A stretch of 64,000 bases of DNA from a virus. Positions 1 to 64,000 of the stretch are shown here, one piece after another; positions within the stretch are counted from its first letter, which is position 1; each line of letters starts with the position of its first letter. Under the pieces are notes generated by a model that was not told the origin of the DNA, searched no databases, and saw only the letters and a list, made by a program, of their open reading frames with translations. Both the position numbers and the translations under genes were made by a program. The stretch is taken from positions 32,001 to 96,000 of the IMG/VR virus record IMGVR_UViG_3300027759_000002. The stretch is one strand, 5' to 3'.

Positions 1-328
1 AGACATATACATAGAGACATACGTGCCTAATAGAACCGCACAAATTGCCTTGTCAAATTACACGGTGATGAAGGCAATAATACCTGGAGACAGTAGTATA
101 ACAGCAGGAAGAACAGTTAACATCTTGTTATATTCTTTAGGTATGGAAGGCACACCGACAGCAGCCACAAGAGAAAAAGATGAATATTTTTCTGGCATAT
201 ATCTTGTAACTGCTGTTAGGCATATTATACAAACACAAGGTACATATCAAACTGTTTTGGAATTAGCAAAAGAAAATACAAAATTGAAATATCCAGACCA
301 ATCATATTTGGGAGCAGTGAATGAATAA
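1..328 (+). CDS. C-terminal part of probable baseplate hub protein (gp27/late-control-D-like), 5'-truncated by window
   Basis: Frame is open from position 2. Motif PGDSSITAGRTVNI...FSGIYLVTAVRHII resembles hub/GpD C-terminal barrels. Lies directly upstream of a gp5 OB domain. Confidence 0.55.
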   Translation, partial: DIYIETYVPNRTAQIALSNYTVMKAIIPGDSSITAGRTVNILLYSLGMEGTPTAATREKDEYFSGIYLVTAVRHIIQTQGTYQTVLELAKENTKLKYPDQSYLGAVNE

Positions 329-644
329 TAATTTTATAGGTAAAGATGGATTTATTTGGTGGGTCGGTATCAATGAATTCAGGGGTGATCCATTAGGTCT
401 AGGTCGATGCAAAGTTAGAATTTTTGGTTGGCATACAGATAATAAGATAGATTTACCAACGGAAGATTTACCTTGGGCTTTGCCGATGTATCCAATCAAT
501 AATTCAAAATCTTTTTCAGCACCTATGTTAGATGAATGGATTGTAGGTTTCTTCATGGATGGAGATTCCGGTCAAGCACCAGTAATGATGGGTGTATTAC
601 CTGGTTTAGAAAAAGAACCAGACCAAACAACACAAGAGATATAA
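321..644 (+). CDS. gp5: gp5-like baseplate spike, N-terminal OB-fold domain as a stand-alone ORF
   Basis: FIWWVG..DPLGLGRCKVRIFGWH..LPTEDLPWA..WIVGFFMDG..Q.PVMMGVLPG matches the T4 gp5 OB domain motif. Confidence 0.88.
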   Translation: MNNNFIGKDGFIWWVGINEFRGDPLGLGRCKVRIFGWHTDNKIDLPTEDLPWALPMYPINNSKSFSAPMLDEWIVGFFMDGDSGQAPVMMGVLPGLEKEPDQTTQEI

Positions 645-645
645 T

Positions 646-1515
646 ATGGCAACAGCAGAAATATTTACACCAGGTCAAAGTACTATCACAAATGTGGAAC
701 CAACAGGACCATCTTCAGGTGATTTACCCATCGTAGGTAATGCAAACTTAAAACCACCACTTGGAGCAGAAAATGATGGTCGAGTACCAGGAACACCAAC
801 TACACCTATGTGTGCAAGAAGTGTGGTTGATGGAACAAGTGTGGGTAACAACAATAAAAAATTAACCCATGTTTGTAGTTTCATTGATGATATGAGAAAA
901 AATATATACTTGAAAAAGTTTATCAAAGCAACTGCACAAGCAATTAGAGAACAAATTCGTGCAATATTGAAAGCTTTAGGTTTATCAGACAAATCTGGTA
1001 TATTTGCAGCGATTGCGGCCAAACTAAAAGAAGCAGCTCGTTGGTTGAAGACTGTACAGAAATTTTTAAAAGATGTTATTAATTTTGAAAAGTATGTGTT
1101 GGCATATATCACAAAAATTAGAGCCATAATTCAATGGATTTTATCATTACCAGCAAGATTCTTAAAAATGTTGGCTCAATGTTTAGCAAAATTCTTAAAA
1201 CTCGTGAAAAATGTTATGACAGACTTCTTCAAAGAACTCACAGCTGGTGGAGAAGATAGTGGTTTTTCTGATTTGATTAAATCAACAAAATCACTTATAA
1301 ATGAAACTGTTACTACAGTAAAATTGGCTGGTACTGCAGCTGCTGGTGCTGTTGCGATTGCAGGTGCTGCGACCGTTGGTTTAATGGTACCTGTTTCAGC
1401 CGCAGAAGTAAAAGCTGCAAATAAAACCATTGCTAATTATAGTGCATCATTACCAACAACAGACAGTGTTGCTAAAAGCCTTGAACCTAAAGATTTAAAA
1501 AAATCCACACCATAA
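646..1515 (+). CDS. hypothetical baseplate-hub-associated protein with long amphipathic, Lys-rich helical region
   Basis: 289-aa ORF between the two gp5 halves, tightly coupled (TAAtATG). No lysozyme motif recognised. Confidence 0.6.
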   Translation: MATAEIFTPGQSTITNVEPTGPSSGDLPIVGNANLKPPLGAENDGRVPGTPTTPMCARSVVDGTSVGNNNKKLTHVCSFIDDMRKNIYLKKFIKATAQAIREQIRAILKALGLSDKSGIFAAIAAKLKEAARWLKTVQKFLKDVINFEKYVLAYITKIRAIIQWILSLPARFLKMLAQCLAKFLKLVKNVMTDFFKELTAGGEDSGFSDLIKSTKSLINETVTTVKLAGTAAAGAVAIAGAATVGLMVPVSAAEVKAANKTIANYSASLPTTDSVAKSLEPKDLKKSTP

Positions 1516-1518
1516 ACC

Positions 1519-2391
1519 ATGACAGACACTACAGACATTAATTCTCCGCCAGCTGATAATTTGTGGACAGAACCTGAATCTGCCGCAAATACATATTATC
1601 AACCTGTTTATCCATATAACAATGTTCAACAAACTGAAGCTGGACATAAATTTGAAATGGATGACACTCCAACCAGAGAACGTATACGTTTATCACATAG
1701 AACGGGTACATTTATTGAAATGCATCCAAACGGTGATGAAGTACATAAAGTTTATGGCAACGGATTCACAATTATTGTCTCAAATAAAAATATATTGATT
1801 GGTGGTGATTGTAATATTGAAATTGGAGGTAATTGCAACCTAAATGTACTGCAAGATATGAATGTACAGGTTGGTGGCAATTACAACCTACAAGTTAAAG
1901 GTGACACAAACATCAGAGCTATTGGAGAAATAGATATATTGGGTGATAGTGATGTGAGAATTACAGCTGATGAAAATTTTGGCGGAACAATGTATCTCGG
2001 TGCAGCTGACCACATATCTATAGCATCTGATTTAAATGTTGGTGGTTCAATTCACGCAGATATGATTAATGCTGAATCTAGGGTTACAGCCGGTACAGGA
2101 GTTTACGCTGGAGTTGATGGATTCACAACATCAGGCGGTGTGTCTGCTGGATTCCCTACACCAGCATCACCAATTGCAGTTCCTGGTCAAATCAATGCAC
2201 TCACATCAGTGAATGCTGTTGTTTCAGTAAATGCAGCCATGGCGAACTTTGCTTTGGCAAAAATTAGTGTGATGGATGCGGTTTTAATGTCAGATAAAAT
2301 TAATACATCAATATTCAATACACACATCCACGGCAATGGTAATAATGGTACACCAACTACAATGCCAATGACACCATTCGCAGGAGTATAA
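1519..2391 (+). CDS. gp5: gp5-like spike C-terminal beta-helix protein with HxH tip
   Basis: YPYNNVQQTEAGHKFEMDDTPTRERIRLSHRTGTFIEMHPNG is the gp5 post-lysozyme motif. It is followed by 8-residue-like repeats (IGGDCNIE/IGGNCNLN/VGGNYNLQ/VKGDTNIR) and THIHG near the C-terminus. Confidence 0.85.
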   Translation: MTDTTDINSPPADNLWTEPESAANTYYQPVYPYNNVQQTEAGHKFEMDDTPTRERIRLSHRTGTFIEMHPNGDEVHKVYGNGFTIIVSNKNILIGGDCNIEIGGNCNLNVLQDMNVQVGGNYNLQVKGDTNIRAIGEIDILGDSDVRITADENFGGTMYLGAADHISIASDLNVGGSIHADMINAESRVTAGTGVYAGVDGFTTSGGVSAGFPTPASPIAVPGQINALTSVNAVVSVNAAMANFALAKISVMDAVLMSDKINTSIFNTHIHGNGNNGTPTTMPMTPFAGV

Positions 2392-2392
2392 T

Positions 2393-3247
2393 ATGGTAGC
2401 AGTGGCAAACGCAGCAGGAATTTTTCATTCATTTGGTTACGGATTTGATGATCCTAATGGTCATATACAAGAATTGTCCATCGACACAAAAGAACATATG
2501 GACACAATGCCACCTTTCATTACATCTTGGCAAGCACAAGATATTGCAAATAATGATTATGGTGGTTACTACCAAAACCCAATGCAATCTATAACCATGT
2601 TAATTTATACAAATGCAAATGCAATATATCAACTTGCAAACACAGGCAATGGTGTAAATAATATGGCCAATGTCAAAACCTCATCCACTGAATTAATGAG
2701 TAATGCAATGGCATTTTTGACACACACCAGTAAACAATCTGGATTAACAGAATATGATGGTTTAGATACACTCAGTCCATATATGGATTTAGCTATGAGT
2801 GCGGGTAGAACCGCAATGTATATTACTTATCAAACTGATGCGGTAACAAACAATGCACCAATTATGGGTAGTTTCACTAGTTTGATGATTGAACCACAAT
2901 TGATTGCAAATAACAATACTCTGTTAACATATAAACAACAATTTGCAAATAGTGTGACCATAACAACATCAACAACGATTGATCCAGAAACTGGATACTC
3001 CACAACAGTAACCACAGCAACATCAAATCTCACAAGTCAACAATTGACAACATTAAATACACAAATGAACAATATTAAGAACTTTATGAATCAGAGAAAA
3101 GTAGCTGATATTGATTTTTACAATAATGTTAAAAGGTTTGTTGACGGATACAATAAAACTAAGAGATTGAACAATATGGGTGAAACTGAAAAATACTTAG
3201 TTAATAATTTAATTGGTACCGAGAAGGCCAAGTCAAGAATTGCATAA
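2393..3247 (+). CDS. hypothetical protein
   Basis: 284-aa ORF coupled to the gp5 C-terminal gene. No recognised motif. Confidence 0.6.
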   Translation: MVAVANAAGIFHSFGYGFDDPNGHIQELSIDTKEHMDTMPPFITSWQAQDIANNDYGGYYQNPMQSITMLIYTNANAIYQLANTGNGVNNMANVKTSSTELMSNAMAFLTHTSKQSGLTEYDGLDTLSPYMDLAMSAGRTAMYITYQTDAVTNNAPIMGSFTSLMIEPQLIANNNTLLTYKQQFANSVTITTSTTIDPETGYSTTVTTATSNLTSQQLTTLNTQMNNIKNFMNQRKVADIDFYNNVKRFVDGYNKTKRLNNMGETEKYLVNNLIGTEKAKSRIA

Positions 3248-3332
3248 TTGCCGAAATTTCGAATTTTTGCGTTCCGGCCTAAGAATTTTCTCCCACAGCT
3301 TCGAAAATACAAAAAAGCGTTTTACTCCTAGA

Positions 3333-3340
3333 CATAAATA
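3333..3340 (+). promoter_or_regulatory. T4-type late promoter (CATAAATA)
   Basis: Matches the TATAAATA/NATAAATA gp55-dependent consensus. Intergenic, 4 nt before the gp25 ATG. Confidence 0.65.
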
Positions 3341-3344
3341 AAAG

Positions 3345-3746
3345 ATGGCAACCTCACAAACTATACAAAAACTATACTCCGATATAGATTTCACACTCGC
3401 AAAGAGGCCTGTGTTGAATGATATCGCTTTAAGTTATGATAATCAAGCCATCATCCGTTCTTTGAGAAACATATTATTAACAAAAAAGTTTGAAAAACTA
3501 TGGAATCCAGATTTTGGATCTAATATAGACACCCTTTTATTTGAAAATATCTCCAGTGTTACAGCTGCGGCTTTAGAAAAAGAAATTTCAGTTGCAATTG
3601 CAAACTATGAACCTAGGGTAAATATGAAAAATGTAGTAGTGACACCATACATTGACAGAAATGCTTATGATGTTACACTAACTTTTTATATATCAAATGC
3701 AACACAACCAACTACTGTAACAGTTTTTTTAGAGAGAAACAGATAA
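3345..3746 (+). CDS. gp25: baseplate wedge subunit gp25
   Basis: YSDIDF..AIIRSLRNILLT..E..WNPDFGSNI..LLFE..IANYEPRV is the GPW/gp25 family signature. Confidence 0.93.
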   Translation: MATSQTIQKLYSDIDFTLAKRPVLNDIALSYDNQAIIRSLRNILLTKKFEKLWNPDFGSNIDTLLFENISSVTAAALEKEISVAIANYEPRVNMKNVVVTPYIDRNAYDVTLTFYISNATQPTTVTVFLERNR

Positions 3747-3747
3747 A

Positions 3748-5826
3748 ATGGCAGGTGCTAATTCAAATTTCAACATAACCGAACTAGATTTCGGTTCAAT
3801 CAAAGACAGTTTAAAAAACTACATGAAGGACAATGGCGTCCTTAATGATTATAATTATGAAGGTTCTGCAATTTCCACCCTTTTAGATATACTGGCATAC
3901 AATACACAATATAATGCCTACTATTTGAATATGGTTGCGAATGAAATGTTTTTAGACACAGCTCTACAAAGAAACTCTGTTGTTTCTCAAGCAAAATTAT
4001 TAAATTACATTCCACAATCTGCGATTGCGCCTTCAGCCACAATTAATTTGAGAGTAAATCAGGTGACTGATGCTTCATTGACACTGCCAAAATATACGAG
4101 CTTTCTATCTGAAGCTATTGATGGTATCAATTATAATTTTGTGAACACAGATTCACACACAGTTAATGTAGTTAATGGTGTTGCACAGTTTAATGAAATC
4201 ACATTAAAACAAGGCAGTTCACAAGTATATTCTTTTTTAGTAGATGTTGGTACAAATACCAAGTCATTATTTAAGTTACCAGACACAAATATTGATACAA
4301 CCACACTGTTGGTTGCAGTGCAAGAATCTTCATCAAACAATTACCTAACAACATTTAGTTCAGCATCTGATTATTTAACATTGAATAATAGTTCTGCGGT
4401 ATACTTCTTACAAGAAGGTTTGAACGGTTACTTCGAAATCTATTTTGGTAATGGAATATTAGGTAAAGCATTGAAGAATGGTAATATTGTTAAAGTTTCT
4501 TATGTTACCACTCAAGGTTTAAGTGGTGCTGGCGCAAACAATTTCGTAATAATGAACACTATTGCTGGTTATAGTAACACAGTTGTTACACCTATCACTT
4601 CAGCATCACAAGGTTCATCAAGAGAAACAATTGATTCTATTAAATTACAAGCACCAAAATCATATGCCGCACAAAATCGTGCCGTCACCAAAGATGATTA
4701 CATTACAGCAATTCAACAAAATCAATTAGGTTATTCATTTGATGCAGTAAACGTTTGGGGTGGCCAACAGAACGATCCTCCTGTTTATGGTCGTGTATTT
4801 GTTTGTATGAAACCAACTGGTGGTTACACAATAACACAAAATCAAAAAGCAAAACTCATCAAAGATGTATTGAAACCAATTTCAATAATGACAGTTGAAC
4901 CAACAATTGTTGATCCAGATTATACTTACGTTCAAATTACAGCAAACGTATTGTATGATCCTAAGAAAACTACCGCATCAGCTGCACAAATCAAAGCGGC
5001 TGTTAGAAGTGTGATATATTCTTATTCATTATCAACATTAAACACATTTAATTCCACTTTTAAAGCATCAGATTTTAACAACAGAATTAATGCGGCCGAT
5101 GCATCTATTATTACGAATGAAATTTCTATTAAACTACAGAAAAAATTCTTTCCAAATCTAAGTACACCAACAACATACAAACTTTATTATGGTACAGAAC
5201 TGAAAAAAGGTATGTTTTTAAGTGGTATTTTAAGTACACCAACAGTTGTTTATAGAAACCCGTTAAACTTGGCTCAAACAATTCAAGGCCTTAACATTGA
5301 AGAAGTGCCTTCTTCTACAGGCGGTGTAGAATCAATCACAGTTACAAATCCTGGTTTTGGATATGAGTATCCTCCTACAGTTACAGTTTTAGGTGATGGT
5401 AGTGGCGCAACGGCAGAAGCTGTGGTGGTCAATGGTATTATCAAACAAATAAATGTTTTGACAAAAGGTGTAGGGTATACTTCAGCAATAGTAACAATCA
5501 CAAACAAATCAAATGATACAACAGGTACATTAGGTGCAGCAACAGTGGCACTTGAAGGTAAATATGGTACTTTAAGAACTTATTTTAATGATACATTAAA
5601 TGTGAAGACTGTATTTGATGGAAACATTGGTACGGTTGATTATAAATCTGGCATTATTACATTAAATTCCTTTGCACCAATTATAGTTGATAATGAATTG
5701 GGACAATTGACGATGACAGTAACACCAACATCAACTATCATTTCATCATCTTATAATAGAATCATAACGCTTGATGAATATGATCCACAATCAATCATTG
5801 TTAATGTAACAGCTAAAACAACATGA
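3748..5826 (+). CDS. gp6: baseplate wedge subunit gp6
   Basis: ELDFGSIKDSLK..DYNYEGSAISTLLDILAYNTQYNAY..NEMFLDTA..ETIDSIKLQAPKSYAAQNRAVTKDDY are gp6 motifs. Follows gp25. Confidence 0.93.
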   Translation: MAGANSNFNITELDFGSIKDSLKNYMKDNGVLNDYNYEGSAISTLLDILAYNTQYNAYYLNMVANEMFLDTALQRNSVVSQAKLLNYIPQSAIAPSATINLRVNQVTDASLTLPKYTSFLSEAIDGINYNFVNTDSHTVNVVNGVAQFNEITLKQGSSQVYSFLVDVGTNTKSLFKLPDTNIDTTTLLVAVQESSSNNYLTTFSSASDYLTLNNSSAVYFLQEGLNGYFEIYFGNGILGKALKNGNIVKVSYVTTQGLSGAGANNFVIMNTIAGYSNTVVTPITSASQGSSRETIDSIKLQAPKSYAAQNRAVTKDDYITAIQQNQLGYSFDAVNVWGGQQNDPPVYGRVFVCMKPTGGYTITQNQKAKLIKDVLKPISIMTVEPTIVDPDYTYVQITANVLYDPKKTTASAAQIKAAVRSVIYSYSLSTLNTFNSTFKASDFNNRINAADASIITNEISIKLQKKFFPNLSTPTTYKLYYGTELKKGMFLSGILSTPTVVYRNPLNLAQTIQGLNIEEVPSSTGGVESITVTNPGFGYEYPPTVTVLGDGSGATAEAVVVNGIIKQINVLTKGVGYTSAIVTITNKSNDTTGTLGAATVALEGKYGTLRTYFNDTLNVKTVFDGNIGTVDYKSGIITLNSFAPIIVDNELGQLTMTVTPTSTIISSSYNRIITLDEYDPQSIIVNVTAKTT

Positions 5827-8800
5827 TAGAAAACGGCCAACTAACCTCTTTACTGGTTAAAGACCAGTTACCTGAGCACATTCGTGACAATGACCAATAT
5901 ATAAACTTTCACACATTCATTAAGGCATACTATGAATGGATGGAAGAAACGGGAAAGGTATCGGAAAGAACTCAGAATTTGTTATCATATAAAGATATTG
6001 ATACAACAACAGAAGAATTTTTAGATTACTTTACGAATGATTTTTTACCTTTCTTTCCAAAAGATACTCTATTAAGCAAAGAAGAAACGGTTAAAGTTGC
6101 CAGACAGTTATATAAAACCAAAGGTACACCGGCATCGTATGAGTTTCTTTTTCGTGTTCTTTTCAATTCCGATTTTGAAGTATTTAATACCAAAGAAGCC
6201 GTATTCAAAGCATCAGCTGGTACATGGTATGTTTCAAAGAGTTTAAAACTTGCATCAAGTAACCGTAATTTTTTAAACACCAAAAACTTAAGAGTGTTTG
6301 GTTTAGAATCAAAATCTATTGCAACAATTGAAGCCGCAGTATTGGTTGGTGATAAAACTGAAATCTTTATCTCAGATATTGAACGTCTGTTTGAGTCTGG
6401 AGAATTTGTTAAGATAGTTGATTCAAACAATCAAGATGTGTTGTTTAACGGTCAAATACTTACAGCAAAAATTGTAGGTCAAATCAGTCAAATTAAAATA
6501 AACTCCGTTAAACGTGGTTCTTTATACCAACCAGGTGATCCTGTTGTTGTTTATGATGGTATGGATGATGACACGACTGGTGTTGGTGCATCTGCTATTG
6601 TTTCAGAAACAACAAGAGGTTCTCTACAACGTATCAATGTTGTTAATGGTGGTTTTGGTTATACTTTAAAACCAAACACCGTTGTTACAGTGATTGGTGG
6701 TGGAGGTGCTAGAGCAAACGTATATGCTTTGTCTAATTTCTTACCACCATCTTACACTATTGTTAATGGCGGTTCAGGTTATAGAATAAATGATAGAGTG
6801 AATTATGCTAATGCGGCCTTTGCTTATGTTACTAGTGTTAGTGCAAACGGTTCAATTACAGGTATTAAATATGTACCTTCTGTAAATGCACAGGCTGTTG
6901 TCAGTCTTACCGCAACAGTACAATCATCTAATGCTTTGGCTAGTGGTGCAGTTATAACAACAGCATCTTCACCTGGTAATGCAAGAGCAAATGTTGGTTA
7001 CATTACAACTGATGTTATTGGATTCAAAAGTAATGTTTTAATTAGCAATAGTAATTTCTTTTTTGCAAACATGGCAAGTGCAAATGCAAACACAAGATTG
7101 ATTGATGCACTTTCTTTTGGTTCATTAGAGACAAGTTCAATATTCAGTATGATTGTTGACAATGGTGGCGGCGGTATTTCTACTGTGCCTGAAGTAGAAG
7201 TTATATCTACTATAAAAACTGAAGATGAATTTGATGTTTATTCAGCCTTACGTTCTGATATTGCACCGCTTGGTATACTTGCACCAATTCAAATCATTAA
7301 TGGTGGAGGTTGGTATCAAGCAAACGATAGAATAGTTTTCAGTGGAGGTTCTGGTCGAGGTGCATACGCAAACGTTACCAGCGTTGGTGCGAACGGTACC
7401 ATAACAGGAGTATCTTATTTTTATAATCCAGCCAATCCATTTCCACTCTATACATTAGGTGGAACAGGTTACAAAAATGAATTTCTACCCTCAGTAAGTG
7501 TACAATCAGCAAACGCACGAGCATCTGGTGCAATCTTAACAGTACCTGGAATACTAGGCACTGGTGCTGACTTCTCTTTAGTTGTTGACCGAGTTGGTTC
7601 AGTTACTACAATTGGCATACAAAATTATGGCGAAGATTACTCATCACAACCAGGCGTATCATTAAAGATACAAGATATTGTTGTGTCAAACGTTGCGATT
7701 GAAAATCTACCACGTAAAGGTGAGGTCATCTATCAAGGTCCGACAATCAACCTATCAACATATACCGCCAGAGTTAATTCAGTATCGTTATTGGCTCCAG
7801 ATGCAAACACACAATTGTCACTGTACAATCTACAAGTGTTTAACTACAATGCAAATCCAAATCCAAATTTAACATTGAAGATATTAGGTGAAGATAGAAA
7901 CATCAATCTCAAGATGGCCAACTCGGCATTTCCGCAATTTGAAAAATCATATAGTTACTTTGATGCATCAGGCAATAGAACAGTATACACCAGAAACTAT
8001 AACAAACAAGGTTACATTTCATATGGTGACGGTTCAGCAAAAGCAAACGCAACATTCTTAAATGGACTGGTCATTGGTGATGGTCAGTATTTGACCTCAC
8101 AAGGACAACCAAGTTCATTCGACATTATGCAGGACGATAAGTACAATAACTTTACCTATTTGATTACAGTTGATAAAGAGATTTCAAAATACAGAGAAGT
8201 TCTTTTAGGTCTGTTACATCCTGTAGGAACAAATGTGTTAGGACGTTATGGTTTAAAATCAAACAATAATATAAGTTCACATGTTTATGAAGCAATGTAT
8301 CTAGGTAAACCATGGTCTTATTATATTAATATGAATGTAGAAAATGTGGTAACAATTGTAACAGATTTTACGAATAAAAGTAATAACAAAATTAAAATCA
8401 ATCAAACAAATGGTGCAAACTTACAGCAAATATTTACTCCAAATACACACATTCTTATTAAAACTAAAAATGGACCAAATGTATATTCGGAAATTGTTTC
8501 AGTTAACAATGAAACAAGTATAGTTACACTTGCAAGTAATGTTTGGCTGACCTATGCAAACGTTGCCGTGGTAACAGGTAACTCTGGTTCAAACGTACTA
8601 AATATTACATCTTTAACCGGTCTGTATGACTTGATGAACAATGGAAACTATAGTGATCCAAATTATCCAATAAGAGATATTGTTTATCGTGGTGACATTG
8701 TTCTTGTTGATAATAATTCAAGTAAGGTAGTTAATACAGTTGATTATATAAACAAAAAAATATATTTGTCAACTAATTTAACCTCAACGACAAATTCTTA

Positions 8801-8957
8801 TATGGCTGTGAAAAGAACCTTCATTGCAAACAGTACCGTATCATCAAGTCAAATTGAATTATATGGTTCAGCTGGAGTACCATATATGCCAGAACTTGCC
8901 ACAGAAAGTGGTGATACATTAATAACAGAAGATGAAAATTCAATCCTATTGGGGTAA
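5823..8957 (+). CDS. gp7: baseplate wedge subunit gp7-like
   Basis: QLPEHIR..FIKAYYEWME..LYKTKGTPASYEFLFRVLF N-terminus and YREVLLGLLHPVG motif. Sits between gp6 and gp8. Confidence 0.75.
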   Translation: MIENGQLTSLLVKDQLPEHIRDNDQYINFHTFIKAYYEWMEETGKVSERTQNLLSYKDIDTTTEEFLDYFTNDFLPFFPKDTLLSKEETVKVARQLYKTKGTPASYEFLFRVLFNSDFEVFNTKEAVFKASAGTWYVSKSLKLASSNRNFLNTKNLRVFGLESKSIATIEAAVLVGDKTEIFISDIERLFESGEFVKIVDSNNQDVLFNGQILTAKIVGQISQIKINSVKRGSLYQPGDPVVVYDGMDDDTTGVGASAIVSETTRGSLQRINVVNGGFGYTLKPNTVVTVIGGGGARANVYALSNFLPPSYTIVNGGSGYRINDRVNYANAAFAYVTSVSANGSITGIKYVPSVNAQAVVSLTATVQSSNALASGAVITTASSPGNARANVGYITTDVIGFKSNVLISNSNFFFANMASANANTRLIDALSFGSLETSSIFSMIVDNGGGGISTVPEVEVISTIKTEDEFDVYSALRSDIAPLGILAPIQIINGGGWYQANDRIVFSGGSGRGAYANVTSVGANGTITGVSYFYNPANPFPLYTLGGTGYKNEFLPSVSVQSANARASGAILTVPGILGTGADFSLVVDRVGSVTTIGIQNYGEDYSSQPGVSLKIQDIVVSNVAIENLPRKGEVIYQGPTINLSTYTARVNSVSLLAPDANTQLSLYNLQVFNYNANPNPNLTLKILGEDRNINLKMANSAFPQFEKSYSYFDASGNRTVYTRNYNKQGYISYGDGSAKANATFLNGLVIGDGQYLTSQGQPSSFDIMQDDKYNNFTYLITVDKEISKYREVLLGLLHPVGTNVLGRYGLKSNNNISSHVYEAMYLGKPWSYYINMNVENVVTIVTDFTNKSNNKIKINQTNGANLQQIFTPNTHILIKTKNGPNVYSEIVSVNNETSIVTLASNVWLTYANVAVVTGNSGSNVLNITSLTGLYDLMNNGNYSDPNYPIRDIVYRGDIVLVDNNSSKVVNTVDYINKKIYLSTNLTSTTNSYMAVKRTFIANSTVSSSQIELYGSAGVPYMPELATESGDTLITEDENSILLG

Positions 8958-8960
8958 ACA

Positions 8961-9776
8961 ATGTCAACAGTAAAAATTTCGCAATTAACACAGGGTAGTA
9001 CAACAACCAACAAAGCAAATACAATTTTTGTTGGTGTGAACTTGGAAGCAGGCAGCACCAATTCATACACACTAGAACAAATTTTTCAATTGTCTGATGC
9101 ATTTGCACAGGCGGCTTTCTTACAGGCAAATACACCATCCAGTGTTGCAAATTCTGCTGGCAATTTTGCTAACGGTGCCTTCACAAGAGCGAACTCTGGT
9201 TATATACAAGCCAACAGTGCTGCATCTTTTGCTAATGGTGCATTTGTAACGGCTAATGCATCATATGATTCACAAAATACTACTGCAACATTTGCAAACG
9301 GTGCTTTCTTAAGAGCCAATGCCTCTTATACAGCACAAAATACCACAGCAACATTTGCTAATTCAGCATTCACCAAAGCAAACAACGCATTAGCAAATAC
9401 AAGTGGCACATTTGCTGGTGACCTAATCATCACTGGTTATGTTGAACCAAAAAACGGTTTCGTTCATACACCGACAGTTTTAGCTAGTGCTCAGACTGCA
9501 ATTACAATTAACATGTCAACACAATCAATGGTGCGAGCTCAGACTGCTGCAGGATTGGTAGTAACGTTATCTAATTTATTAACAGGTAAAGAAGTTGTTG
9601 CGTGGATTACAAATACTGCAGCTACCAGCCAAGTGTTTACACACGGTGTTTCTGCATTAAACTCAACAATTAATGCAACAACATATTCGATACCAGCAAC
9701 ATCAACTATTTTAGCAAGATATATGTGTGTTGATGGAACAACACAAAATACTTTTGTAGCTATCACTCGAGCATAA
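8961..9776 (+). CDS. short fibre-like protein (KISQL N-terminus, AN heptad stalk)
   Basis: MSTVKISQL start, ANSAASFANGAF-type repeats, and a C-terminal beta-rich domain. Confidence 0.6.
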   Translation: MSTVKISQLTQGSTTTNKANTIFVGVNLEAGSTNSYTLEQIFQLSDAFAQAAFLQANTPSSVANSAGNFANGAFTRANSGYIQANSAASFANGAFVTANASYDSQNTTATFANGAFLRANASYTAQNTTATFANSAFTKANNALANTSGTFAGDLIITGYVEPKNGFVHTPTVLASAQTAITINMSTQSMVRAQTAAGLVVTLSNLLTGKEVVAWITNTAATSQVFTHGVSALNSTINATTYSIPATSTILARYMCVDGTTQNTFVAITRA

Positions 9777-9782
9777 TAAATA
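9775..9782 (+). promoter_or_regulatory. T4-type late promoter (AATAAATA)
   Basis: Consensus match 4 nt before the gp8 ATG. Confidence 0.5.
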
Positions 9783-9786
9783 AACC

Positions 9787-11166
9787 ATGGCAAATAAAAA
9801 TATACTCACAAGCGCATCAAAGGTTTCTCAAATAGACCTTTTGTATTATGCACCAGTTGCAGTAGTACCGCCTGCAATTACAATACCAATTCATTCTTAC
9901 TATTGTTTCTTGGCCAAGCCAACTCCATGGGCAGACAATAATAATCCTGTTACACCAACAGGTGACTTGAAGTCAATGAAACAAATTCAAAAGAACATCT
10001 TTGTTGCAAAAAAAATTAAGACCAGTGATATTTCACCAGTCATCCAACGAGTGAATTGGACTACAGGTATAGTATATGATTATTTCCGTGACGATGTTGA
10101 TATGTTGGTCAAAGATGCAAACGGTTTTATAACCAAAACATTCTACGTCAAAAACAAATACGACCAAGTGTTCAAGTGTTTATGGAACAACAACGCTGGC
10201 GCATCAACAAGAGAACCGTATTTTGAACCTGGTACATACTCAGCTAATAGAATCTTCCAAGGTGACGATGGTTACAAATGGAAATTTATGTACACCATCG
10301 ACACTGGCCTAAAACTTAAGTTTATGGACAAAGAGTGGATGCCTGTGCAAATAGGGTCAAACACTCCTAATCCATTAGTTACCAGTGCAGGTGCGGGTAG
10401 TATAGATGTTATCAACGTCATAAATGGTGGGTCAGGATACGACACGGTCAATGCGGTCGTGTATGTTACTATCACAGGTGACGGCACAGGTGCAAGCGCA
10501 TCCGCAAACGTGCAATCATTGGTGAATGGTGGTTCAGTTAGAGATATTATTGTGGTAAATCCAGGTAGTAACTATACCTATGCCAATATTGCAGTAACTT
10601 CCGCAATAGGTAGTAATGCCAACGTTACATGGGCAACATCACCAATTGGTGGCCACGGTTTTGATCCTATTTCTGAATTAGGTTGCGAACATGTTATGTT
10701 GACCGCTGAGTTTGATGGTGATGAAAATGGTTTTGTGCCAACAGATATAGATTATCACCAAGTTGGTATATTGGTAAATCCAACTACAAAACAATATAAT
10801 CCAACTCCAGCCAATGGCATTATCTACAGCACGACAACAAACATTGTCGTGGCTCCAGGTTCAGATGCAGGATACACACCTGATGAGTTTGTATATCAAG
10901 GTACTTTGGCCAATCCATCATTTTATGCAAACGTTTTAAGTTTTGATGGTGGTTCCAATTTAATTAAGCTGATAAATACAACAGGCACTCCAGCAAATAA
11001 CAGTCCAATATTTGGACAAGATTCAAAGACAACAAGAACATTATTGTCATACAGTACTCCAAATTTTGCAGTTCATTCTGGTTATATGATTTATGTACAG
11101 AATAGATCCGGTGTTCAAAGAAGTACTGATGGCATAGAACAATTCAGATTCGTATTAGGTTTCTAA
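9787..11166 (+). CDS. gp8: baseplate wedge subunit gp8
   Basis: RVNWTTGIVYDYFRDD..FYVKN..VFKCLWNN..EP..DDGYKWKFMYTI and GGHGFDPISELG are gp8 motifs. Confidence 0.88.
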   Translation: MANKNILTSASKVSQIDLLYYAPVAVVPPAITIPIHSYYCFLAKPTPWADNNNPVTPTGDLKSMKQIQKNIFVAKKIKTSDISPVIQRVNWTTGIVYDYFRDDVDMLVKDANGFITKTFYVKNKYDQVFKCLWNNNAGASTREPYFEPGTYSANRIFQGDDGYKWKFMYTIDTGLKLKFMDKEWMPVQIGSNTPNPLVTSAGAGSIDVINVINGGSGYDTVNAVVYVTITGDGTGASASANVQSLVNGGSVRDIIVVNPGSNYTYANIAVTSAIGSNANVTWATSPIGGHGFDPISELGCEHVMLTAEFDGDENGFVPTDIDYHQVGILVNPTTKQYNPTPANGIIYSTTTNIVVAPGSDAGYTPDEFVYQGTLANPSFYANVLSFDGGSNLIKLINTTGTPANNSPIFGQDSKTTRTLLSYSTPNFAVHSGYMIYVQNRSGVQRSTDGIEQFRFVLGF

Positions 11167-11175
11167 GGGAAAAAA

Positions 11176-14100
11176 ATGGCTTTAAATTTTAACGTTGATC
11201 CATATTATGACGATTTCGATGGAACAAAAAACTTCCATCGCATATTGTTTAAACCCGGTGTTGCTGTACAAGCAAGAGAATTAACACAAGCACAAACAAT
11301 ATTACAAAATCAAATCACCAGTTTTGCGGACAACATTTTTAAACAAAATTCTCCTGTTACAGGTGGCCAGGTTACAACCAATTTTGATGTACAATATATT
11401 AAAGTTCAGTCCACATATCAAAGTATCACAATTGATATTGAACAGTTTCAAGACAAACTAATTAGAAATGCAACAGGCACAGTTGTTGCAAGAGTATTAA
11501 CGACAGCAGTTGCAACAGGTACCGCAGGTGAAGGTGACCCAATAACGTTAGTTGTATCATACAAAACAGGTACACATTTTGCCGATAATGATATAATCTA
11601 TGATGCAGATTCAAACCTAACGTGTCAGGCCATGCCTAGTGGTGCAGTTGGTGCATCATCAATTGCATCTGTTTCGCAAGGTGTTTTCTATGTACTAGGT
11701 AACTTTGTGCAAGTTGTTCCACAAACCGTTATTCTCGACAAGTATGGTAACACTCCATCAAAACGTGTTGGTTTGGAAATTACCGAAACAATTTATGATT
11801 ATGCAAATGATAATTCATTATTGGATCCAGCAGTTGGTGCATCCAACTATCAGGCTCCAGGTGCAGACCGATATGTAATCAATTTACAATTATCATCTAG
11901 ACCATTATATTTTGGTGATGACTCATTGTTCATTGAGTTGGTTCGTATCGAAGATGGCAGTGTATATAAAATGGTTGATGGTTCTGTTTATGCGACCATT
12001 GATGATTATTTTGCAAAACGTGATTACGAAACCAATGGTGATTATATCATCAATGATTTTAAACTTACACCAAAAACATACGAAGATGATTCATCCAAAT
12101 ATACTTTAAATGTTGGTAAAGGTTTGGCTTATGTACATGGATATCGTGTTGAGAATCCATCACCAATCAATATCATTTCCAACCGTGCAAGAACAATCGC
12201 TTCACAAAATAATGAACCATCTTTCATAGACTATGGTAGTTATTTCTTGGTTAGTAATGTTGCTGGTTCAGGTACAACTACCTTTCCAGTTACAACCGCA
12301 AACACAGTAGACTTCCATTGTGTTGCAAATACCAGTATCAATACCGCAAATGCAACAACTTACAATTCAACATTGGTTGCAACAGCATACATCCGTGGCC
12401 TACAATTTCAAAGTAGTCCGTCCAATAGTGATGCAAGCACATATGTTTATAAAGCACATGTGTATGATATTGTTAATAAATCTATTTCATCAAATGTAAT
12501 TTCAGCAAATGCAACATCAATAATTTTACCAAATGTAAATGGTAAATCCTCTAGTGTCGATGGTGCTTATGTTGGTGTTGATGTTACAATCACCAAAGGT
12601 ACAAATGCTGGTGAAACTAGGACAATCTCCAACTATAACGGCACAACACGAGCTGCAACAGTAAGTCAATCGTGGAGTGTTACACCGGATAGTTCTTCAG
12701 TTTATGTTTTGAATTTTGATACACCAGATGTTGAGTCTATGGTGTTTACGAACAGTGATGGTACATATCCAAAAACAATATATTCAAGTGCTAAAATTGA
12801 TAACACAGGTAAGATAGGAAATTTAGCCACAGGTGATGCCGAGTTCCTGAATCCAAATATACCTGAAATGATTTACCCGATAGGTAACCCATATGTTTCA
12901 GGTATTGCTTCACCATCATACACAACCTACCAAGAATTAAAAGGTGTGGCATTTAACGTATCTGGTAGTACACTATCGGCTCAGTTATCATTTACTGGAA
13001 GTTATGCGGGTGTACTTAAACATCTAGGTAACGAAGGTACAACCTTATCTGGTGATGTTGTTGAACAATGCTATACTATACTTGTTACAGATAAACAATC
13101 CAACAGTACTATATCAAACGGCCAAGTAATACCTTGGACTATTAATGGTAGAAGTGTTACATTAAATGGCGATGGTTCTGTTGCCAACTTTGCAACATTA
13201 ACTTCAGATTTGACAGCATTTACTGCAACAATTATTGCAAAAATATTTGTTGTTGATGGAACAAATACAAGCCATGTGTTAAGAATTAAAAATCTAGTTA
13301 CAGGAAACACAACCGCTGTATCCAGTAACACATCAGGATATGTTACACAGGTAAATACAAACACATACGTTGACGATTCTGTAGATTCAAAAGGACATGT
13401 TTACATTAAATCAGCAGGAGTTCTTTCTTCAGGTCAACAATCATTATATTTGTCTGATGTTAAACGTGTATTAAAAATTATAGATACAAAGACAAGTATA
13501 TTGCCAACTGTGGCCATGTTAACAAATGCATCTTATGATGTGACAAACCGTTATACATTTGATAATGGCCAAAGAGATAGTTATTATGACCACGCATCTA
13601 TAAGTTTGAAACCAGGTGCAGACAAACCTGCTGGTAATATTCTTGTTATCTTAGATTACTATAAACATACTGGCGGTGATGGATATTTTAGTAAAATGTC
13701 CTACGTAGACAATTCCAGTTCACCAGAAGATTACAGAGAAATACCAGTATACATTAGTAAACATGGTTATTCTTATGCGTTAAGAGACTGTATAGATTTT
13801 AGGCCTGCAAGATTAAATGCACAAGTAAATTTTGTATATCGTTATTCAAATCCATCTTCAACAAGATTGGGTACATTACAACCTGCGGATTTAACAACCT
13901 TTATTTGTGATTACTCTTACTATCTTGGTCGTAAAGATAAATTGATTATCACTAAAGATAAATCGATTCAAATCATAGAAGGTTCACCTTCAATAAACCC
14001 TTTGATGCCTAATGAACCAGATGGTTCATTAATTTTGGCTAATATATCACACAAACCATATACAGGTTACGTACCAACAGAATTAACATCAGGTCTATCC

Positions 14101-17100
14101 GACTTGTCTGTTGAAGTACCACAACACCGCCGATATACAATGTCAGATATTGCTGGTTTAGATACTAGAATTAACCGTATCGAATACTATACTGCGATGA
14201 ATTCTTTAGAACAAAATGCAAATTCATTACAAATTTCTGACGCATATGGATTGAATAGATTTAAAAATGGTATTATGGTGGATGATTTTTCTAGCTTTGC
14301 AGCTGCAGATGCAGGCACAGCCGATTTCAAAGCATCCATCAATCGTAGAACAAAACAGATGACAGCTAAACAAACTGTTCAAAATTTCCCGTTAAAGAAC
14401 TTAGCTCTGGCCTATAACATGGGTAGACCAACCGCAAGTGCAATTTCAGCATTTAATTTTGGAAGAACATCTAGTGGTTATACAAACTATTTTTCTCTGC
14501 CTTACACAACAACAAATATTATTGCTCAAAAGTTGGCAAGTAGAACGGTCAACCTTAATCCTTTCTCCGTTACAAACGCAAAAGGATTAATTTCTTTATC
14601 ACCTAATGTAGACAATTGGGTAGATACCACATACTCACCATCACTTTTGATTGTTGATCCTAATCTACACATATGGCAAAGTTCAAACACAATCAACACA
14701 TTAGTTTCTGGTGATTGGCAGACCGTTTCAGGCACAACAACATTACTATCACAATCAACAAGCACAAATTCATTTGCAGTCAACCATGAAAATCATGGTA
14801 GATTTGATGGTCCTTATGGTAGAAACGTTGGTTACACAGAAAATATAACAGATACAACTGTTACATCAACATACCAAACTACACAGAATCAATCTCAAAA
14901 CAATTTAATGGGTGCATATAGTCAAGTAGACAATACATATTCATTAAACAATGGTTACATCAACGACATTAGTATTCTTCCTTGGATAAGACCACAAGAA
15001 ATTGTAGTTGCATCCACTGGTTTGTTATACAAAACTGAAGTACATAGTTTCTTTGATACAATTTTAGTTGACAATTATTTGAGAAAAGGAAACACAATTG
15101 AATTAACAAATGTGGTAGGTACATTTAATTCAGGTGATATTGTGGGTTACTATACATCAGGAACATTTGTACCAACAGGTATTATTATCGGCACATATGA
15201 TTATCCAGGTTCTAATAATATGAGATTGTATGTAGCCGCTGATGGTAAGACAACAACATACCATAATGGAAATGCATTACAAAATGCTTTCTTTAATGCA
15301 GAAGGTGTTTATCAAACTAGTACAGCACAAGGAACATTCAGTAGTCAAACACACAACGGTGGATTAATACAAACTGTTAGTAGTACAACAACACTTACCT
15401 TGTCAACTTTAGCTTCATCAACCAGTACAGATTATATTGGTAGTACATTATACATAACTGCTGGATCAGGTCAAGGCCAATCAGCAATAGTTACAGGATA
15501 CAATGGCACAACGAAAGTTATAACTTTAACTACAGCAATTTCATGTTCAGTAAATGATGTATATTCTATTGGAAAATTACAAACAAATGAGGAAGGTAGT
15601 GTTTTTGGTATATTTACTGTACCTGGAAATACATTTCACAGCGGTTCAAGGGTGTTTCGTATAGACAATCGTTTCAATGGAAATGAAGAAACAGTAACAA
15701 CGTTTGCAGAAGGCACATTCTATGCGTCTGGCCTACAAACTAACAAACAAAACATAGACTTTGGTGCATCACCTTCTGGTGCAAAAGATGTATTCACACA
15801 AGTTAATAAACGAGATTTGGTTTTACCAGCATTCACCAAGAATAATACTTCTCGCAGTGTGTGGTATTCACCTTATGATCCTGTGGCTCAAACATTTATT
15901 ATTGATGGAGATAATTTTGCCAATGGTGCATACATTTCTTCAGTTAAGGTTTTCTTTAAAACTAAACCAACAAGTGATGCAGCACCAGTAACATTGTCTA
16001 TTGTTGGAACATTAAATGGTTATCCAAATGGCTCTACACTAGACAATTCTATTATTACTTTACCTGCATATAAAATTAATGTGTCAGAATCTCCACAATA
16101 CTTGGATGAAACCACATACACAGAATTCGTCTTTGATTCACCTGTGTATATCCAATCGGGTAGTTTGTACGCAATGATTTTGAAATCATCTTCAAATGAA
16201 TATACTTTATATACCGCTGCGAATGGTGATACAGCACTACCTTCATCGGTGAAGAATCTTGCAACTGATCCATATCCAAGTTCAATTACAAAAATCAACA
16301 GTGCTCCATATGTTGGTGCATTGTTCATCTCTCAAAATGCTCAGACATGGACAGCGGATCAAAACCAAAGTTTAATGTTTACAGTTGAACGTGCCAAGTT
16401 TGACACAACAAAGACACCATCAATCAGAATGATTGTGCCTAAAAAATTACCACAAAGAGGATTGATAGAAAATAACATTGATTATTTTACAAATGCAAAT
16501 ACAATGGTAAACAATGTTGTTCTAACCACGAATGATGATGTGTTAGTTGATGCGTTTAACTTGTCTACAACAGATTTTATTCCGCCTTCAACAACAATTA
16601 CATACACATATGCAGCCACATTACAGAGTGGCACAGAAACACCTGAGGTTAATATTAATCCAGGTAAATATGGTACAACAATGTATGAACACATTTATTT
16701 GAATGACAATAAAGGTGAAAGAATACTTAAATCAAACTCCACAACATCATTCTCAATGTATGGTTATTTGGAGTCTACAGACGATGCGGTATCACCTATC
16801 ATTTCTGATGCAGGTACTTCTTTGTTTGCAATCCAATATGATATTAACAATTGTGAATTGTCTAACAGTTTAATTTCAATTACAAATGGTGGTAGTGGTT
16901 ATAATGCTTCATGTACCTCTGTTACAATTTCTTCACCGACTGGTAAGAATGGTGAACAAGCATATGCAACGGCCAATGTGGTTAGTGGAGTAATTGACCA
17001 CATTTATATTACATCACCTGGTTCTGGTTACATTGAGACACCAACTGTTACTATACTTGATGCAAACAATACACCTGGAACAGGCGCAACCGCAACAATT

Positions 17101-17556
17101 GCTGGTGAAACTTCTGTTAAAGGTGGTCCAGCAGAAACACGATACTTAACCAAAAAAGTTGTATTGGATGGTGGTTTTGATTCTGGCGACTTGAGTGTTT
17201 ACCTCTCTGCATATCGTCCAGTTGGTACCGATATCAATGTTTACTATAAAGTTTTAAGTAGAAATGATACACAAGCTTTTGATGATGGTTACTGGCAACT
17301 AATGACAAAAACAAATAGTTCTGATGGAACATATTCACAATCAAGAAGTGATGTACGTGAGTATACTTTTGCTCCAGGCAACTCAGGTAAAGACCAAGGT
17401 TTTATTTCTTATCTAAGTACCAATGGCCAAACATACTACACATTCAGTCAATTTGCAATCAAAATTGTGTTGACAACCACAGACAAAACTCTTGTTCCAT
17501 ATTTGTCTGATGTGAGAACTATTGCTTTACCTCCAAATACTAACACCACATTCTGA
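11176..17556 (+). CDS. large virion structural protein, DUF4815/VrlC-like
   Basis: NFNVDPYYDDFD..FHRILFKPGVAVQARELTQAQTILQNQ N-terminus, plus NYQAPGADRY, RFKNGIMVDDF and DPVAQTF motifs typical of this family in T4-like cyanophages and ViI-like phages. Confidence 0.8.
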   Translation: MALNFNVDPYYDDFDGTKNFHRILFKPGVAVQARELTQAQTILQNQITSFADNIFKQNSPVTGGQVTTNFDVQYIKVQSTYQSITIDIEQFQDKLIRNATGTVVARVLTTAVATGTAGEGDPITLVVSYKTGTHFADNDIIYDADSNLTCQAMPSGAVGASSIASVSQGVFYVLGNFVQVVPQTVILDKYGNTPSKRVGLEITETIYDYANDNSLLDPAVGASNYQAPGADRYVINLQLSSRPLYFGDDSLFIELVRIEDGSVYKMVDGSVYATIDDYFAKRDYETNGDYIINDFKLTPKTYEDDSSKYTLNVGKGLAYVHGYRVENPSPINIISNRARTIASQNNEPSFIDYGSYFLVSNVAGSGTTTFPVTTANTVDFHCVANTSINTANATTYNSTLVATAYIRGLQFQSSPSNSDASTYVYKAHVYDIVNKSISSNVISANATSIILPNVNGKSSSVDGAYVGVDVTITKGTNAGETRTISNYNGTTRAATVSQSWSVTPDSSSVYVLNFDTPDVESMVFTNSDGTYPKTIYSSAKIDNTGKIGNLATGDAEFLNPNIPEMIYPIGNPYVSGIASPSYTTYQELKGVAFNVSGSTLSAQLSFTGSYAGVLKHLGNEGTTLSGDVVEQCYTILVTDKQSNSTISNGQVIPWTINGRSVTLNGDGSVANFATLTSDLTAFTATIIAKIFVVDGTNTSHVLRIKNLVTGNTTAVSSNTSGYVTQVNTNTYVDDSVDSKGHVYIKSAGVLSSGQQSLYLSDVKRVLKIIDTKTSILPTVAMLTNASYDVTNRYTFDNGQRDSYYDHASISLKPGADKPAGNILVILDYYKHTGGDGYFSKMSYVDNSSSPEDYREIPVYISKHGYSYALRDCIDFRPARLNAQVNFVYRYSNPSSTRLGTLQPADLTTFICDYSYYLGRKDKLIITKDKSIQIIEGSPSINPLMPNEPDGSLILANISHKPYTGYVPTELTSGLSDLSVEVPQHRRYTMSDIAGLDTRINRIEYYTAMNSLEQNANSLQISDAYGLNRFKNGIMVDDFSSFAAADAGTADFKASINRRTKQMTAKQTVQNFPLKNLALAYNMGRPTASAISAFNFGRTSSGYTNYFSLPYTTTNIIAQKLASRTVNLNPFSVTNAKGLISLSPNVDNWVDTTYSPSLLIVDPNLHIWQSSNTINTLVSGDWQTVSGTTTLLSQSTSTNSFAVNHENHGRFDGPYGRNVGYTENITDTTVTSTYQTTQNQSQNNLMGAYSQVDNTYSLNNGYINDISILPWIRPQEIVVASTGLLYKTEVHSFFDTILVDNYLRKGNTIELTNVVGTFNSGDIVGYYTSGTFVPTGIIIGTYDYPGSNNMRLYVAADGKTTTYHNGNALQNAFFNAEGVYQTSTAQGTFSSQTHNGGLIQTVSSTTTLTLSTLASSTSTDYIGSTLYITAGSGQGQSAIVTGYNGTTKVITLTTAISCSVNDVYSIGKLQTNEEGSVFGIFTVPGNTFHSGSRVFRIDNRFNGNEETVTTFAEGTFYASGLQTNKQNIDFGASPSGAKDVFTQVNKRDLVLPAFTKNNTSRSVWYSPYDPVAQTFIIDGDNFANGAYISSVKVFFKTKPTSDAAPVTLSIVGTLNGYPNGSTLDNSIITLPAYKINVSESPQYLDETTYTEFVFDSPVYIQSGSLYAMILKSSSNEYTLYTAANGDTALPSSVKNLATDPYPSSITKINSAPYVGALFISQNAQTWTADQNQSLMFTVERAKFDTTKTPSIRMIVPKKLPQRGLIENNIDYFTNANTMVNNVVLTTNDDVLVDAFNLSTTDFIPPSTTITYTYAATLQSGTETPEVNINPGKYGTTMYEHIYLNDNKGERILKSNSTTSFSMYGYLESTDDAVSPIISDAGTSLFAIQYDINNCELSNSLISITNGGSGYNASCTSVTISSPTGKNGEQAYATANVVSGVIDHIYITSPGSGYIETPTVTILDANNTPGTGATATIAGETSVKGGPAETRYLTKKVVLDGGFDSGDLSVYLSAYRPVGTDINVYYKVLSRNDTQAFDDGYWQLMTKTNSSDGTYSQSRSDVREYTFAPGNSGKDQGFISYLSTNGQTYYTFSQFAIKIVLTTTDKTLVPYLSDVRTIALPPNTNTTF

Positions 17557-17558
17557 TT

Positions 17559-17780
17559 ATGAACTTACTGAGAGTAAAAGGCACCAAATTAGTGAGAGAT
17601 CCTAGGAGTGGCGCCATTATCAACCAAGATAAAACAGGACTAGATGACTATCTAGCTAGACGCCGTGGTATGGAGTCTCAAAAAGAAGAAATAAATAAAG
17701 TAAAGTCTGATATCACAGAAATGAAACAAGACATGACAGAAATTAAAAGTTTGTTACTAAAACTATTAGAAAAAGGTTAA
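17559..17780 (+). CDS. small hypothetical protein with C-terminal coiled coil
   Basis: 73 aa, coupled to both neighbours. LVRDPRSGAIIN then heptads (EINKVKSDITEMKQDMTEIKSLL). Confidence 0.65.
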   Translation: MNLLRVKGTKLVRDPRSGAIINQDKTGLDDYLARRRGMESQKEEINKVKSDITEMKQDMTEIKSLLLKLLEKG

Positions 17781-17781
17781 A

Positions 17782-20700
17782 ATGGCTAATACAGTTACCA
17801 CATTAAGTTATGCCAATACATTCGGACATTGGTTGACTGCAACCAGTGCATTGATTGCTGAGAATAATGTATTGGCCAAAGATAATTATGTAAAAGATTC
17901 GGGTACAATTTATCTTTCCGAAGGAACACTAAACGCATTACAGTCAAATGGTAATGTTATTATACAAAAAGTTTTGAGTGTACAAGGTGTTGGTTCTTCT
18001 GCAACAATACAGAATGATTTGACTGTACAACGCCAAGGACTATTTACAAATACTGAATTGAGTTTATCTACATCAGGCAGTGCAAACATTGCAAACGTAT
18101 TGAATGTGTTGGGTTCAGGTTTTGGTTTAAAAGTGGCCAACAATGCCAGAGTTGCTGGTGATTTGTATGTTGGTGGAAACTTAGATTTAAATATTCTAGA
18201 AGCTCGTCAAAAAGTTAACACATCCACACTCTCTGTAACTGGTACAACATACACCAGTAAATTACAATCAAACAATCAAATTGTTACTGATGTTATCAGT
18301 GCAAACAGTAGTATATACACCAGCCGTTTACAAGCAAATACTTCCATAACAACAACAGAAATTCAGGCCAATACGATTGTTAATGCGGCATCATTCTCCG
18401 CAACAACCGGTATCTATGGTAATTTATTACAAGCAAATTCATCCGTTAATACAGCAAATGCATCTATTGTACATACACTATATGCAAATAGAGTGCAGGC
18501 AAATTCATCCGTTAATACAGCAAATGCATCAATAACAGGTACAGTTTATACAAAGAACTTATTAGCCAATTCATTTATTAGTTCTTCAAATATAATTGCA
18601 TCTAATGTAATAACCACCAATACATTGTCTGCAAATATTGCAATCTATACAGTTGACCAGTATAGTACAAATACCGCATACGCAAATTTATTTTATGCAA
18701 ACACAGTTTATTTACAAAATAATATTGTAACTGTTGGAAATACAAACTCAACTTCGTTTTTTGCATCTGCAAATATAACCACACCAACTTTACATTCAAT
18801 AAATTCTTTTGGTGATTATCTTACAGCAAACTTACATATCTACACACCTTCAATAGACGTTGAGGGCACCACATTAACTCAGTTTTTGCAAGCAAATTCG
18901 TCAATGAATACATCCAACTCAAGTGTTGTTAACACCAGTTGGACAAAAAATTTAATTGCGAACACATTAATTACCACTGCAGCTATAGCTGTAACAGGTA
19001 AAACTCATACCAATACTTTACAAGCCAATACATCAGCCAATACAGAAACTTTATCTGTGACTCAGCGTGCATTGATTGACCAAGTACAGGCAAATACATC
19101 CGTTAACACGCAAATTTTAAGTGTATCAACAACAGCATTTGCAAATAGATTAGAAGCAAATAGTATTGTATATACACCATTATTAAATGTAACAGGTAAT
19201 ACATTTACAAATAGATTACAATCAAACATTTCTGTAAACACTGCAACAATGAGTGTGACACAAAAAATTGATGCTAATAACGCATCAGTGTTTGTTAATA
19301 ATTTACAAACTGTAGGACAACTATCGGTTGGTGGTAATTTTGTTATTAATGGCACAACAATATACAACTCAAATGTATTTACCTTGAACGCAGGATCAAA
19401 TGAAGGATTAATTAGTTCAATTGATATTAATAGAGGTGTTACTGGTGCAAATGCAAGTCTTCGTTGGAACGAAACAAATAAAAACTTTGATATATTAAAT
19501 GTAACTAACGGCAATTATTATAGAATAATAACGGATCAATATGTTAGTGATGCATTAGACCAAACAGCCGCACAGGCCGCTTCTTCCACAGCAGCCAATA
19601 CGTTGAATACTAAAATTACAACTGCAAATACATTCTTACAAGGTCGAATTGATTCATCAGATAAGTTTGCAAACGCAGCATTTGTAAGAGCCAATTCATC
19701 TTACACTTCACAAAATACAACTGCATCTTTTGCTAATGCTGCGTTCAGACATGCAAATGCTGCATATGAATCCGCAAACAATGTGGCACCTCAGGTTGCA
19801 CCAGCATTTGCACAGGCCAATGCAGCATTTGATAAAGCTAATACGACTGTTGCAACAATTAAAGGAACAACAGGTTTTGTTACTGCAAATGTTGCTGGTA
19901 TTACACTAAAGAGTAACAATGGTATTGTTATATTTGCCACAAATGATAATGGTACTGGCAACACATTGTCAATTAGCACATCACAAGACCTAACCACAAC
20001 AGGTTCACCAACCTTTGCTGCAATATCACTAACAACACCACTACAGGTTGGCCAAGGTGGTACAGGAACATCATCCTACGCATCATTATTTGGTTTGACT
20101 GTCACTGCTGCAGCAGGTTCAGGTGCCGCAGGAAAAGTTTTGGGTACAGATGGATCAGGTGGATATTCTTGGGTCACCGGTGGTACAGGTGGTGGAGGTG
20201 GTACACAACCAGGTTCTAGAATTTCATCATCACGTTTATCATATACTGGTGATAGCCTTACAACCAAATTTACTACACCAACATTTAGTGTTGGTACACA
20301 ACTGAGAACATACATTAACGGTGTGCGTCAATTAGAATCTGAATATAATGCATTCACTTCAAATTCAATTATACAGTTCACAAGCGCACCAGTAACAGGT
20401 GATAAAATATTGGTTGAGGTCGATGGTTATGCGGTGTATGAGTATTTTGCAAACAATATTGTTTACGGTCCTGTATCTGGTGATATGTCTGGTGCAACTA
20501 TTCAAGATGCGATTGACAACCTAGAAACTAGAAAGATGCCGAAGATTGGTGGTACATTTACAGGTCGTGTTGATGGCCTTACTATGCCAATTACTACATC
20601 AAACACACATTTTGCTACAACAGCATTCGTAAACAATCTTGCAAATGCTGGGTACACATTAACATCAAGTATTACAGGTAATGCAGGCACAGTAACAAAT

Positions 20701-22011
20701 GGATTGTATTCAAGTAGTTCTTATGCTAATCCATCTTGGATAACAAGTCTTGCAAATACAAAAATTACTGGTACTATTGCAGACAGTCAATTAATTGATG
20801 CTGGTCCAGATGCAAATGCATACACATATGGCGCCGCATCAAAAATTGCTCAAGTTAAAGTTGATGGCAAAGGTAGAGTTACTGCCGTATCGAACGTTAC
20901 TATTTCTATCACCAAATCTCAGGTGTCGGACTTCCCAACATTGGCAAACTCAGCAACGATTGATACTACAAGTGCTGGTAACATCGACAAAGGTACATTG
21001 CCTGACGCTCGATTACCATCAACAGCAGTGTCAGCTGGTTCATATGGTGGTGCCGCTAAAGTTGGAACCTTTACTGTTGATGCAAAAGGTAGACTGACAG
21101 CTGCAGGTGATTCACAAATTTCTATTACAAAATCACAGATATCGGATTTCCCAACTATTACCGATACAACCAACGCAAGCAATATTTCATCCGGAACATT
21201 GGCAGATGCAAGACTACCTACAGGTTTGGCAAAACTAGCCGGAGCAGCATTTACTGGTGAGACTACAGTATCGGGTACAGGTAAGGTTACATTGGCACTT
21301 TCGGGTGATATCACCGCATATAGAACTGGTGGTACAACTGGTGTTCTTTATTTAAATAGTGCCCAAAATAGATATCTTTTTAATGATGGTACGAAATATT
21401 ATTTAAATGGCCAAGGTTTGGTTGTTAATGGTGCAGATGTATTAAATACAAGTGATACTTTTGATATTACAGGAACACGCAATCATAAGTCTGGATCTCC
21501 TACAGGTACAGCTAGTCAAGCGGGTACGTTGGTTGTTTATGGTAATAATGGTAATATAGGTACAAACCACGCCACCATGTCGTTTCATAGACCAGGTTCA
21601 TTTGCGATTAATATGGGACTGGACAATGATAACGTCTTTAGAATTGGTGGATGGTCCGATGGTTTAAATACATATAGAATGACATTAGATACTGTTGGTA
21701 ATGCAGTGTTTAGAAACAACGTTACTGCTTACTCTGATGCAAGATTAAAAACAAATGTCGAAACAATTACAAATGCTTTAGACACTGTATCAAAAATGCG
21801 TGGTGTTACTTATGAAAGAATTGATTCTGGCACAAAAGGTGTTGGTGTTATTGCACAAGAAATGAAAGAAGTATTACCTGAAGTTGTTATGGAAGCCGCA
21901 AGTGATGATGAGTTTATGTCAGTATCTTATGGTAACATTGTTGGTGTTTTGATTGAAGCAATTAAAGAACTTAAAGCAGAAATTGAAGTATTAAAAGGAC
22001 AGATTAAATGA
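17782..22011 (+). CDS. long tail fibre with C-terminal intramolecular chaperone (peptidase S74-like)
   Basis: C-terminal YSDARLKTNVETITNALDTVSKMRGVTY..GVIAQE..VLPEVV..VSYGNIVGVLIEAIKEL. Internal VDAKGR repeats and 22-aa QANSSVNT repeats. Confidence 0.85.
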   Translation: MANTVTTLSYANTFGHWLTATSALIAENNVLAKDNYVKDSGTIYLSEGTLNALQSNGNVIIQKVLSVQGVGSSATIQNDLTVQRQGLFTNTELSLSTSGSANIANVLNVLGSGFGLKVANNARVAGDLYVGGNLDLNILEARQKVNTSTLSVTGTTYTSKLQSNNQIVTDVISANSSIYTSRLQANTSITTTEIQANTIVNAASFSATTGIYGNLLQANSSVNTANASIVHTLYANRVQANSSVNTANASITGTVYTKNLLANSFISSSNIIASNVITTNTLSANIAIYTVDQYSTNTAYANLFYANTVYLQNNIVTVGNTNSTSFFASANITTPTLHSINSFGDYLTANLHIYTPSIDVEGTTLTQFLQANSSMNTSNSSVVNTSWTKNLIANTLITTAAIAVTGKTHTNTLQANTSANTETLSVTQRALIDQVQANTSVNTQILSVSTTAFANRLEANSIVYTPLLNVTGNTFTNRLQSNISVNTATMSVTQKIDANNASVFVNNLQTVGQLSVGGNFVINGTTIYNSNVFTLNAGSNEGLISSIDINRGVTGANASLRWNETNKNFDILNVTNGNYYRIITDQYVSDALDQTAAQAASSTAANTLNTKITTANTFLQGRIDSSDKFANAAFVRANSSYTSQNTTASFANAAFRHANAAYESANNVAPQVAPAFAQANAAFDKANTTVATIKGTTGFVTANVAGITLKSNNGIVIFATNDNGTGNTLSISTSQDLTTTGSPTFAAISLTTPLQVGQGGTGTSSYASLFGLTVTAAAGSGAAGKVLGTDGSGGYSWVTGGTGGGGGTQPGSRISSSRLSYTGDSLTTKFTTPTFSVGTQLRTYINGVRQLESEYNAFTSNSIIQFTSAPVTGDKILVEVDGYAVYEYFANNIVYGPVSGDMSGATIQDAIDNLETRKMPKIGGTFTGRVDGLTMPITTSNTHFATTAFVNNLANAGYTLTSSITGNAGTVTNGLYSSSSYANPSWITSLANTKITGTIADSQLIDAGPDANAYTYGAASKIAQVKVDGKGRVTAVSNVTISITKSQVSDFPTLANSATIDTTSAGNIDKGTLPDARLPSTAVSAGSYGGAAKVGTFTVDAKGRLTAAGDSQISITKSQISDFPTITDTTNASNISSGTLADARLPTGLAKLAGAAFTGETTVSGTGKVTLALSGDITAYRTGGTTGVLYLNSAQNRYLFNDGTKYYLNGQGLVVNGADVLNTSDTFDITGTRNHKSGSPTGTASQAGTLVVYGNNGNIGTNHATMSFHRPGSFAINMGLDNDNVFRIGGWSDGLNTYRMTLDTVGNAVFRNNVTAYSDARLKTNVETITNALDTVSKMRGVTYERIDSGTKGVGVIAQEMKEVLPEVVMEAASDDEFMSVSYGNIVGVLIEAIKELKAEIEVLKGQIK

Positions 22012-23000
22012 CAACAAAGATAACGCCATCAGTACTGGCAAACACAGCAGTCACTGCTGGTACTTATGGTGATGCCACACAAATACCAACAATAGTTACT
22101 GATGCTCAAGGTAGAATTACATCAGCGTCACAACAGGCTGTTGCAATAACTACAAGTCAAGTAACATCTGGTACATTTGTTGATGCTAGATTCATTAATA
22201 CTGGCGTATCTGCAACAGGTTATGGTACAGCAAGTTCTGTTCCAAAATTTAACGTAGATGCAAAAGGCAGAATTACTAGTGTGGTTAACACTGCAATTCA
22301 AATTGCAACTTCACAGATTACTGGTTATCCAACCTTTGTTGCATCAGCAACCACGGATACTACAGTTGCTGATAACATTACATCAGGTACGTTACCTGCG
22401 GCCAGATTACCAACAACAGCAGTAACAATTGGTACATATGGTTCCTCAGCTGGTTCCGCATACTCAAGATTTGTAGTAGATTCTTATGGTAGAATTACAT
22501 CAGCAGCTAACGTTACAATATCAATATCATCTGCACAAGTTACTGGTTTGGCCACATCAGCAACAACAGACACAACAGATGCAGCTAATATAAACGCAGG
22601 TTTTTTACCATCAGCTAGACTAACTATAACAGGTGTAACGGCTGGTTCATATGGGTCACAATCTTTTGTGCCAAGATTCACCGTTGATAACAGAGGTAGA
22701 CTTACTTCAGCAAACAATATCGCAATTTTAATTAATGCATCAGCTGTTGCAGGTTTAGCTTCAGTGGCCACATCAGGTTCTTACTTTGATTTATCAGATA
22801 AACCTTCTATTCCTACCACAATAAATACATTAACCACTGGTTATCCGATTGGTTCAATTTACATGAACGGATTGAACAGTGCTAATCCGAATACATTGTT
22901 TGGTTTTGGTACCTGGGTAGCAGTTACCAACACAGCCTTTGGCACAGCCAATACAACACCAGACATTGATCCATTATATGTTTGGATGCGAACCGAATAA
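22008..23000 (+). CDS. fibre protein with G.YG..VD..GRIT repeats and gp10-C-terminal-like end
   Basis: Four G.YG...VD..GR(I/L)TS repeats. C-terminal YPIGSIYMN..NPNTLFGFGTWV motif. Confidence 0.7.
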   Translation: MTTKITPSVLANTAVTAGTYGDATQIPTIVTDAQGRITSASQQAVAITTSQVTSGTFVDARFINTGVSATGYGTASSVPKFNVDAKGRITSVVNTAIQIATSQITGYPTFVASATTDTTVADNITSGTLPAARLPTTAVTIGTYGSSAGSAYSRFVVDSYGRITSAANVTISISSAQVTGLATSATTDTTDAANINAGFLPSARLTITGVTAGSYGSQSFVPRFTVDNRGRLTSANNIAILINASAVAGLASVATSGSYFDLSDKPSIPTTINTLTTGYPIGSIYMNGLNSANPNTLFGFGTWVAVTNTAFGTANTTPDIDPLYVWMRTE

Positions 23001-23002
23001 CT

Positions 23003-23010
23003 GATAAATA
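23003..23010 (+). promoter_or_regulatory. T4-type late promoter (GATAAATA)
   Basis: Intergenic consensus match upstream of 23030. Confidence 0.6.
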
Positions 23011-23029
23011 CCTCTAAAGGGGTTAAAAA

Positions 23030-23371
23030 ATGCCAGCAGGTTATCAAGAATTATTTTTAGAACAAGGTTCAAGCTTCAACACATCAGTAGCATTGGATGA
23101 GGCTGACGGTACACCTTTTCAATTAGTTAATTGCCAAATTAAAGCTGTGATGAAAAAATCTTATTATTCAAGTAACACAACAGCGCAATTTGTTATAACC
23201 ATCAATGATCCAACTGAAGGTATCATGGTTATGTCTTTACCATATGCAAACACAGCAAATATTTCTGCTGGTAGATATGTATATGATGTTGTTATAAAAG
23301 ATTCTTCTAACAATGTTACGAGAGTCTTAGAAGGAATTGTGAACGTGTTACCTCAAGTTACTGTATTTTAA
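23030..23371 (+). CDS. conserved small virion protein (Ig-like beta sandwich, BppU-N-like)
   Basis: ELFLEQGSSF..MKKSYYS..GRYVYDVVI..RVLEGIVNVLPQVT pattern, common before fibre genes of T4-like aquatic phages. Confidence 0.6.
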   Translation: MPAGYQELFLEQGSSFNTSVALDEADGTPFQLVNCQIKAVMKKSYYSSNTTAQFVITINDPTEGIMVMSLPYANTANISAGRYVYDVVIKDSSNNVTRVLEGIVNVLPQVTVF

Positions 23372-23380
23372 AGGAACATC

Positions 23381-23914
23381 ATGCCAACAGTAACAGTTAG
23401 ACAACCAGCAACCGTTAGGGTAAGAATAGAAGGACAAAAATCAAGGGTCAAAACTCTATCTTACGGTACACAAACACTCAGAAGTTTAACAGACTTATCA
23501 TTAACTGGTGCAAACACCGGTGATGTGATAATTTATAACTCAGAGACAAAAACATTTAGTGCCAAAGGCCTTGGTACCGATACACCAATTCATGGTAATT
23601 TAATACCAACAGAGTCAAGAACATTCGACCTTGGTAGCAGAACAAGAAAGTTCCGAAGTCTTTACCTAAGTGGTAACACTATTGACTTGGATGGTACAGT
23701 CATTAAAGCCGAAGCAACAACTGGTGCGCTTTCATTTTCAGCTGCGCCGACAGCAGCAAATCCTAATCCTATTGCGCTTGTTGTATCACCAGTTGGTGGT
23801 CTTACACCAGTACAAACCATTGCTGGTGTAATTCCAGAAGAAGCAATTCAACGAGCAGTGGCAAACTCTATAACTTATTTGGCATTCCAGGGTGTTGATA
23901 TGGGTTTCTTTTGA
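23381..23914 (+). CDS. hypothetical fibre-associated protein
   Basis: LRSLTDL..GDVIIYN and FDLGSRTRKFRSLYLSG motifs. Ends DMGFF. Confidence 0.55.
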   Translation: MPTVTVRQPATVRVRIEGQKSRVKTLSYGTQTLRSLTDLSLTGANTGDVIIYNSETKTFSAKGLGTDTPIHGNLIPTESRTFDLGSRTRKFRSLYLSGNTIDLDGTVIKAEATTGALSFSAAPTAANPNPIALVVSPVGGLTPVQTIAGVIPEEAIQRAVANSITYLAFQGVDMGFF

Positions 23915-23922
23915 GATAAGTT

Positions 23923-24153
23923 ATGGCAGGATCAAATACAACAATTCAAATACTGCGTTCTTACGCAAATACGGCACCAAGTAATTTGGCTGACGGAGAA
24001 TTAGCATTTTCTTTTGTTTCCAACACTCTTTTTATTGGTAGTACCACATTAAATGTAGAAACTCAGTTGTGGAGCAATAATATTGTTAGTATAGGCGGAC
24101 CGGAGTACATTGCTAATGCAATTAGTATAATTGATGCAGGCAATTTTTCATAA
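23923..24153 (+). CDS. small Mtd-N-like (IQILRS..GELAF) protein
   Basis: TIQILRS..PSNLADGELAFS..LFIG. Ends DAGNFS. Confidence 0.6.
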   Translation: MAGSNTTIQILRSYANTAPSNLADGELAFSFVSNTLFIGSTTLNVETQLWSNNIVSIGGPEYIANAISIIDAGNFS

Positions 24154-24156
24154 ATA
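24149..24156 (+). promoter_or_regulatory. T4-type late promoter (CATAAATA)
   Basis: Consensus match overlapping the stop codon, upstream of 24199. Confidence 0.55.
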
Positions 24157-24198
24157 GATATAGGATTTAAATCCAACTAATCAAAAAGGATAATAATA

Positions 24199-26112
24199 AT
24201 GGCCATCGGAAACACCTCAATTCTAATCAAGCGTTCCACCACGTTAGGCACACCAGTAAGCCTACAAGCCGGTGAACTTGGTTATTCATACCTTTCAAAT
24301 ACCATTTTCATTGGTTCACCATCTGGTACAGGTGTTGTTAATGTTGGTGGTCAATACTATACCTCACAGATTGATGCAGCTACCAGTTCAAATACTGTAA
24401 GCACCATAGTTAAACGTGACGCATCTGGTAACGTTTTCTTAGGCCACGCAAACGTCAGAAGTATTAGTTTCTCTGATGGCGGCGTATTAAGTACTGGCGC
24501 TTTCTCAGGTAACGCAAACTCTGCAACACAATTTCAAACAGACAGATTTATTAATGTTACTGGTGGTGACATTACTGCTTCTGCACAGTTGTTTAATGGT
24601 ACTGCAAATGCAACATTAAGTGCATCACTTAACACTATTGCTGGTCTAACCGCTGGTGTTTATGGTGGTACATCTAACATACCAGTTGTTACTGTTGCTG
24701 CAAATGGTCGTATCATGTCCATTGCTAATACAAGTATCGCCACAGCATTGAGTATTGCTGGTGATACTGGTACAGATACAGTACACCTTGCAAATAACAC
24801 ATTGACCTTCATTGGTGGTGAAGGCATCACATCAGTAGTAACAGACAATGCAGTTTCTTTTAGTGTAGACACTACAGTTGTTCGTTCAAATACTGCATCA
24901 ATGAATCAAACGATTGATGGTAATATTACCATCAGCGGTAATCTTGCTGTTTTAGGTGATGTTACAAAATATGATGTAACAACATTGTCAACTGAAGATG
25001 CATTGATTGTTCTTGCGGCAAATAATGCAGGCGATGCAGTTGATATTGGTTTTGTTGGTTCATACAATGATGGTACGGCTCGTTCTGCTGGTTTGATTCG
25101 TCATGCTGGTGATGGTGCATATTACCTATTCGACAATTATACAGGTGATCCATCAAGTAACGTAATCAACGTTTCATCAGGAACCTTCCGCCAAGCAAAC
25201 TTGAAATCAAACTTAGTTGCTGCATGGGCAAACACAACAGTATTACAAGTTGGTACACTAACAGTTGCTGGTGCAACATCACTAAAATCATTAACATTAA
25301 CTGATGACCTAACAGTATCTAATGGTGGTACTGGCGCAAGTTCATTCACTGCTGGTTCTATCCTTGTTGGTGATGGTTCAAACTCATTAAAACTACTTGC
25401 TAATAGTACATATACCGAAACAGGTACTGGCGCACAAAATAACACCATTACTTCTGTAACTGTTGATGCATATGGTAGAACAACCGCTGCAACATTCAGT
25501 CAGATTTCTGGTCTAACAGTTGGCCAAGGTGGTACAGGACAAAGTACATTCAACGCAGGTCAGGTTGTTCTTGGTAACGGCACAGGTGGTCTAGTATCAC
25601 AAGCAAACGTTTCTGTTGTAAACGTAAACGTTGCAACATCAAACACAGTTAACAACATTACAACAGACGTATATGGTCGTGTAACAGGATTCACACAACA
25701 AGAAATTTCTGGTCTATCAGTTCCACAAGGCGGTACAGGTGCATCGACATTCACCGCTGGTAGAATGTTGGTTGGTAATGGCAACGGTGCAATTCAAGCA
25801 ATCGCTAACGTAACGTATGCATTGACTGGTACACTAGGTGCTGCTAAAACAATCACATCATTGACTGTTGATGCATACGGCCGTGTAAGTGCTGCGACTG
25901 CTGCTGATATTTCTGGTCTGACTGTAACACAAGGCGGTACTGGTGCTTCTACATTTACATCAAAGGGTATCGTATACGGCGATGGTTCAAATGCACTAGC
26001 TGTTACTGCTGCTGCAGGTTCATCCGACCAAACATGGTCTAATCAAATTCTTACAGTAACCAATGCAGGTGTTCCTATTTGGTCATCCGCTTTGGATGGA
26101 GGTCAATTCTAA
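24199..26112 (+). CDS. tail fibre protein with Mtd-N-like start and GGTG repeats
   Basis: ILIKRS..LQAGELGYS..IFIG N-terminus, repeated V..GGTGASTF..G.(V/L)L.G.G and VDAYGR units. Ends LDGGQF. Confidence 0.75.
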   Translation: MAIGNTSILIKRSTTLGTPVSLQAGELGYSYLSNTIFIGSPSGTGVVNVGGQYYTSQIDAATSSNTVSTIVKRDASGNVFLGHANVRSISFSDGGVLSTGAFSGNANSATQFQTDRFINVTGGDITASAQLFNGTANATLSASLNTIAGLTAGVYGGTSNIPVVTVAANGRIMSIANTSIATALSIAGDTGTDTVHLANNTLTFIGGEGITSVVTDNAVSFSVDTTVVRSNTASMNQTIDGNITISGNLAVLGDVTKYDVTTLSTEDALIVLAANNAGDAVDIGFVGSYNDGTARSAGLIRHAGDGAYYLFDNYTGDPSSNVINVSSGTFRQANLKSNLVAAWANTTVLQVGTLTVAGATSLKSLTLTDDLTVSNGGTGASSFTAGSILVGDGSNSLKLLANSTYTETGTGAQNNTITSVTVDAYGRTTAATFSQISGLTVGQGGTGQSTFNAGQVVLGNGTGGLVSQANVSVVNVNVATSNTVNNITTDVYGRVTGFTQQEISGLSVPQGGTGASTFTAGRMLVGNGNGAIQAIANVTYALTGTLGAAKTITSLTVDAYGRVSAATAADISGLTVTQGGTGASTFTSKGIVYGDGSNALAVTAAAGSSDQTWSNQILTVTNAGVPIWSSALDGGQF

Positions 26113-26158
26113 GCTGACTATATAATGTAATAGATTTTTTTTATGATAGGAGTTTGAT

Positions 26159-26884
26159 ATGGCAAATGAAAAGTATTTAAATTATTATATTGAAACATTA
26201 ACGGCAACAATGACAGATTGTGTTGTCCGAAATGTTTCAATGCAAGCGAATCAAAAAATTACTGATGAGGTTGTAAAAGAACAGAGTGAAAAAATTGAAG
26301 CATTGGCAAAATCCAATAATGAATTACAAACATTAATTGAACAATTGGAACAAACCAATGCATCAAATGAAAATAATGTTATACAAGATTTAAAAAACAA
26401 GTTAGCCGAAACCGAAAAACTTGTTTCTAAACAAAGTACCGACATTAATGAATTGACCAATAAACATCGTGTTGAACTTGAAGAATTAAACACAAAGTTT
26501 AGAGACTATGAAAGTGTTAAAAATCAAGCAACACATGTTGAAACGTTTAAAGGTGAATTGATTCGAGCCAGAGAAGAAACTAATAGAGTTCGTACAGAAC
26601 TTGAGAATAGAATCAACTCTATTAATTCCGAAAATACTGGAAAGATTGATGGCATTAATCAAGAAAATGAAAAGAATGTTAAACTGTTGATTCAGAAACA
26701 TGAAACTGAAAAAAGTAATTTAGATGATACGATTAAATTATTAACTGAAAAGATTGAATACTTACAACTACCTCCTGCCAAGCGAAAAAAAATTGAAGAA
26801 CAGCTGAATAAAGAAGTGGTACCAACTGCTATAACAAGTTTAGTTGGTGCTGATGGCGAACTCAAGGATGGCGGATCGTTTTAA
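26159..26884 (+). CDS. charged coiled-coil protein
   Basis: E/K/N-rich heptads over most of its length. Strong AGGAG RBS. Ends DGGSF. Confidence 0.65.
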   Translation: MANEKYLNYYIETLTATMTDCVVRNVSMQANQKITDEVVKEQSEKIEALAKSNNELQTLIEQLEQTNASNENNVIQDLKNKLAETEKLVSKQSTDINELTNKHRVELEELNTKFRDYESVKNQATHVETFKGELIRAREETNRVRTELENRINSINSENTGKIDGINQENEKNVKLLIQKHETEKSNLDDTIKLLTEKIEYLQLPPAKRKKIEEQLNKEVVPTAITSLVGADGELKDGGSF

Positions 26885-26888
26885 GTAA

Positions 26889-27368
26889 ATGTCAAACACA
26901 GCAATACAGTTAAAAAAATCAGGCGTAACAGGAAACACACCATCAGGTCTTGCATTTGGTGAGGTCGCTCTTAACTACGCCGATGGAAAACTGTTTTATA
27001 AAAACAGTCTTGGTGGAACTTCATACATCTCCAACCAATTTTCGTTTGACACAATCAACTCAAACAGCTCCCTAATATTTGCGGGAAGTGGTTCGGACAC
27101 CTTGTCTTTCATTGCTGGTAATAATGTTACCATCAGCACAAATACAACCACAAAAACAATCACAATCAATGCATCGGTATCAGGTGGAAATGACCCTGGT
27201 CCTGCGTTTGACCGTGCCAACGCTGCATATGCAGCACAAAATACAACTGCATCGTTTGCTAATGCGGCGTTCACTCATGCTAATGCAGCTTATACCAAAG
27301 CTAATACAGGAACAACAGCACTAGACACTAACTCAGACATTGTTGCTTTCACTATCGCCTTTAGTTGA
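26889..27368 (+). CDS. Mtd-N-like short fibre protein
   Basis: AIQLKKS..PSGLAFGEVALNYADGKLFYK, short AN stalk, hydrophobic C-terminus VAFTIAFS. Confidence 0.65.
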   Translation: MSNTAIQLKKSGVTGNTPSGLAFGEVALNYADGKLFYKNSLGGTSYISNQFSFDTINSNSSLIFAGSGSDTLSFIAGNNVTISTNTTTKTITINASVSGGNDPGPAFDRANAAYAAQNTTASFANAAFTHANAAYTKANTGTTALDTNSDIVAFTIAFS

Positions 27369-27370
27369 TG

Positions 27371-27378
27371 AATAAATA
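27371..27378 (+). promoter_or_regulatory. T4-type late promoter (AATAAATA)
   Basis: Intergenic consensus match upstream of 27397. Confidence 0.5.
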
Positions 27379-27396
27379 AAGGATAAGGAAATTTAA

Positions 27397-27723
27397 ATGG
27401 CAAATACTTTTAAAAATCAACTACAAGCAGCAGTCGGAACATCACCTACAGCAATCTATACAGCTGGTGCCAATGTATCAACGACAGTCATTGGCATGAC
27501 TATAGCAAACATACTAAACACATCAATAACCGCAAACGTCATTTTAACTTCTGGTGGGTCGGACTATTATATGGTTAAGATGGCACCAATTGATCCAGGT
27601 AATTCTTTAATTACTATTGGTGGTGAACAAAAATTAGTAATGAGAGCCAATGATATACTAAAAGTCTCAACAAGTAATGCTTCAGCAGCTGATGTTATTG
27701 TGAGTCTATTGGAAATAACATAA
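27397..27723 (+). CDS. small beta-sandwich adaptor-like protein (MANTFKN class)
   Basis: 108 aa. IYT..TTVIGMTIAN..DV.VS.LEIT pattern shared with four other ~110-aa paralogues in this window. Confidence 0.65.
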   Translation: MANTFKNQLQAAVGTSPTAIYTAGANVSTTVIGMTIANILNTSITANVILTSGGSDYYMVKMAPIDPGNSLITIGGEQKLVMRANDILKVSTSNASAADVIVSLLEIT

Positions 27724-27724
27724 C

Positions 27725-30700
27725 ATGGAATTTACTTACATTGGCAATCAAGATAAGAAGGATGTAAGGTTAGCTGGTTCATTTGCTAATGGTGCATTTG
27801 TAACTGCTAACTCAGCAGCCTCTTTTGCCAATGCGGCTTTTGCTAGGGCCAACGCAGCCTATGCACAAGCAAATACTGGTGGAAACTTTACTGCATCACC
27901 AGTATCAGTTTATTCCGATGCGTTCACCGCTAATGGTGCAACATCAACATTTAATTTAAGTACAACACCATCAAGTGAAAACTATATAATTGCGGTAGTC
28001 GATGGTATTACTCAATTAAGAAGTACATATACTGTTACAGGTAATGTAGTTTACTTTGATACCACATTTGAAAATGGTGCCAATGTTGAGATAACAACTA
28101 TCACTGGCGGTGGTGCCGTAGATCCATATGCATCAAACACTGCCAATGCAGCGTATGCAACTGCTAATGCGGCCTTTTTGCAGGCCAACAATAGTTCCAC
28201 CGATACATGGGTAAGAACACAAGCTAACACGGCATACGATAAGGCCAACTCGGCAGCTTCGTTTGCCAATGGTTCTTTTGTAGTTGCCAACTCAACATCT
28301 ATATTTGCTAATGCATCTTTCGATAGAGCCAATGCTGCTTATGCACAGGCAAATAATTCTACTGATACGTGGGTAAGAAGTCAGGCTAATAATGCATTTG
28401 ATACGGCTAATTCATCAGCATCGTTTGCCAATGCGTCCTTTGTAACCGCTAATGCATCATATCTTTCACAAAACACTACTGCAATCTTTTCTAATGCAGC
28501 CTTTGACCGTGCTAATGCGGCCTACGCACAGGCTAATAATTCAACAGATACTTGGGTAAGAGGTCAGGCTAATAATTCATACGATAAAGCCAATAGTGCT
28601 GGCAGTTTTGCTAATGGTGCATTTGTAACTGCTAACTCAGCAGCAAGTTTTGCTAACGGAGCATTCACAACATCCAATACAGCTGATAGTAAAGCAACAA
28701 GTGCTGGTTCATTTGCTAATGGTGCATTTGATAGAGCAAACTCCAGTTATACTACGGCAAATTCAGGTTCTAGTTTTGCTAATTCATCTTTTGTAACAGC
28801 CAATGCGGCAGCATCATTTGCTAATGGTGCATTTACACAAGCCAATACCGGTGTAACAATATCTAGTTTGGCTTTTAACCATGCTAATGCAGCCTATGCA
28901 CAAGCAAATACATCTGGTGGTGCGGACACTTTTGCGAGAGCACAAGCAAATGCGGCTTTTAGTACAGCCAATTTAGCATACAGTACAATTATTACAGCCA
29001 GTAATACAGCGGCATTGTATTATATCACCAGAAATTTTATTGGTGATGGTAACACAAACAACTTTTCAATTTCATCCAATACATCTGCGAATAGTATTCT
29101 TGTTTTTGATAATGGTATTACACAGAATCCAATAACGGACTATAGTGTAACAGGAAACACAATCATCTTTGTGGATACTCCAGCAAATGGAACAATAATT
29201 CAAGTACGTGAATTATTAAGTAATGTTCCTGTTGTTACTGATAATTCCAATTCAGCATTTAACAGAGCCAATTCATCATATTCAACGGCCAATGCAGCCT
29301 TTAATGCAGCCAATAACTCTACTGATACTTGGGTAAGAGGTCAGGCTAATAATGCATTTGCTGCAGCCAATTCATCCGGTAATTTTGCAAATGCATCTTT
29401 CATAACCTCCAATTCAGCCGCTGTATTTGCTAATGGTGCCTTCGATAAGGCAAATGCAGCCTTTAATGCGGCCAATAATTCCACCGATACTTGGGTCAGA
29501 ACACAAGCAAACACAGCATACACGGCAGCTAACTCAGCGGCCAGTTTTGCTAACGGTGCTTTTGTACAGGCAAACAATGCAGGTTCATTTGCTAATGGTG
29601 CTTTTGTTGGCGCCAATGCAGCTGCTTCATTCGCTAATGGTGCATTTGACCGTGCGAATTCTAGTTACGGAGTTGCAAATACTGGTTCTAGTTTTGCCAA
29701 TGGTGCATTTGTTGTTGCCAACTCAGCAGCCAGTTTTGCAAATGCATCCTTTATAGTTGCAAACTCAGCAGCATCATTTGCTAATGGTGCTTTTGTAACT
29801 GCTAATGCTTCTTACACATCACAAAATATAACTGCTGGATTTGCTAATGCATCTTATACAACAGCAAATGCAGTTTATGTATCTCAAAATATAACGGCCG
29901 GATTGGCCAATGCATCTTTTGTAACAGCTAATGCATCCTATACAGCACAAAATACTACTGCATCATTTGCTAATGGTGCTTTTGTAACTGCTAATGCATC
30001 ATATGTTGCACAGAATATCACGGCAGGTTTTGCTAATGCTGCATTTGTAACAGCTAATGCTTCTTATGCATCTCAGAATACTACAGCATCATTCGCTAAC
30101 GGTGCCTTCATAACTGCTAATGCATCTTACACATCACAAAACACCACGGCATCATTTGCTAACAGTGCCTTTGTAACTGCTAACGCAGCCTTTAATGCAG
30201 CCAACACCGGCAGTGCAGATGCATATGCAAGAAGTACAGCCAATGCAGCTTTCGTTACCGCAAACTTAGCATACAGTACAATTATTACAGCCAGTAATAC
30301 AGCTTCAGTTTATTATATAACCAGAAATTTTACTGGTGATGGTAACACGAATACATTTTCAATTTCATCTAACACAACTGCAAATAGTATACTTGTTTTT
30401 GATAATGGTATTACACAAAATCCACTAACAGATTATAGTGTAACAGGAAATACTATTACTTTTGTGGATACTCCAGCAAATGGAACAATAATTCAAGTAC
30501 GTGAATTATTAAGTAATGTTCCTGTTGTTACAGACAACTCCAATTCTGCTTTTGTTAGAGCAAACTCCGCATATGCAACAGCAAATGCTGCCTTCTTACA
30601 AGCCAATAATTCTACTGATAGTTGGGTAAGAACTCAAGCTAATAATGCATATGATAAGGCCAATAGTGCTGGCAGTTTTGCTAATGGTGCCTTCATAACT

Positions 30701-31978
30701 GCTAATGCTGCCTTTAATGCGGCCAATAACTCAACAGATACTTGGGTAAGAACACAAGCAAACGCAGCATACAATGCAGCCAATTCTGGTGCATCATTTG
30801 CTAATGGTGCCTTCATAACAGCCAATGCAGCATATGCTTGGGGCAATCATGCTTCTGCTGGATATGCAACAACAACTTATGTTGGTAATGCAATTGCAAA
30901 TCTTGTAAACTCTGCGCCAACAACGTTAGATACATTAAATGAATTGGCAACTGCGTTAGGTAACGATGCCAACTTTAGCACAACAATTGCAACATCAATA
31001 GGTGTAACCAACTCATTTGCAAACGGTGCATTTCTAAGAGCCAATGCGTCTTATATTGCACAAAATACCACAGCAACATTTGCTAATGCAGCTTTTATAA
31101 CTGCTAATGCATCATATACAGCACAAAATACAACTGCTGGATTTGCTAACGCATCTTACATAACAGCCAATTCTGGTGCATTATTTGCTAACAGTGCCTT
31201 TGTAACCGCTAATGCTTCTTATGCCTCTCAGAATACCACAGCATCATTTGCTAATGGTGCTTTCGATAAAGCAAACTCAGCTGCATCATTCGCTAACGGT
31301 GCCTTTGTAACTGCTAACGCAGCCTTCAATGCAGCTAACAATGCAACGGATCCGTGGGTTAGAAATCAAGCCAACAACGCATACAATACAGCTAACGCAG
31401 CTTTCATAGCAGCCAATACTGCCGGTGGTGCAGACACTTGGGCAAGAGCGCAAGCAAATGCGGCTTACAATAAAGCAAACACCAGTTCTACTGCAACATT
31501 AACAGGTTTTGTTGATGTGTTTACTGGCGATGGTTCAAATTCAGCATTCACTTTGTCAACAACACCAGACAGTGAAAACATAATCTTTGTTTCTGTACAA
31601 GGTGTGATGCAACCTAAAACTTCTTATAGTTTATCAGGAAACATTTTAACATTTGATTCTGTTCCACCAAACACAGCATACATTGAAGTCACAACATTAT
31701 CAGGTACAAATATAAGTTCTAGTAGTTTAATATATAGAACATATACAGGCAACAATACTGCAACAAACTTTACAGTAACCTCTGGTGTAAATGTAAACAA
31801 TTTACTTGTTGCAGAAAACGGTATTTTACAGAGACCAACTACAGACTACACAGTATCTGGTGCAAACGTAGTATTTGCAACTGCGCCTGCCACTGGTGTT
31901 GATATTCAAGTGCGTGAATTAGCAGTTACAGTATCTTCAGCTGAAACATTAAGCCCATTTTTATTAATGGGTGGATAA
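27725..31978 (+). CDS. very long AN-heptad coiled-coil fibre with five 59-aa knob domains
   Basis: Dozens of ANSAASFANGAF units, five F(T/I)G.G...G..Q...Y.V.G..I.F knob domains, APTTLDTLNELATALGNDANF fibre motif. Ends SPFLLMGG. Confidence 0.8.
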   Translation: MEFTYIGNQDKKDVRLAGSFANGAFVTANSAASFANAAFARANAAYAQANTGGNFTASPVSVYSDAFTANGATSTFNLSTTPSSENYIIAVVDGITQLRSTYTVTGNVVYFDTTFENGANVEITTITGGGAVDPYASNTANAAYATANAAFLQANNSSTDTWVRTQANTAYDKANSAASFANGSFVVANSTSIFANASFDRANAAYAQANNSTDTWVRSQANNAFDTANSSASFANASFVTANASYLSQNTTAIFSNAAFDRANAAYAQANNSTDTWVRGQANNSYDKANSAGSFANGAFVTANSAASFANGAFTTSNTADSKATSAGSFANGAFDRANSSYTTANSGSSFANSSFVTANAAASFANGAFTQANTGVTISSLAFNHANAAYAQANTSGGADTFARAQANAAFSTANLAYSTIITASNTAALYYITRNFIGDGNTNNFSISSNTSANSILVFDNGITQNPITDYSVTGNTIIFVDTPANGTIIQVRELLSNVPVVTDNSNSAFNRANSSYSTANAAFNAANNSTDTWVRGQANNAFAAANSSGNFANASFITSNSAAVFANGAFDKANAAFNAANNSTDTWVRTQANTAYTAANSAASFANGAFVQANNAGSFANGAFVGANAAASFANGAFDRANSSYGVANTGSSFANGAFVVANSAASFANASFIVANSAASFANGAFVTANASYTSQNITAGFANASYTTANAVYVSQNITAGLANASFVTANASYTAQNTTASFANGAFVTANASYVAQNITAGFANAAFVTANASYASQNTTASFANGAFITANASYTSQNTTASFANSAFVTANAAFNAANTGSADAYARSTANAAFVTANLAYSTIITASNTASVYYITRNFTGDGNTNTFSISSNTTANSILVFDNGITQNPLTDYSVTGNTITFVDTPANGTIIQVRELLSNVPVVTDNSNSAFVRANSAYATANAAFLQANNSTDSWVRTQANNAYDKANSAGSFANGAFITANAAFNAANNSTDTWVRTQANAAYNAANSGASFANGAFITANAAYAWGNHASAGYATTTYVGNAIANLVNSAPTTLDTLNELATALGNDANFSTTIATSIGVTNSFANGAFLRANASYIAQNTTATFANAAFITANASYTAQNTTAGFANASYITANSGALFANSAFVTANASYASQNTTASFANGAFDKANSAASFANGAFVTANAAFNAANNATDPWVRNQANNAYNTANAAFIAANTAGGADTWARAQANAAYNKANTSSTATLTGFVDVFTGDGSNSAFTLSTTPDSENIIFVSVQGVMQPKTSYSLSGNILTFDSVPPNTAYIEVTTLSGTNISSSSLIYRTYTGNNTATNFTVTSGVNVNNLLVAENGILQRPTTDYTVSGANVVFATAPATGVDIQVRELAVTVSSAETLSPFLLMGG

Positions 31979-31987
31979 GGAAAGAAC

Positions 31988-32317
31988 ATGGCAATCACAT
32001 ACAAAGTTTTAGGACAATCAAACCCGCTGGCAACAACAGCAACAACACTTTATACGGTGCCAGCAGCAACAAGTGCAATAGCTTCAACTATTACTATTTG
32101 TAATCAATCGGCTAGTAATGATTTTTATAGAATTGCAATACGACCAGCAGGTGCAACATTGGATCCAAAACACTATATTGCATACAATGGTGCTATTCCA
32201 TCTTACGATAGTATCAGTTTAACAATTGGTATCACACTAGCTAGTACTGATATAGTTACAGTATATGCAGGTACTGCAAATCTAAGTTTCAACTTGTTTG
32301 GTTCGGAGATTAGTTAA
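31988..32317 (+). CDS. small adaptor-like protein (KVLGQSNP class)
   Basis: 109 aa. YKVLGQSNP..TTLYTVPA..YRIAIRP.G..HYIAY..FNLFGSEIS. Paralogue of 35074 and 47842. Confidence 0.7.
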   Translation: MAITYKVLGQSNPLATTATTLYTVPAATSAIASTITICNQSASNDFYRIAIRPAGATLDPKHYIAYNGAIPSYDSISLTIGITLASTDIVTVYAGTANLSFNLFGSEIS

Positions 32318-33282
32318 TGGTGGTAAAAACGCACAGCACAGAAAAACTTAGTGCTAAGGTTTTTAATAGCACAAGTATATCTAATCCATCAATACCAACA
32401 GCAAACGCAATTGAATATCTTGTCGTTGCTGGTGGTGGTGGCGGTGGTGCTTGGCTTGGTGGTGGCGGTGGTGCTGGTGGTTTTAAAACTGCAGCTGGTT
32501 TTGCAGTATCTCCTGGTGTATCATTAACAGTAACAATTGGTGCAGGTGGTGCTGGTGCAGCTGCATCAACAAACCTTGCAGGTGCGAACGGCACAAATTC
32601 ATCATTCTCAACAATTACATCTTTAGGCGGTGGTTATGGAGGATCGGGCATTGCAGGTAAAGGCGCATCAGGTGGTTCTGGCGGTGGAGGTTCTGATTCA
32701 GGAAGTGCTAGCGTAGCATCAGGTGGTGGTGCGGGCACCGCAGGACAAGGCAACAACGGTGGCGGTGGACTTGATGGATCAGGCGGCGCAGGCGGAGGTG
32801 GCGGTGGTGCTGGCGCTGCAGGTTCTAATGCTATAGCAGCATCTTTCCCTTCTGGTGGAAACGGCGGAGCTGGATTATCTTCATCAATAACCGGAACATC
32901 ATTGTATTATGCAGGCGGTGGTGGTGGCGGTTGTTATAATACTGGTGTAAAAGGTGGTGACGGCGGCGCAGGCGGTGGCGGTGGCGGTAGTACGTGGTCA
33001 GGCACAACTGCCGGCACTGGCGGTAGTAATGGTGGCGGCAACGGTAATGTAGGTGCTGTTGCAGGCGCAGGTGGTATTAATTCTGGCGGTGGCGGCGGAG
33101 GTTCTAATGGTACTGCAGGATATACTTCAAGTGGTGCAGGTACAGGTGGTTCAGGCATAGTTGTTATTCGTTATGCAGTTGATTATAAAGCAGCAACAGC
33201 AATTACCGGTTCACCAACAGTTACAGTTGCCGATGGTTACAGAGTTTATAAATGGACCAGTTCAGGTTCTATTACATTCTAA
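32317..33282 (+). CDS. glycine-rich domain protein (putative adhesin)
   Basis: EYLVVAGGGGGG..GGGGAGG..GGSGIVVIRY with many GGxG runs. Confidence 0.7.
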   Translation: MVVKTHSTEKLSAKVFNSTSISNPSIPTANAIEYLVVAGGGGGGAWLGGGGGAGGFKTAAGFAVSPGVSLTVTIGAGGAGAAASTNLAGANGTNSSFSTITSLGGGYGGSGIAGKGASGGSGGGGSDSGSASVASGGGAGTAGQGNNGGGGLDGSGGAGGGGGGAGAAGSNAIAASFPSGGNGGAGLSSSITGTSLYYAGGGGGGCYNTGVKGGDGGAGGGGGGSTWSGTTAGTGGSNGGGNGNVGAVAGAGGINSGGGGGGSNGTAGYTSSGAGTGGSGIVVIRYAVDYKAATAITGSPTVTVADGYRVYKWTSSGSITF

Positions 33283-33291
33283 GAAAATAAT

Positions 33292-34527
33292 ATGACACTC
33301 AAAATTACAACAGATAACATAGCAACAGCAGCACTAAATTCTTTAGGTGGTGGTATTAAGATATCATCTGTAACTTTTACAGGTAGTGCTACTGCTGCAA
33401 GGATAACCGGTGGTGAAACTGTAACAGTTAATGGTTCTGGTTTTAAAGCTGCTTCAATCGTTTATGTAAACGAAACTAGTTGTAACACCACCTATGTAAG
33501 TGGTGCAAGTTTAACATTTATAAGTCCAGCCAAAACTGCTGGTACATATAATGTCTATGTTTATAATGATGATGGTTCTTCTGGAATTAAACCTGCTGGT
33601 ATATCCTTTAGTGATGTGCCTATATGGTCAACTGCAAGTGGTTCTTTAGGTTCTTCATTTGTCGATGCAAGCACATCAATTACAATAAGTGCAAACAGTG
33701 ATACCACAATTGCTTACAGTGTTACATCAGGCAGTTTGCCAACAGGATTAAGTTTAAATTCAAGTACGGGTGTAATCTCTGGTACTACTACAGGTTCAGC
33801 TGCTACTTATAATTTTACAATTACAGCTACTGATGCTGAGTTACAAACAACTAGTAGAAGTTTTAGTATAAATGCTGTTACTGGTGTTGAATTAAAAACG
33901 CCAGCTGGCAAAACAAAACTACTAGGATTACAATTTAATGCTAGTGGTTTAACAGTAACAGGTTCTTACACAGTTACAACAGTAGGAACATTATCCTATC
34001 AATCAACTGGTGGTGTTAGTAATTCTGGTTTTGCAACTGGATGGGGAACAGGTACCTACTTAACAATAGACCAATTAACTGACAACTCATCAACAAGAAG
34101 TAAAACTTATGTTGCTTGGTATAAAGGCACGCAAAGTAATACTGGAGGTTCTTATTCACCTAGTGTTGGAATCTTTGCTAACACCGGAAATGCCACTTAT
34201 TGGGGTTTAGGTATGAGTAACGGAAAAATCACAGTAGCAAATGGAACAGATAATCAAGGAACAACTAGTGTTAACACAGGCAGCTGGGTTATGTTAGCAT
34301 GGGTTGTTAAATCCACTCTAAGAGTAGATTCTTATGTCAATGGAGTTAAAGAAACTTCTGCTAGTAATATTTTAGTTAATAGTAATTACATGGGAACAAA
34401 TTATATAGGAACACAATACCCTTATCCAGGTGTAGCATCTCCTACATCACTAGATGCAATTCAGATTATAGATGGTGAATTGACTGATTCAGAAATTCTT
34501 TCCATATATACCGGCACAGCGATTTAA
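33292..34527 (+). CDS. IPT/TIG + putative Ig (He_PIG-like) + ConA/LamG-like domain protein
   Basis: GGETVTVNGSGF..SLTFISPAKTAGTYNVYVYN (IPT). SGSLPTGLSLNSSTGVISGT..YNFTITATD (He_PIG). WVMLAWV..YVNG (LamG). Confidence 0.7.
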   Translation: MTLKITTDNIATAALNSLGGGIKISSVTFTGSATAARITGGETVTVNGSGFKAASIVYVNETSCNTTYVSGASLTFISPAKTAGTYNVYVYNDDGSSGIKPAGISFSDVPIWSTASGSLGSSFVDASTSITISANSDTTIAYSVTSGSLPTGLSLNSSTGVISGTTTGSAATYNFTITATDAELQTTSRSFSINAVTGVELKTPAGKTKLLGLQFNASGLTVTGSYTVTTVGTLSYQSTGGVSNSGFATGWGTGTYLTIDQLTDNSSTRSKTYVAWYKGTQSNTGGSYSPSVGIFANTGNATYWGLGMSNGKITVANGTDNQGTTSVNTGSWVMLAWVVKSTLRVDSYVNGVKETSASNILVNSNYMGTNYIGTQYPYPGVASPTSLDAIQIIDGELTDSEILSIYTGTAI

Positions 34528-34538
34528 AGGATTAAAAA

Positions 34539-34778
34539 ATGGCAACAAAAATCAACAGAAGAAACATAGACAACCAAACATTAATTGATTTAGGATATAC
34601 AAGTTCAGACACATTTACTCAGGTTAAATTTCCTTTGGGTGATTACGGTTCAGTAGCACAAGAAATTTTTGGTGGATTAGGTCTAGAACAGTATGGTAGA
34701 ATTTGGGATAATAAAACAACAATATCAGTTTTTTATCCAGATAGTTTAATCCCACTCGATGCGGGTTATTTAACATAA
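34539..34778 (+). CDS. small hypothetical linker protein
   Basis: 79 aa. MATKINRRNI start. Ends LDAGYLT. Confidence 0.55.
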   Translation: MATKINRRNIDNQTLIDLGYTSSDTFTQVKFPLGDYGSVAQEIFGGLGLEQYGRIWDNKTTISVFYPDSLIPLDAGYLT

Positions 34779-34781
34779 ATA
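34774..34781 (+). promoter_or_regulatory. T4-type late promoter (CATAAATA)
   Basis: Consensus match upstream of 34801. Confidence 0.55.
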
Positions 34782-34800
34782 CTTATATTAAGGAATATAA

Positions 34801-35070
34801 ATGGCTACACAACTACAATTTAGGCGAGGAACTACTGCACAGACCATAATCTTTACCGGAGCAACCGGAGAAGTTACTGTTGACACAACTAAAGGTGTGG
34901 TAGTCGTGCATGATGGTACAACTGTAGGTGGTACACCATCAGTCACCGAAGCATTTGCAAGGTCTTCCGCAAATACAGCAAATTCTTCATACGCAACCGC
35001 TAATGTTGCATTAGTAAACGCTAATGTTGCATTAACATATACAAACACTTTTTTATTAATGGGAGCTTAA
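34801..35070 (+). CDS. major tropism determinant N-terminal (Mtd-N)-like domain protein
   Basis: QLQFRRGTTAQ..FTGATGEVTVDT.K..VVVHDG.T.GG is the Mtd_N motif. Ends TFLLMGA. Confidence 0.75.
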   Translation: MATQLQFRRGTTAQTIIFTGATGEVTVDTTKGVVVVHDGTTVGGTPSVTEAFARSSANTANSSYATANVALVNANVALTYTNTFLLMGA

Positions 35071-35073
35071 CAA

Positions 35074-35403
35074 ATGCCATCGGTCTTAAAAATTTTAGGT
35101 CAATCTAATCCAGCACCAAATACTGCAACAACTCTTTACACAGTGCCAGCAGCAAACAGCACAGTAATTTCTACAATTTCAATTGCAAATTTGTCAGCAA
35201 ATACCACAGGTTTTAGAATTGCTTGTCGTCCAGCTGGTGCATCATTGGCCAATTCACAATACATTTCATACGACACAGTTTTAGGTGCAAGTGATACTGT
35301 TGCTTTGACATTAGGTTTAACACTAGCAGCAACTGATGTTCTTACTGTTTATGCTAACACAGGCAACGTTACCTTTAGTGCGTTTGGTTCGGAGAATTAC
35401 TAA
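35074..35403 (+). CDS. small adaptor-like protein (KILGQSNP class)
   Basis: 109 aa. Paralogue of 31988 and 47842. Confidence 0.7.
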   Translation: MPSVLKILGQSNPAPNTATTLYTVPAANSTVISTISIANLSANTTGFRIACRPAGASLANSQYISYDTVLGASDTVALTLGLTLAATDVLTVYANTGNVTFSAFGSENY

Positions 35404-36296
35404 TGGCAATTAAAAAATCTTCCTTAAGTGGATTAGCTTTTAATAGGACTATATCTTACCAGCAACCAGTCGCTTCAGCTGGCGGTGGTGGCGGTGCTGT
35501 CACAGTTGGACCTACGGCCACAGGTGGTACAGTTACTACATTTATAGATGCAAATAATGCAACTTACAAAGTACATACATTCACATCAAGTGGTTCATTT
35601 GTAGTAAGTTCTTTAGGTGCATCCAATAATAGTATTGAATTGTTAGTTGTGGGTGCTGGTAGTGGTGGCCATACGAGTACAACCGGTGGTGCTGGTGGCC
35701 AAGTAAAATATTATGGTGCAGAAAATTCAAATCTTTTTACTAGAGATATAGCTGTTGAGGGTTCAGCACTAGCAACTTTAGCAGCAGCAACATACACAGT
35801 AACAATTGGTGGTGGCCAAGCAGCTGGGACTGTTGGTACTGCAACATCATCTTCTTTTATCGGAACAGGCATAAGTGTAACATCGACTGGTGGATCAAAT
35901 CCACAAAGCGGACAAACCAGTTGGATATATTCTATCAGTGGCAATGGTTTCCAAACAGGTACATCAGGTAGCAATTATTATTCACACGGTGGTTCTGGTG
36001 CAGCAGGCCGAGGAAGTCCCCTTGGTGGTGATGTAGGTGGTGGAGGTGGACCTCCACAATATTTTATGATAAAAGGAAACACAGTTACATTTGTTGGTGG
36101 CGGCGGCGGTATTGGAATTAATAGTGGATATGGACAAAACTATGAAAGATACAGAGGAATTGGTGGCCAAGGTGCCGGTAGAGCAGATGAAACTGGTGTA
36201 GCTAACATGGGTGGCGGTGGCGGCGCAGGCTGGAATGGCAGCGGTGCAAAAGCTGGTGGTTCAGGTATTGTAATTGTTAAATATAGAATTTCTTAA
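35403..36296 (+). CDS. glycine-rich domain protein (putative adhesin)
   Basis: YKVHTFTSSGSF..ELLVVGAG..GGSGIVIVKY. Confidence 0.7.
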   Translation: MAIKKSSLSGLAFNRTISYQQPVASAGGGGGAVTVGPTATGGTVTTFIDANNATYKVHTFTSSGSFVVSSLGASNNSIELLVVGAGSGGHTSTTGGAGGQVKYYGAENSNLFTRDIAVEGSALATLAAATYTVTIGGGQAAGTVGTATSSSFIGTGISVTSTGGSNPQSGQTSWIYSISGNGFQTGTSGSNYYSHGGSGAAGRGSPLGGDVGGGGGPPQYFMIKGNTVTFVGGGGGIGINSGYGQNYERYRGIGGQGAGRADETGVANMGGGGGAGWNGSGAKAGGSGIVIVKYRIS

Positions 36297-36305
36297 GAGG
36301 TAAAA

Positions 36306-36686
36306 ATGGCACATTTCGCACAAATAGATGAAAACAACATCGTAACAAAAGTTCTAGTAATAGAACAAGATGTGATTGATACAGGTTTATTCGGAGAACC
36401 TAGTTCTTTCGTACAAACAAGTTACAACACACATGCCGGTGTACACACATTAGGTGGAACACCATTGAGAAAGAATTATGCTGGTACAGGATATACTTAT
36501 GACTCAGGTCGTGATGCATTCATACCACCTAAACCATATAATAGTTGGACATTAGTAGAAGACACTTGTTTGTGGACTGCGCCAGTCGCTATGCCTACAG
36601 ATGGTAAAGTGTATAGTTGGGATGAAGAAACACTTTCATGGAAAGATATCTCTGACGGAGAATCAACACCAGTAGTAACTGTTTAA
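36306..36686 (+). CDS. conserved phage tail-associated small protein (MAHFAQ family)
   Basis: MAHFAQIDENNIV..QTSYN..LRKNYAG.GYTYD..RDAFIPPKPY.SW motif, which I recognise next to Gly-rich genes in aquatic phages. Confidence 0.6.
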   Translation: MAHFAQIDENNIVTKVLVIEQDVIDTGLFGEPSSFVQTSYNTHAGVHTLGGTPLRKNYAGTGYTYDSGRDAFIPPKPYNSWTLVEDTCLWTAPVAMPTDGKVYSWDEETLSWKDISDGESTPVVTV

Positions 36687-36701
36687 AAGGTTTATATTAT
36701 T

Positions 36702-37079
36702 ATGTCATCGCATGAACTTGGTTATTTTGGAAACATTTGGGTTAGACAACATGTTTTGGAAAGAAAGGAAGATAAAGCTCCTGGCCACAAACATTTTTTT
36801 GACCATGTAACGTTACTAACAAAAGGTAAAGTAGAAGTTACTGTTGAAGGTAAAGAACCAAAACAATTCACCGCACCAACTTTTATTATTATTAAAAAAG
36901 AACAAGAACATAAAATTGTTGCTTTAGAAGATGACACAATTTATTATTGTGTATTTGCTTTAAGAAATATTGATGGGGAAGTGGTTGAAGATATTTATGG
37001 AGAACAGCATGATCCCAATTCAGCACAAACATGTCCAGAAGATTATTGGGAAAAAGTAAAAAAGATTGAAAACATTTAA
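36702..37079 (+). CDS. cupin-fold protein
   Basis: GHKHFFDHVTLLTKGKVEV..FTAPTFIII.KE.EH.I.ALED.T..YC. Paralogue of 52554. Confidence 0.7.
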   Translation: MSSHELGYFGNIWVRQHVLERKEDKAPGHKHFFDHVTLLTKGKVEVTVEGKEPKQFTAPTFIIIKKEQEHKIVALEDDTIYYCVFALRNIDGEVVEDIYGEQHDPNSAQTCPEDYWEKVKKIENI

Positions 37080-37100
37080 GAGATATCACTTCAATAAAAA

Positions 37101-38033
37101 ATGTCACTATTAAAAATAAAACCATTTATTATAGATGATACAACTGCAAGTGATGCATTTGTACGGGCTAATGCAGCCTTTGGCCAAGCAAACACGGCAG
37201 CTGCATTTGCAAATGGTTCCTTTGATAGAGCTAATGCGGCATTCAATACAGCCAATAATGCAACCGACAGCTGGGTTAGAACACAGGCCAACAACGCATT
37301 TAATTCAGCCAACTCCGGTGCAACATTTGCTAATGCATCATTTACAACCGCAAACTCCGGTGCAACATTTGCTAACGGTGCTTTCTTAAGAGCAAATTCA
37401 AGTTACGAACAATCAAACAATGCAGCCTCATTTGCTAATGGTGCCTTTGCTTCTGTTAATTCTAGTGCCTCATTTGCGAACAGTTCTTTCATAACAGCCA
37501 ATGCAGCTGCATCGTTTGCTAACGGTGCTTTCGATAGGGCTAATTCCAGTTATGGAGTTGCAAACACAGGTTCTTCTTTTGCAAATGGTGCTTTCTTACA
37601 AGCAAACAATGCAGGTTCATTTGCTAACGGTGCTTTTGTAACTGCAAATGCTGCGGCCAGTTTTGCTAATGGTGCTTTTGATAGGGCTAATGCTGCCTAT
37701 GCTCAGGCAAATACAGGTTCCACAGATACATGGGTGAGAAACCAAGCCAACAATGCATACAGTACTGCTAATGCAGCCTTCTTAAAAGCAAATACTGGTG
37801 GAGCAGGCATCACCTATACTGCATCAAACACTGCACCAACAAGTCCGAAAGTGGGAGACCAATGGTACATAATTGCAACAGACATTCTTTATGAATATAT
37901 AAACGATGGCACAAGTAACAATTGGGTAGATATAGTATCACCAACATTTTCAAACACAACTACTGCATCTTCAACAACAAGTTCCACAAATAATGCCAGG
38001 GTTGTTGGGTATTCATTAGTATTCGGAGGATAA
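37101..38033 (+). CDS. AN-heptad fibre protein
   Basis: AN repeats, then APTSPKVGDQWY..LYEYINDG..WVD domain. Ends YSLVFGG. Confidence 0.7.
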   Translation: MSLLKIKPFIIDDTTASDAFVRANAAFGQANTAAAFANGSFDRANAAFNTANNATDSWVRTQANNAFNSANSGATFANASFTTANSGATFANGAFLRANSSYEQSNNAASFANGAFASVNSSASFANSSFITANAAASFANGAFDRANSSYGVANTGSSFANGAFLQANNAGSFANGAFVTANAAASFANGAFDRANAAYAQANTGSTDTWVRNQANNAYSTANAAFLKANTGGAGITYTASNTAPTSPKVGDQWYIIATDILYEYINDGTSNNWVDIVSPTFSNTTTASSTTSSTNNARVVGYSLVFGG

Positions 38034-38034
38034 A

Positions 38035-38391
38035 ATGGCCGCACCAAATTTAATCAGTGCAAATACAATAACAGGCAAGACTGCCACAGCAAACTGTACA
38101 ACCGTATCATCAAATGTTATTACTGTTTCAGCTAATACAGTTGTAAAATTAAATTCAATAATTTTTACAAACTATAATAACTCAGATGTGGTTTCTGCTA
38201 ATGCAATAATCAATCGTAGTGGCACAACATATTTCTTAGGTGCAAAAGTTAACGTACCTCCAAATTCAACATTAGTTTTATTAGGTAAAGATAGTCCAAT
38301 TTATTTGGAAGAAAATGATGTGTTGCAAACTGTTGTGAGCGCAAACTCAGCAATACACATGTCAGCGGGTTATGAATTAATTACTATCTAA
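38035..38391 (+). CDS. small adaptor-like protein (MAAPN class)
   Basis: 118 aa. MAAPNLISANTITGKT..VPPNSTLVLLGK..IYLEE.D.L. Confidence 0.65.
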   Translation: MAAPNLISANTITGKTATANCTTVSSNVITVSANTVVKLNSIIFTNYNNSDVVSANAIINRSGTTYFLGAKVNVPPNSTLVLLGKDSPIYLEENDVLQTVVSANSAIHMSAGYELITI

Positions 38392-38392
38392 A

Positions 38393-39346
38393 ATGAGAAC
38401 AAGAAGTAATTTTGGTATCATAGGTACAACACAAACAATATTAGGTAGTTCTAGTGGTGGTGTATACTCTGCTGATGACCAAAGAATAGCTAAAGCTGCA
38501 GGCAATTGGCCTGCGCCAAGAATCAACATACAAGCACTTATTGTTGCAGGTGGTGGAGGTGGTGGAGGTTCCGTTAATTATTCGGGAGGCGGCGGTGCTG
38601 GTGGATTACTGTATGGTACCATAATAGTTTCAGCTGGAGCATATACTGTTACAGTTGGTGCTGGCGGAGGCACAAATGCAAGCGGTTCAAACAGTTTAAT
38701 TACATGTCCATCATCAGTTTCTTTTGTTGCATCTGATGGATCAATTGTCGGCACATCAATTACTGCAATAGGTGGTGGTCGTGGTGGTTATTATGCCACT
38801 TACAGTGGTCTTGGTGGCGATGGTGGTTCTGGTGGTGGCGGTGGTCATGGGTCAAATGCAGGTGGCGCAGGTACTGTTGGTCCTCCTAGACAAGGATATG
38901 GTGGCGGTACAGGATTCAACGCAGCATCTGCAAGTGCTGGTGCAGGTGGTGGTGCAGGTGGTGCTGGTGCATCAGGTACAGTAAATAGTAATGGCGCAGC
39001 TGGCGGTGTTGGATTATCTTTTAATATATCAGGAACATCAACCTATTATGCAGGCGGTGGTGGTGGCGGTGTAGAAAATATTAGCGCTTACGCAGGTGGT
39101 GCAGGTGGTCTTGGTGGTGGCGGACGTGGCGCTGGTAACAATGGCGGTCAACAAAATGGCACAGTTAATACAGGCGGTGGTGCCGGTGGCGGTGGTAGTG
39201 CCACTACAGGTGGTTCTGGTATTGTAATCATACGGTTTGCAGATTCTAATCCGGCAGTTACAGCAACATCAGGTTCACCAACATACACAGTAGCAGGTGG
39301 TTATAGAGTTTATGTATTTAATGCTTCAGGCTCCATTACGTTCTAA
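38393..39346 (+). CDS. glycine-rich domain protein (putative adhesin)
   Basis: MRTRSNFGIIG start, ALIVAGGGGGG..GGSGIVIIRF..GYRVYVFNASGSITF. Confidence 0.7.
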   Translation: MRTRSNFGIIGTTQTILGSSSGGVYSADDQRIAKAAGNWPAPRINIQALIVAGGGGGGGSVNYSGGGGAGGLLYGTIIVSAGAYTVTVGAGGGTNASGSNSLITCPSSVSFVASDGSIVGTSITAIGGGRGGYYATYSGLGGDGGSGGGGGHGSNAGGAGTVGPPRQGYGGGTGFNAASASAGAGGGAGGAGASGTVNSNGAAGGVGLSFNISGTSTYYAGGGGGGVENISAYAGGAGGLGGGGRGAGNNGGQQNGTVNTGGGAGGGGSATTGGSGIVIIRFADSNPAVTATSGSPTYTVAGGYRVYVFNASGSITF

Positions 39347-39352
39347 TAAATA
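39345..39352 (+). promoter_or_regulatory. T4-type late promoter (AATAAATA)
   Basis: Consensus match at the stop codon, upstream of 39379. Confidence 0.5.
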
Positions 39353-39378
39353 TTCATAATACAACAGAGATATTTTAA

Positions 39379-40266
39379 ATGGCATTTCCAACCAGTCCAA
39401 CAAATGGCCAACAGGCCACAGTAAATGGTATAACATATACCTATAGTACCACTTATGGTACATGGACAAGAGTTCCTACCGATGCAGGACAAGCATCAGC
39501 AACAGCAAATGCAGCTTTCATACAGGCAAACGCAGCATTTTCTCAAGCAAACAATTCTACAGACACATGGGTAAGAGGTCAAGCCAACAATGCATATAAC
39601 ACTGCAAACTCAGCAGGTTCATTTGCTAATGGTTCTTTTACTGTGGCCAATTCGGCAGCCAGTTTTGCTAATGGTGCCTTCACAACATCCAATTCAGCTG
39701 CAAGTTTTGCTAATGGTTCTTTTATAACTGCCAACTCAGCAGCCAGTTTTGCCAATGGTTCCTTTGTAACAGCCAATTCTGGTGCAATCTTTGCTAATGG
39801 TTCTTTTATAACTGCCAACTCAGCAGCCAGTTTTGCCAATGGTTCCTTTGTAACAGCCAATTCTGGTGCAATCTTTGCTAACGCAGCTTTTGCTAGAGCA
39901 AATTCGGCTTACAATGCTGCCAATACTGGCGGCGGTTCATCTGTAGATACATATATAAGTTTGACAATGACAGGTGCAATCACTTCACCATACACAGGCA
40001 CAAGTAGGTTTTATCCACCTAGAGCAATGTCATTAACTACAGTATATGCCAATTTATCAACTGCGGCCACTTCTGGTAATTTCACGTACATTATTAAGAA
40101 AAATGGAACAAGTATAGGTAATACATTTACCATTACTCAGAATCAAACTGTTATGACTCCGGCAAATATAAGTGTAAGTTTGGCGACTACCGACTATCTA
40201 ACTTTAGATGTGAACGGTGCATCCGCAACAGACTTATTTGTTAGAATTAAATATACAAACACCTAA
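39379..40266 (+). CDS. AN-heptad fibre protein with C-terminal beta-sandwich (cassette A gene 1)
   Basis: MAFPTSPTNGQQ start, AN repeats, C-terminal KKNG..DYLTLDV..DL domain shared with 49146. Confidence 0.7.
   Translation: MAFPTSPTNGQQATVNGITYTYSTTYGTWTRVPTDAGQASATANAAFIQANAAFSQANNSTDTWVRGQANNAYNTANSAGSFANGSFTVANSAASFANGAFTTSNSAASFANGSFITANSAASFANGSFVTANSGAIFANGSFITANSAASFANGSFVTANSGAIFANAAFARANSAYNAANTGGGSSVDTYISLTMTGAITSPYTGTSRFYPPRAMSLTTVYANLSTAATSGNFTYIIKKNGTSIGNTFTITQNQTVMTPANISVSLATTDYLTLDVNGASATDLFVRIKYTNT
39706..39881 (+). repeat. perfect tandem repeat, 84-bp unit (about 2.1 copies)
   Basis: Unit beginning TTTGCTAATGGTTCTTTTATAACTGCC recurs at 39706, 39790 and (8 bp) 39874. Confidence 0.9.
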
Positions 40267-40276
40267 ATATAAGACT

Positions 40277-40591
40277 ATGACAAATTACTATTTCAAACAA
40301 ATTTTTTCAATTTATTCGGGTTATGTCTATGAATTTACAGGTAATGTTCCTGATGGTGAATCACCTTTATCATATATTACCGAACAATTTGTGGCCGAAC
40401 ACGGTAACGGACAAATTCAAACTGCTGTTACTCAAGTACCAGCTGGTACATATTACTTTCATAGTTTTGAAAATTTAGAGTCTGTAAAATTTATTCAGGT
40501 CGCAGATTTAAGCTATCAAGAACCAATAATTCCTGATCCAGTACCTGATGCAAATACAGAAGTACAATCAGTATCACAAGGAGACCAGTAA
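40277..40591 (+). CDS. small acidic protein (cassette A gene 2)
   Basis: Start moved to ATG 40277, after the upstream stop. Acidic Pro-rich tail like 49794. Confidence 0.6.
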   Translation: MTNYYFKQIFSIYSGYVYEFTGNVPDGESPLSYITEQFVAEHGNGQIQTAVTQVPAGTYYFHSFENLESVKFIQVADLSYQEPIIPDPVPDANTEVQSVSQGDQ

Positions 40592-41793
40592 TGTTAGTTA
40601 GATATAGAATGAACAGTACGGCTAACGTTACCACCATGAGAACTGATATAGATAATATCATTAGAGGTTTGGCCAATACGACAGCACATTTAAGTGTAGG
40701 TTGCGATACAGCAAACACAGTATTCTATGGAACATATCCTTCTGCAAAATATGCTCGAGTAGGAACTGCTGCAGGTTCAGACACTTACAGTAAAATACAT
40801 AACGATTATGGCGACCTCGATTACATCAGATTATCTTATGATGCAACAAAATTAACAACCATAACACTTGCAAACACATACACATCTGGTACCGATACTC
40901 TAGTTAATTCCAGAGAAGTAGTAAAGTATGAATCTATTGGATACATACAAGCAAAATTTTCTGGTACAACAATGACAGTTAATGCTGTTGGCAATTTAAA
41001 ACTTGGATACACACTGGCTGTTGGTGATATAATCGGTCCAAATTATGATAGATATTATTCTACTGGAACCGCAGGCGCCAACTTCAGTGGCGCCATGTGT
41101 TTGATGTTTCCAAAAGCTGGCGAATTTGCATTAGGAAATAGTGGCGCAAATTCTTATGATCCAAATAGTGTTTCTCCATCTACAACAATTTCATCACAAA
41201 TAACTGGCACAACTGGATCAACCGGCACTTATGTTACGTCAACAACAAACGAGATGAACTCAGTATTTGGATTTACTTACTGGCAAGTTTTTAGACCTGT
41301 AAGTGCCAACATATTACCAAACACATTTAATGCTTATGGTCTACAACACGGTATCGACATTGTTATAAGTAGTAAAATGCTTGTTATAAGTAGTCCATAC
41401 AATGCAACATCTATTGGTATTTTTGACATTGGTAAAAATGGTGTGTCAAGAATATATACAGGCGAATCATTAATGGTAGGCATTGATTTAGAATCTGAAT
41501 ATTTCGGTGGAACCAACGCCTATAGATATAAGTTTACAACTAATTCTTATGGCCCACAGGCCGCCATGAGCCTGGTCAGTACACCACCATTAAGAAAATA
41601 TAATGAAAATGGTTCTGTAGTTGTAATAGAAAATCCAGTGTTTATTAATCACGAAGATAACGGCAACGTATTGTCTGTAATTTATGGATTATATAAAATT
41701 CCTGAAAATATATACGGAGCACACACAACTTACGTTGACGGAAGCAGTGTTCGAAGATTCACAATTAATGATTATTCATTACTAACGGAGTAA
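40591..41793 (+). CDS. hypothetical virion protein (cassette A gene 3)
   Basis: 400 aa, S/T/N/Y-rich, TAATG-coupled. Confidence 0.6.
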   Translation: MLVRYRMNSTANVTTMRTDIDNIIRGLANTTAHLSVGCDTANTVFYGTYPSAKYARVGTAAGSDTYSKIHNDYGDLDYIRLSYDATKLTTITLANTYTSGTDTLVNSREVVKYESIGYIQAKFSGTTMTVNAVGNLKLGYTLAVGDIIGPNYDRYYSTGTAGANFSGAMCLMFPKAGEFALGNSGANSYDPNSVSPSTTISSQITGTTGSTGTYVTSTTNEMNSVFGFTYWQVFRPVSANILPNTFNAYGLQHGIDIVISSKMLVISSPYNATSIGIFDIGKNGVSRIYTGESLMVGIDLESEYFGGTNAYRYKFTTNSYGPQAAMSLVSTPPLRKYNENGSVVVIENPVFINHEDNGNVLSVIYGLYKIPENIYGAHTTYVDGSSVRRFTINDYSLLTE

Positions 41794-41798
41794 AAAAT

Positions 41799-43106
41799 AT
41801 GTTATGTAGAATTAACCCATCAGTTAACGGTACAGTAACCGACCAAAAAGCAGTTGCTATAAATTTTTTACGAGCAATACGAGCTATAACTACTGCAGCT
41901 GCAAACTCAACACCAAGTGCTTTATCACAAACTGCACCGGCAGTTACACCTGCTGGAGCAGATGTAATCACACAGGTTATCAGTAATGCTGAAGGTGGTG
42001 GTTGGGCGAACACCGCTAATACAAACATAACTTCAGACTATAGTACAAGTTTTGCTTCGCCTTATACATTAGACCTATCTAGAGATAGTGGTAAGGGTGC
42101 ATATCCGTTTCGCAAGTTGAGTTTTAGAACTAATGTGAATCATCTTTTCAATGGAGCATATACAACTTATCCTCACATATTAGTTTCACACGGTTTCAAT
42201 ACAACTGCTAATGCGGGTGGAAATTATTTGTTAGGTACAGCTCAATATATGCCTAGTTATGGTGGAGAATATACTAGTAACCGATTTGATGTTAATAGAA
42301 CAGATACTTCAACCACTGCATATAATTATACTCCATGGGGACCAGGAGTACAAGGAGGTGAATGGTTGGTGGCTAGCACTGAACGATATTTTATATTAAT
42401 GTCAGGCGGCCTATCATCAACGGCAGGTTATGGACCTGGTGGTATGATGTATGTCGGACTAAGAACTACTCAAGCTTGGGAAGATTCATATAACGATAAT
42501 CCACCGATAGCAAGTGTTTGTTATGATGCCTCGGCCTATTACGACCAATCTTGTGGATCAAATGCAAGTATGTGGACAAGAACTCTTTCAAGTTCAGGCA
42601 CAGTAAACAATTCACCATTTTGGTATCGAATAAACAACCAAGTCAACAACGCCACATCTGCCGCTGTGCTTGACCTATCAGGCAACTATATCGATCCACT
42701 TTCAGCTTATTCCTATTCAACATCACAGTGGAATACTTACATCAGAGATCCTAGATACCATTGGGCAAATGAGATGCAAGTACCAATGTGTCCTTCATCA
42801 GGATTTTCCAATTTTAAATCAAAAATCAGAGGAAATTATCAAGTAACTGGTCCAACAATGGATCCATCGACAGGCACTTTTGTTCCTCCTGCATTTCCAA
42901 TTGTATTTGCAAAGAACACACAAGGCGCAACAACTGCTGGCGGTACAGCAATAGGATTATATAAGAGTATGAGTGGATCAGATACTTTCTTACAACAATA
43001 CTACACACCAGGTCAAACATTCGTGGTTAATAATGAAGCATATTATGCATACGTAATAGGAAATGACAGTCTATATAGAGACATGTTCTTGGTAAGAAAA
43101 GCTTAA
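41799..43106 (+). CDS. hypothetical virion protein (cassette A gene 4)
   Basis: 435 aa. C-terminal GLYKS...YTPGQTFVVN...Y region resembles the YTPGDTFTYN/YYPGDEFSYG ends of 51331 and 50078. Confidence 0.6.
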   Translation: MLCRINPSVNGTVTDQKAVAINFLRAIRAITTAAANSTPSALSQTAPAVTPAGADVITQVISNAEGGGWANTANTNITSDYSTSFASPYTLDLSRDSGKGAYPFRKLSFRTNVNHLFNGAYTTYPHILVSHGFNTTANAGGNYLLGTAQYMPSYGGEYTSNRFDVNRTDTSTTAYNYTPWGPGVQGGEWLVASTERYFILMSGGLSSTAGYGPGGMMYVGLRTTQAWEDSYNDNPPIASVCYDASAYYDQSCGSNASMWTRTLSSSGTVNNSPFWYRINNQVNNATSAAVLDLSGNYIDPLSAYSYSTSQWNTYIRDPRYHWANEMQVPMCPSSGFSNFKSKIRGNYQVTGPTMDPSTGTFVPPAFPIVFAKNTQGATTAGGTAIGLYKSMSGSDTFLQQYYTPGQTFVVNNEAYYAYVIGNDSLYRDMFLVRKA

Positions 43107-43148
43107 CAGGAGTTTTTTTGAAAACTCATGTGGTTGATTAAAAAATAA

Positions 43149-46100
43149 ATGGCAAATGTATTAGCGACTTATGGATTTCCAGATAGTTACGAGTTAATCG
43201 TAGCTGGTTCAGCATCGGTAAAATATGTAAGTGCTTCGGGTAGTGACAGTAATAACGGCAATACGGTAAGCACACCGTACTTGACCATTGCAGCGGCATT
43301 AAGTGCAACAAGCGGTACAGCAACATCAGTAACCATTGTCATTCTTGCTGGCACATATAATATATCAGCAACCGCATTAGCTAATGGTTATGGCGCAGCA
43401 TGTATAAGTGACGGTGGGAATCCTAGAATATTTGTTTGTTCTGCCGGTCAAGTAATCATAAACTGTACTGATGCAACCGCAGTACGAGATTTTGCGCCAC
43501 TCAATTTTGTAAATTCTAGTTCGGCCATTTATGGCGCCATATTAAAGCGCAACAACAGTGGACGAACAACCAGTTATACAGTATCAGTTTTAAATGATGA
43601 GTCTGTAAACTTCAGAGGTTCGGCATATAATACAATATTCCAAGAAGTAAATTCCAACAATGCTTGGTCAGTACAATATGATAACGGTGGTAATCCAACA
43701 GGTAAAGTATATAACTCTACGTTCTATAATGGAGCAAATGCCGCTGCTGATTATTCTGGCGGTGCAGGTTTAGTAATAACCGACACAGTATTCAATACGA
43801 CAACATCAAGTTCTGCAACATTTACTGGTTGTTTGACCAGCCAAACAGTTAATGCAACAACTTATGTAACAACAGGCGTAACAACTAAGGGTGTTTATTC
43901 TGGTACATACGCATGGAATGGTACCACCACACCATTGGTCAATGGATTTTTAAATCCAGCAAACACAGTTTTTAGTGGAACAACTATCAATTTCACTTTG
44001 TATGATAGTAATTCAGCAAATGTATCTTATACAATAACTGGCGTAACAACAGCAGATTTAAACGGCACTTCTTTAACAGGTTACTTTACTTCAGCATCAG
44101 GTGCTTTCACACTTAGTGTACCAACAAAAGTCAAAGTTGCTGAAACAAAAACACTATCAATCACAACAGGAACATATTCAGCAAATGTTGTAATCACTCC
44201 GGGACTTAGTTTTGAAGCACTAATTGTAGCTGGCGGTGGTAGTGGTGGTAACCACAATACTACTAATGCGAACGGCGGCGGCGGCGCTGGTGGTGTTCTT
44301 AGAGGATCCATTTCAACGGCCGGCGGTGTTTTTGCTGTGGCTGTTGGCGCAGGCGGTGCAGCAATTGCTAATGCTACTGCTCTCAATGGAGTTAAAGGTA
44401 CTGATTCTGGTCTAGGTAGTTATGTTGCAGAAGGTGGTGGCGGTGGTGGTAGTTCAGGTGTAGGTTTTTCATCGTCAAGTCAGAACGGTGGTTCAGGCGG
44501 CGGTAATGCTTACTATCAATCTGGTGGCGGCCTAGCGAACAATAACCTTACAGCAGGAACATTAACTGTACTAGGTAATAACGGCGGATCAACATCAACA
44601 ACTTGGACTGGCGCAGGCGGTGGTGGTGCTGGAGCAGTCGGTCAAGCCGGAACAGGATCAAGTCCTGGTGGCAATGGCGGCATTGGTATTACTAATGATT
44701 GGACAGGAACCACTCGTTATCTGGCTGGCGGCGGTGGCGGTGGCGGTAACAGTAGTGAACGAGCAGGTGATGGATTTTATGGTGGCGGCCGAGGTTCTGG
44801 TACAACCACATATTACAGTTATAATGTCTATACCAATGAAATAAATGCTACTACTAAAGGTAGCGGAATACCAACTGCTGTAGTCAATACAGGTGGCGGC
44901 GGAGGCGGCGGATCTTATTGGGCATCTAACGGCGGATGGTCTACTGGTTCTGGAGCAGGTGGTTCTGGTATAGTAATTATACAGTATGCAGGAAGTCAAA
45001 AAGCGACAGGCGGTACTGTCACAACAGTTGGATCAAATACAGTTCATACATTCACTACTAGTGGAACATTTACAGTTCTTGGTGGTGGTTTATCAGCAAG
45101 CGCAAACACTTTATATTGGGGTGATAGTTTAACACTTACATATTCTGATGACTTAGCTGATGGAAGTAATGCTGCATACACAATATCCGGAGTAAGTAGT
45201 TCACAAATTAATAATGCATCACTTACTGGCAATTTTACTTTTGCTAACAGTACATCACAATTAATTATACAAACGACACCAACAACTGCTACAGCAAACA
45301 CATTAACTATTACTGTTGGTTCTTACACACTAAACATACCTATAACATTTTTAATATCTTTTACAGGACCAATTGGTGGATACTGGGGTGCAAATTTAAC
45401 ATACACAGCTGCGACAAGAGGTCTAAGTAATAACACATTGATTCCTTATGCCATCACAGGTAGTAATGTTACTAGTTCACAGTTAAATAGTTTGCCTTTG
45501 ACTGGAACAATTACGAATATTGTTTCCGCACTACCATTGGGTAGTAATTATTTTGATGGTACTACCGATTATCTAAGTGTTACCAACGGTTCTGGTTTTC
45601 AGTTTGGCACAGGTGATTTTACTATTGAATGTTGGATTAAAACTACAGACCAAGCATTTGATATTATTAGTCAGCATGCATCAGGTGGAACTAATTGGAA
45701 TTGGTTGATTATCAATGGTAATATATATTGGCAATATTCAAATGCTGGTGCTAATCTATTTTCTATTGCACTCAGTTCTTTGACTTCAAATCCAACTAAT
45801 GGTTCTTGGACACATATTGCTGTTACTAGAACATCTGGCACAATGAAATTTTGGATTAATGGAACAGGTCAATCTACAACTGCTGCAGATAGTACTAATT
45901 ATGCTGGTGCAGCTGCATTGGTTAGAATAGGTGGTTCTCAATATGCTGATTTTCAAGGAAACATTTCTAATTTAAGAGTCGTTAAAGGTCTTGCAGTTTA
46001 TACATCAAACTTTACTCCTTCTGTAACACCATTATTTGCAACACAAAGTTCTGGAACAGGTATCGCTGCAATCACAGGTACACAAACAAGTTTATTAACA

Positions 46101-46727
46101 TGTAAGAGTCAAACTACTCTTACTGATTATAGTACAAATGCATTTGTTGTTACAGGTAACGGAAACGTTGCGGCCAATACAGAATATCCAGGAACATTTA
46201 CTTCCGCTGGGCCAACTACAAACTTAGGAACAGGCACACTAATAATTACCACAAACACCTCGGCTCCTTTGTTATCTTCAGCCAATGGATTTGTTACTGT
46301 TGGCGCAAACACAATAGCTATTACAGTTAGAACTTCAACTGCTGTTGTTACGAATAGTTTTTCAACAACAGTAGATTCTTTTACACCAATTAACACCATC
46401 ACAACAGATATACATTCACAGAATGTTGAAGCAATATTAAGTTCCAATGGATCAGTGGCATTGACAGTGTTGGATGGAAATACTACTCAAAATACATTAA
46501 CGTTTATTAATACCATTACAACAGATATACATTCACAAAATGTTGAAGGTATTGTAACTGTTAGCACAAATTCATTTAATTCGGTAGTAACTTCTAACAC
46601 AATAGATCCATCAATATCAACGATTGTTCCTCTACCAACATACGCATACAGTTCAGGTACGGAACTATCAGCAAACGGAAATGCAATAGCCGCAACACCT
46701 ACTGTCACTCAAACCTGGTACATCTAA
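43149..46727 (+). CDS. large multidomain adhesin-like protein (beta-helix/pectin-lyase-like start, Gly-rich domain, ConA/LamG domain)
   Basis: KYVSASGSDSNNG..PYLTIAAAL (DUF1565-like), ALIVAGGG..GGSGIVIIQY, FGTGDFTIECWIK..WTHIAVTR..FQGNISNLRVVKG. Confidence 0.75.
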   Translation: MANVLATYGFPDSYELIVAGSASVKYVSASGSDSNNGNTVSTPYLTIAAALSATSGTATSVTIVILAGTYNISATALANGYGAACISDGGNPRIFVCSAGQVIINCTDATAVRDFAPLNFVNSSSAIYGAILKRNNSGRTTSYTVSVLNDESVNFRGSAYNTIFQEVNSNNAWSVQYDNGGNPTGKVYNSTFYNGANAAADYSGGAGLVITDTVFNTTTSSSATFTGCLTSQTVNATTYVTTGVTTKGVYSGTYAWNGTTTPLVNGFLNPANTVFSGTTINFTLYDSNSANVSYTITGVTTADLNGTSLTGYFTSASGAFTLSVPTKVKVAETKTLSITTGTYSANVVITPGLSFEALIVAGGGSGGNHNTTNANGGGGAGGVLRGSISTAGGVFAVAVGAGGAAIANATALNGVKGTDSGLGSYVAEGGGGGGSSGVGFSSSSQNGGSGGGNAYYQSGGGLANNNLTAGTLTVLGNNGGSTSTTWTGAGGGGAGAVGQAGTGSSPGGNGGIGITNDWTGTTRYLAGGGGGGGNSSERAGDGFYGGGRGSGTTTYYSYNVYTNEINATTKGSGIPTAVVNTGGGGGGGSYWASNGGWSTGSGAGGSGIVIIQYAGSQKATGGTVTTVGSNTVHTFTTSGTFTVLGGGLSASANTLYWGDSLTLTYSDDLADGSNAAYTISGVSSSQINNASLTGNFTFANSTSQLIIQTTPTTATANTLTITVGSYTLNIPITFLISFTGPIGGYWGANLTYTAATRGLSNNTLIPYAITGSNVTSSQLNSLPLTGTITNIVSALPLGSNYFDGTTDYLSVTNGSGFQFGTGDFTIECWIKTTDQAFDIISQHASGGTNWNWLIINGNIYWQYSNAGANLFSIALSSLTSNPTNGSWTHIAVTRTSGTMKFWINGTGQSTTAADSTNYAGAAALVRIGGSQYADFQGNISNLRVVKGLAVYTSNFTPSVTPLFATQSSGTGIAAITGTQTSLLTCKSQTTLTDYSTNAFVVTGNGNVAANTEYPGTFTSAGPTTNLGTGTLIITTNTSAPLLSSANGFVTVGANTIAITVRTSTAVVTNSFSTTVDSFTPINTITTDIHSQNVEAILSSNGSVALTVLDGNTTQNTLTFINTITTDIHSQNVEGIVTVSTNSFNSVVTSNTIDPSISTIVPLPTYAYSSGTELSANGNAIAATPTVTQTWYI

Positions 46728-46748
46728 AATTTTCAACAAAAAAAGTGA

Positions 46749-46756
46749 AATAAATA
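46749..46756 (+). promoter_or_regulatory. T4-type late promoter (AATAAATA)
   Basis: Intergenic consensus match upstream of 46777. Confidence 0.55.
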
Positions 46757-46776
46757 GAATGAAAAGGTTATAAAGA

Positions 46777-47832
46777 ATGTCAACTCAAGTCCCACCGTCA
46801 AGATTAGATTCAACCAAAGACTTTTCATCTTTGGTTCCTTCTGCGTTCGCTCGTGCTAATGCTGCGTTCGCACAAGCAAATAATTCTACTGACACTTGGG
46901 TAAGAGGTCAGGCTAATAACGCATACAATACAGCTAATGCTGCATTTCTGCAAGCGAACAATTCTACCGATTCATGGGTAAGAACACAAGCTAATAATTC
47001 TTTTAATAAAGCAAACTCAGCCGCAGAGTTTGCTAATGCATCCTTTTTGGTTGCCAACTCGGCATATGCTTGGGGCAACCACGCTACAGTTGGTTATGCA
47101 ACAACAACTTATGTTGGTACAGCTGTTGCCAATCTAGTAAATTCAGCACCAAGCACATTAGATACATTAAATGAATTGGCAACCGCATTAGGTAATGATG
47201 CCAATTTTAGTGCCACGATTACTAACATGGTTGGCACAGCAAACTCTTTTGCTAATGGTGCTTTCACACAAGCAAACTCAGCAGCATCATTTGCTAACGG
47301 TGCATTTGGTGTTGCTAATACATCAGCTAGTTTTGCCAATGGTGCTTTCCTACAAGCTAATGCTGTATTCAGCCAATCAAATACGTATGTTTGGCCAACA
47401 GCCAACTCAGCCGCAAGTTTTGCTAATAGTGCCTTTGCTCGTGCAAATGCGGCTTATGCTCAAGCCAATACGGGTTCTACCGATACATGGGTTAGAACTC
47501 AGGCTAACAATGCGTACACACAGGCCAATGCGGCTCTCATTCAAGCAAACTCATCACAATTATCAGCAAACGTAGATTCATTTATCGGTAATGGTTCAAA
47601 CACAACATTCTTATTAACTGTAACACCAGCAGATAAGAAATTTACCATGTTAGTTGTTGATGGTGTTGCACAACCAAAGAGTGCTTACACAATATCTGGT
47701 ACAACACTTGCATTATCTTCAGCGGCACCTAACAATGCCATTGTAGAAATAACAACATTTGGTGGTAATGCATCCGCACCAACTCAAACATTACCTGACA
47801 TTTTAAGTCCCTTCTTATTTTTAGGGATATAA
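46777..47832 (+). CDS. AN-heptad fibre protein with one knob domain
   Basis: AN repeats, APSTLDTLNELATALGNDANF, 59-aa knob. Ends SPFLFLGI. Confidence 0.72.
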   Translation: MSTQVPPSRLDSTKDFSSLVPSAFARANAAFAQANNSTDTWVRGQANNAYNTANAAFLQANNSTDSWVRTQANNSFNKANSAAEFANASFLVANSAYAWGNHATVGYATTTYVGTAVANLVNSAPSTLDTLNELATALGNDANFSATITNMVGTANSFANGAFTQANSAASFANGAFGVANTSASFANGAFLQANAVFSQSNTYVWPTANSAASFANSAFARANAAYAQANTGSTDTWVRTQANNAYTQANAALIQANSSQLSANVDSFIGNGSNTTFLLTVTPADKKFTMLVVDGVAQPKSAYTISGTTLALSSAAPNNAIVEITTFGGNASAPTQTLPDILSPFLFLGI

Positions 47833-47841
47833 GGAAAAAAT

Positions 47842-48171
47842 ATGGCAGCTTTATATAAAATTTTAGGTCAAGCAAATCCAGCAGCAACAACAGCAACGAC
47901 TGTATATACTGTGCCTGCTTTAACAAATACAGTATGTTCCACAATCTCAGTCTGTAATACTGGTGCAACATCCGCAACTTTCAGAATTGCCTTTAGACCA
48001 ACAGGTGAATCTTTGGCACTAAAACATTATATCAATTATGATACAACTGTGGCAGGCAACGATTCAATGTACATTTCATTAGGTGTCACTCTAGCAACAA
48101 CCGATGTTGTTACTGTGTATGCAAGTAATGCCAATTTATGTTTCTCTATGTTTGGTACGGAGATTGTTTAA
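47842..48171 (+). CDS. small adaptor-like protein (KILGQANP class)
   Basis: 109 aa. Paralogue of 31988 and 35074. Confidence 0.7.
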   Translation: MAALYKILGQANPAATTATTVYTVPALTNTVCSTISVCNTGATSATFRIAFRPTGESLALKHYINYDTTVAGNDSMYISLGVTLATTDVVTVYASNANLCFSMFGTEIV

Positions 48172-49127
48172 TGGGTATTAAGAGTGCCAGTCAACTGTCT
48201 GTTAGTAAGGGAAGATTCTTCTCATCAACCACCAGTGGTGGTTCGACTTCAGCAGCATTGGCAACAAGTACTGGTGGAACAATCTATTTGGGTAATAGAG
48301 TAGTACCAGTATCAAACACATACGTTGAAAACGGATACAGATATCATTTATATAAATCAAACGGAACATTTACCGCATCAGGAACAGGCACAGTTGATAT
48401 ACTACTAGTAGGTGGTGGCGGTGGCGGTGGCCAAGGCGGTGGCGGTAGCGGAGCAAATGTAATTATATTAACTGGTGTTACAGTAACAGCACAAACTTAT
48501 ACTGTAACAGTTGGTTCCGGTGGTGTTGCTGGTCGTAATGGTGGTTATGGTAGTACCAATCCAACAGCAGGCACACCTTCTTCTGTTACAGGTATTGCCG
48601 GTGCTACTGCAAATGGTGGTGCATCCGGCGATAACGCTAGTTATGCTGGTAATGGTTTTCCGGCCGGATCCGGAGCAGGCGCAAGCACCACATCACCAAT
48701 AGGTCCATCTTCAAACGTTTATGTTGCATATGGTATATCAGCAGGTTATAGTTCACCTGGATCAAGTGGTGCAACAGGCCAAAATGGTGCATCAGACAAT
48801 GGTTTTTTAAGTTCCATCTCACAAAATTTTCCCGCAGTTGGTGAAAGATTGGGAACAAATACATATTTTGGAGCAGGCGGTGGAGGAGGTTGTAGTCAAG
48901 GAAACAACAATACTAACAGAGGTTACATAGGATGGGGTGGATTAGGTAAGGGTGGTGGATCAAAATATGGTGGTTATGGTGGTACTGATGTAGTAACCAC
49001 AGCAGGACAAAGTGGTGCCGATAATACCGGATCGGGTGGATCAGGTGGTACGGTAATTGATAGTAACCAATATCCTGGCGGTGGTTCTGGTGGTTCTGGT
49101 GTTGTAGTCATAAGGTATGCCATTTAA
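48171..49127 (+). CDS. glycine-rich domain protein (putative adhesin)
   Basis: Start at ATG 48171 (TAATG overlap). GYRYHLYKSNGTF..ILLVGGGG..GGSGVVVIRY. Confidence 0.7.
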   Translation: MGIKSASQLSVSKGRFFSSTTSGGSTSAALATSTGGTIYLGNRVVPVSNTYVENGYRYHLYKSNGTFTASGTGTVDILLVGGGGGGGQGGGGSGANVIILTGVTVTAQTYTVTVGSGGVAGRNGGYGSTNPTAGTPSSVTGIAGATANGGASGDNASYAGNGFPAGSGAGASTTSPIGPSSNVYVAYGISAGYSSPGSSGATGQNGASDNGFLSSISQNFPAVGERLGTNTYFGAGGGGGCSQGNNNTNRGYIGWGGLGKGGGSKYGGYGGTDVVTTAGQSGADNTGSGGSGGTVIDSNQYPGGGSGGSGVVVIRYAI

Positions 49128-49135
49128 CTCATCTA

Positions 49136-49143
49136 AATAAATA
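49136..49143 (+). promoter_or_regulatory. possible T4-type late promoter (AATAAATA)
   Basis: Consensus match in a short gap, only 2 nt before the ATG. Confidence 0.35.
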
Positions 49144-49145
49144 TT

Positions 49146-49790
49146 ATGCCATTACAAAAAATTAATCCAACCAGTTTAGATATATCAAAAGATTTTTCTT
49201 TTGCGAATATCAACGTCACTGGAAGTTTGATAGTCAATACTGTTAATATTGGCCAAACAATTCTTTCAGGAACAGTTGCATCTAATGCAGCCTTTGACCG
49301 TGCCAATGCGGCTTATAATGCAGCTAACACAGCAACAGATACTTGGGTAAGAGGTCAGGCTAATAATGCATTTTCTGCGGCAAATTCTGGTGCAACTTTT
49401 GCCAATGCGGCTTTTGCTAGGGCCAACGCAGCCTATGCACAAGCAAATACTGGTGGTAGTGGTGGCACTACCGCAGCTTATGTGAAAACATATTATTGGA
49501 AAGGTGCATTAACGGAAAACGTTGGCACACTAAGACACTATATACCTCTTGTAACAGCAAACGTAACATCAATTACTTCCTATTTGGCTTCTCCAGGTTT
49601 AACACAAAGTACAGTTGTTGTTAAAAAGAACGGTACTGTTATAAACACAATAAGATTTGCGGCTGCTGGAACATCAAACACACAAACTGGTTTATCAATT
49701 CCAGTAACTTCATCAGACTACTTAACAGTTGATATTACACAAAGTAGCAGTGGTTCAGATTTATACATTAACTTCATATATCAAGGATAA
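49146..49790 (+). CDS. short AN fibre with C-terminal beta-sandwich (cassette B gene 1)
   Basis: KKNG..DYLTVDI..DLYINF end, paralogous to 39379. Confidence 0.7.
   Translation: MPLQKINPTSLDISKDFSFANINVTGSLIVNTVNIGQTILSGTVASNAAFDRANAAYNAANTATDTWVRGQANNAFSAANSGATFANAAFARANAAYAQANTGGSGGTTAAYVKTYYWKGALTENVGTLRHYIPLVTANVTSITSYLASPGLTQSTVVVKKNGTVINTIRFAAAGTSNTQTGLSIPVTSSDYLTVDITQSSSGSDLYINFIYQG
49396..49456 (+). repeat. 61-bp exact dispersed repeat, copy of 27822-27882
   Basis: CTTTTGCCAATGCGGCTTTTGCTAGGGCCAACGCAGCCTATGCACAAGCAAATACTGGTGG is identical at both loci. Confidence 0.9.
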
Positions 49791-49793
49791 GTT

Positions 49794-50078
49794 ATGAGAT
49801 TCGAAGAAATACAAAACATCTTTCAAACTCCATGGTTGGCACCGTGGCAACATGATTATTATGCAGCAACATTTTTGGAACCAAAAACAGGCCAAGAATT
49901 CTTAGACTATGCATATAGTAAGATTGAAAATCTTTCAGGCATTTGGTATGAAGTGGCTGGTCCAATGGCATATTTTGTTGTGGTCAAAGGCACTGTAATA
50001 CCAGAAGATTTTGCTTATGCATTAGCGCAGGTTGATGATGCGCCGGAACAACCTGCACCGGAAGAAGGAACAGAATAA
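49794..50078 (+). CDS. small acidic protein (cassette B gene 2)
   Basis: 94 aa with acidic Pro-rich tail. Positional equivalent of 40277. Confidence 0.6.
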   Translation: MRFEEIQNIFQTPWLAPWQHDYYAATFLEPKTGQEFLDYAYSKIENLSGIWYEVAGPMAYFVVVKGTVIPEDFAYALAQVDDAPEQPAPEEGTE

Positions 50079-51328
50079 TGTATATTAAATTAAACTTTAC
50101 CTCAGACAAATATTTAAATCATATATTTCGTATAGTTAACGAAGTTATCAATACACCTGCAATTGCTAACGTTGCGTCTTTACAAAGTACTGCAACATCG
50201 GGCAATTGGTGGGCAACTTTGTTAACTGGTCTTGATGCAAATACGAGTGAAATTATTAGAACAGGCACTGGTACTACAGGACTAACATCAAACACAGTTT
50301 CACGATATGCTAAAAATGGAGGTGGTACAAGTTATGCGGACGAACATGCATGGACACTTGAGTTCTCCAATTATGATGATAACACTAAAAAATATTATAT
50401 TCAACATGTTAATGCTTCTGAAGGTGGTTACACATCAACTGTTAGGACAGCCAATGGATTGTCTAGTGGAACATTATCAAGTTTAACAAGTCAAGCGATT
50501 TCACAATCTGGTACCATAAACACCACTCCAGGCACAGCACCCACATTCAATAATTCAGTAAATTCAGGATCATCAGGATCTGCTGGTAGTAGCACTAGTG
50601 GTTTTTTAAATGTAAGATGTTTCACTATGTATCTAAGTGATAATGCTCTTGTCTGGTGTGCCACAAATGGCAACACATATAACGTTGGATTTGGAAACAC
50701 TTATTCTGCCAGTACATCATATATTGGTCCATTCATTTATAGTCAATACAACAGATTTGATTACACAAATACCAATGCAACATTTATAACTCCATTGATG
50801 TTTACAAATTATAATAGAGGTGTAGGTATTGGGTTTGGTGGTGTAGCTGATTGGAATAGAATAGAAAATACTCAGTATAATACTACCAGTAATTCACATG
50901 CATTTAGAGTGTTCAACTTATATAACGCTTATCCATCAACAACTCCTAGTTGGCCAATGGTGTTGCAACCGTATGTCAGCTGGGGCGTAGGTTCTAGATA
51001 CTCACAAGATTCCGCTCTAACAGCCGCAGCAACCGGTGGTGGCACCGTTTCTAATCCAACATACGGTGCAGTTGTTTTCACAACAACAGCTACACGTTAT
51101 CCTAGCGCAGATTTAAAAACACAAACATATGGCATGTTACCAATTTCATGGAGAAATTCATACTATTATAATGCTGGTGGTGATGCCGGAACACAAGGTG
51201 GTTGGTATTTATTTAATGGCGATTATTATCCAGGAGATGAATTTTCATATGGTGGAAAAACATACAAAATTTTGCCGACTTGGACTGGATATACAGACCG
51301 TGTTGGTATAGCAATTCCAAAGGAATAA
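50078..51328 (+). CDS. hypothetical virion protein (cassette B gene 3)
   Basis: MYIKLNFT start, ends RVGIAIPKE. Clear paralogue of 51331. Confidence 0.65.
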   Translation: MYIKLNFTSDKYLNHIFRIVNEVINTPAIANVASLQSTATSGNWWATLLTGLDANTSEIIRTGTGTTGLTSNTVSRYAKNGGGTSYADEHAWTLEFSNYDDNTKKYYIQHVNASEGGYTSTVRTANGLSSGTLSSLTSQAISQSGTINTTPGTAPTFNNSVNSGSSGSAGSSTSGFLNVRCFTMYLSDNALVWCATNGNTYNVGFGNTYSASTSYIGPFIYSQYNRFDYTNTNATFITPLMFTNYNRGVGIGFGGVADWNRIENTQYNTTSNSHAFRVFNLYNAYPSTTPSWPMVLQPYVSWGVGSRYSQDSALTAAATGGGTVSNPTYGAVVFTTTATRYPSADLKTQTYGMLPISWRNSYYYNAGGDAGTQGGWYLFNGDYYPGDEFSYGGKTYKILPTWTGYTDRVGIAIPKE

Positions 51329-51330
51329 TC

Positions 51331-52551
51331 ATGTTTATTAAATTAAGTTTTACAACAAATACTAGAGTTACAATTCCATTAAGGATGTTAGCTGATATCA
51401 TTAATACTAGTTCTATTACAAGTGTAAGTACATTACAAAGTAGATTTACTTCTGCTAGTTATTCGGCTCCAATATATGCAAACTTTGATGCAACAAACAG
51501 CACAATTATTAGAACTGTTAATCCAGCAAATACAATTTCTCATATAATGTCCGGTGAAATGGGTTCTAATTACATAACATTAACATTAGAACAACCGGTA
51601 TATGATGCATCTTCTAGTAAAATTTATACACAAATTAGGTCTACTTCGGGAGCAACCCCATATTTTGATATTGGTACTGCAATTTCAGGTGGAACTATAA
51701 CGGCTTCGGGAATGCCGGTAACATTTCCTGAAGCTGGCAACGGTAACGCATCAGGTACAACATTGACATTAGGTGGAAACAATTATGGTTCTAGCGCTGT
51801 TTGTTTGTCGGGATCCAATGGTTTTGATAACATTAGAACATTTTGGGCTTATGTAACAGATAAATGTTTCTTTTGGGCTGTTACTAACAATAATAGTTAT
51901 AATGCTGGTTGGGGTTCGACATATTCAAACTCAACACTTCAAGGCGGGCCGTTTTTCCAAACACAATACACTCGTTATGATTATCACAACCTTGACAGTA
52001 ACGGAATTTATCCAGTAATATATACAAACCAAAGAGGTACAGGTATTGGATATGGAACAACAAATGATTTAACTACTGTTCAAAATTTAAATTATGTCAC
52101 CACGAGCATTTTGACACCTTTGCGAGCTCACAGTATGGTGTCAGCGTTACCACAAGTTGGTACATCATGGCCAAAAATTTATAATCAACAGGTTCATATG
52201 ACTATGGCAGGTAGAAGTTCAAGTCATTATGCCTTGAATGCTGGCCAAACTCTCGGAACGGTAACTACTGCTACAGCAGCGACATACGCAGGTGCCATCA
52301 ACACCACGGCAAGTTATCGTTTTCCAAGTGCCAATTTGGGAGGAACAGGTTTTGGTTTAATGCCATTTGGTTGGGAAGCAAATTATTATGGCAATCACGG
52401 CGGTAATGCTAGTGACCAAAATGGTGTATACATCTTCAATGGTGAGTATACACCTGGAGATACATTCACATATAACAATAAAATTTATATGATTTGGCCT
52501 ATGTATAGTGGTTACAGTAATCGTGTAGGTTTTGCGGTTCCAATGGAATAA
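51331..52551 (+). CDS. hypothetical virion protein (cassette B gene 4)
   Basis: Start at ATG 51331 after an AAGGA RBS. MFIKLSFT start, ends RVGFAVPME. Confidence 0.65.
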   Translation: MFIKLSFTTNTRVTIPLRMLADIINTSSITSVSTLQSRFTSASYSAPIYANFDATNSTIIRTVNPANTISHIMSGEMGSNYITLTLEQPVYDASSSKIYTQIRSTSGATPYFDIGTAISGGTITASGMPVTFPEAGNGNASGTTLTLGGNNYGSSAVCLSGSNGFDNIRTFWAYVTDKCFFWAVTNNNSYNAGWGSTYSNSTLQGGPFFQTQYTRYDYHNLDSNGIYPVIYTNQRGTGIGYGTTNDLTTVQNLNYVTTSILTPLRAHSMVSALPQVGTSWPKIYNQQVHMTMAGRSSSHYALNAGQTLGTVTTATAATYAGAINTTASYRFPSANLGGTGFGLMPFGWEANYYGNHGGNASDQNGVYIFNGEYTPGDTFTYNNKIYMIWPMYSGYSNRVGFAVPME

Positions 52552-52553
52552 CA

Positions 52554-52922
52554 ATGGCACAACCCAAGATAAAAATTGCATGTGTTGCAAATCTCTATAC
52601 TAGAGAAATGAAATTTGAAAAGGTAGGCGACACTGAATTGGGTCACAAACATCCTTTCAATCACATTACATTTTTATCTTCAGGTAAATTAAAAGTAGAA
52701 ACTGAACTTGGTATATCCGAATTTACTGCACCACAAATGATTTTTATTCATAAAGATTATATGCATGAATTAACTGCGTTAGAAGATAATACCATGGCCT
52801 ATTGCATACACGCACTAAGAAACGGTGATGGTGTGGATGATATCATTGACGAAGATATGATTCCAAAAGGCATAAATGTTCCAGAAATTTTTGATATTGC
52901 CAAACTGGTTGTTACGGGATAA
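52554..52922 (+). CDS. cupin-fold protein
   Basis: GHKHPFNHITFLSSGKLKV..FTAPQMIFI.KD..HELTALEDNT.AYC.H. Confidence 0.7.
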   Translation: MAQPKIKIACVANLYTREMKFEKVGDTELGHKHPFNHITFLSSGKLKVETELGISEFTAPQMIFIHKDYMHELTALEDNTMAYCIHALRNGDGVDDIIDEDMIPKGINVPEIFDIAKLVVTG

Positions 52923-52924
52923 TC

Positions 52925-55219
52925 ATGGCAAATCAATTAGCCTCATATAATTTTCCAGACACATATTCTACCCTAGTCAGCGACTTCGTTGGCACGGTAA
53001 AATATGTTGCTAGCACAGGAAGTAATTCAAATGATGGAAGTTCAGTATCAACTCCATATTTGACTATTGATTATGCATACAGTCAGACAAGTGCTACCGC
53101 AAACGTGATGTTTGTTGTGCTGCAAGGCACATATACAATGACGGCTTTATCTGTATCAGGTAGCAATTCAGGTGTATTACGAGATGGTGGAAATAAAAGA
53201 GTTTTTGTTTGTTGTCCAGGTAGAACAATCATTCAATGGACTGCCAGTACGGCTGACCGTGATTGCTCGATGGCACAATTTACTAATGCCGGTAGTGCGG
53301 TTTATGGTGCCATTCTAAAAAGAAATAATAACGGCAGAACAACAAGTTACACAGTAGCATATTTCAGAAGTTATGATGGTGCATTAAAAGGTAACTTCTA
53401 TAATTGTGTATTCTCAGAAACAAACGCAAATAATGCTTGGACTTACCAATACGACAACTATGGTGCGGCAAACTTTGCAATAAGAAACTGTACATTTTAT
53501 AACGGCGCCGCAGCCGGAGCTAGTTATAGCGGTGGCACCGGCGCTTTAACAATTGATTCTGTCTTTAATACCACATGTGCGACTGTTGGGACAGAAACCA
53601 GCGTTTTAAAATCACAAACAGTTAATGCAACTACGTATGTAACAACAGGTGTATCTACTGCTGGTGTATATTCCGGTACATATTCATGGAGTGCAACCAC
53701 AACATTTGACGCAGTTATAGTAACCGGAACAACAGGTTCACCAACTGTAATAAGGTCAGGATCATACACATACTATAAATTCGCAAATTCAGGTGGCATA
53801 ACTTTTGGTAATTCTGGCGCACCTATTGAGGTTCTAACAGTTGCTGGTGGCGGTGGTGGTGTTGGTGCTTATGGCGGTAATGCTGTCCCTTCAGGTGGTG
53901 GAGGTGCAGGTGGTGTAAATTATCATCCGTCATTTTCAATATCTGCGGCCACATATGCAATTACAGTTGGTGCAGGTGGTGCCAAAGTGGCCACAGCAGG
54001 TTCCGCAATAACTGGTGGAACAGGTAGTGATTCTATCTTTGGTGCTAATACTATTATTGCAAAAGGTGGCGGAGGTGGTGGTTGGTACACAACAGGTGGC
54101 ACGGGTGGTTCTGGCGGTGGCGGTGGTTACAATGGTGCTGCTGGTGGTAGCACTAATCAATCCAGTTCCGGTGTAAACCCAGCAGGCAGTATATATTATG
54201 GAACTGCTGGTGGCACAGGTGCTACCATCAGTACAGGTTCTGGTGGCGGTGGCGGTGCAGGTGGCGCAGGTATTGCGGCATCAGGTACATCAGGAAGTGC
54301 TGGCGGTGTTGGTGCAAGTAACAATTCAACATTATTGGCGGTAGTAAGTGCTGGTGAATTATCAGGCGGAGTAAGATACATTGCTGGCGGTGGTGGCGGT
54401 GGTGGTTCATATGCTAATGGTGGAACTGGTGGCGCTGGCGGCCTAGGTGGCGGTGGTATAGGTGGATACAATGGCGCTAACGCTGGTGCAGGTGTTGTTA
54501 ATACAGGTGGCGGTGGTGGTGGTTCACCAAACACATACTTGGGTGGTGATGGTGGTTCTGGTATTGTTATTCTTAAAGTTTATACTGGTATACCAACAGA
54601 CCCCGGATTATATTTGAGTGATTCATCTGGTAGTATCAACTCAGGCAATTCAATAACAGCTACACTAAGAACATCCGGTATTGCAAATAGTGTAACAGTT
54701 CCTTACACCATTAGTGGTGTAACGTCTGCACAAATTAATGGTGGTTCATTGACTGGTAATTTTACAATAACCAGTAATACCGGCACACTAACAATAAACA
54801 CCAATCCAAATATTGTTTCGGCCAATTTGGTTATTTCTGCAAATGGATATACAACAAATACCTTAATATCATACGCTGTATCAATAATTACAGAAACTAT
54901 ATTGATTGGGACTACATCAAATACGGCCAACTATACTAATCCAATTGCAGGACAAATGAATGTGATTCAAAGTCTTGTTACTTCAAACATAGTTTCTGAT
55001 GCAAATATATACACAGTTTCTGGCCAGATGAATATCAATCAAAGTGTAGTCACCTCAAATATAGTTTCTGATGCAAATCTGTTATTGGTAGCTACCAATG
55101 GTATGCAAAACGCCGCAAGCAAATCATATACGACAATGACAAACAGTTTTAATGGCAGAATAGACTCTGATATTATCAAAGTCTTCGGAGAAATCGCACA
55201 AAGAGAATATTGGATGTAA
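52925..55219 (+). CDS. multidomain adhesin-like protein (beta-helix-like start, Gly-rich domain), paralogue of 43149
   Basis: KYVASTGSNSNDG..PYLTI and YGAILKRNNNGRTTSYTV shared with 43149, followed by a Gly-rich domain. Confidence 0.72.
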   Translation: MANQLASYNFPDTYSTLVSDFVGTVKYVASTGSNSNDGSSVSTPYLTIDYAYSQTSATANVMFVVLQGTYTMTALSVSGSNSGVLRDGGNKRVFVCCPGRTIIQWTASTADRDCSMAQFTNAGSAVYGAILKRNNNGRTTSYTVAYFRSYDGALKGNFYNCVFSETNANNAWTYQYDNYGAANFAIRNCTFYNGAAAGASYSGGTGALTIDSVFNTTCATVGTETSVLKSQTVNATTYVTTGVSTAGVYSGTYSWSATTTFDAVIVTGTTGSPTVIRSGSYTYYKFANSGGITFGNSGAPIEVLTVAGGGGGVGAYGGNAVPSGGGGAGGVNYHPSFSISAATYAITVGAGGAKVATAGSAITGGTGSDSIFGANTIIAKGGGGGGWYTTGGTGGSGGGGGYNGAAGGSTNQSSSGVNPAGSIYYGTAGGTGATISTGSGGGGGAGGAGIAASGTSGSAGGVGASNNSTLLAVVSAGELSGGVRYIAGGGGGGGSYANGGTGGAGGLGGGGIGGYNGANAGAGVVNTGGGGGGSPNTYLGGDGGSGIVILKVYTGIPTDPGLYLSDSSGSINSGNSITATLRTSGIANSVTVPYTISGVTSAQINGGSLTGNFTITSNTGTLTINTNPNIVSANLVISANGYTTNTLISYAVSIITETILIGTTSNTANYTNPIAGQMNVIQSLVTSNIVSDANIYTVSGQMNINQSVVTSNIVSDANLLLVATNGMQNAASKSYTTMTNSFNGRIDSDIIKVFGEIAQREYWM

Positions 55220-55238
55220 TTTGGGTGGAAACCTGAAG

Positions 55239-55246
55239 CATAAATA
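55239..55246 (+). promoter_or_regulatory. T4-type late promoter (CATAAATA)
   Basis: Intergenic consensus match upstream of gp13. Confidence 0.65.
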
Positions 55247-55264
55247 TCCTTATAGGGGGATATA

Positions 55265-56041
55265 ATGGCAAAAACTATCACAACAAGAACGGCATTCAAA
55301 GATTATTGCCTGCGTAGACTAGGGTTTCCAGTAATCGAAATCAACGTTGATGACGACCAGGTAGAAGACCGTATTGATGATGCACTTCAATATTGGCAAG
55401 ACTATCATTTTGATGGTCTGCAAAAAGTCTATTACATAAAAAAAATAGACCAAACAGATATCAACAATAGATACTTGAACATTTCTCAGGCCAAAGATTC
55501 ATCAAACAACGTACTACAAATTGCTGGTATCACCAGAATATTTCCCGTTTCTGATTCACAATCACAGGTCAATATGTTTGACTTGAGATACCAACTACGT
55601 CTGAATGAGTTGTATGACTTCACCTCTGCATCCTACATCAACTACACCATGACACTACAACATCTGCGTATGTTGGAACAACTGTTCTCTGGTGAAGTTC
55701 CTATTAGGTTCCAAAGACACATGCAAAGACTATACATTGACTGGGGTTGGGGCCACGGAGAAGCACCAGTTGGTACAACTGTTATTGCCGAATGTTATGC
55801 AGTGATTGATCCTGATGTGTACACACAGGCATGGAATGACCGTTGGTTAAAAGAATATGCAACAGCACTTATCAAACGTTCTTGGGGTAACAACCTTAAA
55901 AAGTTCGAAGGCATTCAATTGCCAGGTGGCGTCAAGTTAAATGGTGACAAAATCTATAGTGAAGCCAAAGAAGAAATTGATGCACTACACGCAGAAATTG
56001 GCGACAAGTACGGTGCACCACTAGAAATGTTCATGAACTAA
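55265..56041 (+). CDS. gp13: neck protein gp13
   Basis: YCLRRLGFPVIEINVDDDQVEDRIDDALQYWQDYHFDG..WLKEYATALIKRSWG.NL.KF.G.QLPGGV.LNG. Confidence 0.93.
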   Translation: MAKTITTRTAFKDYCLRRLGFPVIEINVDDDQVEDRIDDALQYWQDYHFDGLQKVYYIKKIDQTDINNRYLNISQAKDSSNNVLQIAGITRIFPVSDSQSQVNMFDLRYQLRLNELYDFTSASYINYTMTLQHLRMLEQLFSGEVPIRFQRHMQRLYIDWGWGHGEAPVGTTVIAECYAVIDPDVYTQAWNDRWLKEYATALIKRSWGNNLKKFEGIQLPGGVKLNGDKIYSEAKEEIDALHAEIGDKYGAPLEMFMN

Positions 56042-56042
56042 T

Positions 56043-56924
56043 ATGGCAACCTCGGTTTATTTCAATAACTATAACTCTCTTGCTGAGCAAAGGGTAGTTG
56101 AAGACTTGATTGTTGAGTCAATCAAGATTATGGGTTTTGATGCCTACTATTTACCTATTGAAAATGAAACCGATAGAGACATTTTATACGGTGAAGATCC
56201 AATTAAAAGATTCAGTGCGGCCTTTCCAATTGAATTCTACCTGTCAAGTTCTATGGAATATGGTGGTGAAAAAGAATTCTTTTCTAAATTTGGCCTTGAA
56301 ATTAAGAACACTGTCAACATCATATTATCAAAACGTTCTTTCTCTCAACGTGTACCGCAAGATATATTCACAAGACCAAGAGAAGGTGATTTGATTTATG
56401 TACCGTTCTTAAATGGTACTGGTGAGTTGTTTGAAATTAAATTTACAAACCAAACAAAAGACTTCTTCATGTTGGGACGTAAGATACCATTCTTCTATGA
56501 ATTGGAACTAGAGAAATTCAAGTACTCACAAGAAGTTATCGACACTGGTGTGGAAGACATTGATGATGTAATGATTCAATCAAGTTACACACTAGACTTG
56601 ACTACTGGTACTGGTACTGGAACATATGAAGCTAGAGAAGTTGTATTTCAGTCTACAGATAATACACAAGCAAATGCATGGGTTGTGGCTTTAGTACAAG
56701 AATGGATCAAACCAGATGACTCACTAAAGGTCACAAATATTGCAGGCGAATTCCGTGACAACGTTGCAATCATTGGTGCAACAAGTAATGCAAGATACTA
56801 TTTGGCATCTTATGATCCATTAAAAGATAGTACAAAAAATGAAAGTTATGACAATTCTTACTTCTTTGATACTGCCAATAATATTATTGACTTCACCGAA
56901 ACCAATCCGTTTGGAAAAATTTAA
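56043..56924 (+). CDS. gp14: neck protein gp14
   Basis: EQRVVEDLIVESIKIMG..YYLP..FFSKFG.EI..RPREGDLIY.P..LFEIKF..YELELEKFKYSQE. Ends NPFG. Confidence 0.92.
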   Translation: MATSVYFNNYNSLAEQRVVEDLIVESIKIMGFDAYYLPIENETDRDILYGEDPIKRFSAAFPIEFYLSSSMEYGGEKEFFSKFGLEIKNTVNIILSKRSFSQRVPQDIFTRPREGDLIYVPFLNGTGELFEIKFTNQTKDFFMLGRKIPFFYELELEKFKYSQEVIDTGVEDIDDVMIQSSYTLDLTTGTGTGTYEAREVVFQSTDNTQANAWVVALVQEWIKPDDSLKVTNIAGEFRDNVAIIGATSNARYYLASYDPLKDSTKNESYDNSYFFDTANNIIDFTETNPFGKI

Positions 56925-57940
56925 TGTCAACATATAATCGTGTCATAAGAAAACTGGTTGTAGGATTTGGTAATCTATTTGATAGCATTACTTTGTATAG
57001 ATTTAAACCAGACAATACCGAATCAGAAAGATTTATTGTTCCTATTGCGTATGCAAGTAAAGAACGTTATGTCATGCGCCTTGAGGAAGATTTAAACCTA
57101 GATAAAAAAGTTCAATTGACTTTACCACGTATGTCATTTGAGATGGCCGGATTATCATACGATTCAAGTAGAAAACAAAACACAAACATTAAAAACTTTT
57201 CGGGAACTCCACCCACAGGAATACTTTCGCAATACAATCCAGTACCATACAATTTTGATTTTAATCTTTACATCTATGTACGTAACATAGAAGATGGTAC
57301 ACAAATCATTGAACACATTTTACCATTCTTCACACCAGATTATACGATTAAATTAAACCTTATTCCTGAGATGGGAATTATCAAAGAAGTTCCTGTTATT
57401 TTAAACTCCACACAACATGAAATTACTTATGAGGGTGGTAGAGATAATGAAACTAGAATGATTGTTTGGACATTAAACTTTACAGTCAAAGGTTTTATAT
57501 TCGGTAAGGTTACAGAGACTAGTGTTATCAATCGTGCCTTTGTTTCTGTATACAACCTAGTGTCACAAGAAGAAGTAATTGAATTTTACATGAACTTAGA
57601 TTCCGGTTACGGAACATATAAAGTGGGTGAAAAAGTATATCAAGGTTACACCTCAGATGATGCAACAGCAACAGGCATGGTTGTTCAATTTACAGATAAT
57701 GTATTGAGACTAAAAGAACTAACAGGAAACTTCGTGTCAGACAAACCTATATACGGAATTAACACATTGGCAAATTATAACTTTACATCATACAACTTGA
57801 ACCCATTGAAATTCGTTGAAGTCGATTCGATTGGTAGAGTTAGTACAGATATTGACTATATGTCAGTTGATAAAGAAGACGCTAAGGCTGATAACACATT
57901 GGCTGAAGTTACTACAATCAATAAAGCTGCAAATCAGTAA
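56924..57940 (+). CDS. gp15: tail sheath stabiliser/terminator gp15
   Basis: IRKLVVGFGNLF..VPIAYA..LPRMSFEM..YD..RK..PVPYNFDF.L..QIIEHILPFFTP. Confidence 0.92.
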   Translation: MSTYNRVIRKLVVGFGNLFDSITLYRFKPDNTESERFIVPIAYASKERYVMRLEEDLNLDKKVQLTLPRMSFEMAGLSYDSSRKQNTNIKNFSGTPPTGILSQYNPVPYNFDFNLYIYVRNIEDGTQIIEHILPFFTPDYTIKLNLIPEMGIIKEVPVILNSTQHEITYEGGRDNETRMIVWTLNFTVKGFIFGKVTETSVINRAFVSVYNLVSQEEVIEFYMNLDSGYGTYKVGEKVYQGYTSDDATATGMVVQFTDNVLRLKELTGNFVSDKPIYGINTLANYNFTSYNLNPLKFVEVDSIGRVSTDIDYMSVDKEDAKADNTLAEVTTINKAANQ

Positions 57941-57958
57941 ACAAAACGAGAGAAATAA

Positions 57959-59701
57959 ATGGCTAAACAAACTATCAATATTGGTATTAGAGCAAATGAT
58001 GGCAAAGGCGATTCATTAAGAACGGCTTTTACTAAAACAAATAACAACTTTACTGAGTTGTATACTACAGTTGCTTTGCGTTCCAATACATCAAATACGT
58101 ATTATGAAACCAACCAAGAGTTGGCACAAAATGCTTTCAACAAAGCAAACACTGCTTCGTTGGGTGATATTTTATTTGATAAAACCACAATGTATAGTAA
58201 TACAAAGGTTGAAATTGCTACAGACCCAAATGAACGTAGAGCTTGGGGTATGTTGTTTGGCCAAATAGATACACAAGCCAACAATGCATATGGCCACAGT
58301 GTTGCATTTGATTCTGCAAATAATATTGTAGTATCAATGACAACACAGAATGAAGTTACTGGTTTACCACAGGCAACAGTTATTAAATTTGATCCATATG
58401 GTTCAATATATTGGAGAAAATCTGTTCCTGCGGCCAACGTGAGTGGAACACTAGTAGCAAGTTATGGTGACTCTGTAACAGTTGACGGAAATAACAACAT
58501 ATACCTATTGACAAACATTCCTTCCGACAGGTCAACCCGTGTTACAAAATTCAATTATCTTGGACAAAATGTTTGGAACACTTTAGTTACGGATTCAATT
58601 GGTTCTAAAGATATATGTGTTGATGATGAAGATTTTCCTTATTATACTGGTGAACACAACTTAATTACAGGCCTCGATATTACAGGCGAATTGTATTTTA
58701 CATTTTACAATGCAGGCACTGCGGCAAACGCATCAGTTATTATTGCTTTACCTAATCGTGGTGGTTTGTTAGTTGGCTCAGCAAACGGCCAAGTCCATAA
58801 GTTTGATACAGAAGGTGTTTACATTAGAACAAGTAATGTTAACAAATATGGAAACACAATCATTGGGCTAAGTTACGATTCTTCAAACAATTGGTATGCT
58901 GCAACGAATACAAACATCTATATGTTTAGAGCAAACAACCAATTGGTTTGGGAAAAAGAAATAACTGGTGTAACATCACCAAAAATTAATTGGATTAAGT
59001 ATAGTAATAATTATCTATATGTAAACGGAACAACCACAGACCCTAACAGTAAAACTGGATTCATTAATTACAAGGTGCTTGCATCTAATGGTTATCTTGC
59101 TTGGGCAAATTCACTTCAGGTTCCAGGTGCAGGTCAAAGTATTAGACTTGGTCATAGACAGATGGATGTGAAAGGTGATTTTCTTGTTGGTACTGGATAT
59201 GCGTATCCAAATGGCAGTACAAAAGCAATTGCAATTACCTATGAATTACCAATAGACGGAACTTTACCTGGTCTGTATGCATATTCAAGTTCAACCAAAT
59301 GGGGCGACTTTACATATGTGAAAGTACCATCTGCAGCAACCACAACAAGTACAACAGTTGGTAGTGGAAACACAACAGTAACGCTTGCTATCAATACAAC
59401 ATATTCATATACAATGAATGCTGTTACTTATCAAAATCCTAGTCCAGAAAATGAACAAACAGTTGATTATTTTAATGAACAATGGGAATTTACAAGCAAC
59501 GGAACAATTGTTATACCTTCTTCAGGTTCAAGCAATGTAGCTTTGGATCTAAGTGGAAAATCTTTTGCGAATGTTGCAAGTATTCAATTCGCAAACAATA
59601 CAATTCAAGTTGGTGCTTCTGTACCTTTGGCTAATCTAAAGGTACTGGTTGCAGCATCATCTGACTTCAATGACTTTAAGAGTAGAATCGCAGCATTATA
59701 A
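57959..59701 (+). CDS. gp9/gp10-like N-terminal anchor fused to beta-propeller repeats
   Basis: KQTINIG..NDGKGDSLR.AF.K.N.NFTELY is the T4 gp9/gp10 N-terminal motif. Repeated (F/V/Y)D..NN(I/W)Y blades follow. Confidence 0.65.
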   Translation: MAKQTINIGIRANDGKGDSLRTAFTKTNNNFTELYTTVALRSNTSNTYYETNQELAQNAFNKANTASLGDILFDKTTMYSNTKVEIATDPNERRAWGMLFGQIDTQANNAYGHSVAFDSANNIVVSMTTQNEVTGLPQATVIKFDPYGSIYWRKSVPAANVSGTLVASYGDSVTVDGNNNIYLLTNIPSDRSTRVTKFNYLGQNVWNTLVTDSIGSKDICVDDEDFPYYTGEHNLITGLDITGELYFTFYNAGTAANASVIIALPNRGGLLVGSANGQVHKFDTEGVYIRTSNVNKYGNTIIGLSYDSSNNWYAATNTNIYMFRANNQLVWEKEITGVTSPKINWIKYSNNYLYVNGTTTDPNSKTGFINYKVLASNGYLAWANSLQVPGAGQSIRLGHRQMDVKGDFLVGTGYAYPNGSTKAIAITYELPIDGTLPGLYAYSSSTKWGDFTYVKVPSAATTTSTTVGSGNTTVTLAINTTYSYTMNAVTYQNPSPENEQTVDYFNEQWEFTSNGTIVIPSSGSSNVALDLSGKSFANVASIQFANNTIQVGASVPLANLKVLVAASSDFNDFKSRIAAL

Positions 59702-59715
59702 ACTAAGTTAAAAAT

Positions 59716-60129
59716 ATGAATACATTTGACAAAAACATGGAAAAATTATTTGATGTAACACCGGTAGAACAAGAAGTAAAACCTCTGTTACCGGTAGTTA
59801 CTAAGACTGAAGAAGGTCCAGATTTAAAAACAGATTTACAAGATGCCTATGAACAAACAAAGGACAATCTACAAGAGTTGATTGATAATGGCAAAGATGC
59901 AATGGAAGAACTACGAAACATTGCATCTGCGGGACAACATCCACGGGCATTTGAGGTCTATGCAACACTACTAAAGAATGTTGTTGATGCGAACAAAGAA
60001 CTTCTGGCGGTACAAAAACAAATGCGTACAATGGATGGTAAACAAAAAGAAGGTGATACCAAAATTGATAAAGCCATTTTCGTTGGTTCAACCGCTGAAT
60101 TAAATAAACTTTTAAAAAGTAAAGAATGA
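59716..60129 (+). CDS. gp16: terminase small subunit gp16
   Basis: HPRAFEVYATLLK..N..FVGSTAEL.KLLK. Directly precedes gp17. Confidence 0.88.
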   Translation: MNTFDKNMEKLFDVTPVEQEVKPLLPVVTKTEEGPDLKTDLQDAYEQTKDNLQELIDNGKDAMEELRNIASAGQHPRAFEVYATLLKNVVDANKELLAVQKQMRTMDGKQKEGDTKIDKAIFVGSTAELNKLLKSKE

Positions 60130-61823
60130 TTGATAATGTCGATTTAAAATTTGGTGAAGCATACCGAGATAATCCATTACTTAAAAAGGCCGGTGTTAAG
60201 GTAGAGTATACACAGGAACAAGTTGATGAATATATAAAATGTGCTAAAGACCCTGTTTATTTTTCAAAAAATTATATCAAGATTGTTAACGTTGATGAAG
60301 GTCTAATCAACTTTAAGATGTGGCCATTCCAAGAAAAGATGTTAAAACTTTTCAAAGACAACCGGTTCGTTATCACTAAATGTCCTCGACAGGTTGGTAA
60401 AACTACAACCACGGTAGCGTATATGTTATGGGCAACCATATTTACCGACCAACAAAACTGTGCAGTTCTAGCAAACAAGGGTGCTTTGGCTCGTGATATT
60501 TTGTCCAAATACCAACTTGCATATGAAAATTTACCAATGTGGTTACAACAAGGTATCGTTACATGGAACAAAGGTAACGTAGAACTTGAAAATGGTTCCA
60601 AAATTGTTGCTGCATCCACTTCATCATCTGCAATTCGTGGAGGTTCTTTTAACATTGTATTCTTGGATGAATTTGCTTTCGTACCAAACAATATTGCGGA
60701 AGAATTCTTCAACTCTGTTTACCCTGTAATTTCATCAGGTAAAAAGACAAAGATTATTATTGTGTCTACACCTAATGGTATGAATCTATTTTACAAGTTA
60801 TGGATGGACTCAATCAATAAGAAGAATAATTATATTAATTTTGAAATACATTGGTCACAAGTACCTGGTCGAGATGAAAAATGGAAAGAAGAAACAATTC
60901 GCAACACTTCTCAACGACAATTCTCACAAGAGTTTGAGACTGAGTTTTTAGGTTCCTCAAACACTTTGGTTTCTGGTTACAAACTGCAACAGTTGGTATA
61001 TACCGACCCAATTGCGAATCACGACTTGTTAAAAATATATGAACATCCGGTTAAAGAAGGTGTAAATGAATCTAAATCCGACCACCTATATGCAATCACG
61101 GTTGATGTTTCAGAAGGTAGAAATCTTGATAGTTCGGCCTTCTCTGTAATTGATATCTCACAGACACCATATAAACAAGTGGCAACCTATAAGAGTTCAT
61201 CAATTACACCTATATTATTTCCAACAGTCATCTATAATGCAGCGAGATATTATAACGATGCTTATGTTTTGGTGGAAATTAATAACAATCCTCAGGTAGC
61301 AGACTCATTACATTCAGATTTTGAGTATGAGAATCTTTGGAAGATATTTACAGGCAATAAGAAACCGCAACAATTGTCGGCTGGATTTGCCCGTGGTGTT
61401 CAAATGGGATTAAAAATGTCTCCTCAGGTCAAGGCAATTGGTTGTTCAAACCTTAAGACTTTGATTGAAGGTGACAAATTGTTGATTCAAGATTTTGATA
61501 CATACTCCGAGTTGACCACTTTTATTCAGCAAAAGAATTCCTTTAGTGCAGAAGATGGTGCAAATGACGATATGGTCATGTCTCTGGTCATGTTTTCTTG
61601 GGTAACAACCCAACAGTATTTTAAAGAGATTGTTAACCACGACATACGTAAACAGATTCAGTTAGAAAATATGAATCAAATGGATGATGACGTTTTGCCA
61701 GCTCCAATCATCGAAGATGGTTTGGAACATGATTTTGAGATTATGGGTGGTGACATGTGGGAAGTTGCAGACGGTGGAGAAACGTATGCAAAGTTTATGA
61801 GAAACAGATTGGAAAGGTTATAA
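60126..61823 (+). CDS. gp17: terminase large subunit gp17
   Basis: Walker A PRQVGKTTT, Walker B IVFLDEFAF, nuclease motifs TVDVSEG and DDMVMS. Confidence 0.96.
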   Translation: MIDNVDLKFGEAYRDNPLLKKAGVKVEYTQEQVDEYIKCAKDPVYFSKNYIKIVNVDEGLINFKMWPFQEKMLKLFKDNRFVITKCPRQVGKTTTTVAYMLWATIFTDQQNCAVLANKGALARDILSKYQLAYENLPMWLQQGIVTWNKGNVELENGSKIVAASTSSSAIRGGSFNIVFLDEFAFVPNNIAEEFFNSVYPVISSGKKTKIIIVSTPNGMNLFYKLWMDSINKKNNYINFEIHWSQVPGRDEKWKEETIRNTSQRQFSQEFETEFLGSSNTLVSGYKLQQLVYTDPIANHDLLKIYEHPVKEGVNESKSDHLYAITVDVSEGRNLDSSAFSVIDISQTPYKQVATYKSSSITPILFPTVIYNAARYYNDAYVLVEINNNPQVADSLHSDFEYENLWKIFTGNKKPQQLSAGFARGVQMGLKMSPQVKAIGCSNLKTLIEGDKLLIQDFDTYSELTTFIQQKNSFSAEDGANDDMVMSLVMFSWVTTQQYFKEIVNHDIRKQIQLENMNQMDDDVLPAPIIEDGLEHDFEIMGGDMWEVADGGETYAKFMRNRLERL

Positions 61824-61834
61824 AACCAGCCTTT

Positions 61835-61842
61835 CATAAATA
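61835..61842 (+). promoter_or_regulatory. T4-type late promoter (CATAAATA)
   Basis: Intergenic consensus match upstream of gp18. Confidence 0.7.
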
Positions 61843-61890
61843 CTCTTATGGTATTTTGCCAAAAGAACATAATAATTCAAGGAGAATAAA

Positions 61891-63582
61891 ATGGCATTTC
61901 AAATCTCTCCAGGCGTAAATGTAGCTGAGGTGGACGCAACAACAGTTGTACCCGCAGTTCAACAGACCGCTGGTGCATTTGCTGGAACATTTCAATGGGG
62001 TCCGGCAGACAAGGTAAAACAGATAGATAGTGAAATAACACTAGTAAGCACATATGGTAAACCTAATTCGGATTCAGCAGTATCATTCTTTACTGCTGCA
62101 AACTTTCTGTCTTATGGTAATAACTTAAGTATTGTACGTGCGGTTGGTGCATTAGCAAACAATGCAACCGATGGTAGTACATTGAATGTACAAATTAAAA
62201 ACGAAGATGTTTACGAGTCTACTTATTTAAATACCAACAACGGCAATAATTATGGTCCATTTGCGGCCAGATATCCGGGTGTTTTAGGAAACTCTATCAC
62301 TGTTGCTGTTTGTGCAAACAATCAAACATATAGCACATGGGCATACAAAAATTATTTCACATCTGCACCAGGCACATCAGATTTTGCTGATTCTGTTAAT
62401 GGTGTAAAAGATGAAATGCACATTGTTGTTATTGACCAAGACGGATTGTTTACAGGTTCTGCCGGTTCAATCTTAGAAACATATGGTTTCGTTTCAGCCG
62501 CATCAGATGCGGTTATCAACGGTGTCACAAACTACTACAAACAAGTTATTTTTAATAACTCAAAGTATGTTTATGCAATGGATCCTGTTAATTATGCAAC
62601 AACAAGTGCTACATGGGGTCAAAGTGCAGCAGGTAGAACTTTTGCAAATCCAGCAACCAACCAAGTAATTAATTTAGCTACGGGTTCTTCTGTTGCACCT
62701 ACTGATGGAAACTTACAACTAGCTTACGATTTGTTTGCTAACAAAGAATCTATTGACGTTGCATTGGTACTAACAGGCGGACATTCAATTACAGTTCAAC
62801 AATATGTTATTGATAACATTGCTGTTGGTCGTGCAGACTGTGTGGCTTTTATATCTCCAAGATATGCAGACGTAGTTAATAAAGCAGGCAACGAAACAAC
62901 TAATATACAAGATTGGTTAACAACACTATCAAGAAGTTCTTCTTATGTTGTTGCTGATTCTGGATGGAAATATCAATTCGACAAATACAACAATACATAT
63001 CGTTGGATACCATTAAACGGTGATATTGCTGGATTGTGCGTATACACAGATAACATTCGTGACCCATGGTTCTCACCAGCTGGTTTCAACCGTGGTGCAA
63101 TTAAGAACTCTATCAAATTGGCATGGAATCCAAACAAGTCATTCCGTGATACATTGTATGCAGCGGGTGTTAATCCAGTTGTATCATTCCCAGGTCAAGG
63201 CACAGTATTGTTTGGTGACAAAACATTGTTAAACAAACCATCAGCATTCGACCGTATCAATGTTCGCCGTTTGTTTATTACACTTGAAAAAGCAATTGCA
63301 CAAGCTGCCAAGTTCTCAATGTTTGAATTGAATGATGAATTTACAAGAGCACAATTTATTGCTTTAGTATCACCATTCTTACGTGACATTCAAGGACGCC
63401 GTGGTTTGACAGACTTTAGAGTTGTTTGTGATTCAACAAACAACACACAACAAGTTATTGATAGCAACCAATTCGTTGGAGATATCTACCTTAAACCCGC
63501 ACGTTCAGTAAATTACATTCAGTTGAACTTTATTGCTGTTGGTACTGGTGTTGACTTCGTAACAATCGTTGGCGCAGCTTAA
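61891..63582 (+). CDS. gp18: tail sheath protein gp18
   Basis: SPGVNVAEVD..F.WGP..WFSPAGFNRG..GDKT..AFDRINVRRLF..FELNDEFTR..IYLKPARSVNYIQLNF. Confidence 0.96.
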   Translation: MAFQISPGVNVAEVDATTVVPAVQQTAGAFAGTFQWGPADKVKQIDSEITLVSTYGKPNSDSAVSFFTAANFLSYGNNLSIVRAVGALANNATDGSTLNVQIKNEDVYESTYLNTNNGNNYGPFAARYPGVLGNSITVAVCANNQTYSTWAYKNYFTSAPGTSDFADSVNGVKDEMHIVVIDQDGLFTGSAGSILETYGFVSAASDAVINGVTNYYKQVIFNNSKYVYAMDPVNYATTSATWGQSAAGRTFANPATNQVINLATGSSVAPTDGNLQLAYDLFANKESIDVALVLTGGHSITVQQYVIDNIAVGRADCVAFISPRYADVVNKAGNETTNIQDWLTTLSRSSSYVVADSGWKYQFDKYNNTYRWIPLNGDIAGLCVYTDNIRDPWFSPAGFNRGAIKNSIKLAWNPNKSFRDTLYAAGVNPVVSFPGQGTVLFGDKTLLNKPSAFDRINVRRLFITLEKAIAQAAKFSMFELNDEFTRAQFIALVSPFLRDIQGRRGLTDFRVVCDSTNNTQQVIDSNQFVGDIYLKPARSVNYIQLNFIAVGTGVDFVTIVGAA

Positions 63583-63588
63583 TAAATA
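63581..63588 (+). promoter_or_regulatory. T4-type late promoter (AATAAATA)
   Basis: Consensus match upstream of gp19. Confidence 0.55.
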
Positions 63589-63607
63589 AACGATATAGGA
63601 GAAAACA

Positions 63608-64000
63608 ATGGCATTTAATGTATCAGAATTCAGAGCTAATATGATTGGAGACGGAGCACGTCCTAATTTATTCTCTGTCTCTTTAATATTTCCATCAAAC
63701 GTAACAAACTCAACATCTGCTGGCCAAAAACTAACCTTTATGGCCAAAACAGCACAACTACCAGGTTCTTCAATCGGTACAGTTCCAGTATTTTACTTTG
63801 GACGTGAGATGAAGTTTCCAGGTAACAGAACTTTTGCTGACTGGACATTGACAATCATTAACGATGAAGATTTTGCAATCAGAAATTCTTTAGAAAACTG
63901 GATGAACTCTATCAATAGTCACTCAGGTAACATAAGAAGCGGTGCAGCAAGAAATTCTAATGGTTATTCTGTTGATGCAAACGTTATTCAATATGGTAAA
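63608..64000 (+). CDS. gp19: tail tube protein gp19, 3'-truncated by window
   Basis: Not in the supplied ORF track because it has no stop. Translates as MAFNVSEFRANMIGDGARPNLF..AKTAQLPGSSIG..FGREMKFPGNRTFADWTLTIINDEDF.IR. Confidence 0.92.
   Translation, partial: MAFNVSEFRANMIGDGARPNLFSVSLIFPSNVTNSTSAGQKLTFMAKTAQLPGSSIGTVPVFYFGREMKFPGNRTFADWTLTIINDEDFAIRNSLENWMNSINSHSGNIRSGAARNSNGYSVDANVIQYGK

Follow-up and report, generated by a model that had tools for sequence, protein, structure and literature searches.

The 64,000-nucleotide stretch of DNA analysed here (the window) probably encodes segmented tail or baseplate fibres, built from separately translated trimeric pieces that a reusable, non-covalent joint of two parts would connect head to tail; we put the probability of this reading, as laid out below for the window, at about 0.72. 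The source phage is a freshwater T4-like with a whole genome of 179.8 kb and 239 ORFs. In the proposed joint, the upstream piece would supply a C-terminal plug, defined as D-x-G-x-hydrophobic at the carboxyl end or one residue short of it, and the downstream piece would supply an N-terminal socket, a domain of roughly 40 residues resembling gp37-N or Mtd_N. Aromatic plugs and sockets of the K/R-K/R-S type would form three joints in series (A to B, B to C, and C and/or D to E), and a fourth joint 7 kb downstream would combine an aliphatic plug with a true Mtd_N socket of the R-R-G type, in a pair of proteins of 79 and 89 aa. The two motifs lie on adjacent genes in the window, recur in that pairing across phage families and are present at the gp36-gp37 junction of T4, of whose joint the arrangement is a multi-link variant. 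Because the same sequence pair is found at the T4 junction, the fibre pieces probably clip onto one another by their ends, in an order close to that of the genes.

All of the genes concerned are on the plus strand. Gene A (23381..23914, 177 aa) is the first link of the proposed chain; its N-terminus carries no socket, and its C-terminal tag is DMGFF. Gene B (23923..24153, 76 aa), the minimal link, starts ..TIQILRS and ends DAGNFS, with only a short variable spacer separating a gp37-N-like socket of the K/R-K/R-S type from the tag. Gene C (24199..26112, 637 aa) is a fibre shaft that starts ..ILIKRS and ends DGGQF. Gene D (26159..26884, 241 aa) is a coiled coil with a conserved non-socket N-terminus and the C-terminal tag DGGSF, and would serve either to link C to E or as an accessory or hinge where C and E meet. 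Gene E (26889..27368, 159 aa) starts ..AIQLKKS and has an N-terminal socket, then an Ala/Asn-repeat stalk and a hydrophobic C-terminal tail without a tag. In the downstream pair, the 79-aa protein (34539..34778), for which no Pfam or PHROG family was matched, ends in the aliphatic-flavour tag DAGYLT, and the 89-aa protein (34801..35070), which starts ..QLQFRRG, carries the Pfam Mtd_N socket, followed by a short Ala/Asn stalk and a hydrophobic C-terminal tail. Cultured phages gave no match to the region by megablast.

The coordinates and termini reported in the first-pass annotation all agree with the ORF calls and translated ends, and its observation that the four socket genes are each preceded by a tagged gene is borne out, with 4/4 lying directly downstream of a tag. 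ORFs ending D-x-G-x-hydrophobic, with 0-1 residues after, number 6 of 239 genome-wide, compared with 0.63 expected from composition, and 5 of the genome's 6 fall in this gene set. DAGYLT had been read as an instance of D-x-G-x-[FY]; that reading is out of register, because Y falls on the x and L takes the hydrophobic place. The tag is instead of the aliphatic flavour that is typical of true Mtd_N partners.

The four downstream genes had all been described as Mtd-N-like, which at the Pfam threshold is correct for one of them. The 34801-35070 protein scores 49.8 bits against Pfam PF18454 Mtd_N (E=3.3e-13; curated cut-off 26.3 bits), is the sole Pfam Mtd_N match in the genome, and aligns with residues 1-44 of BPP-1 Mtd (E=6e-11). 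The other three are below threshold and are profile-profile relatives only: the sockets of 23923, 24199 and 26889, taken as 50-aa N-termini, had no Pfam hit at E<=10, and the whole proteins had no Mtd_N match at E<=1. When 30 K/R-K/R-S-type N-termini (T4-like gp37 included) were compared with 14 Pfam-type Mtd_N N-termini using hhalign, the two sets aligned in register from residue 1 with 90.8% probability (E=1.2e-6), and Mtd_N is the best sub-threshold Pfam hit for 7 of the 30 (best E=0.012). The window sockets can also be lined up with the N-termini of T4-like gp37 proteins without any shift from the start codon on; three positions of this alignment (P, G and E) do not vary, and three more (S, L and A) hardly do. 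From these alignments, the three K/R-K/R-S sockets appear to be remote homologues of the T4 gp37 N-terminus and, more distantly, of the beta-prism N-domain of Mtd. An AF2 monomer model of gene B (pLDDT 79.8) has four strands, and a Foldseek search of the PDB with it returned nothing at E<=0.001; a single chain modelled from an intertwined trimer makes this a weak test. When the PDB was searched with gp36, with the N-terminus of gp37 and with each of the two socket profiles, free Mtd was all that came up. The four window sockets aligned together were too diverse to seed a locus search, and tblastn of a 50-aa Mtd_N socket against cultured phages gave nothing at E<=1e-3, the query probably being too short for the size of the database.

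In the long tail fibre of T4, the N-terminus of gp37 is bound by the C-terminus of gp36 (reviewed in PMC9603124, PMC3004832). T4 gp36 ends DFGYY, and gp37 starts 8 nt downstream with the same socket domain. D-F-G-x-F/Y ends all 32 T4-like relatives, and none of the other T4 baseplate and fibre proteins checked has a D-x-G-x-type end. The window resembles this junction in having an upstream D-x-G-x-aromatic end followed by a K/R-K/R-S ... P ... G-E-L-A domain, and in the adjacency of the genes, which in T4 run in proximal-to-distal order and encode separate fibre proteins with a non-covalent joint. The gp36-type end is seen in the window as D-x-G-x-F on genes A, B, C and D, followed in B by one S. 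The earlier claim of an end-to-end joint stands to the extent that the motif pair marks a real fibre joint, as at gp36/gp37. The joint is used once in T4, whereas here there would be three in series plus one of a second flavour, and the link encoded by gene B is pared down to socket and plug. The upstream proteins of the window are also not gp36 homologues, having only the last five residues in common with gp36: Pfam PF03903 (Phage_T4_gp36) has no hit for A, B, D or the 79-aa protein, compared with E=1e-52 for T4 gp36 itself.

Mtd of BPP-1 is a terminal C-type-lectin adhesin that is diversified by a retroelement. The fibre gene directly upstream of mtd, bbp9, ends DLGGIA, thus D-x-G-x-aliphatic plus one residue, as does the 79-aa protein here, and the 34801-35070 protein is, like Mtd, a true Mtd_N member. 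However, Mtd is a terminal adhesin, whereas here the domain stands at the head of an 89-aa stalk, with further appendage genes continuing from it, and the three other sockets of the window differ from that of Mtd in falling under the Pfam Mtd_N threshold. The beta-prism of Mtd is its presumed attachment site (PMC10743442), and the T4 gp36-gp37 junction and BPP-1 Mtd attachment would be connected via one homologous domain and one short partner motif. In T7/KP34-type anchor-branch fibres and in podophage A1002, separately encoded fibres or spikes likewise assemble via dedicated terminal modules. Those docking modules are different ones and give lateral branching or bundling, as in the chain-like fibres of A1002, where fibre dimers dock along a rope protein (PMC13730344), whereas the joint proposed here would be linear, with a terminal peptide and an N-terminal cap.

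In about 320 viral loci, the plug is found on 192 of 244 (79%) distinct C-termini upstream of socket genes and on 55 of 900 (6%) other ORFs of the same loci (Fisher p=5e-116), and the enrichment check suggested in the first-pass annotation is thus strongly positive. The 55 listed plug-bearing ORFs that are not upstream of a socket all have DGG.F/Y or DLG.L tails, like gene C or the podovirus 'X' fibre proteins. Sockets with a plug upstream are in the majority in 20 of 31 sequence clusters (binomial p=2e-17 at 6% background), and in a regex-based gene-pair table of the first ~160 loci a plug precedes 264 of 267 socket genes, although these counts overstate independence because most loci are phylogenetically related and share ancestry. 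The pairing is found in myoviruses (T4-likes, P-HM1 and the Pakpunavirus DC31), in siphovirus S-CBS2, in marine T7-like podoviruses and in BPP-1. Every internal fibre piece bears a plug, and the terminal receptor-binding pieces are without one. The literature searched did not contain a plug-socket sequence rule. Scanning bacterial genomes with the Mtd_N alignment yielded 6 loci, and in a sample of 401 genomes from one class Mtd_N occurred in 6, numbers too small for prophage statistics of their own; among those that were readable, 1 has a plug and 3 do not.

The pairing comes in two flavours. Aromatic plugs precede S/T-type (K/R-K/R-S) sockets in 145/145 distinct pairs, aliphatic plugs precede G-type (R-R-G, true Mtd_N) sockets in 65/74, and the flavour rule is obeyed in all nine genomes that have both types. 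The flavour is not strict at the last residue, as L and F swap before near-identical podovirus sockets. The tag upstream of genuine Pfam Mtd_N genes is D-x-G-x-[LIVM], and not the D-x-G-x-[FY] originally put forward, which is seen in 9 of 105 distinct pairs, compared with 75 of 105 for the general motif. Neither is the tag a ligand specific to Mtd-N-type domains, as had been supposed, since it also precedes other N-termini (gene C before the coiled-coil D, and marine podovirus 'X' before 'Y'). The plug-socket rule does not hold everywhere: roughly one Mtd_N gene in four is without an upstream tag. The exceptions include an ~880-aa Mtd_N protein family preceded by genes with an unrelated acidic/hydrophobic end, as well as tandem Mtd_N paralogues, a 56-aa socket family and the prophage hits L324 and L326/L327.

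The flavour split may be the product of a single old divergence, and we infer that having two flavours would prevent cross-wiring of two fibres. Plug and socket could further constitute a small, widely shared fibre wiring code, with at least two orthogonal flavours directing clipping within one virion, although we lean somewhat against so general a reading. In such a code, a small residue after Asp and an aromatic end would specify a K/R-K/R-S socket, and a bulky residue after Asp and an aliphatic end would specify an R-R-G Mtd_N socket. If this is true, the multi-segment fibre architecture of myo-, sipho- and podoviruses would be readable from the genome, and many 'hypothetical' fibre-cluster genes of 60-120 aa would be link proteins.

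Among relatives, the plug and socket motifs are under strong purifying selection. The gene A tag is present in 39 of 43 distinct orthologues, with D, G and F invariant in those 39, and the residues preceding it vary by ~2-3 bits per column. Families A, B and C show synonymous changes in the tag codons for Asp, Gly and Phe, thus selection is on the protein. The alignment of 37 gene B orthologues is invariant at the two ends only, with indels in the middle, and in some relatives gene B is missing and A is followed directly by C. Gene C retains both ends in 79 IMG/VR relatives at 40-99% identity; its last 60 aa match Prochlorococcus phages P-HM1 and MED4-213, and the arrangement in P-HM1 is the same as that of the window. 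Beyond its socket, gene E is highly divergent among relatives (97-1121 aa), and in several of them it ends in an aliphatic tag that is followed by a true Mtd_N gene. The pair encoding the 79-aa and 89-aa proteins is present in 7 close relatives.

In the proposed chain, the fibre proteins would be trimers, the plug peptide itself would contact the socket, and the order of assembly would follow gene order. Polymerisation strictly in gene order, as first suggested, is uncertain at C/D/E, since the four aromatic tags have only three matching sockets. This excess of one plug would be accounted for if the wiring differs from gene order, with the C plug entering the E socket and the coiled-coil D acting as a hinge, knee or chaperone (compare T4 gp35) and not as a linear link, an arrangement that we regard as only slightly less probable than an even chance. 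Limnohabitans phage DC31 is without a D-type coiled-coil gene, and its C-like plug protein has an E-like socket gene as its immediate downstream neighbour. Additionally, the coiled-coil genes in the D position of P-HM1 and of four further loci (L280, L219, L227 and L282) lack a D-x-G-x tag; in these five the gene upstream retains such a plug (relaxed to N-G-G or S-G-G in L280 and L219), and E retains its socket where the locus shows E. However, in the clade of the window the gene D tag is as invariant as the other tags and D stops 4 nt before E, and the strongly conserved N-terminus of D could be a second type of acceptor for C.

It is unlikely that plug and socket are two independent hallmarks of fibre proteins, with the motif serving non-terminal trimeric segments as a structural cap or as a chaperone/assembly signal and the N-domain being a common trimerisation starter. 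The adjacency would then arise only from the clustering of fibre genes, and any joint would be made via larger surfaces and not the peptide. Plugs before genes without a socket (C before D, podovirus X before Y), sockets without an upstream plug and the looseness of the flavour rule at the last residue are consistent with this. However, mere clustering predicts that the socket would often be on the first fibre gene of a cluster, and the plug precedes 264/267 socket genes in the table of the first ~160 loci. The retention of just socket and plug by gene B across its 37 orthologues, the presence of the plug on every internal piece and its absence from terminal receptor-binding pieces also argue for the two-part joint, and the biochemistry of T4 puts exactly these two ends in contact.

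It is very improbable that the pieces belong to a single long fibre gene, either broken up by decay or expressed as one by read-through or frameshifting. B and C do share one frame, with two in-frame TAA codons and 45 nt between them, but the frame changes between A and B, between D and E and between the 79-aa and 89-aa proteins, every piece begins with an ATG of its own, the arrangement is held in the 79 relatives down to 40% identity, and gp36 and gp37 of T4 are separate proteins. No convincing natural plug-to-socket fusion is found in the about 320 loci. The locus L278 was considered as such a fusion and ruled out, as it has an internal socket-like element and not two fused fibre genes. A nucleotide-level artefact, in which the Gly-Gly codons are kept as the ribosome-binding site of the next gene, would fit the second Gly codon of gene D (GGA in 35/35 distinct sequences) and the 4-nt D-to-E spacer, but it is rejected as largely refuted by the synonymous codon variation, is at odds with the B-to-C and 79-aa/89-aa spacers (45 nt and 22 nt), which are too long, and leaves the defining Asp and the terminal hydrophobic residue unexplained.

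A recognisable joint signature of the plug-and-socket kind would give unannotated small fibre-cluster genes of uncultured phages a role as links, and would make the order of fibre segments readable from sequence. It would pinpoint the exact residues to probe at a junction without an atomic structure, and provide natural module boundaries for studying the exchange of fibre pieces between phages.

Gene A is adjoined upstream by a gene for a 113-aa protein (23030..23371, plus strand) that is conserved in all relatives with synteny kept, and a homologue is in the same place in Limnohabitans phage DC31. The 113-aa protein matches phrog_1084 and phrog_3304 ('L-shaped tail fiber protein assembly') with E=1e-17 to 1e-21, and is a possible anchor of the chain.

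The fibre genes of the window appear to form a chain in which a joint of the type that links gp36 to gp37 in T4 is reused several times to join separately encoded pieces. Five of these genes, A to E, are found on the + strand, with a second pair about 7 kb downstream. Gene A (23381-23914) ends in D-x-G-x-F. B (23923-24153) and C (24199-26112) begin with a socket, an N-terminal domain of about 40 residues, and also end in D-x-G-x-F, followed in B by a trailing S. D (26159-26884) has a non-socket N-terminus and the same D-x-G-x-F end, and E (26889-27368) again starts with a socket. In the second pair, also on the + strand, a 79-aa protein (34539-34778) ends in D-x-G-x-L plus one residue, and an 89-aa protein (34801-35070) starts with an Mtd_N socket. 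The N-terminal ~40 residues of B, C, E and the 89-aa protein are a related domain.

The first-pass annotation had called these ORFs and termini, all correct on checking, and had placed a motif-ended gene immediately before every Mtd-N-like gene. All four socket genes in the genome indeed have directly upstream an ORF ending in a plug, that is, D-x-G-x-hydrophobic with 0-1 residues after it. Genome-wide, 6 of 239 ORFs have plug-type ends, versus 0.63 expected from composition. The sole one beyond the five described here (R-D-A-G-K-F) lies outside the window at genome positions 129636-130814 (97636-98814 in window numbering), away from any fibre cluster, on a 392-aa ORF with a hydrophobic N-terminus; it is probably a chance match. 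B and C share a reading frame, the sole junction in frame for possible read-through; between them lie 45 nt and two in-frame TAA codons (24151-24153 and 24178-24180), and no sign of read-through of B into C was seen (24151-24198).

The source is a complete virus record of 179,754 bp with terminal repeats. A gp10 C-terminal domain (22008-23000) with baseplate and tail PHROG matches alongside, relatives from metagenomes of lakes and the sea, and remote similarity to phages of Prochlorococcus, Pelagibacter and Limnohabitans assign it by sequence to the T4-like myoviruses, with late genes all on the + strand. In T4, gp37 has an N-terminus of the K/R-K/R-S socket type (S/T-type), and gp36, encoded just before it, ends in DFGYY; no end of this kind was found in gp6-gp13, wac, gp34 or gp35. 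A D-F-G-x-F/Y end is present in 32/32 T4-like relatives. Reviews describe gp36 as a trimer that attaches to gp37 in its N-terminal region (PMC3004832), and assign the contact to the C-terminal end of gp36 and the N-terminal end of gp37 (PMC9603124). Thus, the motif pair coincides exactly with a head-to-tail joint known from biochemistry. T4 has one gp36-gp37 joint of this type, whereas the window phage would use several. In BPP-1, the fibre gene directly upstream of mtd, bbp9, ends in D-L-G-G-I-A; Mtd is located at the fibre ends (PMC2408619), with its beta-prism the presumed attachment site (PMC10743442).

The annotation had treated all four socket N-termini as Mtd-N-like. The 89-aa protein is a true Mtd_N protein of the R-R-G type (G-type), scoring 49.8 bits against the Pfam family (cut-off 26.3) and matching BPP-1 Mtd residues 1-44 (E=6e-11). 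The N-termini of B, C and E have no Pfam match even at E<=10. However, when 30 N-termini of this type from many phages (P, G and E invariant) were compared by hhalign with 14 true Mtd_N sequences, they aligned in register from residue 1 (probability 90.8%, E=1.2e-6). Mtd_N was the best Pfam match, below threshold, for 7 of the 30, while 14/14 of the Mtd_N set pass. B, C and E can thus be described as remote homologues of Mtd_N rather than family members, and "Mtd-N-like" is acceptable in that sense only. A 790-aa ORF in another locus (L278:347-2719) has a socket-like element (L-A-E-G-E-L-A-I-N) that lies ~75 residues before the C-terminal end, so the module can also occur away from the N-terminus.

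In alignments anchored at the C-terminus, the tag is found in 39/43 members of family A, 37/37 of B, 39/39 of C and 40/41 of D, with invariant D, G and F columns among these, while the residues preceding it in A, B and D vary by ~2-3 bits per column. Only socket and plug are conserved among gene B orthologues, with an indel-rich spacer between, and B may in effect be a bare link. Synonymous changes occur in the D, G and F codons of A, B and C, the second Gly codon of D being the only fixed one; conservation is therefore at the protein level and does not reflect a ribosome-binding site. We infer a contact between pentapeptide and socket. In the PDB copy searched, gp36 and the gp37 N-terminus are absent and both socket profiles match only free Mtd; for gp34-gp35-gp36 and the distal rod, a preprint from 2026 gives no more than fitted predicted models at low resolution. 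An AF2 monomer of gene B (37 orthologues, pLDDT 79.8) has four strands, and a Foldseek search with it found no significant match, a weak test for a monomer of an intertwined trimer.

The module is kept in 79 IMG/VR relatives of gene C (40-99% identity), in the order 113-aa protein, A, B (sometimes absent), C, D, E, with the same ends throughout. Another 240 loci came from scans that started from the 89-aa protein, from BPP-1 Mtd and from T4 gp37. The enrichment predicted by the annotation is seen with the general motif: plugs end 192 of the 244 distinct C-termini that precede socket genes, compared with 55 of the 900 remaining ORFs of these loci (Fisher p=5e-116), and are the majority state in 20/31 socket clusters at 60% identity (p=2e-17 at 6% background). 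All 55 have DGG.F/Y or DLG.L tails, as in gene C or in X, the first protein of chains of three pieces (X, Y and lastly an Mtd_N protein) on marine T7-like podovirus contigs, where X and Y end in D-L-G-x-L/F. In these (L092-L163, e.g. L092:258-3283), X ends in L-D-L-G-A-L and Y (56-236 aa) in F-D-L-G-S-L; the conserved N-terminus of Y, with G-G-L-G-x-D-A, resembles an additional acceptor of this tag, of a type other than Mtd_N. Among cultured phages that are not T4-like, Limnohabitans phage DC31 (Pakpunavirus) has an E-S-G-Q-Y end, then a socket protein ending in I-D-G-G-T-Y, then a second socket protein; gp050, gp051 and gp052 of cyanosiphovirus S-CBS2 form a plug-socket series, and Prochlorococcus phage P-HM1 is a further example. 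The longest chain among the loci examined has seven consecutive genes with plugs and sockets of both flavours alternating (L227:78-4362), and a coiled-coil gene without a plug between its second and fourth genes. A literature search of incomplete coverage found no paper stating the plug-socket sequence rule.

Among 221 distinct plug-socket pairs, the last plug residue is aromatic before S/T-type sockets (145/145) and aliphatic before most G-type sockets (65/74). Asp is followed by a small residue (G, A, S) in the former, but by F in T4-likes, and by a bulky one (L, Y, C, W) in the latter. The D-x-G-x-[FY] of the annotation fits 147/173 S/T-type pairs but only 9/105 G-type pairs, 75/105 of which have the general motif. 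Nine genomes, including the window phage, have both socket types, and all nine obey the rule. This would fit cognate pairs. However, L and F interchange in plugs preceding near-identical podovirus sockets and the loci are related, so flavour specificity is only suggested. The chain proposed initially is right in kind, with three amendments: in all socket genes but that of the 89-aa protein the partner is gp37-N-like and not Mtd_N, the tag before true Mtd_N is an aliphatic variant, and pairing is frequent, not obligatory.

Genes upstream of a family of ~880-aa Mtd_N proteins end in an unrelated acidic/hydrophobic tail, neighbours of a 56-aa socket family have no plug, and among the few readable prophage matches the plug is present in one and absent in three. 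Tandem Mtd_N paralogues also adjoin one another without a plug; in L217:1801-3973 and L242:1087-3235, three such proteins (226-248 aa), each ending in E-I-Y-G-F-V, appear to be alternative tips of a single site, not chain links. Conversely, plugs precede non-socket N-termini in D and in podovirus Y, and the window has four aromatic plugs for three matching sockets. More than one wiring of C, D and E would fit these numbers. Two comparisons favour C joining E, with D a hinge or accessory: in DC31 an E-like protein directly follows a C-like protein, and the protein in the position of D has no D-x-G-x plug in P-HM1 and four other loci (L280, L219, L227 and L282). The invariance of the tag of D in the window clade speaks against it.

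Two stalk proteins, at 27725-31978 and at 34801-35070, have a short hydrophobic tail (F-L-L-M-G-G/A) as their C-terminal end. Behind each of them, in 31988-33282 and 35074-36296, come a beta-rich protein of ~109 aa and a Gly-rich one, in that order. These ends appear to be a second kind of junction, and the 89-aa Mtd_N protein, having such a tail, apparently bridges both joint types. The hydrophobic end of gene E likewise precedes a 108-aa protein (27397-27723), and the same arrangement follows a 70-aa socket protein in another locus (L285).

Follow-up and report, generated by a model that had tools for sequence, protein, structure and literature searches.

Gene organisation of the window

The window, by which is meant the whole 64,000-nucleotide stretch of DNA analysed here, carries five gene triads, in each of which a protein ending in a short hydrophobic peptide (C-plug) is followed by an adaptor of about 110 residues and then by a protein with a characteristic N-terminus (N-plug; Table 1). 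The triads had been pointed out in an earlier note on this DNA, and all five were confirmed, open reading frames and terminal peptides alike. A scan of the 180 kb of the genome gave exactly five free-standing adaptors and no plug patterns beyond the five triads, the proximal stalk of the first triad being the sole ORF of the genome with a class-3 plug pattern.

Table 1. Members of the five triads in the window, and adaptor fusions in loci L178 and L180
Feature	Position	Strand	Length (aa)	Details
Proximal stalk	26889..27368	+	159	AN-x-AF repeats; C-terminal class-3 plug ...VAFTIAFS
Class-3 adaptor	27397..27723	+	108	Starts MANTFKN; phrog_1276, E 3e-8
Shaft	27725..31978	+	1417	Class-3 N-plug MEFTYIGNQ; class-1 C-plug ...LSPFLLMGG
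Class-1 adaptor a	31988..32317	+	109	K[VI]LGQ[SA]NP; predicted eight-stranded jelly roll
Gly-rich distal protein	32317..33282	+	321	N-plug MVVKTHS, then Gly_rich_2; PF21722, E 2e-16
Minimal stalk	34801..35070	+	89	Mtd_N attachment domain (PF18454, E 3e-13; phrog_9648, 'tail protein'); short AN-repeat; class-1 plug ...TFLLMGA
Class-1 adaptor b	35074..35403	+	109	K[VI]LGQ[SA]NP
Gly-rich distal protein	35403..36296	+	297	N-plug MAIKKSS; PF21722, E 5e-9
Stalk	37101..38033	+	310	AN-x-AF repeats; class-2 plug ...YSLVFGG; tail-fibre PHROGs
Class-2 adaptor	38035..38391	+	118	Starts MAAPNL; BLAST E 5e-10 against the class-3 adaptor
Gly-rich distal protein	38393..39346	+	317	N-plug MRTRSNFGIIG; PF21722, E 2e-17
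Stalk	46777..47832	+	351	Class-1 plug variant ...LSPFLFLGI; tail-fibre PHROGs
Class-1 adaptor c	47842..48171	+	109	K[VI]LGQ[SA]NP
Gly-rich distal protein	48171..49127	+	318	N-plug MGIKSAS; PF21722, E 7e-17
Adaptor-Gly_rich_2 fusion	L178:2386-3474			Preceding stalk ends ...TFLLMGA
Adaptor-Gly_rich_2 fusion	L178:3490-4626			Preceding stalk ends ...TFLLMGA
Adaptor-Gly_rich_2 fusion	L180:3001-4188			Preceding stalk ends ...TFLLMGA

The four Gly-rich genes matched PF21722 at 61.1, 36.9, 64.5 and 62.6 bits (gathering cutoff 24.3). The first of them overlaps the stop codon of adaptor a by 1 nucleotide (TAATG junction). The last has a mechanical ORF start at 48138, and the ATG at 48171 was preferred because it restores the same 1-nucleotide TAATG overlap seen in the other modules and in related loci. 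The plug variant FLF[LI]GI of the stalk preceding adaptor c recurs in loci L007-L009.

The adaptors form one large family with a predicted jelly-roll fold

The three class-1 adaptors (a, b and c) share 55-56% pairwise identity, and the three adaptor classes belong to a single homologous family, since a class-3 profile matched all five proteins (E <= 5e-5). Scans of Pfam and NCBIfam matched no family model to any adaptor class. Among the PHROGs, phrog_1276 was matched over its initial ~100 positions by class-1 and class-3 adaptors (E 5e-10 to 2e-6), and phrog_693 was matched by class-1 adaptors as well (E 6e-8 to 6e-4), the annotations of these two families being 'unknown' and 'tail fiber protein'; the matched stretch was the N-terminal portion of fibre proteins that are longer than the adaptor, and the class-2 adaptor had no PHROG match. 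Clustered at 90% identity, the profile relatives of class 1 filled at least 7,989 clusters, and at 50% identity at least 3,945; the class-3 adaptor had 131 relatives in IMG/VR. The mean column identity among class-1 adaptors was 76%. Sequence searches of the PDB, run with a Gly-rich tip as well as with the adaptor profile, gave no match, nor did a megablast comparison of the region with phage genomes. The C-terminal ~115 residues of the proteins at 39379-40266 and 49146-49790, suggested as adaptor homologues only by a small-database BLAST hint, were rejected (hhalign probability 3% and 0.3%).

An AlphaFold2 model of adaptor a gave a compact eight-stranded jelly roll (pLDDT 87.7, rising to 92-96 with a deeper alignment). 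Its nearest solved folds were oligomeric capsid, turret, cement and Ena subunits (VIA Z 9.5-8.4, rmsd 2.5-2.8 A over 92-102 residues), at 5-14% identity and in a Z range that is common for unrelated folds according to the tool; TNF/C1q heads (APRIL, CD40L and C1qA) reached only Z ~7. The name 'c1q globular head like domain' protein is given to an adaptor homologue in one GenBank record. Going by the model, the likeness would say no more than that the adaptor is a small oligomerising beta-sandwich, and no function was read from it. When the last 40 residues of the stalk were tethered to adaptor a, with the intervening TAA read as Gly and an alignment of 33 naturally paired rows, the adaptor was again modelled at pLDDT 92-96, while plug and linker (51-54) formed no strand and did not dock in cis in this monomer, in which the tether was 4 residues long and no oligomer was built.

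Class-specific terminal peptides in related loci

Across IMG/VR loci, the position of the adaptor between two flanking genes was found more than 150 times, and plug-ending ORFs of at least 60 residues lay directly 5' of the adaptor in 72/78 (class 1), 69/69 (class 3) and 13/14 (class 2) cases. The flank statistics were based on 167 unique adaptor genes, with terminal patterns derived from the same data in which they were counted. The upstream C-terminus matched [FLM][LMF][LTFM][MGI]G[AMGIL] in 66/78 class-1 cases, A[FLMI][TAS]IA[LFM][GS] in 43/52 class-3 cases and ..[IV]FG[G..] in 11/13 class-2 cases. The downstream N-terminus followed the loose motif M[ASTG][IVLF][SRKG] in class 1 (51/61) and M.(F.)?[YH][IVL]G in class 3 (34/36), and the class-2 motif was weak (4/8). 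A fourth subclass, with a 100-residue adaptor, had a pair of its own, ..[IL]MGA[YL] at the C-terminus and MG[LI]SVFP at the N-terminus. Not one of the 167 unique adaptors was paired with the plug of another class. In the comparison with other genomes that the earlier note had suggested, adaptor class predicted both flanking peptides.

Conserved plug positions varied in their synonymous codons, which shows, as far as codon comparison goes, that the plugs are under selection as peptides and not as DNA. In class-1 plugs, GGA encoded the invariant Gly in 51/63 cases, and this codon may partly double as ribosome-binding site of the adaptor gene. Finer co-variation between plug variant and adaptor within class 1 was rejected: the variants MGA, GGM, TMGA and LGI were intermixed on the adaptor tree (20 changes over 78 labelled tips). 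Judged from these patterns, the joints look orthogonal between classes only, and the orthogonality claimed earlier does not extend into class 1. Since plug variants mix freely on the class-1 tree, the three class-1 modules of the window are not demonstrably insulated from one another, and the proposal that any adhesin head could be attached to any stalk is too strong. The class-level covariation itself spans three or four deep adaptor clades and thus few independent events.

Flanking proteins, chained segments and fusions

The bodies of the flanking proteins were mutually unrelated and highly variable in length. Those upstream (39-1417 residues) included collagen GXY repeats, coiled coils and beta repeats and those downstream glycine-rich, RCC1 or TIG tips; class 1 alone comprised at least 12 upstream and at least 24 downstream BLAST families. 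A downstream part that is always a Gly-rich adhesin head, as first supposed, was not borne out, since downstream partners contained between 5 and 40% glycine and, in the window, the 1417-residue shaft is what the class-3 joint carries. This shaft ends in a class-1 plug and its fibre is therefore a daisy chain, in which a class-3 joint is followed by a class-1 joint; the same chaining was seen in loci L136-L143.

In true fusions, the adaptor domain is joined directly to Gly_rich_2 without the ~30-residue N-plug (Table 1); adaptor-RCC1 and adaptor-TIG fusions also occur, and some database proteins have the adaptor domain at their C-terminal end. Two apparent 'read-through' fusions (P0140 and P0146) were discarded as gene calls made with TAG read as Q, in which table 11 places a TAG stop within the reading frame, and P0129 and P0134, which have the same junction, were dropped as Rosetta-stone evidence.

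Cultured phages and virion proteomes

Among cultured phages, podoviruses, siphoviruses and myoviruses all have members with the triad, including HMO-2011, S-TIM5, HTVC010P, phiPsal1, Rhizobium phage RHph_Y65 and the Yersinia phages GN1 and YerA41; class-3 adaptor homologues were found in HMO-2011, S-TIM5, HTVC010P and the Rhizobium and Yersinia phages. In phiPsal1 and HTVC010P, no obvious downstream partner adjoins the adaptor.

The view that the adaptors are virion proteins found support in one phage and not in another. The sequence record of cyanophage S-SCSM1, whose paper reports 45 proteins from mass spectrometry of purified virions (PMC9602691), gives the mark 'virion protein' to the whole triad: ORF26 (long tail fibre, ending ..PFILALGGN), ORF27 (112 residues, adaptor-profile E 1.3e-11) and ORF28 (tail fibre). 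By contrast, LC-MS/MS of YerA41 virions detected 63 proteins, including the downstream fibre g042 and a Tfa, and neither the adaptor homologue g041 (104 residues, 5 usable tryptic peptides) nor the plug-bearing g040 is on that list. A tail-fibre assembly protein is annotated separately in the same gene cluster of YerA41 (g044), and another 3' of the fibre in Yersinia phage vB_Yru_GN1, so that the adaptor is not the sole chaperone candidate in these phages.

A probable structural joint of segmented tail fibres

On their sequences, the tail fibres of this T4-like marine phage seem to be built from the products of separate genes joined by connectors of ~110 residues. The adaptors are, on balance, probably structural pieces that join the segments of tail fibres, analogous and not homologous to T4 gp35/gp36. 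The jelly-roll joint piece, putatively present in one copy per fibre chain and thus probably as a trimer, would cap the trimeric end of a stalk, holding both the hydrophobic C-plug of that stalk and the N-terminal ~10-30 residues of the protein that follows, be it a further shaft or a receptor-binding tip, for example a Gly_rich_2 protein. With at least three or four adaptor classes, each having its own C-plug and N-plug, several fibres and chains of segments could be assembled on one virion without mis-joining between classes; recombination may swap stalks and tips provided that a few terminal residues stay, and the coupling of adaptor stop to tip start would favour equimolar synthesis. We infer that the peptides dock on the adaptor with a 3:3:3 stoichiometry, and the adaptor may have a role in nucleating trimerisation of collagen-like or coiled-coil stalks. 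A broader formulation, a widespread assembly code in which a few orthogonal jelly-roll classes each read a C-terminal tag of 6-10 residues and an N-terminal tag, is put forward tentatively, at somewhat less than an even chance; new fibres would then arise by recombination outside the tags.

The adaptor might instead be an assembly factor that reads the C-plug, transiently nucleates or registers stalk trimerisation (as a trans-acting C1q- or foldon-like cap) or catalyses a plug-to-plug joint, and then leaves, being absent from the virion or substoichiometric in it. The YerA41 particles, with downstream fibre and Tfa detected and the adaptor homologue not, agree with this, as do the many stalks that are collagen-like or coiled-coil up to the plug and lack a trimerisation domain of their own, and small proteins encoded beside fibre genes are often chaperones, Pam3 gp25 being an example. 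We nevertheless regard it as unlikely, given that the S-SCSM1 homologue and both its neighbours are marked as virion proteins, that no chaperone was matched in Pfam, PHROG or NCBIfam while the PHROG matches were to tail-fibre N-termini, and that the Yersinia phages have a separately annotated Tfa near the triad. The natural fusions to tips also argue against it: with the N-plug missing there can be no plug-to-plug joint, and the adaptor domain has to go wherever the tip goes. Still less probable is a jelly roll that merely forms the separately encoded, possibly receptor-binding distal head of the stalk, with an independent downstream gene whose conserved N-terminus would reflect translational coupling or some other attachment site. 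Such a knob would suit phiPsal1 and HTVC010P, which have no adjacent partner, the database proteins that end in an adaptor domain and the resemblance to TNF/C1q-type fibre heads; it is at odds with N-plugs that are class-specific and conserved in amino acids amid synonymous variation, with adaptor domains placed N-terminal to tips in fusions, with chained downstream proteins that end in a further plug, and with the high conservation of class-1 adaptors, unlike typical hypervariable receptor-binding heads.

The termini might, finally, carry no functional code and be shared merely through inheritance with duplicated cassettes, by paralogy or hitch-hiking of flanks; class 1 of the window does consist of three whole-module paralogues, and there are only three or four deep classes. 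This explanation is largely refuted, and we give it very little weight, in view of conservation that stops abruptly ~8-10 residues from the end of otherwise unrelated proteins, plugs that persist down to ~33% adaptor identity, variable synonymous sites and plug patterns that almost never occur away from an adaptor.

Nothing in phage genomes is less predictable than host recognition, especially in the dominant marine phages infecting SAR11, SAR116, roseobacters and cyanobacteria, whose genomes label the adaptor family only 'hypothetical' or 'virion structural protein'. If the triads are true joints, the terminal tags would allow the multi-gene fibres of metagenomic phages to be put together on paper, the abrupt mosaic boundaries in fibre genes would gain a mechanistic explanation, and short tags with a small adaptor would amount to a compact natural toolkit for studying the mounting of tips on stalks in laboratory phage-host pairs; if the code is also true, the identity and order of tips on stalks could be read directly from the sequences of thousands of uncultured phages of aquatic and soil origin. 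The very large adaptor family, with its thousands of clusters, merits a curated model.

Comparison with known systems

Searches of the literature and of curated families returned no description of the triads, in keeping with the earlier suggestion of an undescribed system. At the level of fold, the nucleoplasmin-like HDT1, the HFTV1 turret, YomS/XepA, the KHP40 cement protein, Ena spore-appendage subunits and TNF/C1q heads share the eight-stranded beta-sandwich topology of the adaptor, and all of them act as oligomers; a TNF/C1q-like head proper is a ten-stranded trimeric jelly roll that caps a (collagen-like) stalk, and the adaptor model has eight strands.

The tail fibre gp24 of Pam3 combines a helical shaft, a TNF-like domain and a glycine-rich domain in one chain, with gp25 as chaperone (PMC9608196). 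The order of shaft, beta-sandwich and glycine-rich receptor-binding tip is that of the triads, but the glycine-rich loops of Pam3 grow from the TNF-like domain and all parts lie in one chain, whereas the triad jelly roll is a gene of its own or an N-terminal fusion and also joins partners that are not glycine-rich. Pam3 gp25 itself, a beta-sandwich with a helix, is encoded downstream, not upstream, and chaperones of the Tfa, Caudo_TAP, DUF4376 and Pam3 gp25 kinds differ in that no profile match links them to the adaptor, whose gene lies upstream of the tip. As with the S16/T2-type gp38 adhesin, the tip is a separate protein on the end of the fibre.

The branching adaptors of multi-spike phages (the K1-5/SP6 adaptor and the N-terminal modules of CBA120 and G7C tailspikes) are conserved docking modules, a comparison that draws in part on the discussion in the phiRIO-1 paper. 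They likewise place different receptor-binding proteins, exchangeable by recombination, on one virion, but are larger N-terminal spike domains or a tail adaptor, not a free protein of ~110 residues between terminal peptides.

In T4, gp35 and gp36 form the hinge of the long tail fibre between gp34 and gp37, where the proximal segment, a trimer, is linked through its C-terminus with the N-terminus of the distal one. The triads resemble them in having small or medium-sized proteins encoded between fibre-segment genes, in a T4-like genome and in a segmented, multi-gene fibre. Yet no adaptor class has sequence or profile similarity to gp35/gp36 in Pfam, PHROGs or NCBIfam, and, set against gp35/gp36 as generally described, the adaptors are ~110-residue jelly rolls that come in several classes per genome and also occur in podo- and siphoviruses, with recognition that seems, from their sequences, to rest on terminal peptides of 6-10 residues.

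Five fibre-gene triads in a T4-like myovirus

The source virus is a 179,754-bp IMG/VR genome with terminal repeats (the window being its bases 32001-96000), and the genes on the flanks of the region (baseplate wedge, tail sheath stabiliser, large terminase and tail sheath) therefore identify it as a T4-like myovirus. GC content was 34-43%, and no close relative of the region was found by megablast against phage genomes. The triads are situated in a region termed the host recognition cluster in marine pelagi- and cyanomyophages (PMC7029224).

Each triad consists of a stalk gene with a hydrophobic C-terminal peptide (C-plug), an adaptor of about 110 aa and a downstream protein with an N-terminal peptide (N-plug); all ORFs and terminal peptides listed in the earlier note were found at their places. 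The five free-standing small proteins form a single family: class 2 and class 3 adaptors matched each other in BLAST (E 5e-10), the class-3 profile picked up all five (E <= 5e-5), and pairwise identity among the three class-1 adaptors was 55-56%. No further adaptor copies were found elsewhere in the genome, where plug patterns occurred solely on ORFs immediately upstream of adaptors (the strict class-1 pattern does not catch the FLFLGI variant). The upstream genes encode fibre stalks, one with an Mtd_N domain and the others with tail-fibre PHROG matches, and four of the five downstream genes encode Gly_rich_2 (PF21722) proteins. The fifth, after the class-3 adaptor, encodes a 1417-aa shaft which itself ends in a class-1 plug, and the chain 26889 > A3 > 27725 > A1a > 32317 is therefore a three-segment fibre. 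Class-1 stalk and adaptor share one reading frame in each of the window's three modules, and likewise in 37 of 63 non-redundant junctions; the separator was a TAA stop in 58 of the 63, with a spacing of often just 3 or 9 nt. Because the stop is TAA, read-through at these junctions is unlikely.

Features of the window and adaptor-tip fusions at comparison loci
Feature	Position	Description
Class-3 adaptor (A3)	27397	108 aa, free-standing
Class-1 adaptor (A1a)	31988	109 aa
Class-1 adaptor	35074	109 aa
Class-1 adaptor	47842	109 aa
Class-2 adaptor	38035	118 aa, free-standing
Class-1 stalk/adaptor junctions	31970-31990, 35062-35076, 47824-47844	
Stalk gene	34801-35070	Mtd_N domain
Stalk gene	46777-47832	FLFLGI plug
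Ig-like protein gene	33292-34527	411 aa, TIG and He_PIG domains
Small accessory gene	36306-36686	126 aa, phrog_7759 match (E 5e-35)
Second module type	39379-46727, 49146-55219	
Second module, first gene	39379-40266, 49146-49790	fibre, AN-x-AF repeats, ~110-aa C-terminal beta domain
Second module, next gene	about 40277-40591, 49794-50078	small acidic protein
Adaptor-tip fusions	L178:2386-3474, L178:3490-4626, L180:3001-4188	uninterrupted reading under table 11

Other genes of the region were also noted. The Ig-like protein following the first Gly-rich tip, which also has a 'choice-of-anchor Z' PGGG repeat (NF058597, E 6e-12), is probably a further surface-binding fibre component. The phrog_7759-type protein, found elsewhere after Gly-rich tips or before adaptors (upstream ORF of locus L012; L173:5700-6026), is a candidate for a fibre chaperone or an accessory protein. 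In the second module type, which is present twice, the small acidic protein is followed by 400-435-aa proteins matching no known family. The C-terminal domains of its two first genes are similar to each other (BLAST E 5e-14); as adaptor relatives they were rejected, the likeness having no hhalign support.

Class-specific flanking peptides

Neighbouring ORFs were extracted from 165 IMG/VR loci with class-1, -2 or -3 adaptors, and 167 unique adaptors were counted. The claim that adaptor class tracks both flanking peptides was borne out in these other genomes, none of the 167 having a cross-class flank, the whole association depending on three or four deep clades. What is informative here is that the off-diagonals are empty and that the patterns are specific against background. 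A 100-aa adaptor subclass has a peptide pair of its own (..[IL]MGA[YL] and MG[LI]SVFP). Plug-ending ORFs lay directly upstream of an adaptor in 72 of 78 (class 1), 69 of 69 (class 3) and 13 of 14 (class 2) cases.

Flanking patterns by adaptor class (composed after viewing the same data, so that these on-diagonal rates are optimistic)
Class	Upstream C-terminal pattern	Matches	Downstream N-terminal pattern	Matches
1	[FLM][LMF][LTFM][MGI]G[AMGIL] (FLLMGA, LMTMGA, FLLGGM)	66/78	M[ASTG][IVLF][SRKG]	51/61
2	..[AS][IL][IV]FG[G..]	11/13	M.{5,9}G.I[GS] (loose)	4/8
3	A[FLMI][TAS]IA[LFM][GS] (AFAIALG)	43/52	M.(F.)?[YH][IVL]G (MAYIGN)	34/36

In length the upstream proteins vary between 39 and 1417 aa, with collagen-like GXY repeats, coiled coils, SGKYLTTDG-type beta repeats and Mtd_N mini-stalks among them; their likeness is confined to the last 8-10 or so C-terminal residues. 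Class 1 alone comprises at least 12 upstream and at least 24 downstream mutually unrelated BLAST families. Shared ancestry of whole genes does not explain the plugs, because the bodies are unrelated, the similarity ends abruptly and synonymous codons vary. Conserved plug residues use several such codons (Leu five or six, Phe TTT/TTC, Ala four), and selection therefore acts on the peptide. The invariant Gly at -2 of the class-1 plug is encoded by GGA in 51 of 63 junctions, 5-10 nt before the adaptor start, and this GGA may double as a Shine-Dalgarno element for the adaptor.

The orthogonality of the joints proposed in the earlier note was seen between classes and was not visible within class 1. 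In a tree built from 85 class-1 adaptors, the MGA, GGM, TMGA and LGI variants of the plug were mixed together (20 changes), and near-identical adaptors adjoined differing plug variants and differing tips (the distal downstream proteins). Specificity would therefore operate at class level, with no sub-specificity visible within class 1, and mutual insulation of the three class-1 modules of the window cannot be claimed.

Adaptor family and fold

The adaptor has no model in Pfam or NCBIfam; its PHROG matches cover the initial ~100 positions of phrog_1276, of unknown function, and of phrog_693, a tail fiber protein. Relatives amounted to at least 7,989 clusters at 90% identity, a lower bound as the 8,000 candidates with most shared words were scored, and the class-1 profile alone reached 3,945 clusters at 50% identity (E <= 1e-3). 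Among representatives of a public protein collection (P0217-P0230 and others; P0121, P0122, P0128), tandem double adaptors with two full domains (213-240 aa) are common, and variants carry a ~145- or ~240-residue insertion after the first ~30 residues. About ten class-1 homologues are named 'glucose-6-phosphate dehydrogenase assembly protein OpcA' by JGI; in a phage fibre context this is almost certainly an annotation error that has been passed on.

The AlphaFold2 model is a beta-sandwich of eight strands, predicted with confidence (pLDDT 87.7, and 92-96 when the alignment was deeper). Among solved structures, those closest in fold are oligomeric jelly rolls of small size (nucleoplasmin-like HDT1, HFTV1 turret, YomS/XepA, KHP40 cement protein and Ena subunits, Z 9.5-8.4; TNF/C1q heads, Z about 7), values which do not by themselves prove kinship. 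The same fold recurs in BFVD and the ESM Atlas among many phage proteins of ~100-120 aa whose function is unknown. The shared frame of stalk and adaptor in the three class-1 window modules allowed them to be folded as a single chain (last 40 stalk residues, stop as Gly, 3-codon spacer and adaptor 1a; 33 naturally paired rows). With this 4-residue tether and no trimer, the adaptor was very confident and the plug unstructured (pLDDT about 52).

Proposed structural joint and its rival, an assembly factor

The most economical reading is that the adaptor would be a structural joint between fibre segments. Present probably once per fibre chain, this small jelly-roll would take up the hydrophobic tag at the C-terminus of a trimeric stalk as well as the tag with which the next segment or tip begins; it may also, in the manner of C1q, provide the C-terminal registration absent from collagen-like and coiled-coil stalks. 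The main rival, which we disfavour, is that the adaptor is a transient assembly factor. Against this speak fusions that lack the N-plug. Longer relatives were found with the adaptor domain N-terminal to Gly_rich_2, RCC1-repeat or TIG-containing proteins. In the fusions of loci L178 and L180 about 8-10 residues separate the adaptor's ...FGSE[IV]T from the start of the glycine-rich domain, [IV](E/D)YLVVAGGGGG; the N-plug segment of ~30 residues that the tips of the window carry is missing, and the upstream gene ends ...LNTFLLMGA. Such fusions match the prediction of a joint, because a covalent link stands in for the N-plug. At both loci (L178:899-6474, L180:2503-7188) a single plug-bearing collagen-like stalk (...TFLLMGA) precedes two or three adaptor-bearing tips, comprising adaptor-Gly-rich fusions and a free adaptor accompanied by a very large Gly-rich/LamG protein, which hints that one stalk may carry alternative or mixed tips. 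Putative plug-retaining stalk-adaptor or adaptor-tip fusions (P0140, P0146; L173:3001-4830, L174:705-1889) were discarded as TAG=Q gene-calling artefacts; read under table 11, each is interrupted by a TAG precisely where the two genes meet, and P0129 and P0134 have the same junction.

Triads in cultured phages
Phage	Stalk C-terminus	Adaptor	Next protein
HMO-2011, SAR116 podovirus	gp43 ..AVAMAIAL	gp42	gp41 MPYIGQK
S-TIM5, cyanomyovirus	..IIALSIALG	127 aa	MPHIGNH
HTVC010P, Pelagibacter podovirus	..PTALAIALG	122 aa	no obvious adjacent partner
phiPsal1, Pontimonas siphovirus	..NALMLMGG	gp021	no obvious adjacent partner
RHph_Y65, Rhizobium T4-like phage	..AIAMAIALG	110 aa	MSYIGAE, tail fibre
vB_Yru_GN1 and YerA41, Yersinia phages	..LSMAIALG	104 aa	MSYLGRPP, tail fibre

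Virion evidence for the adaptor is mixed, though on balance positive. A long tail fibre of cyanophage S-SCSM1, ORF26 (Mtd_N-like N-terminus, C-terminus ..VTPFILALGGN), is followed after 3 nt by the 112-aa ORF27, which the pan-class profile matches at E 1.3e-11 and the class-3 profile at E 5.5e-15; next comes the 711-aa tail fibre ORF28. The record marks all three as 'virion protein'. Mass spectrometry of CsCl-purified S-SCSM1 particles identified 45 proteins (PMC9602691), and we infer that the label of ORF27 stems from these data because its best BLAST match is a 'hypothetical protein' only. This proteome speaks against an assembly factor, whereas that of YerA41 keeps the idea alive: its 63 particle proteins include g042-g044, without the adaptor homologue g041 and the plug-bearing g040 (PMC7354516). 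YerA41 g041 has five tryptic peptides of suitable size. A tail-fibre assembly protein is annotated separately in both Yersinia phages, directly after the fibre in GN1 and as g044 in the same cluster in YerA41.

Comparison with known systems

Fibres built of segments, with connector proteins and exchangeable receptor-binding modules, are familiar. As far as the literature and curated libraries were searched, there is no description of the adaptor family, of its short class-specific tags at the termini or of its spread over tail types and habitats. The Gly_rich_2 tips, for which no sequence link to solved structures was found, are similar in composition to the tip of Pam3 gp24, which is TNF-like and glycine-rich, and to gp38 adhesins. 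The adaptor is a family member of neither the T4 gp35/gp36 hinge nor gp38-type tip attachment, but the proposed joint is like both in its working.
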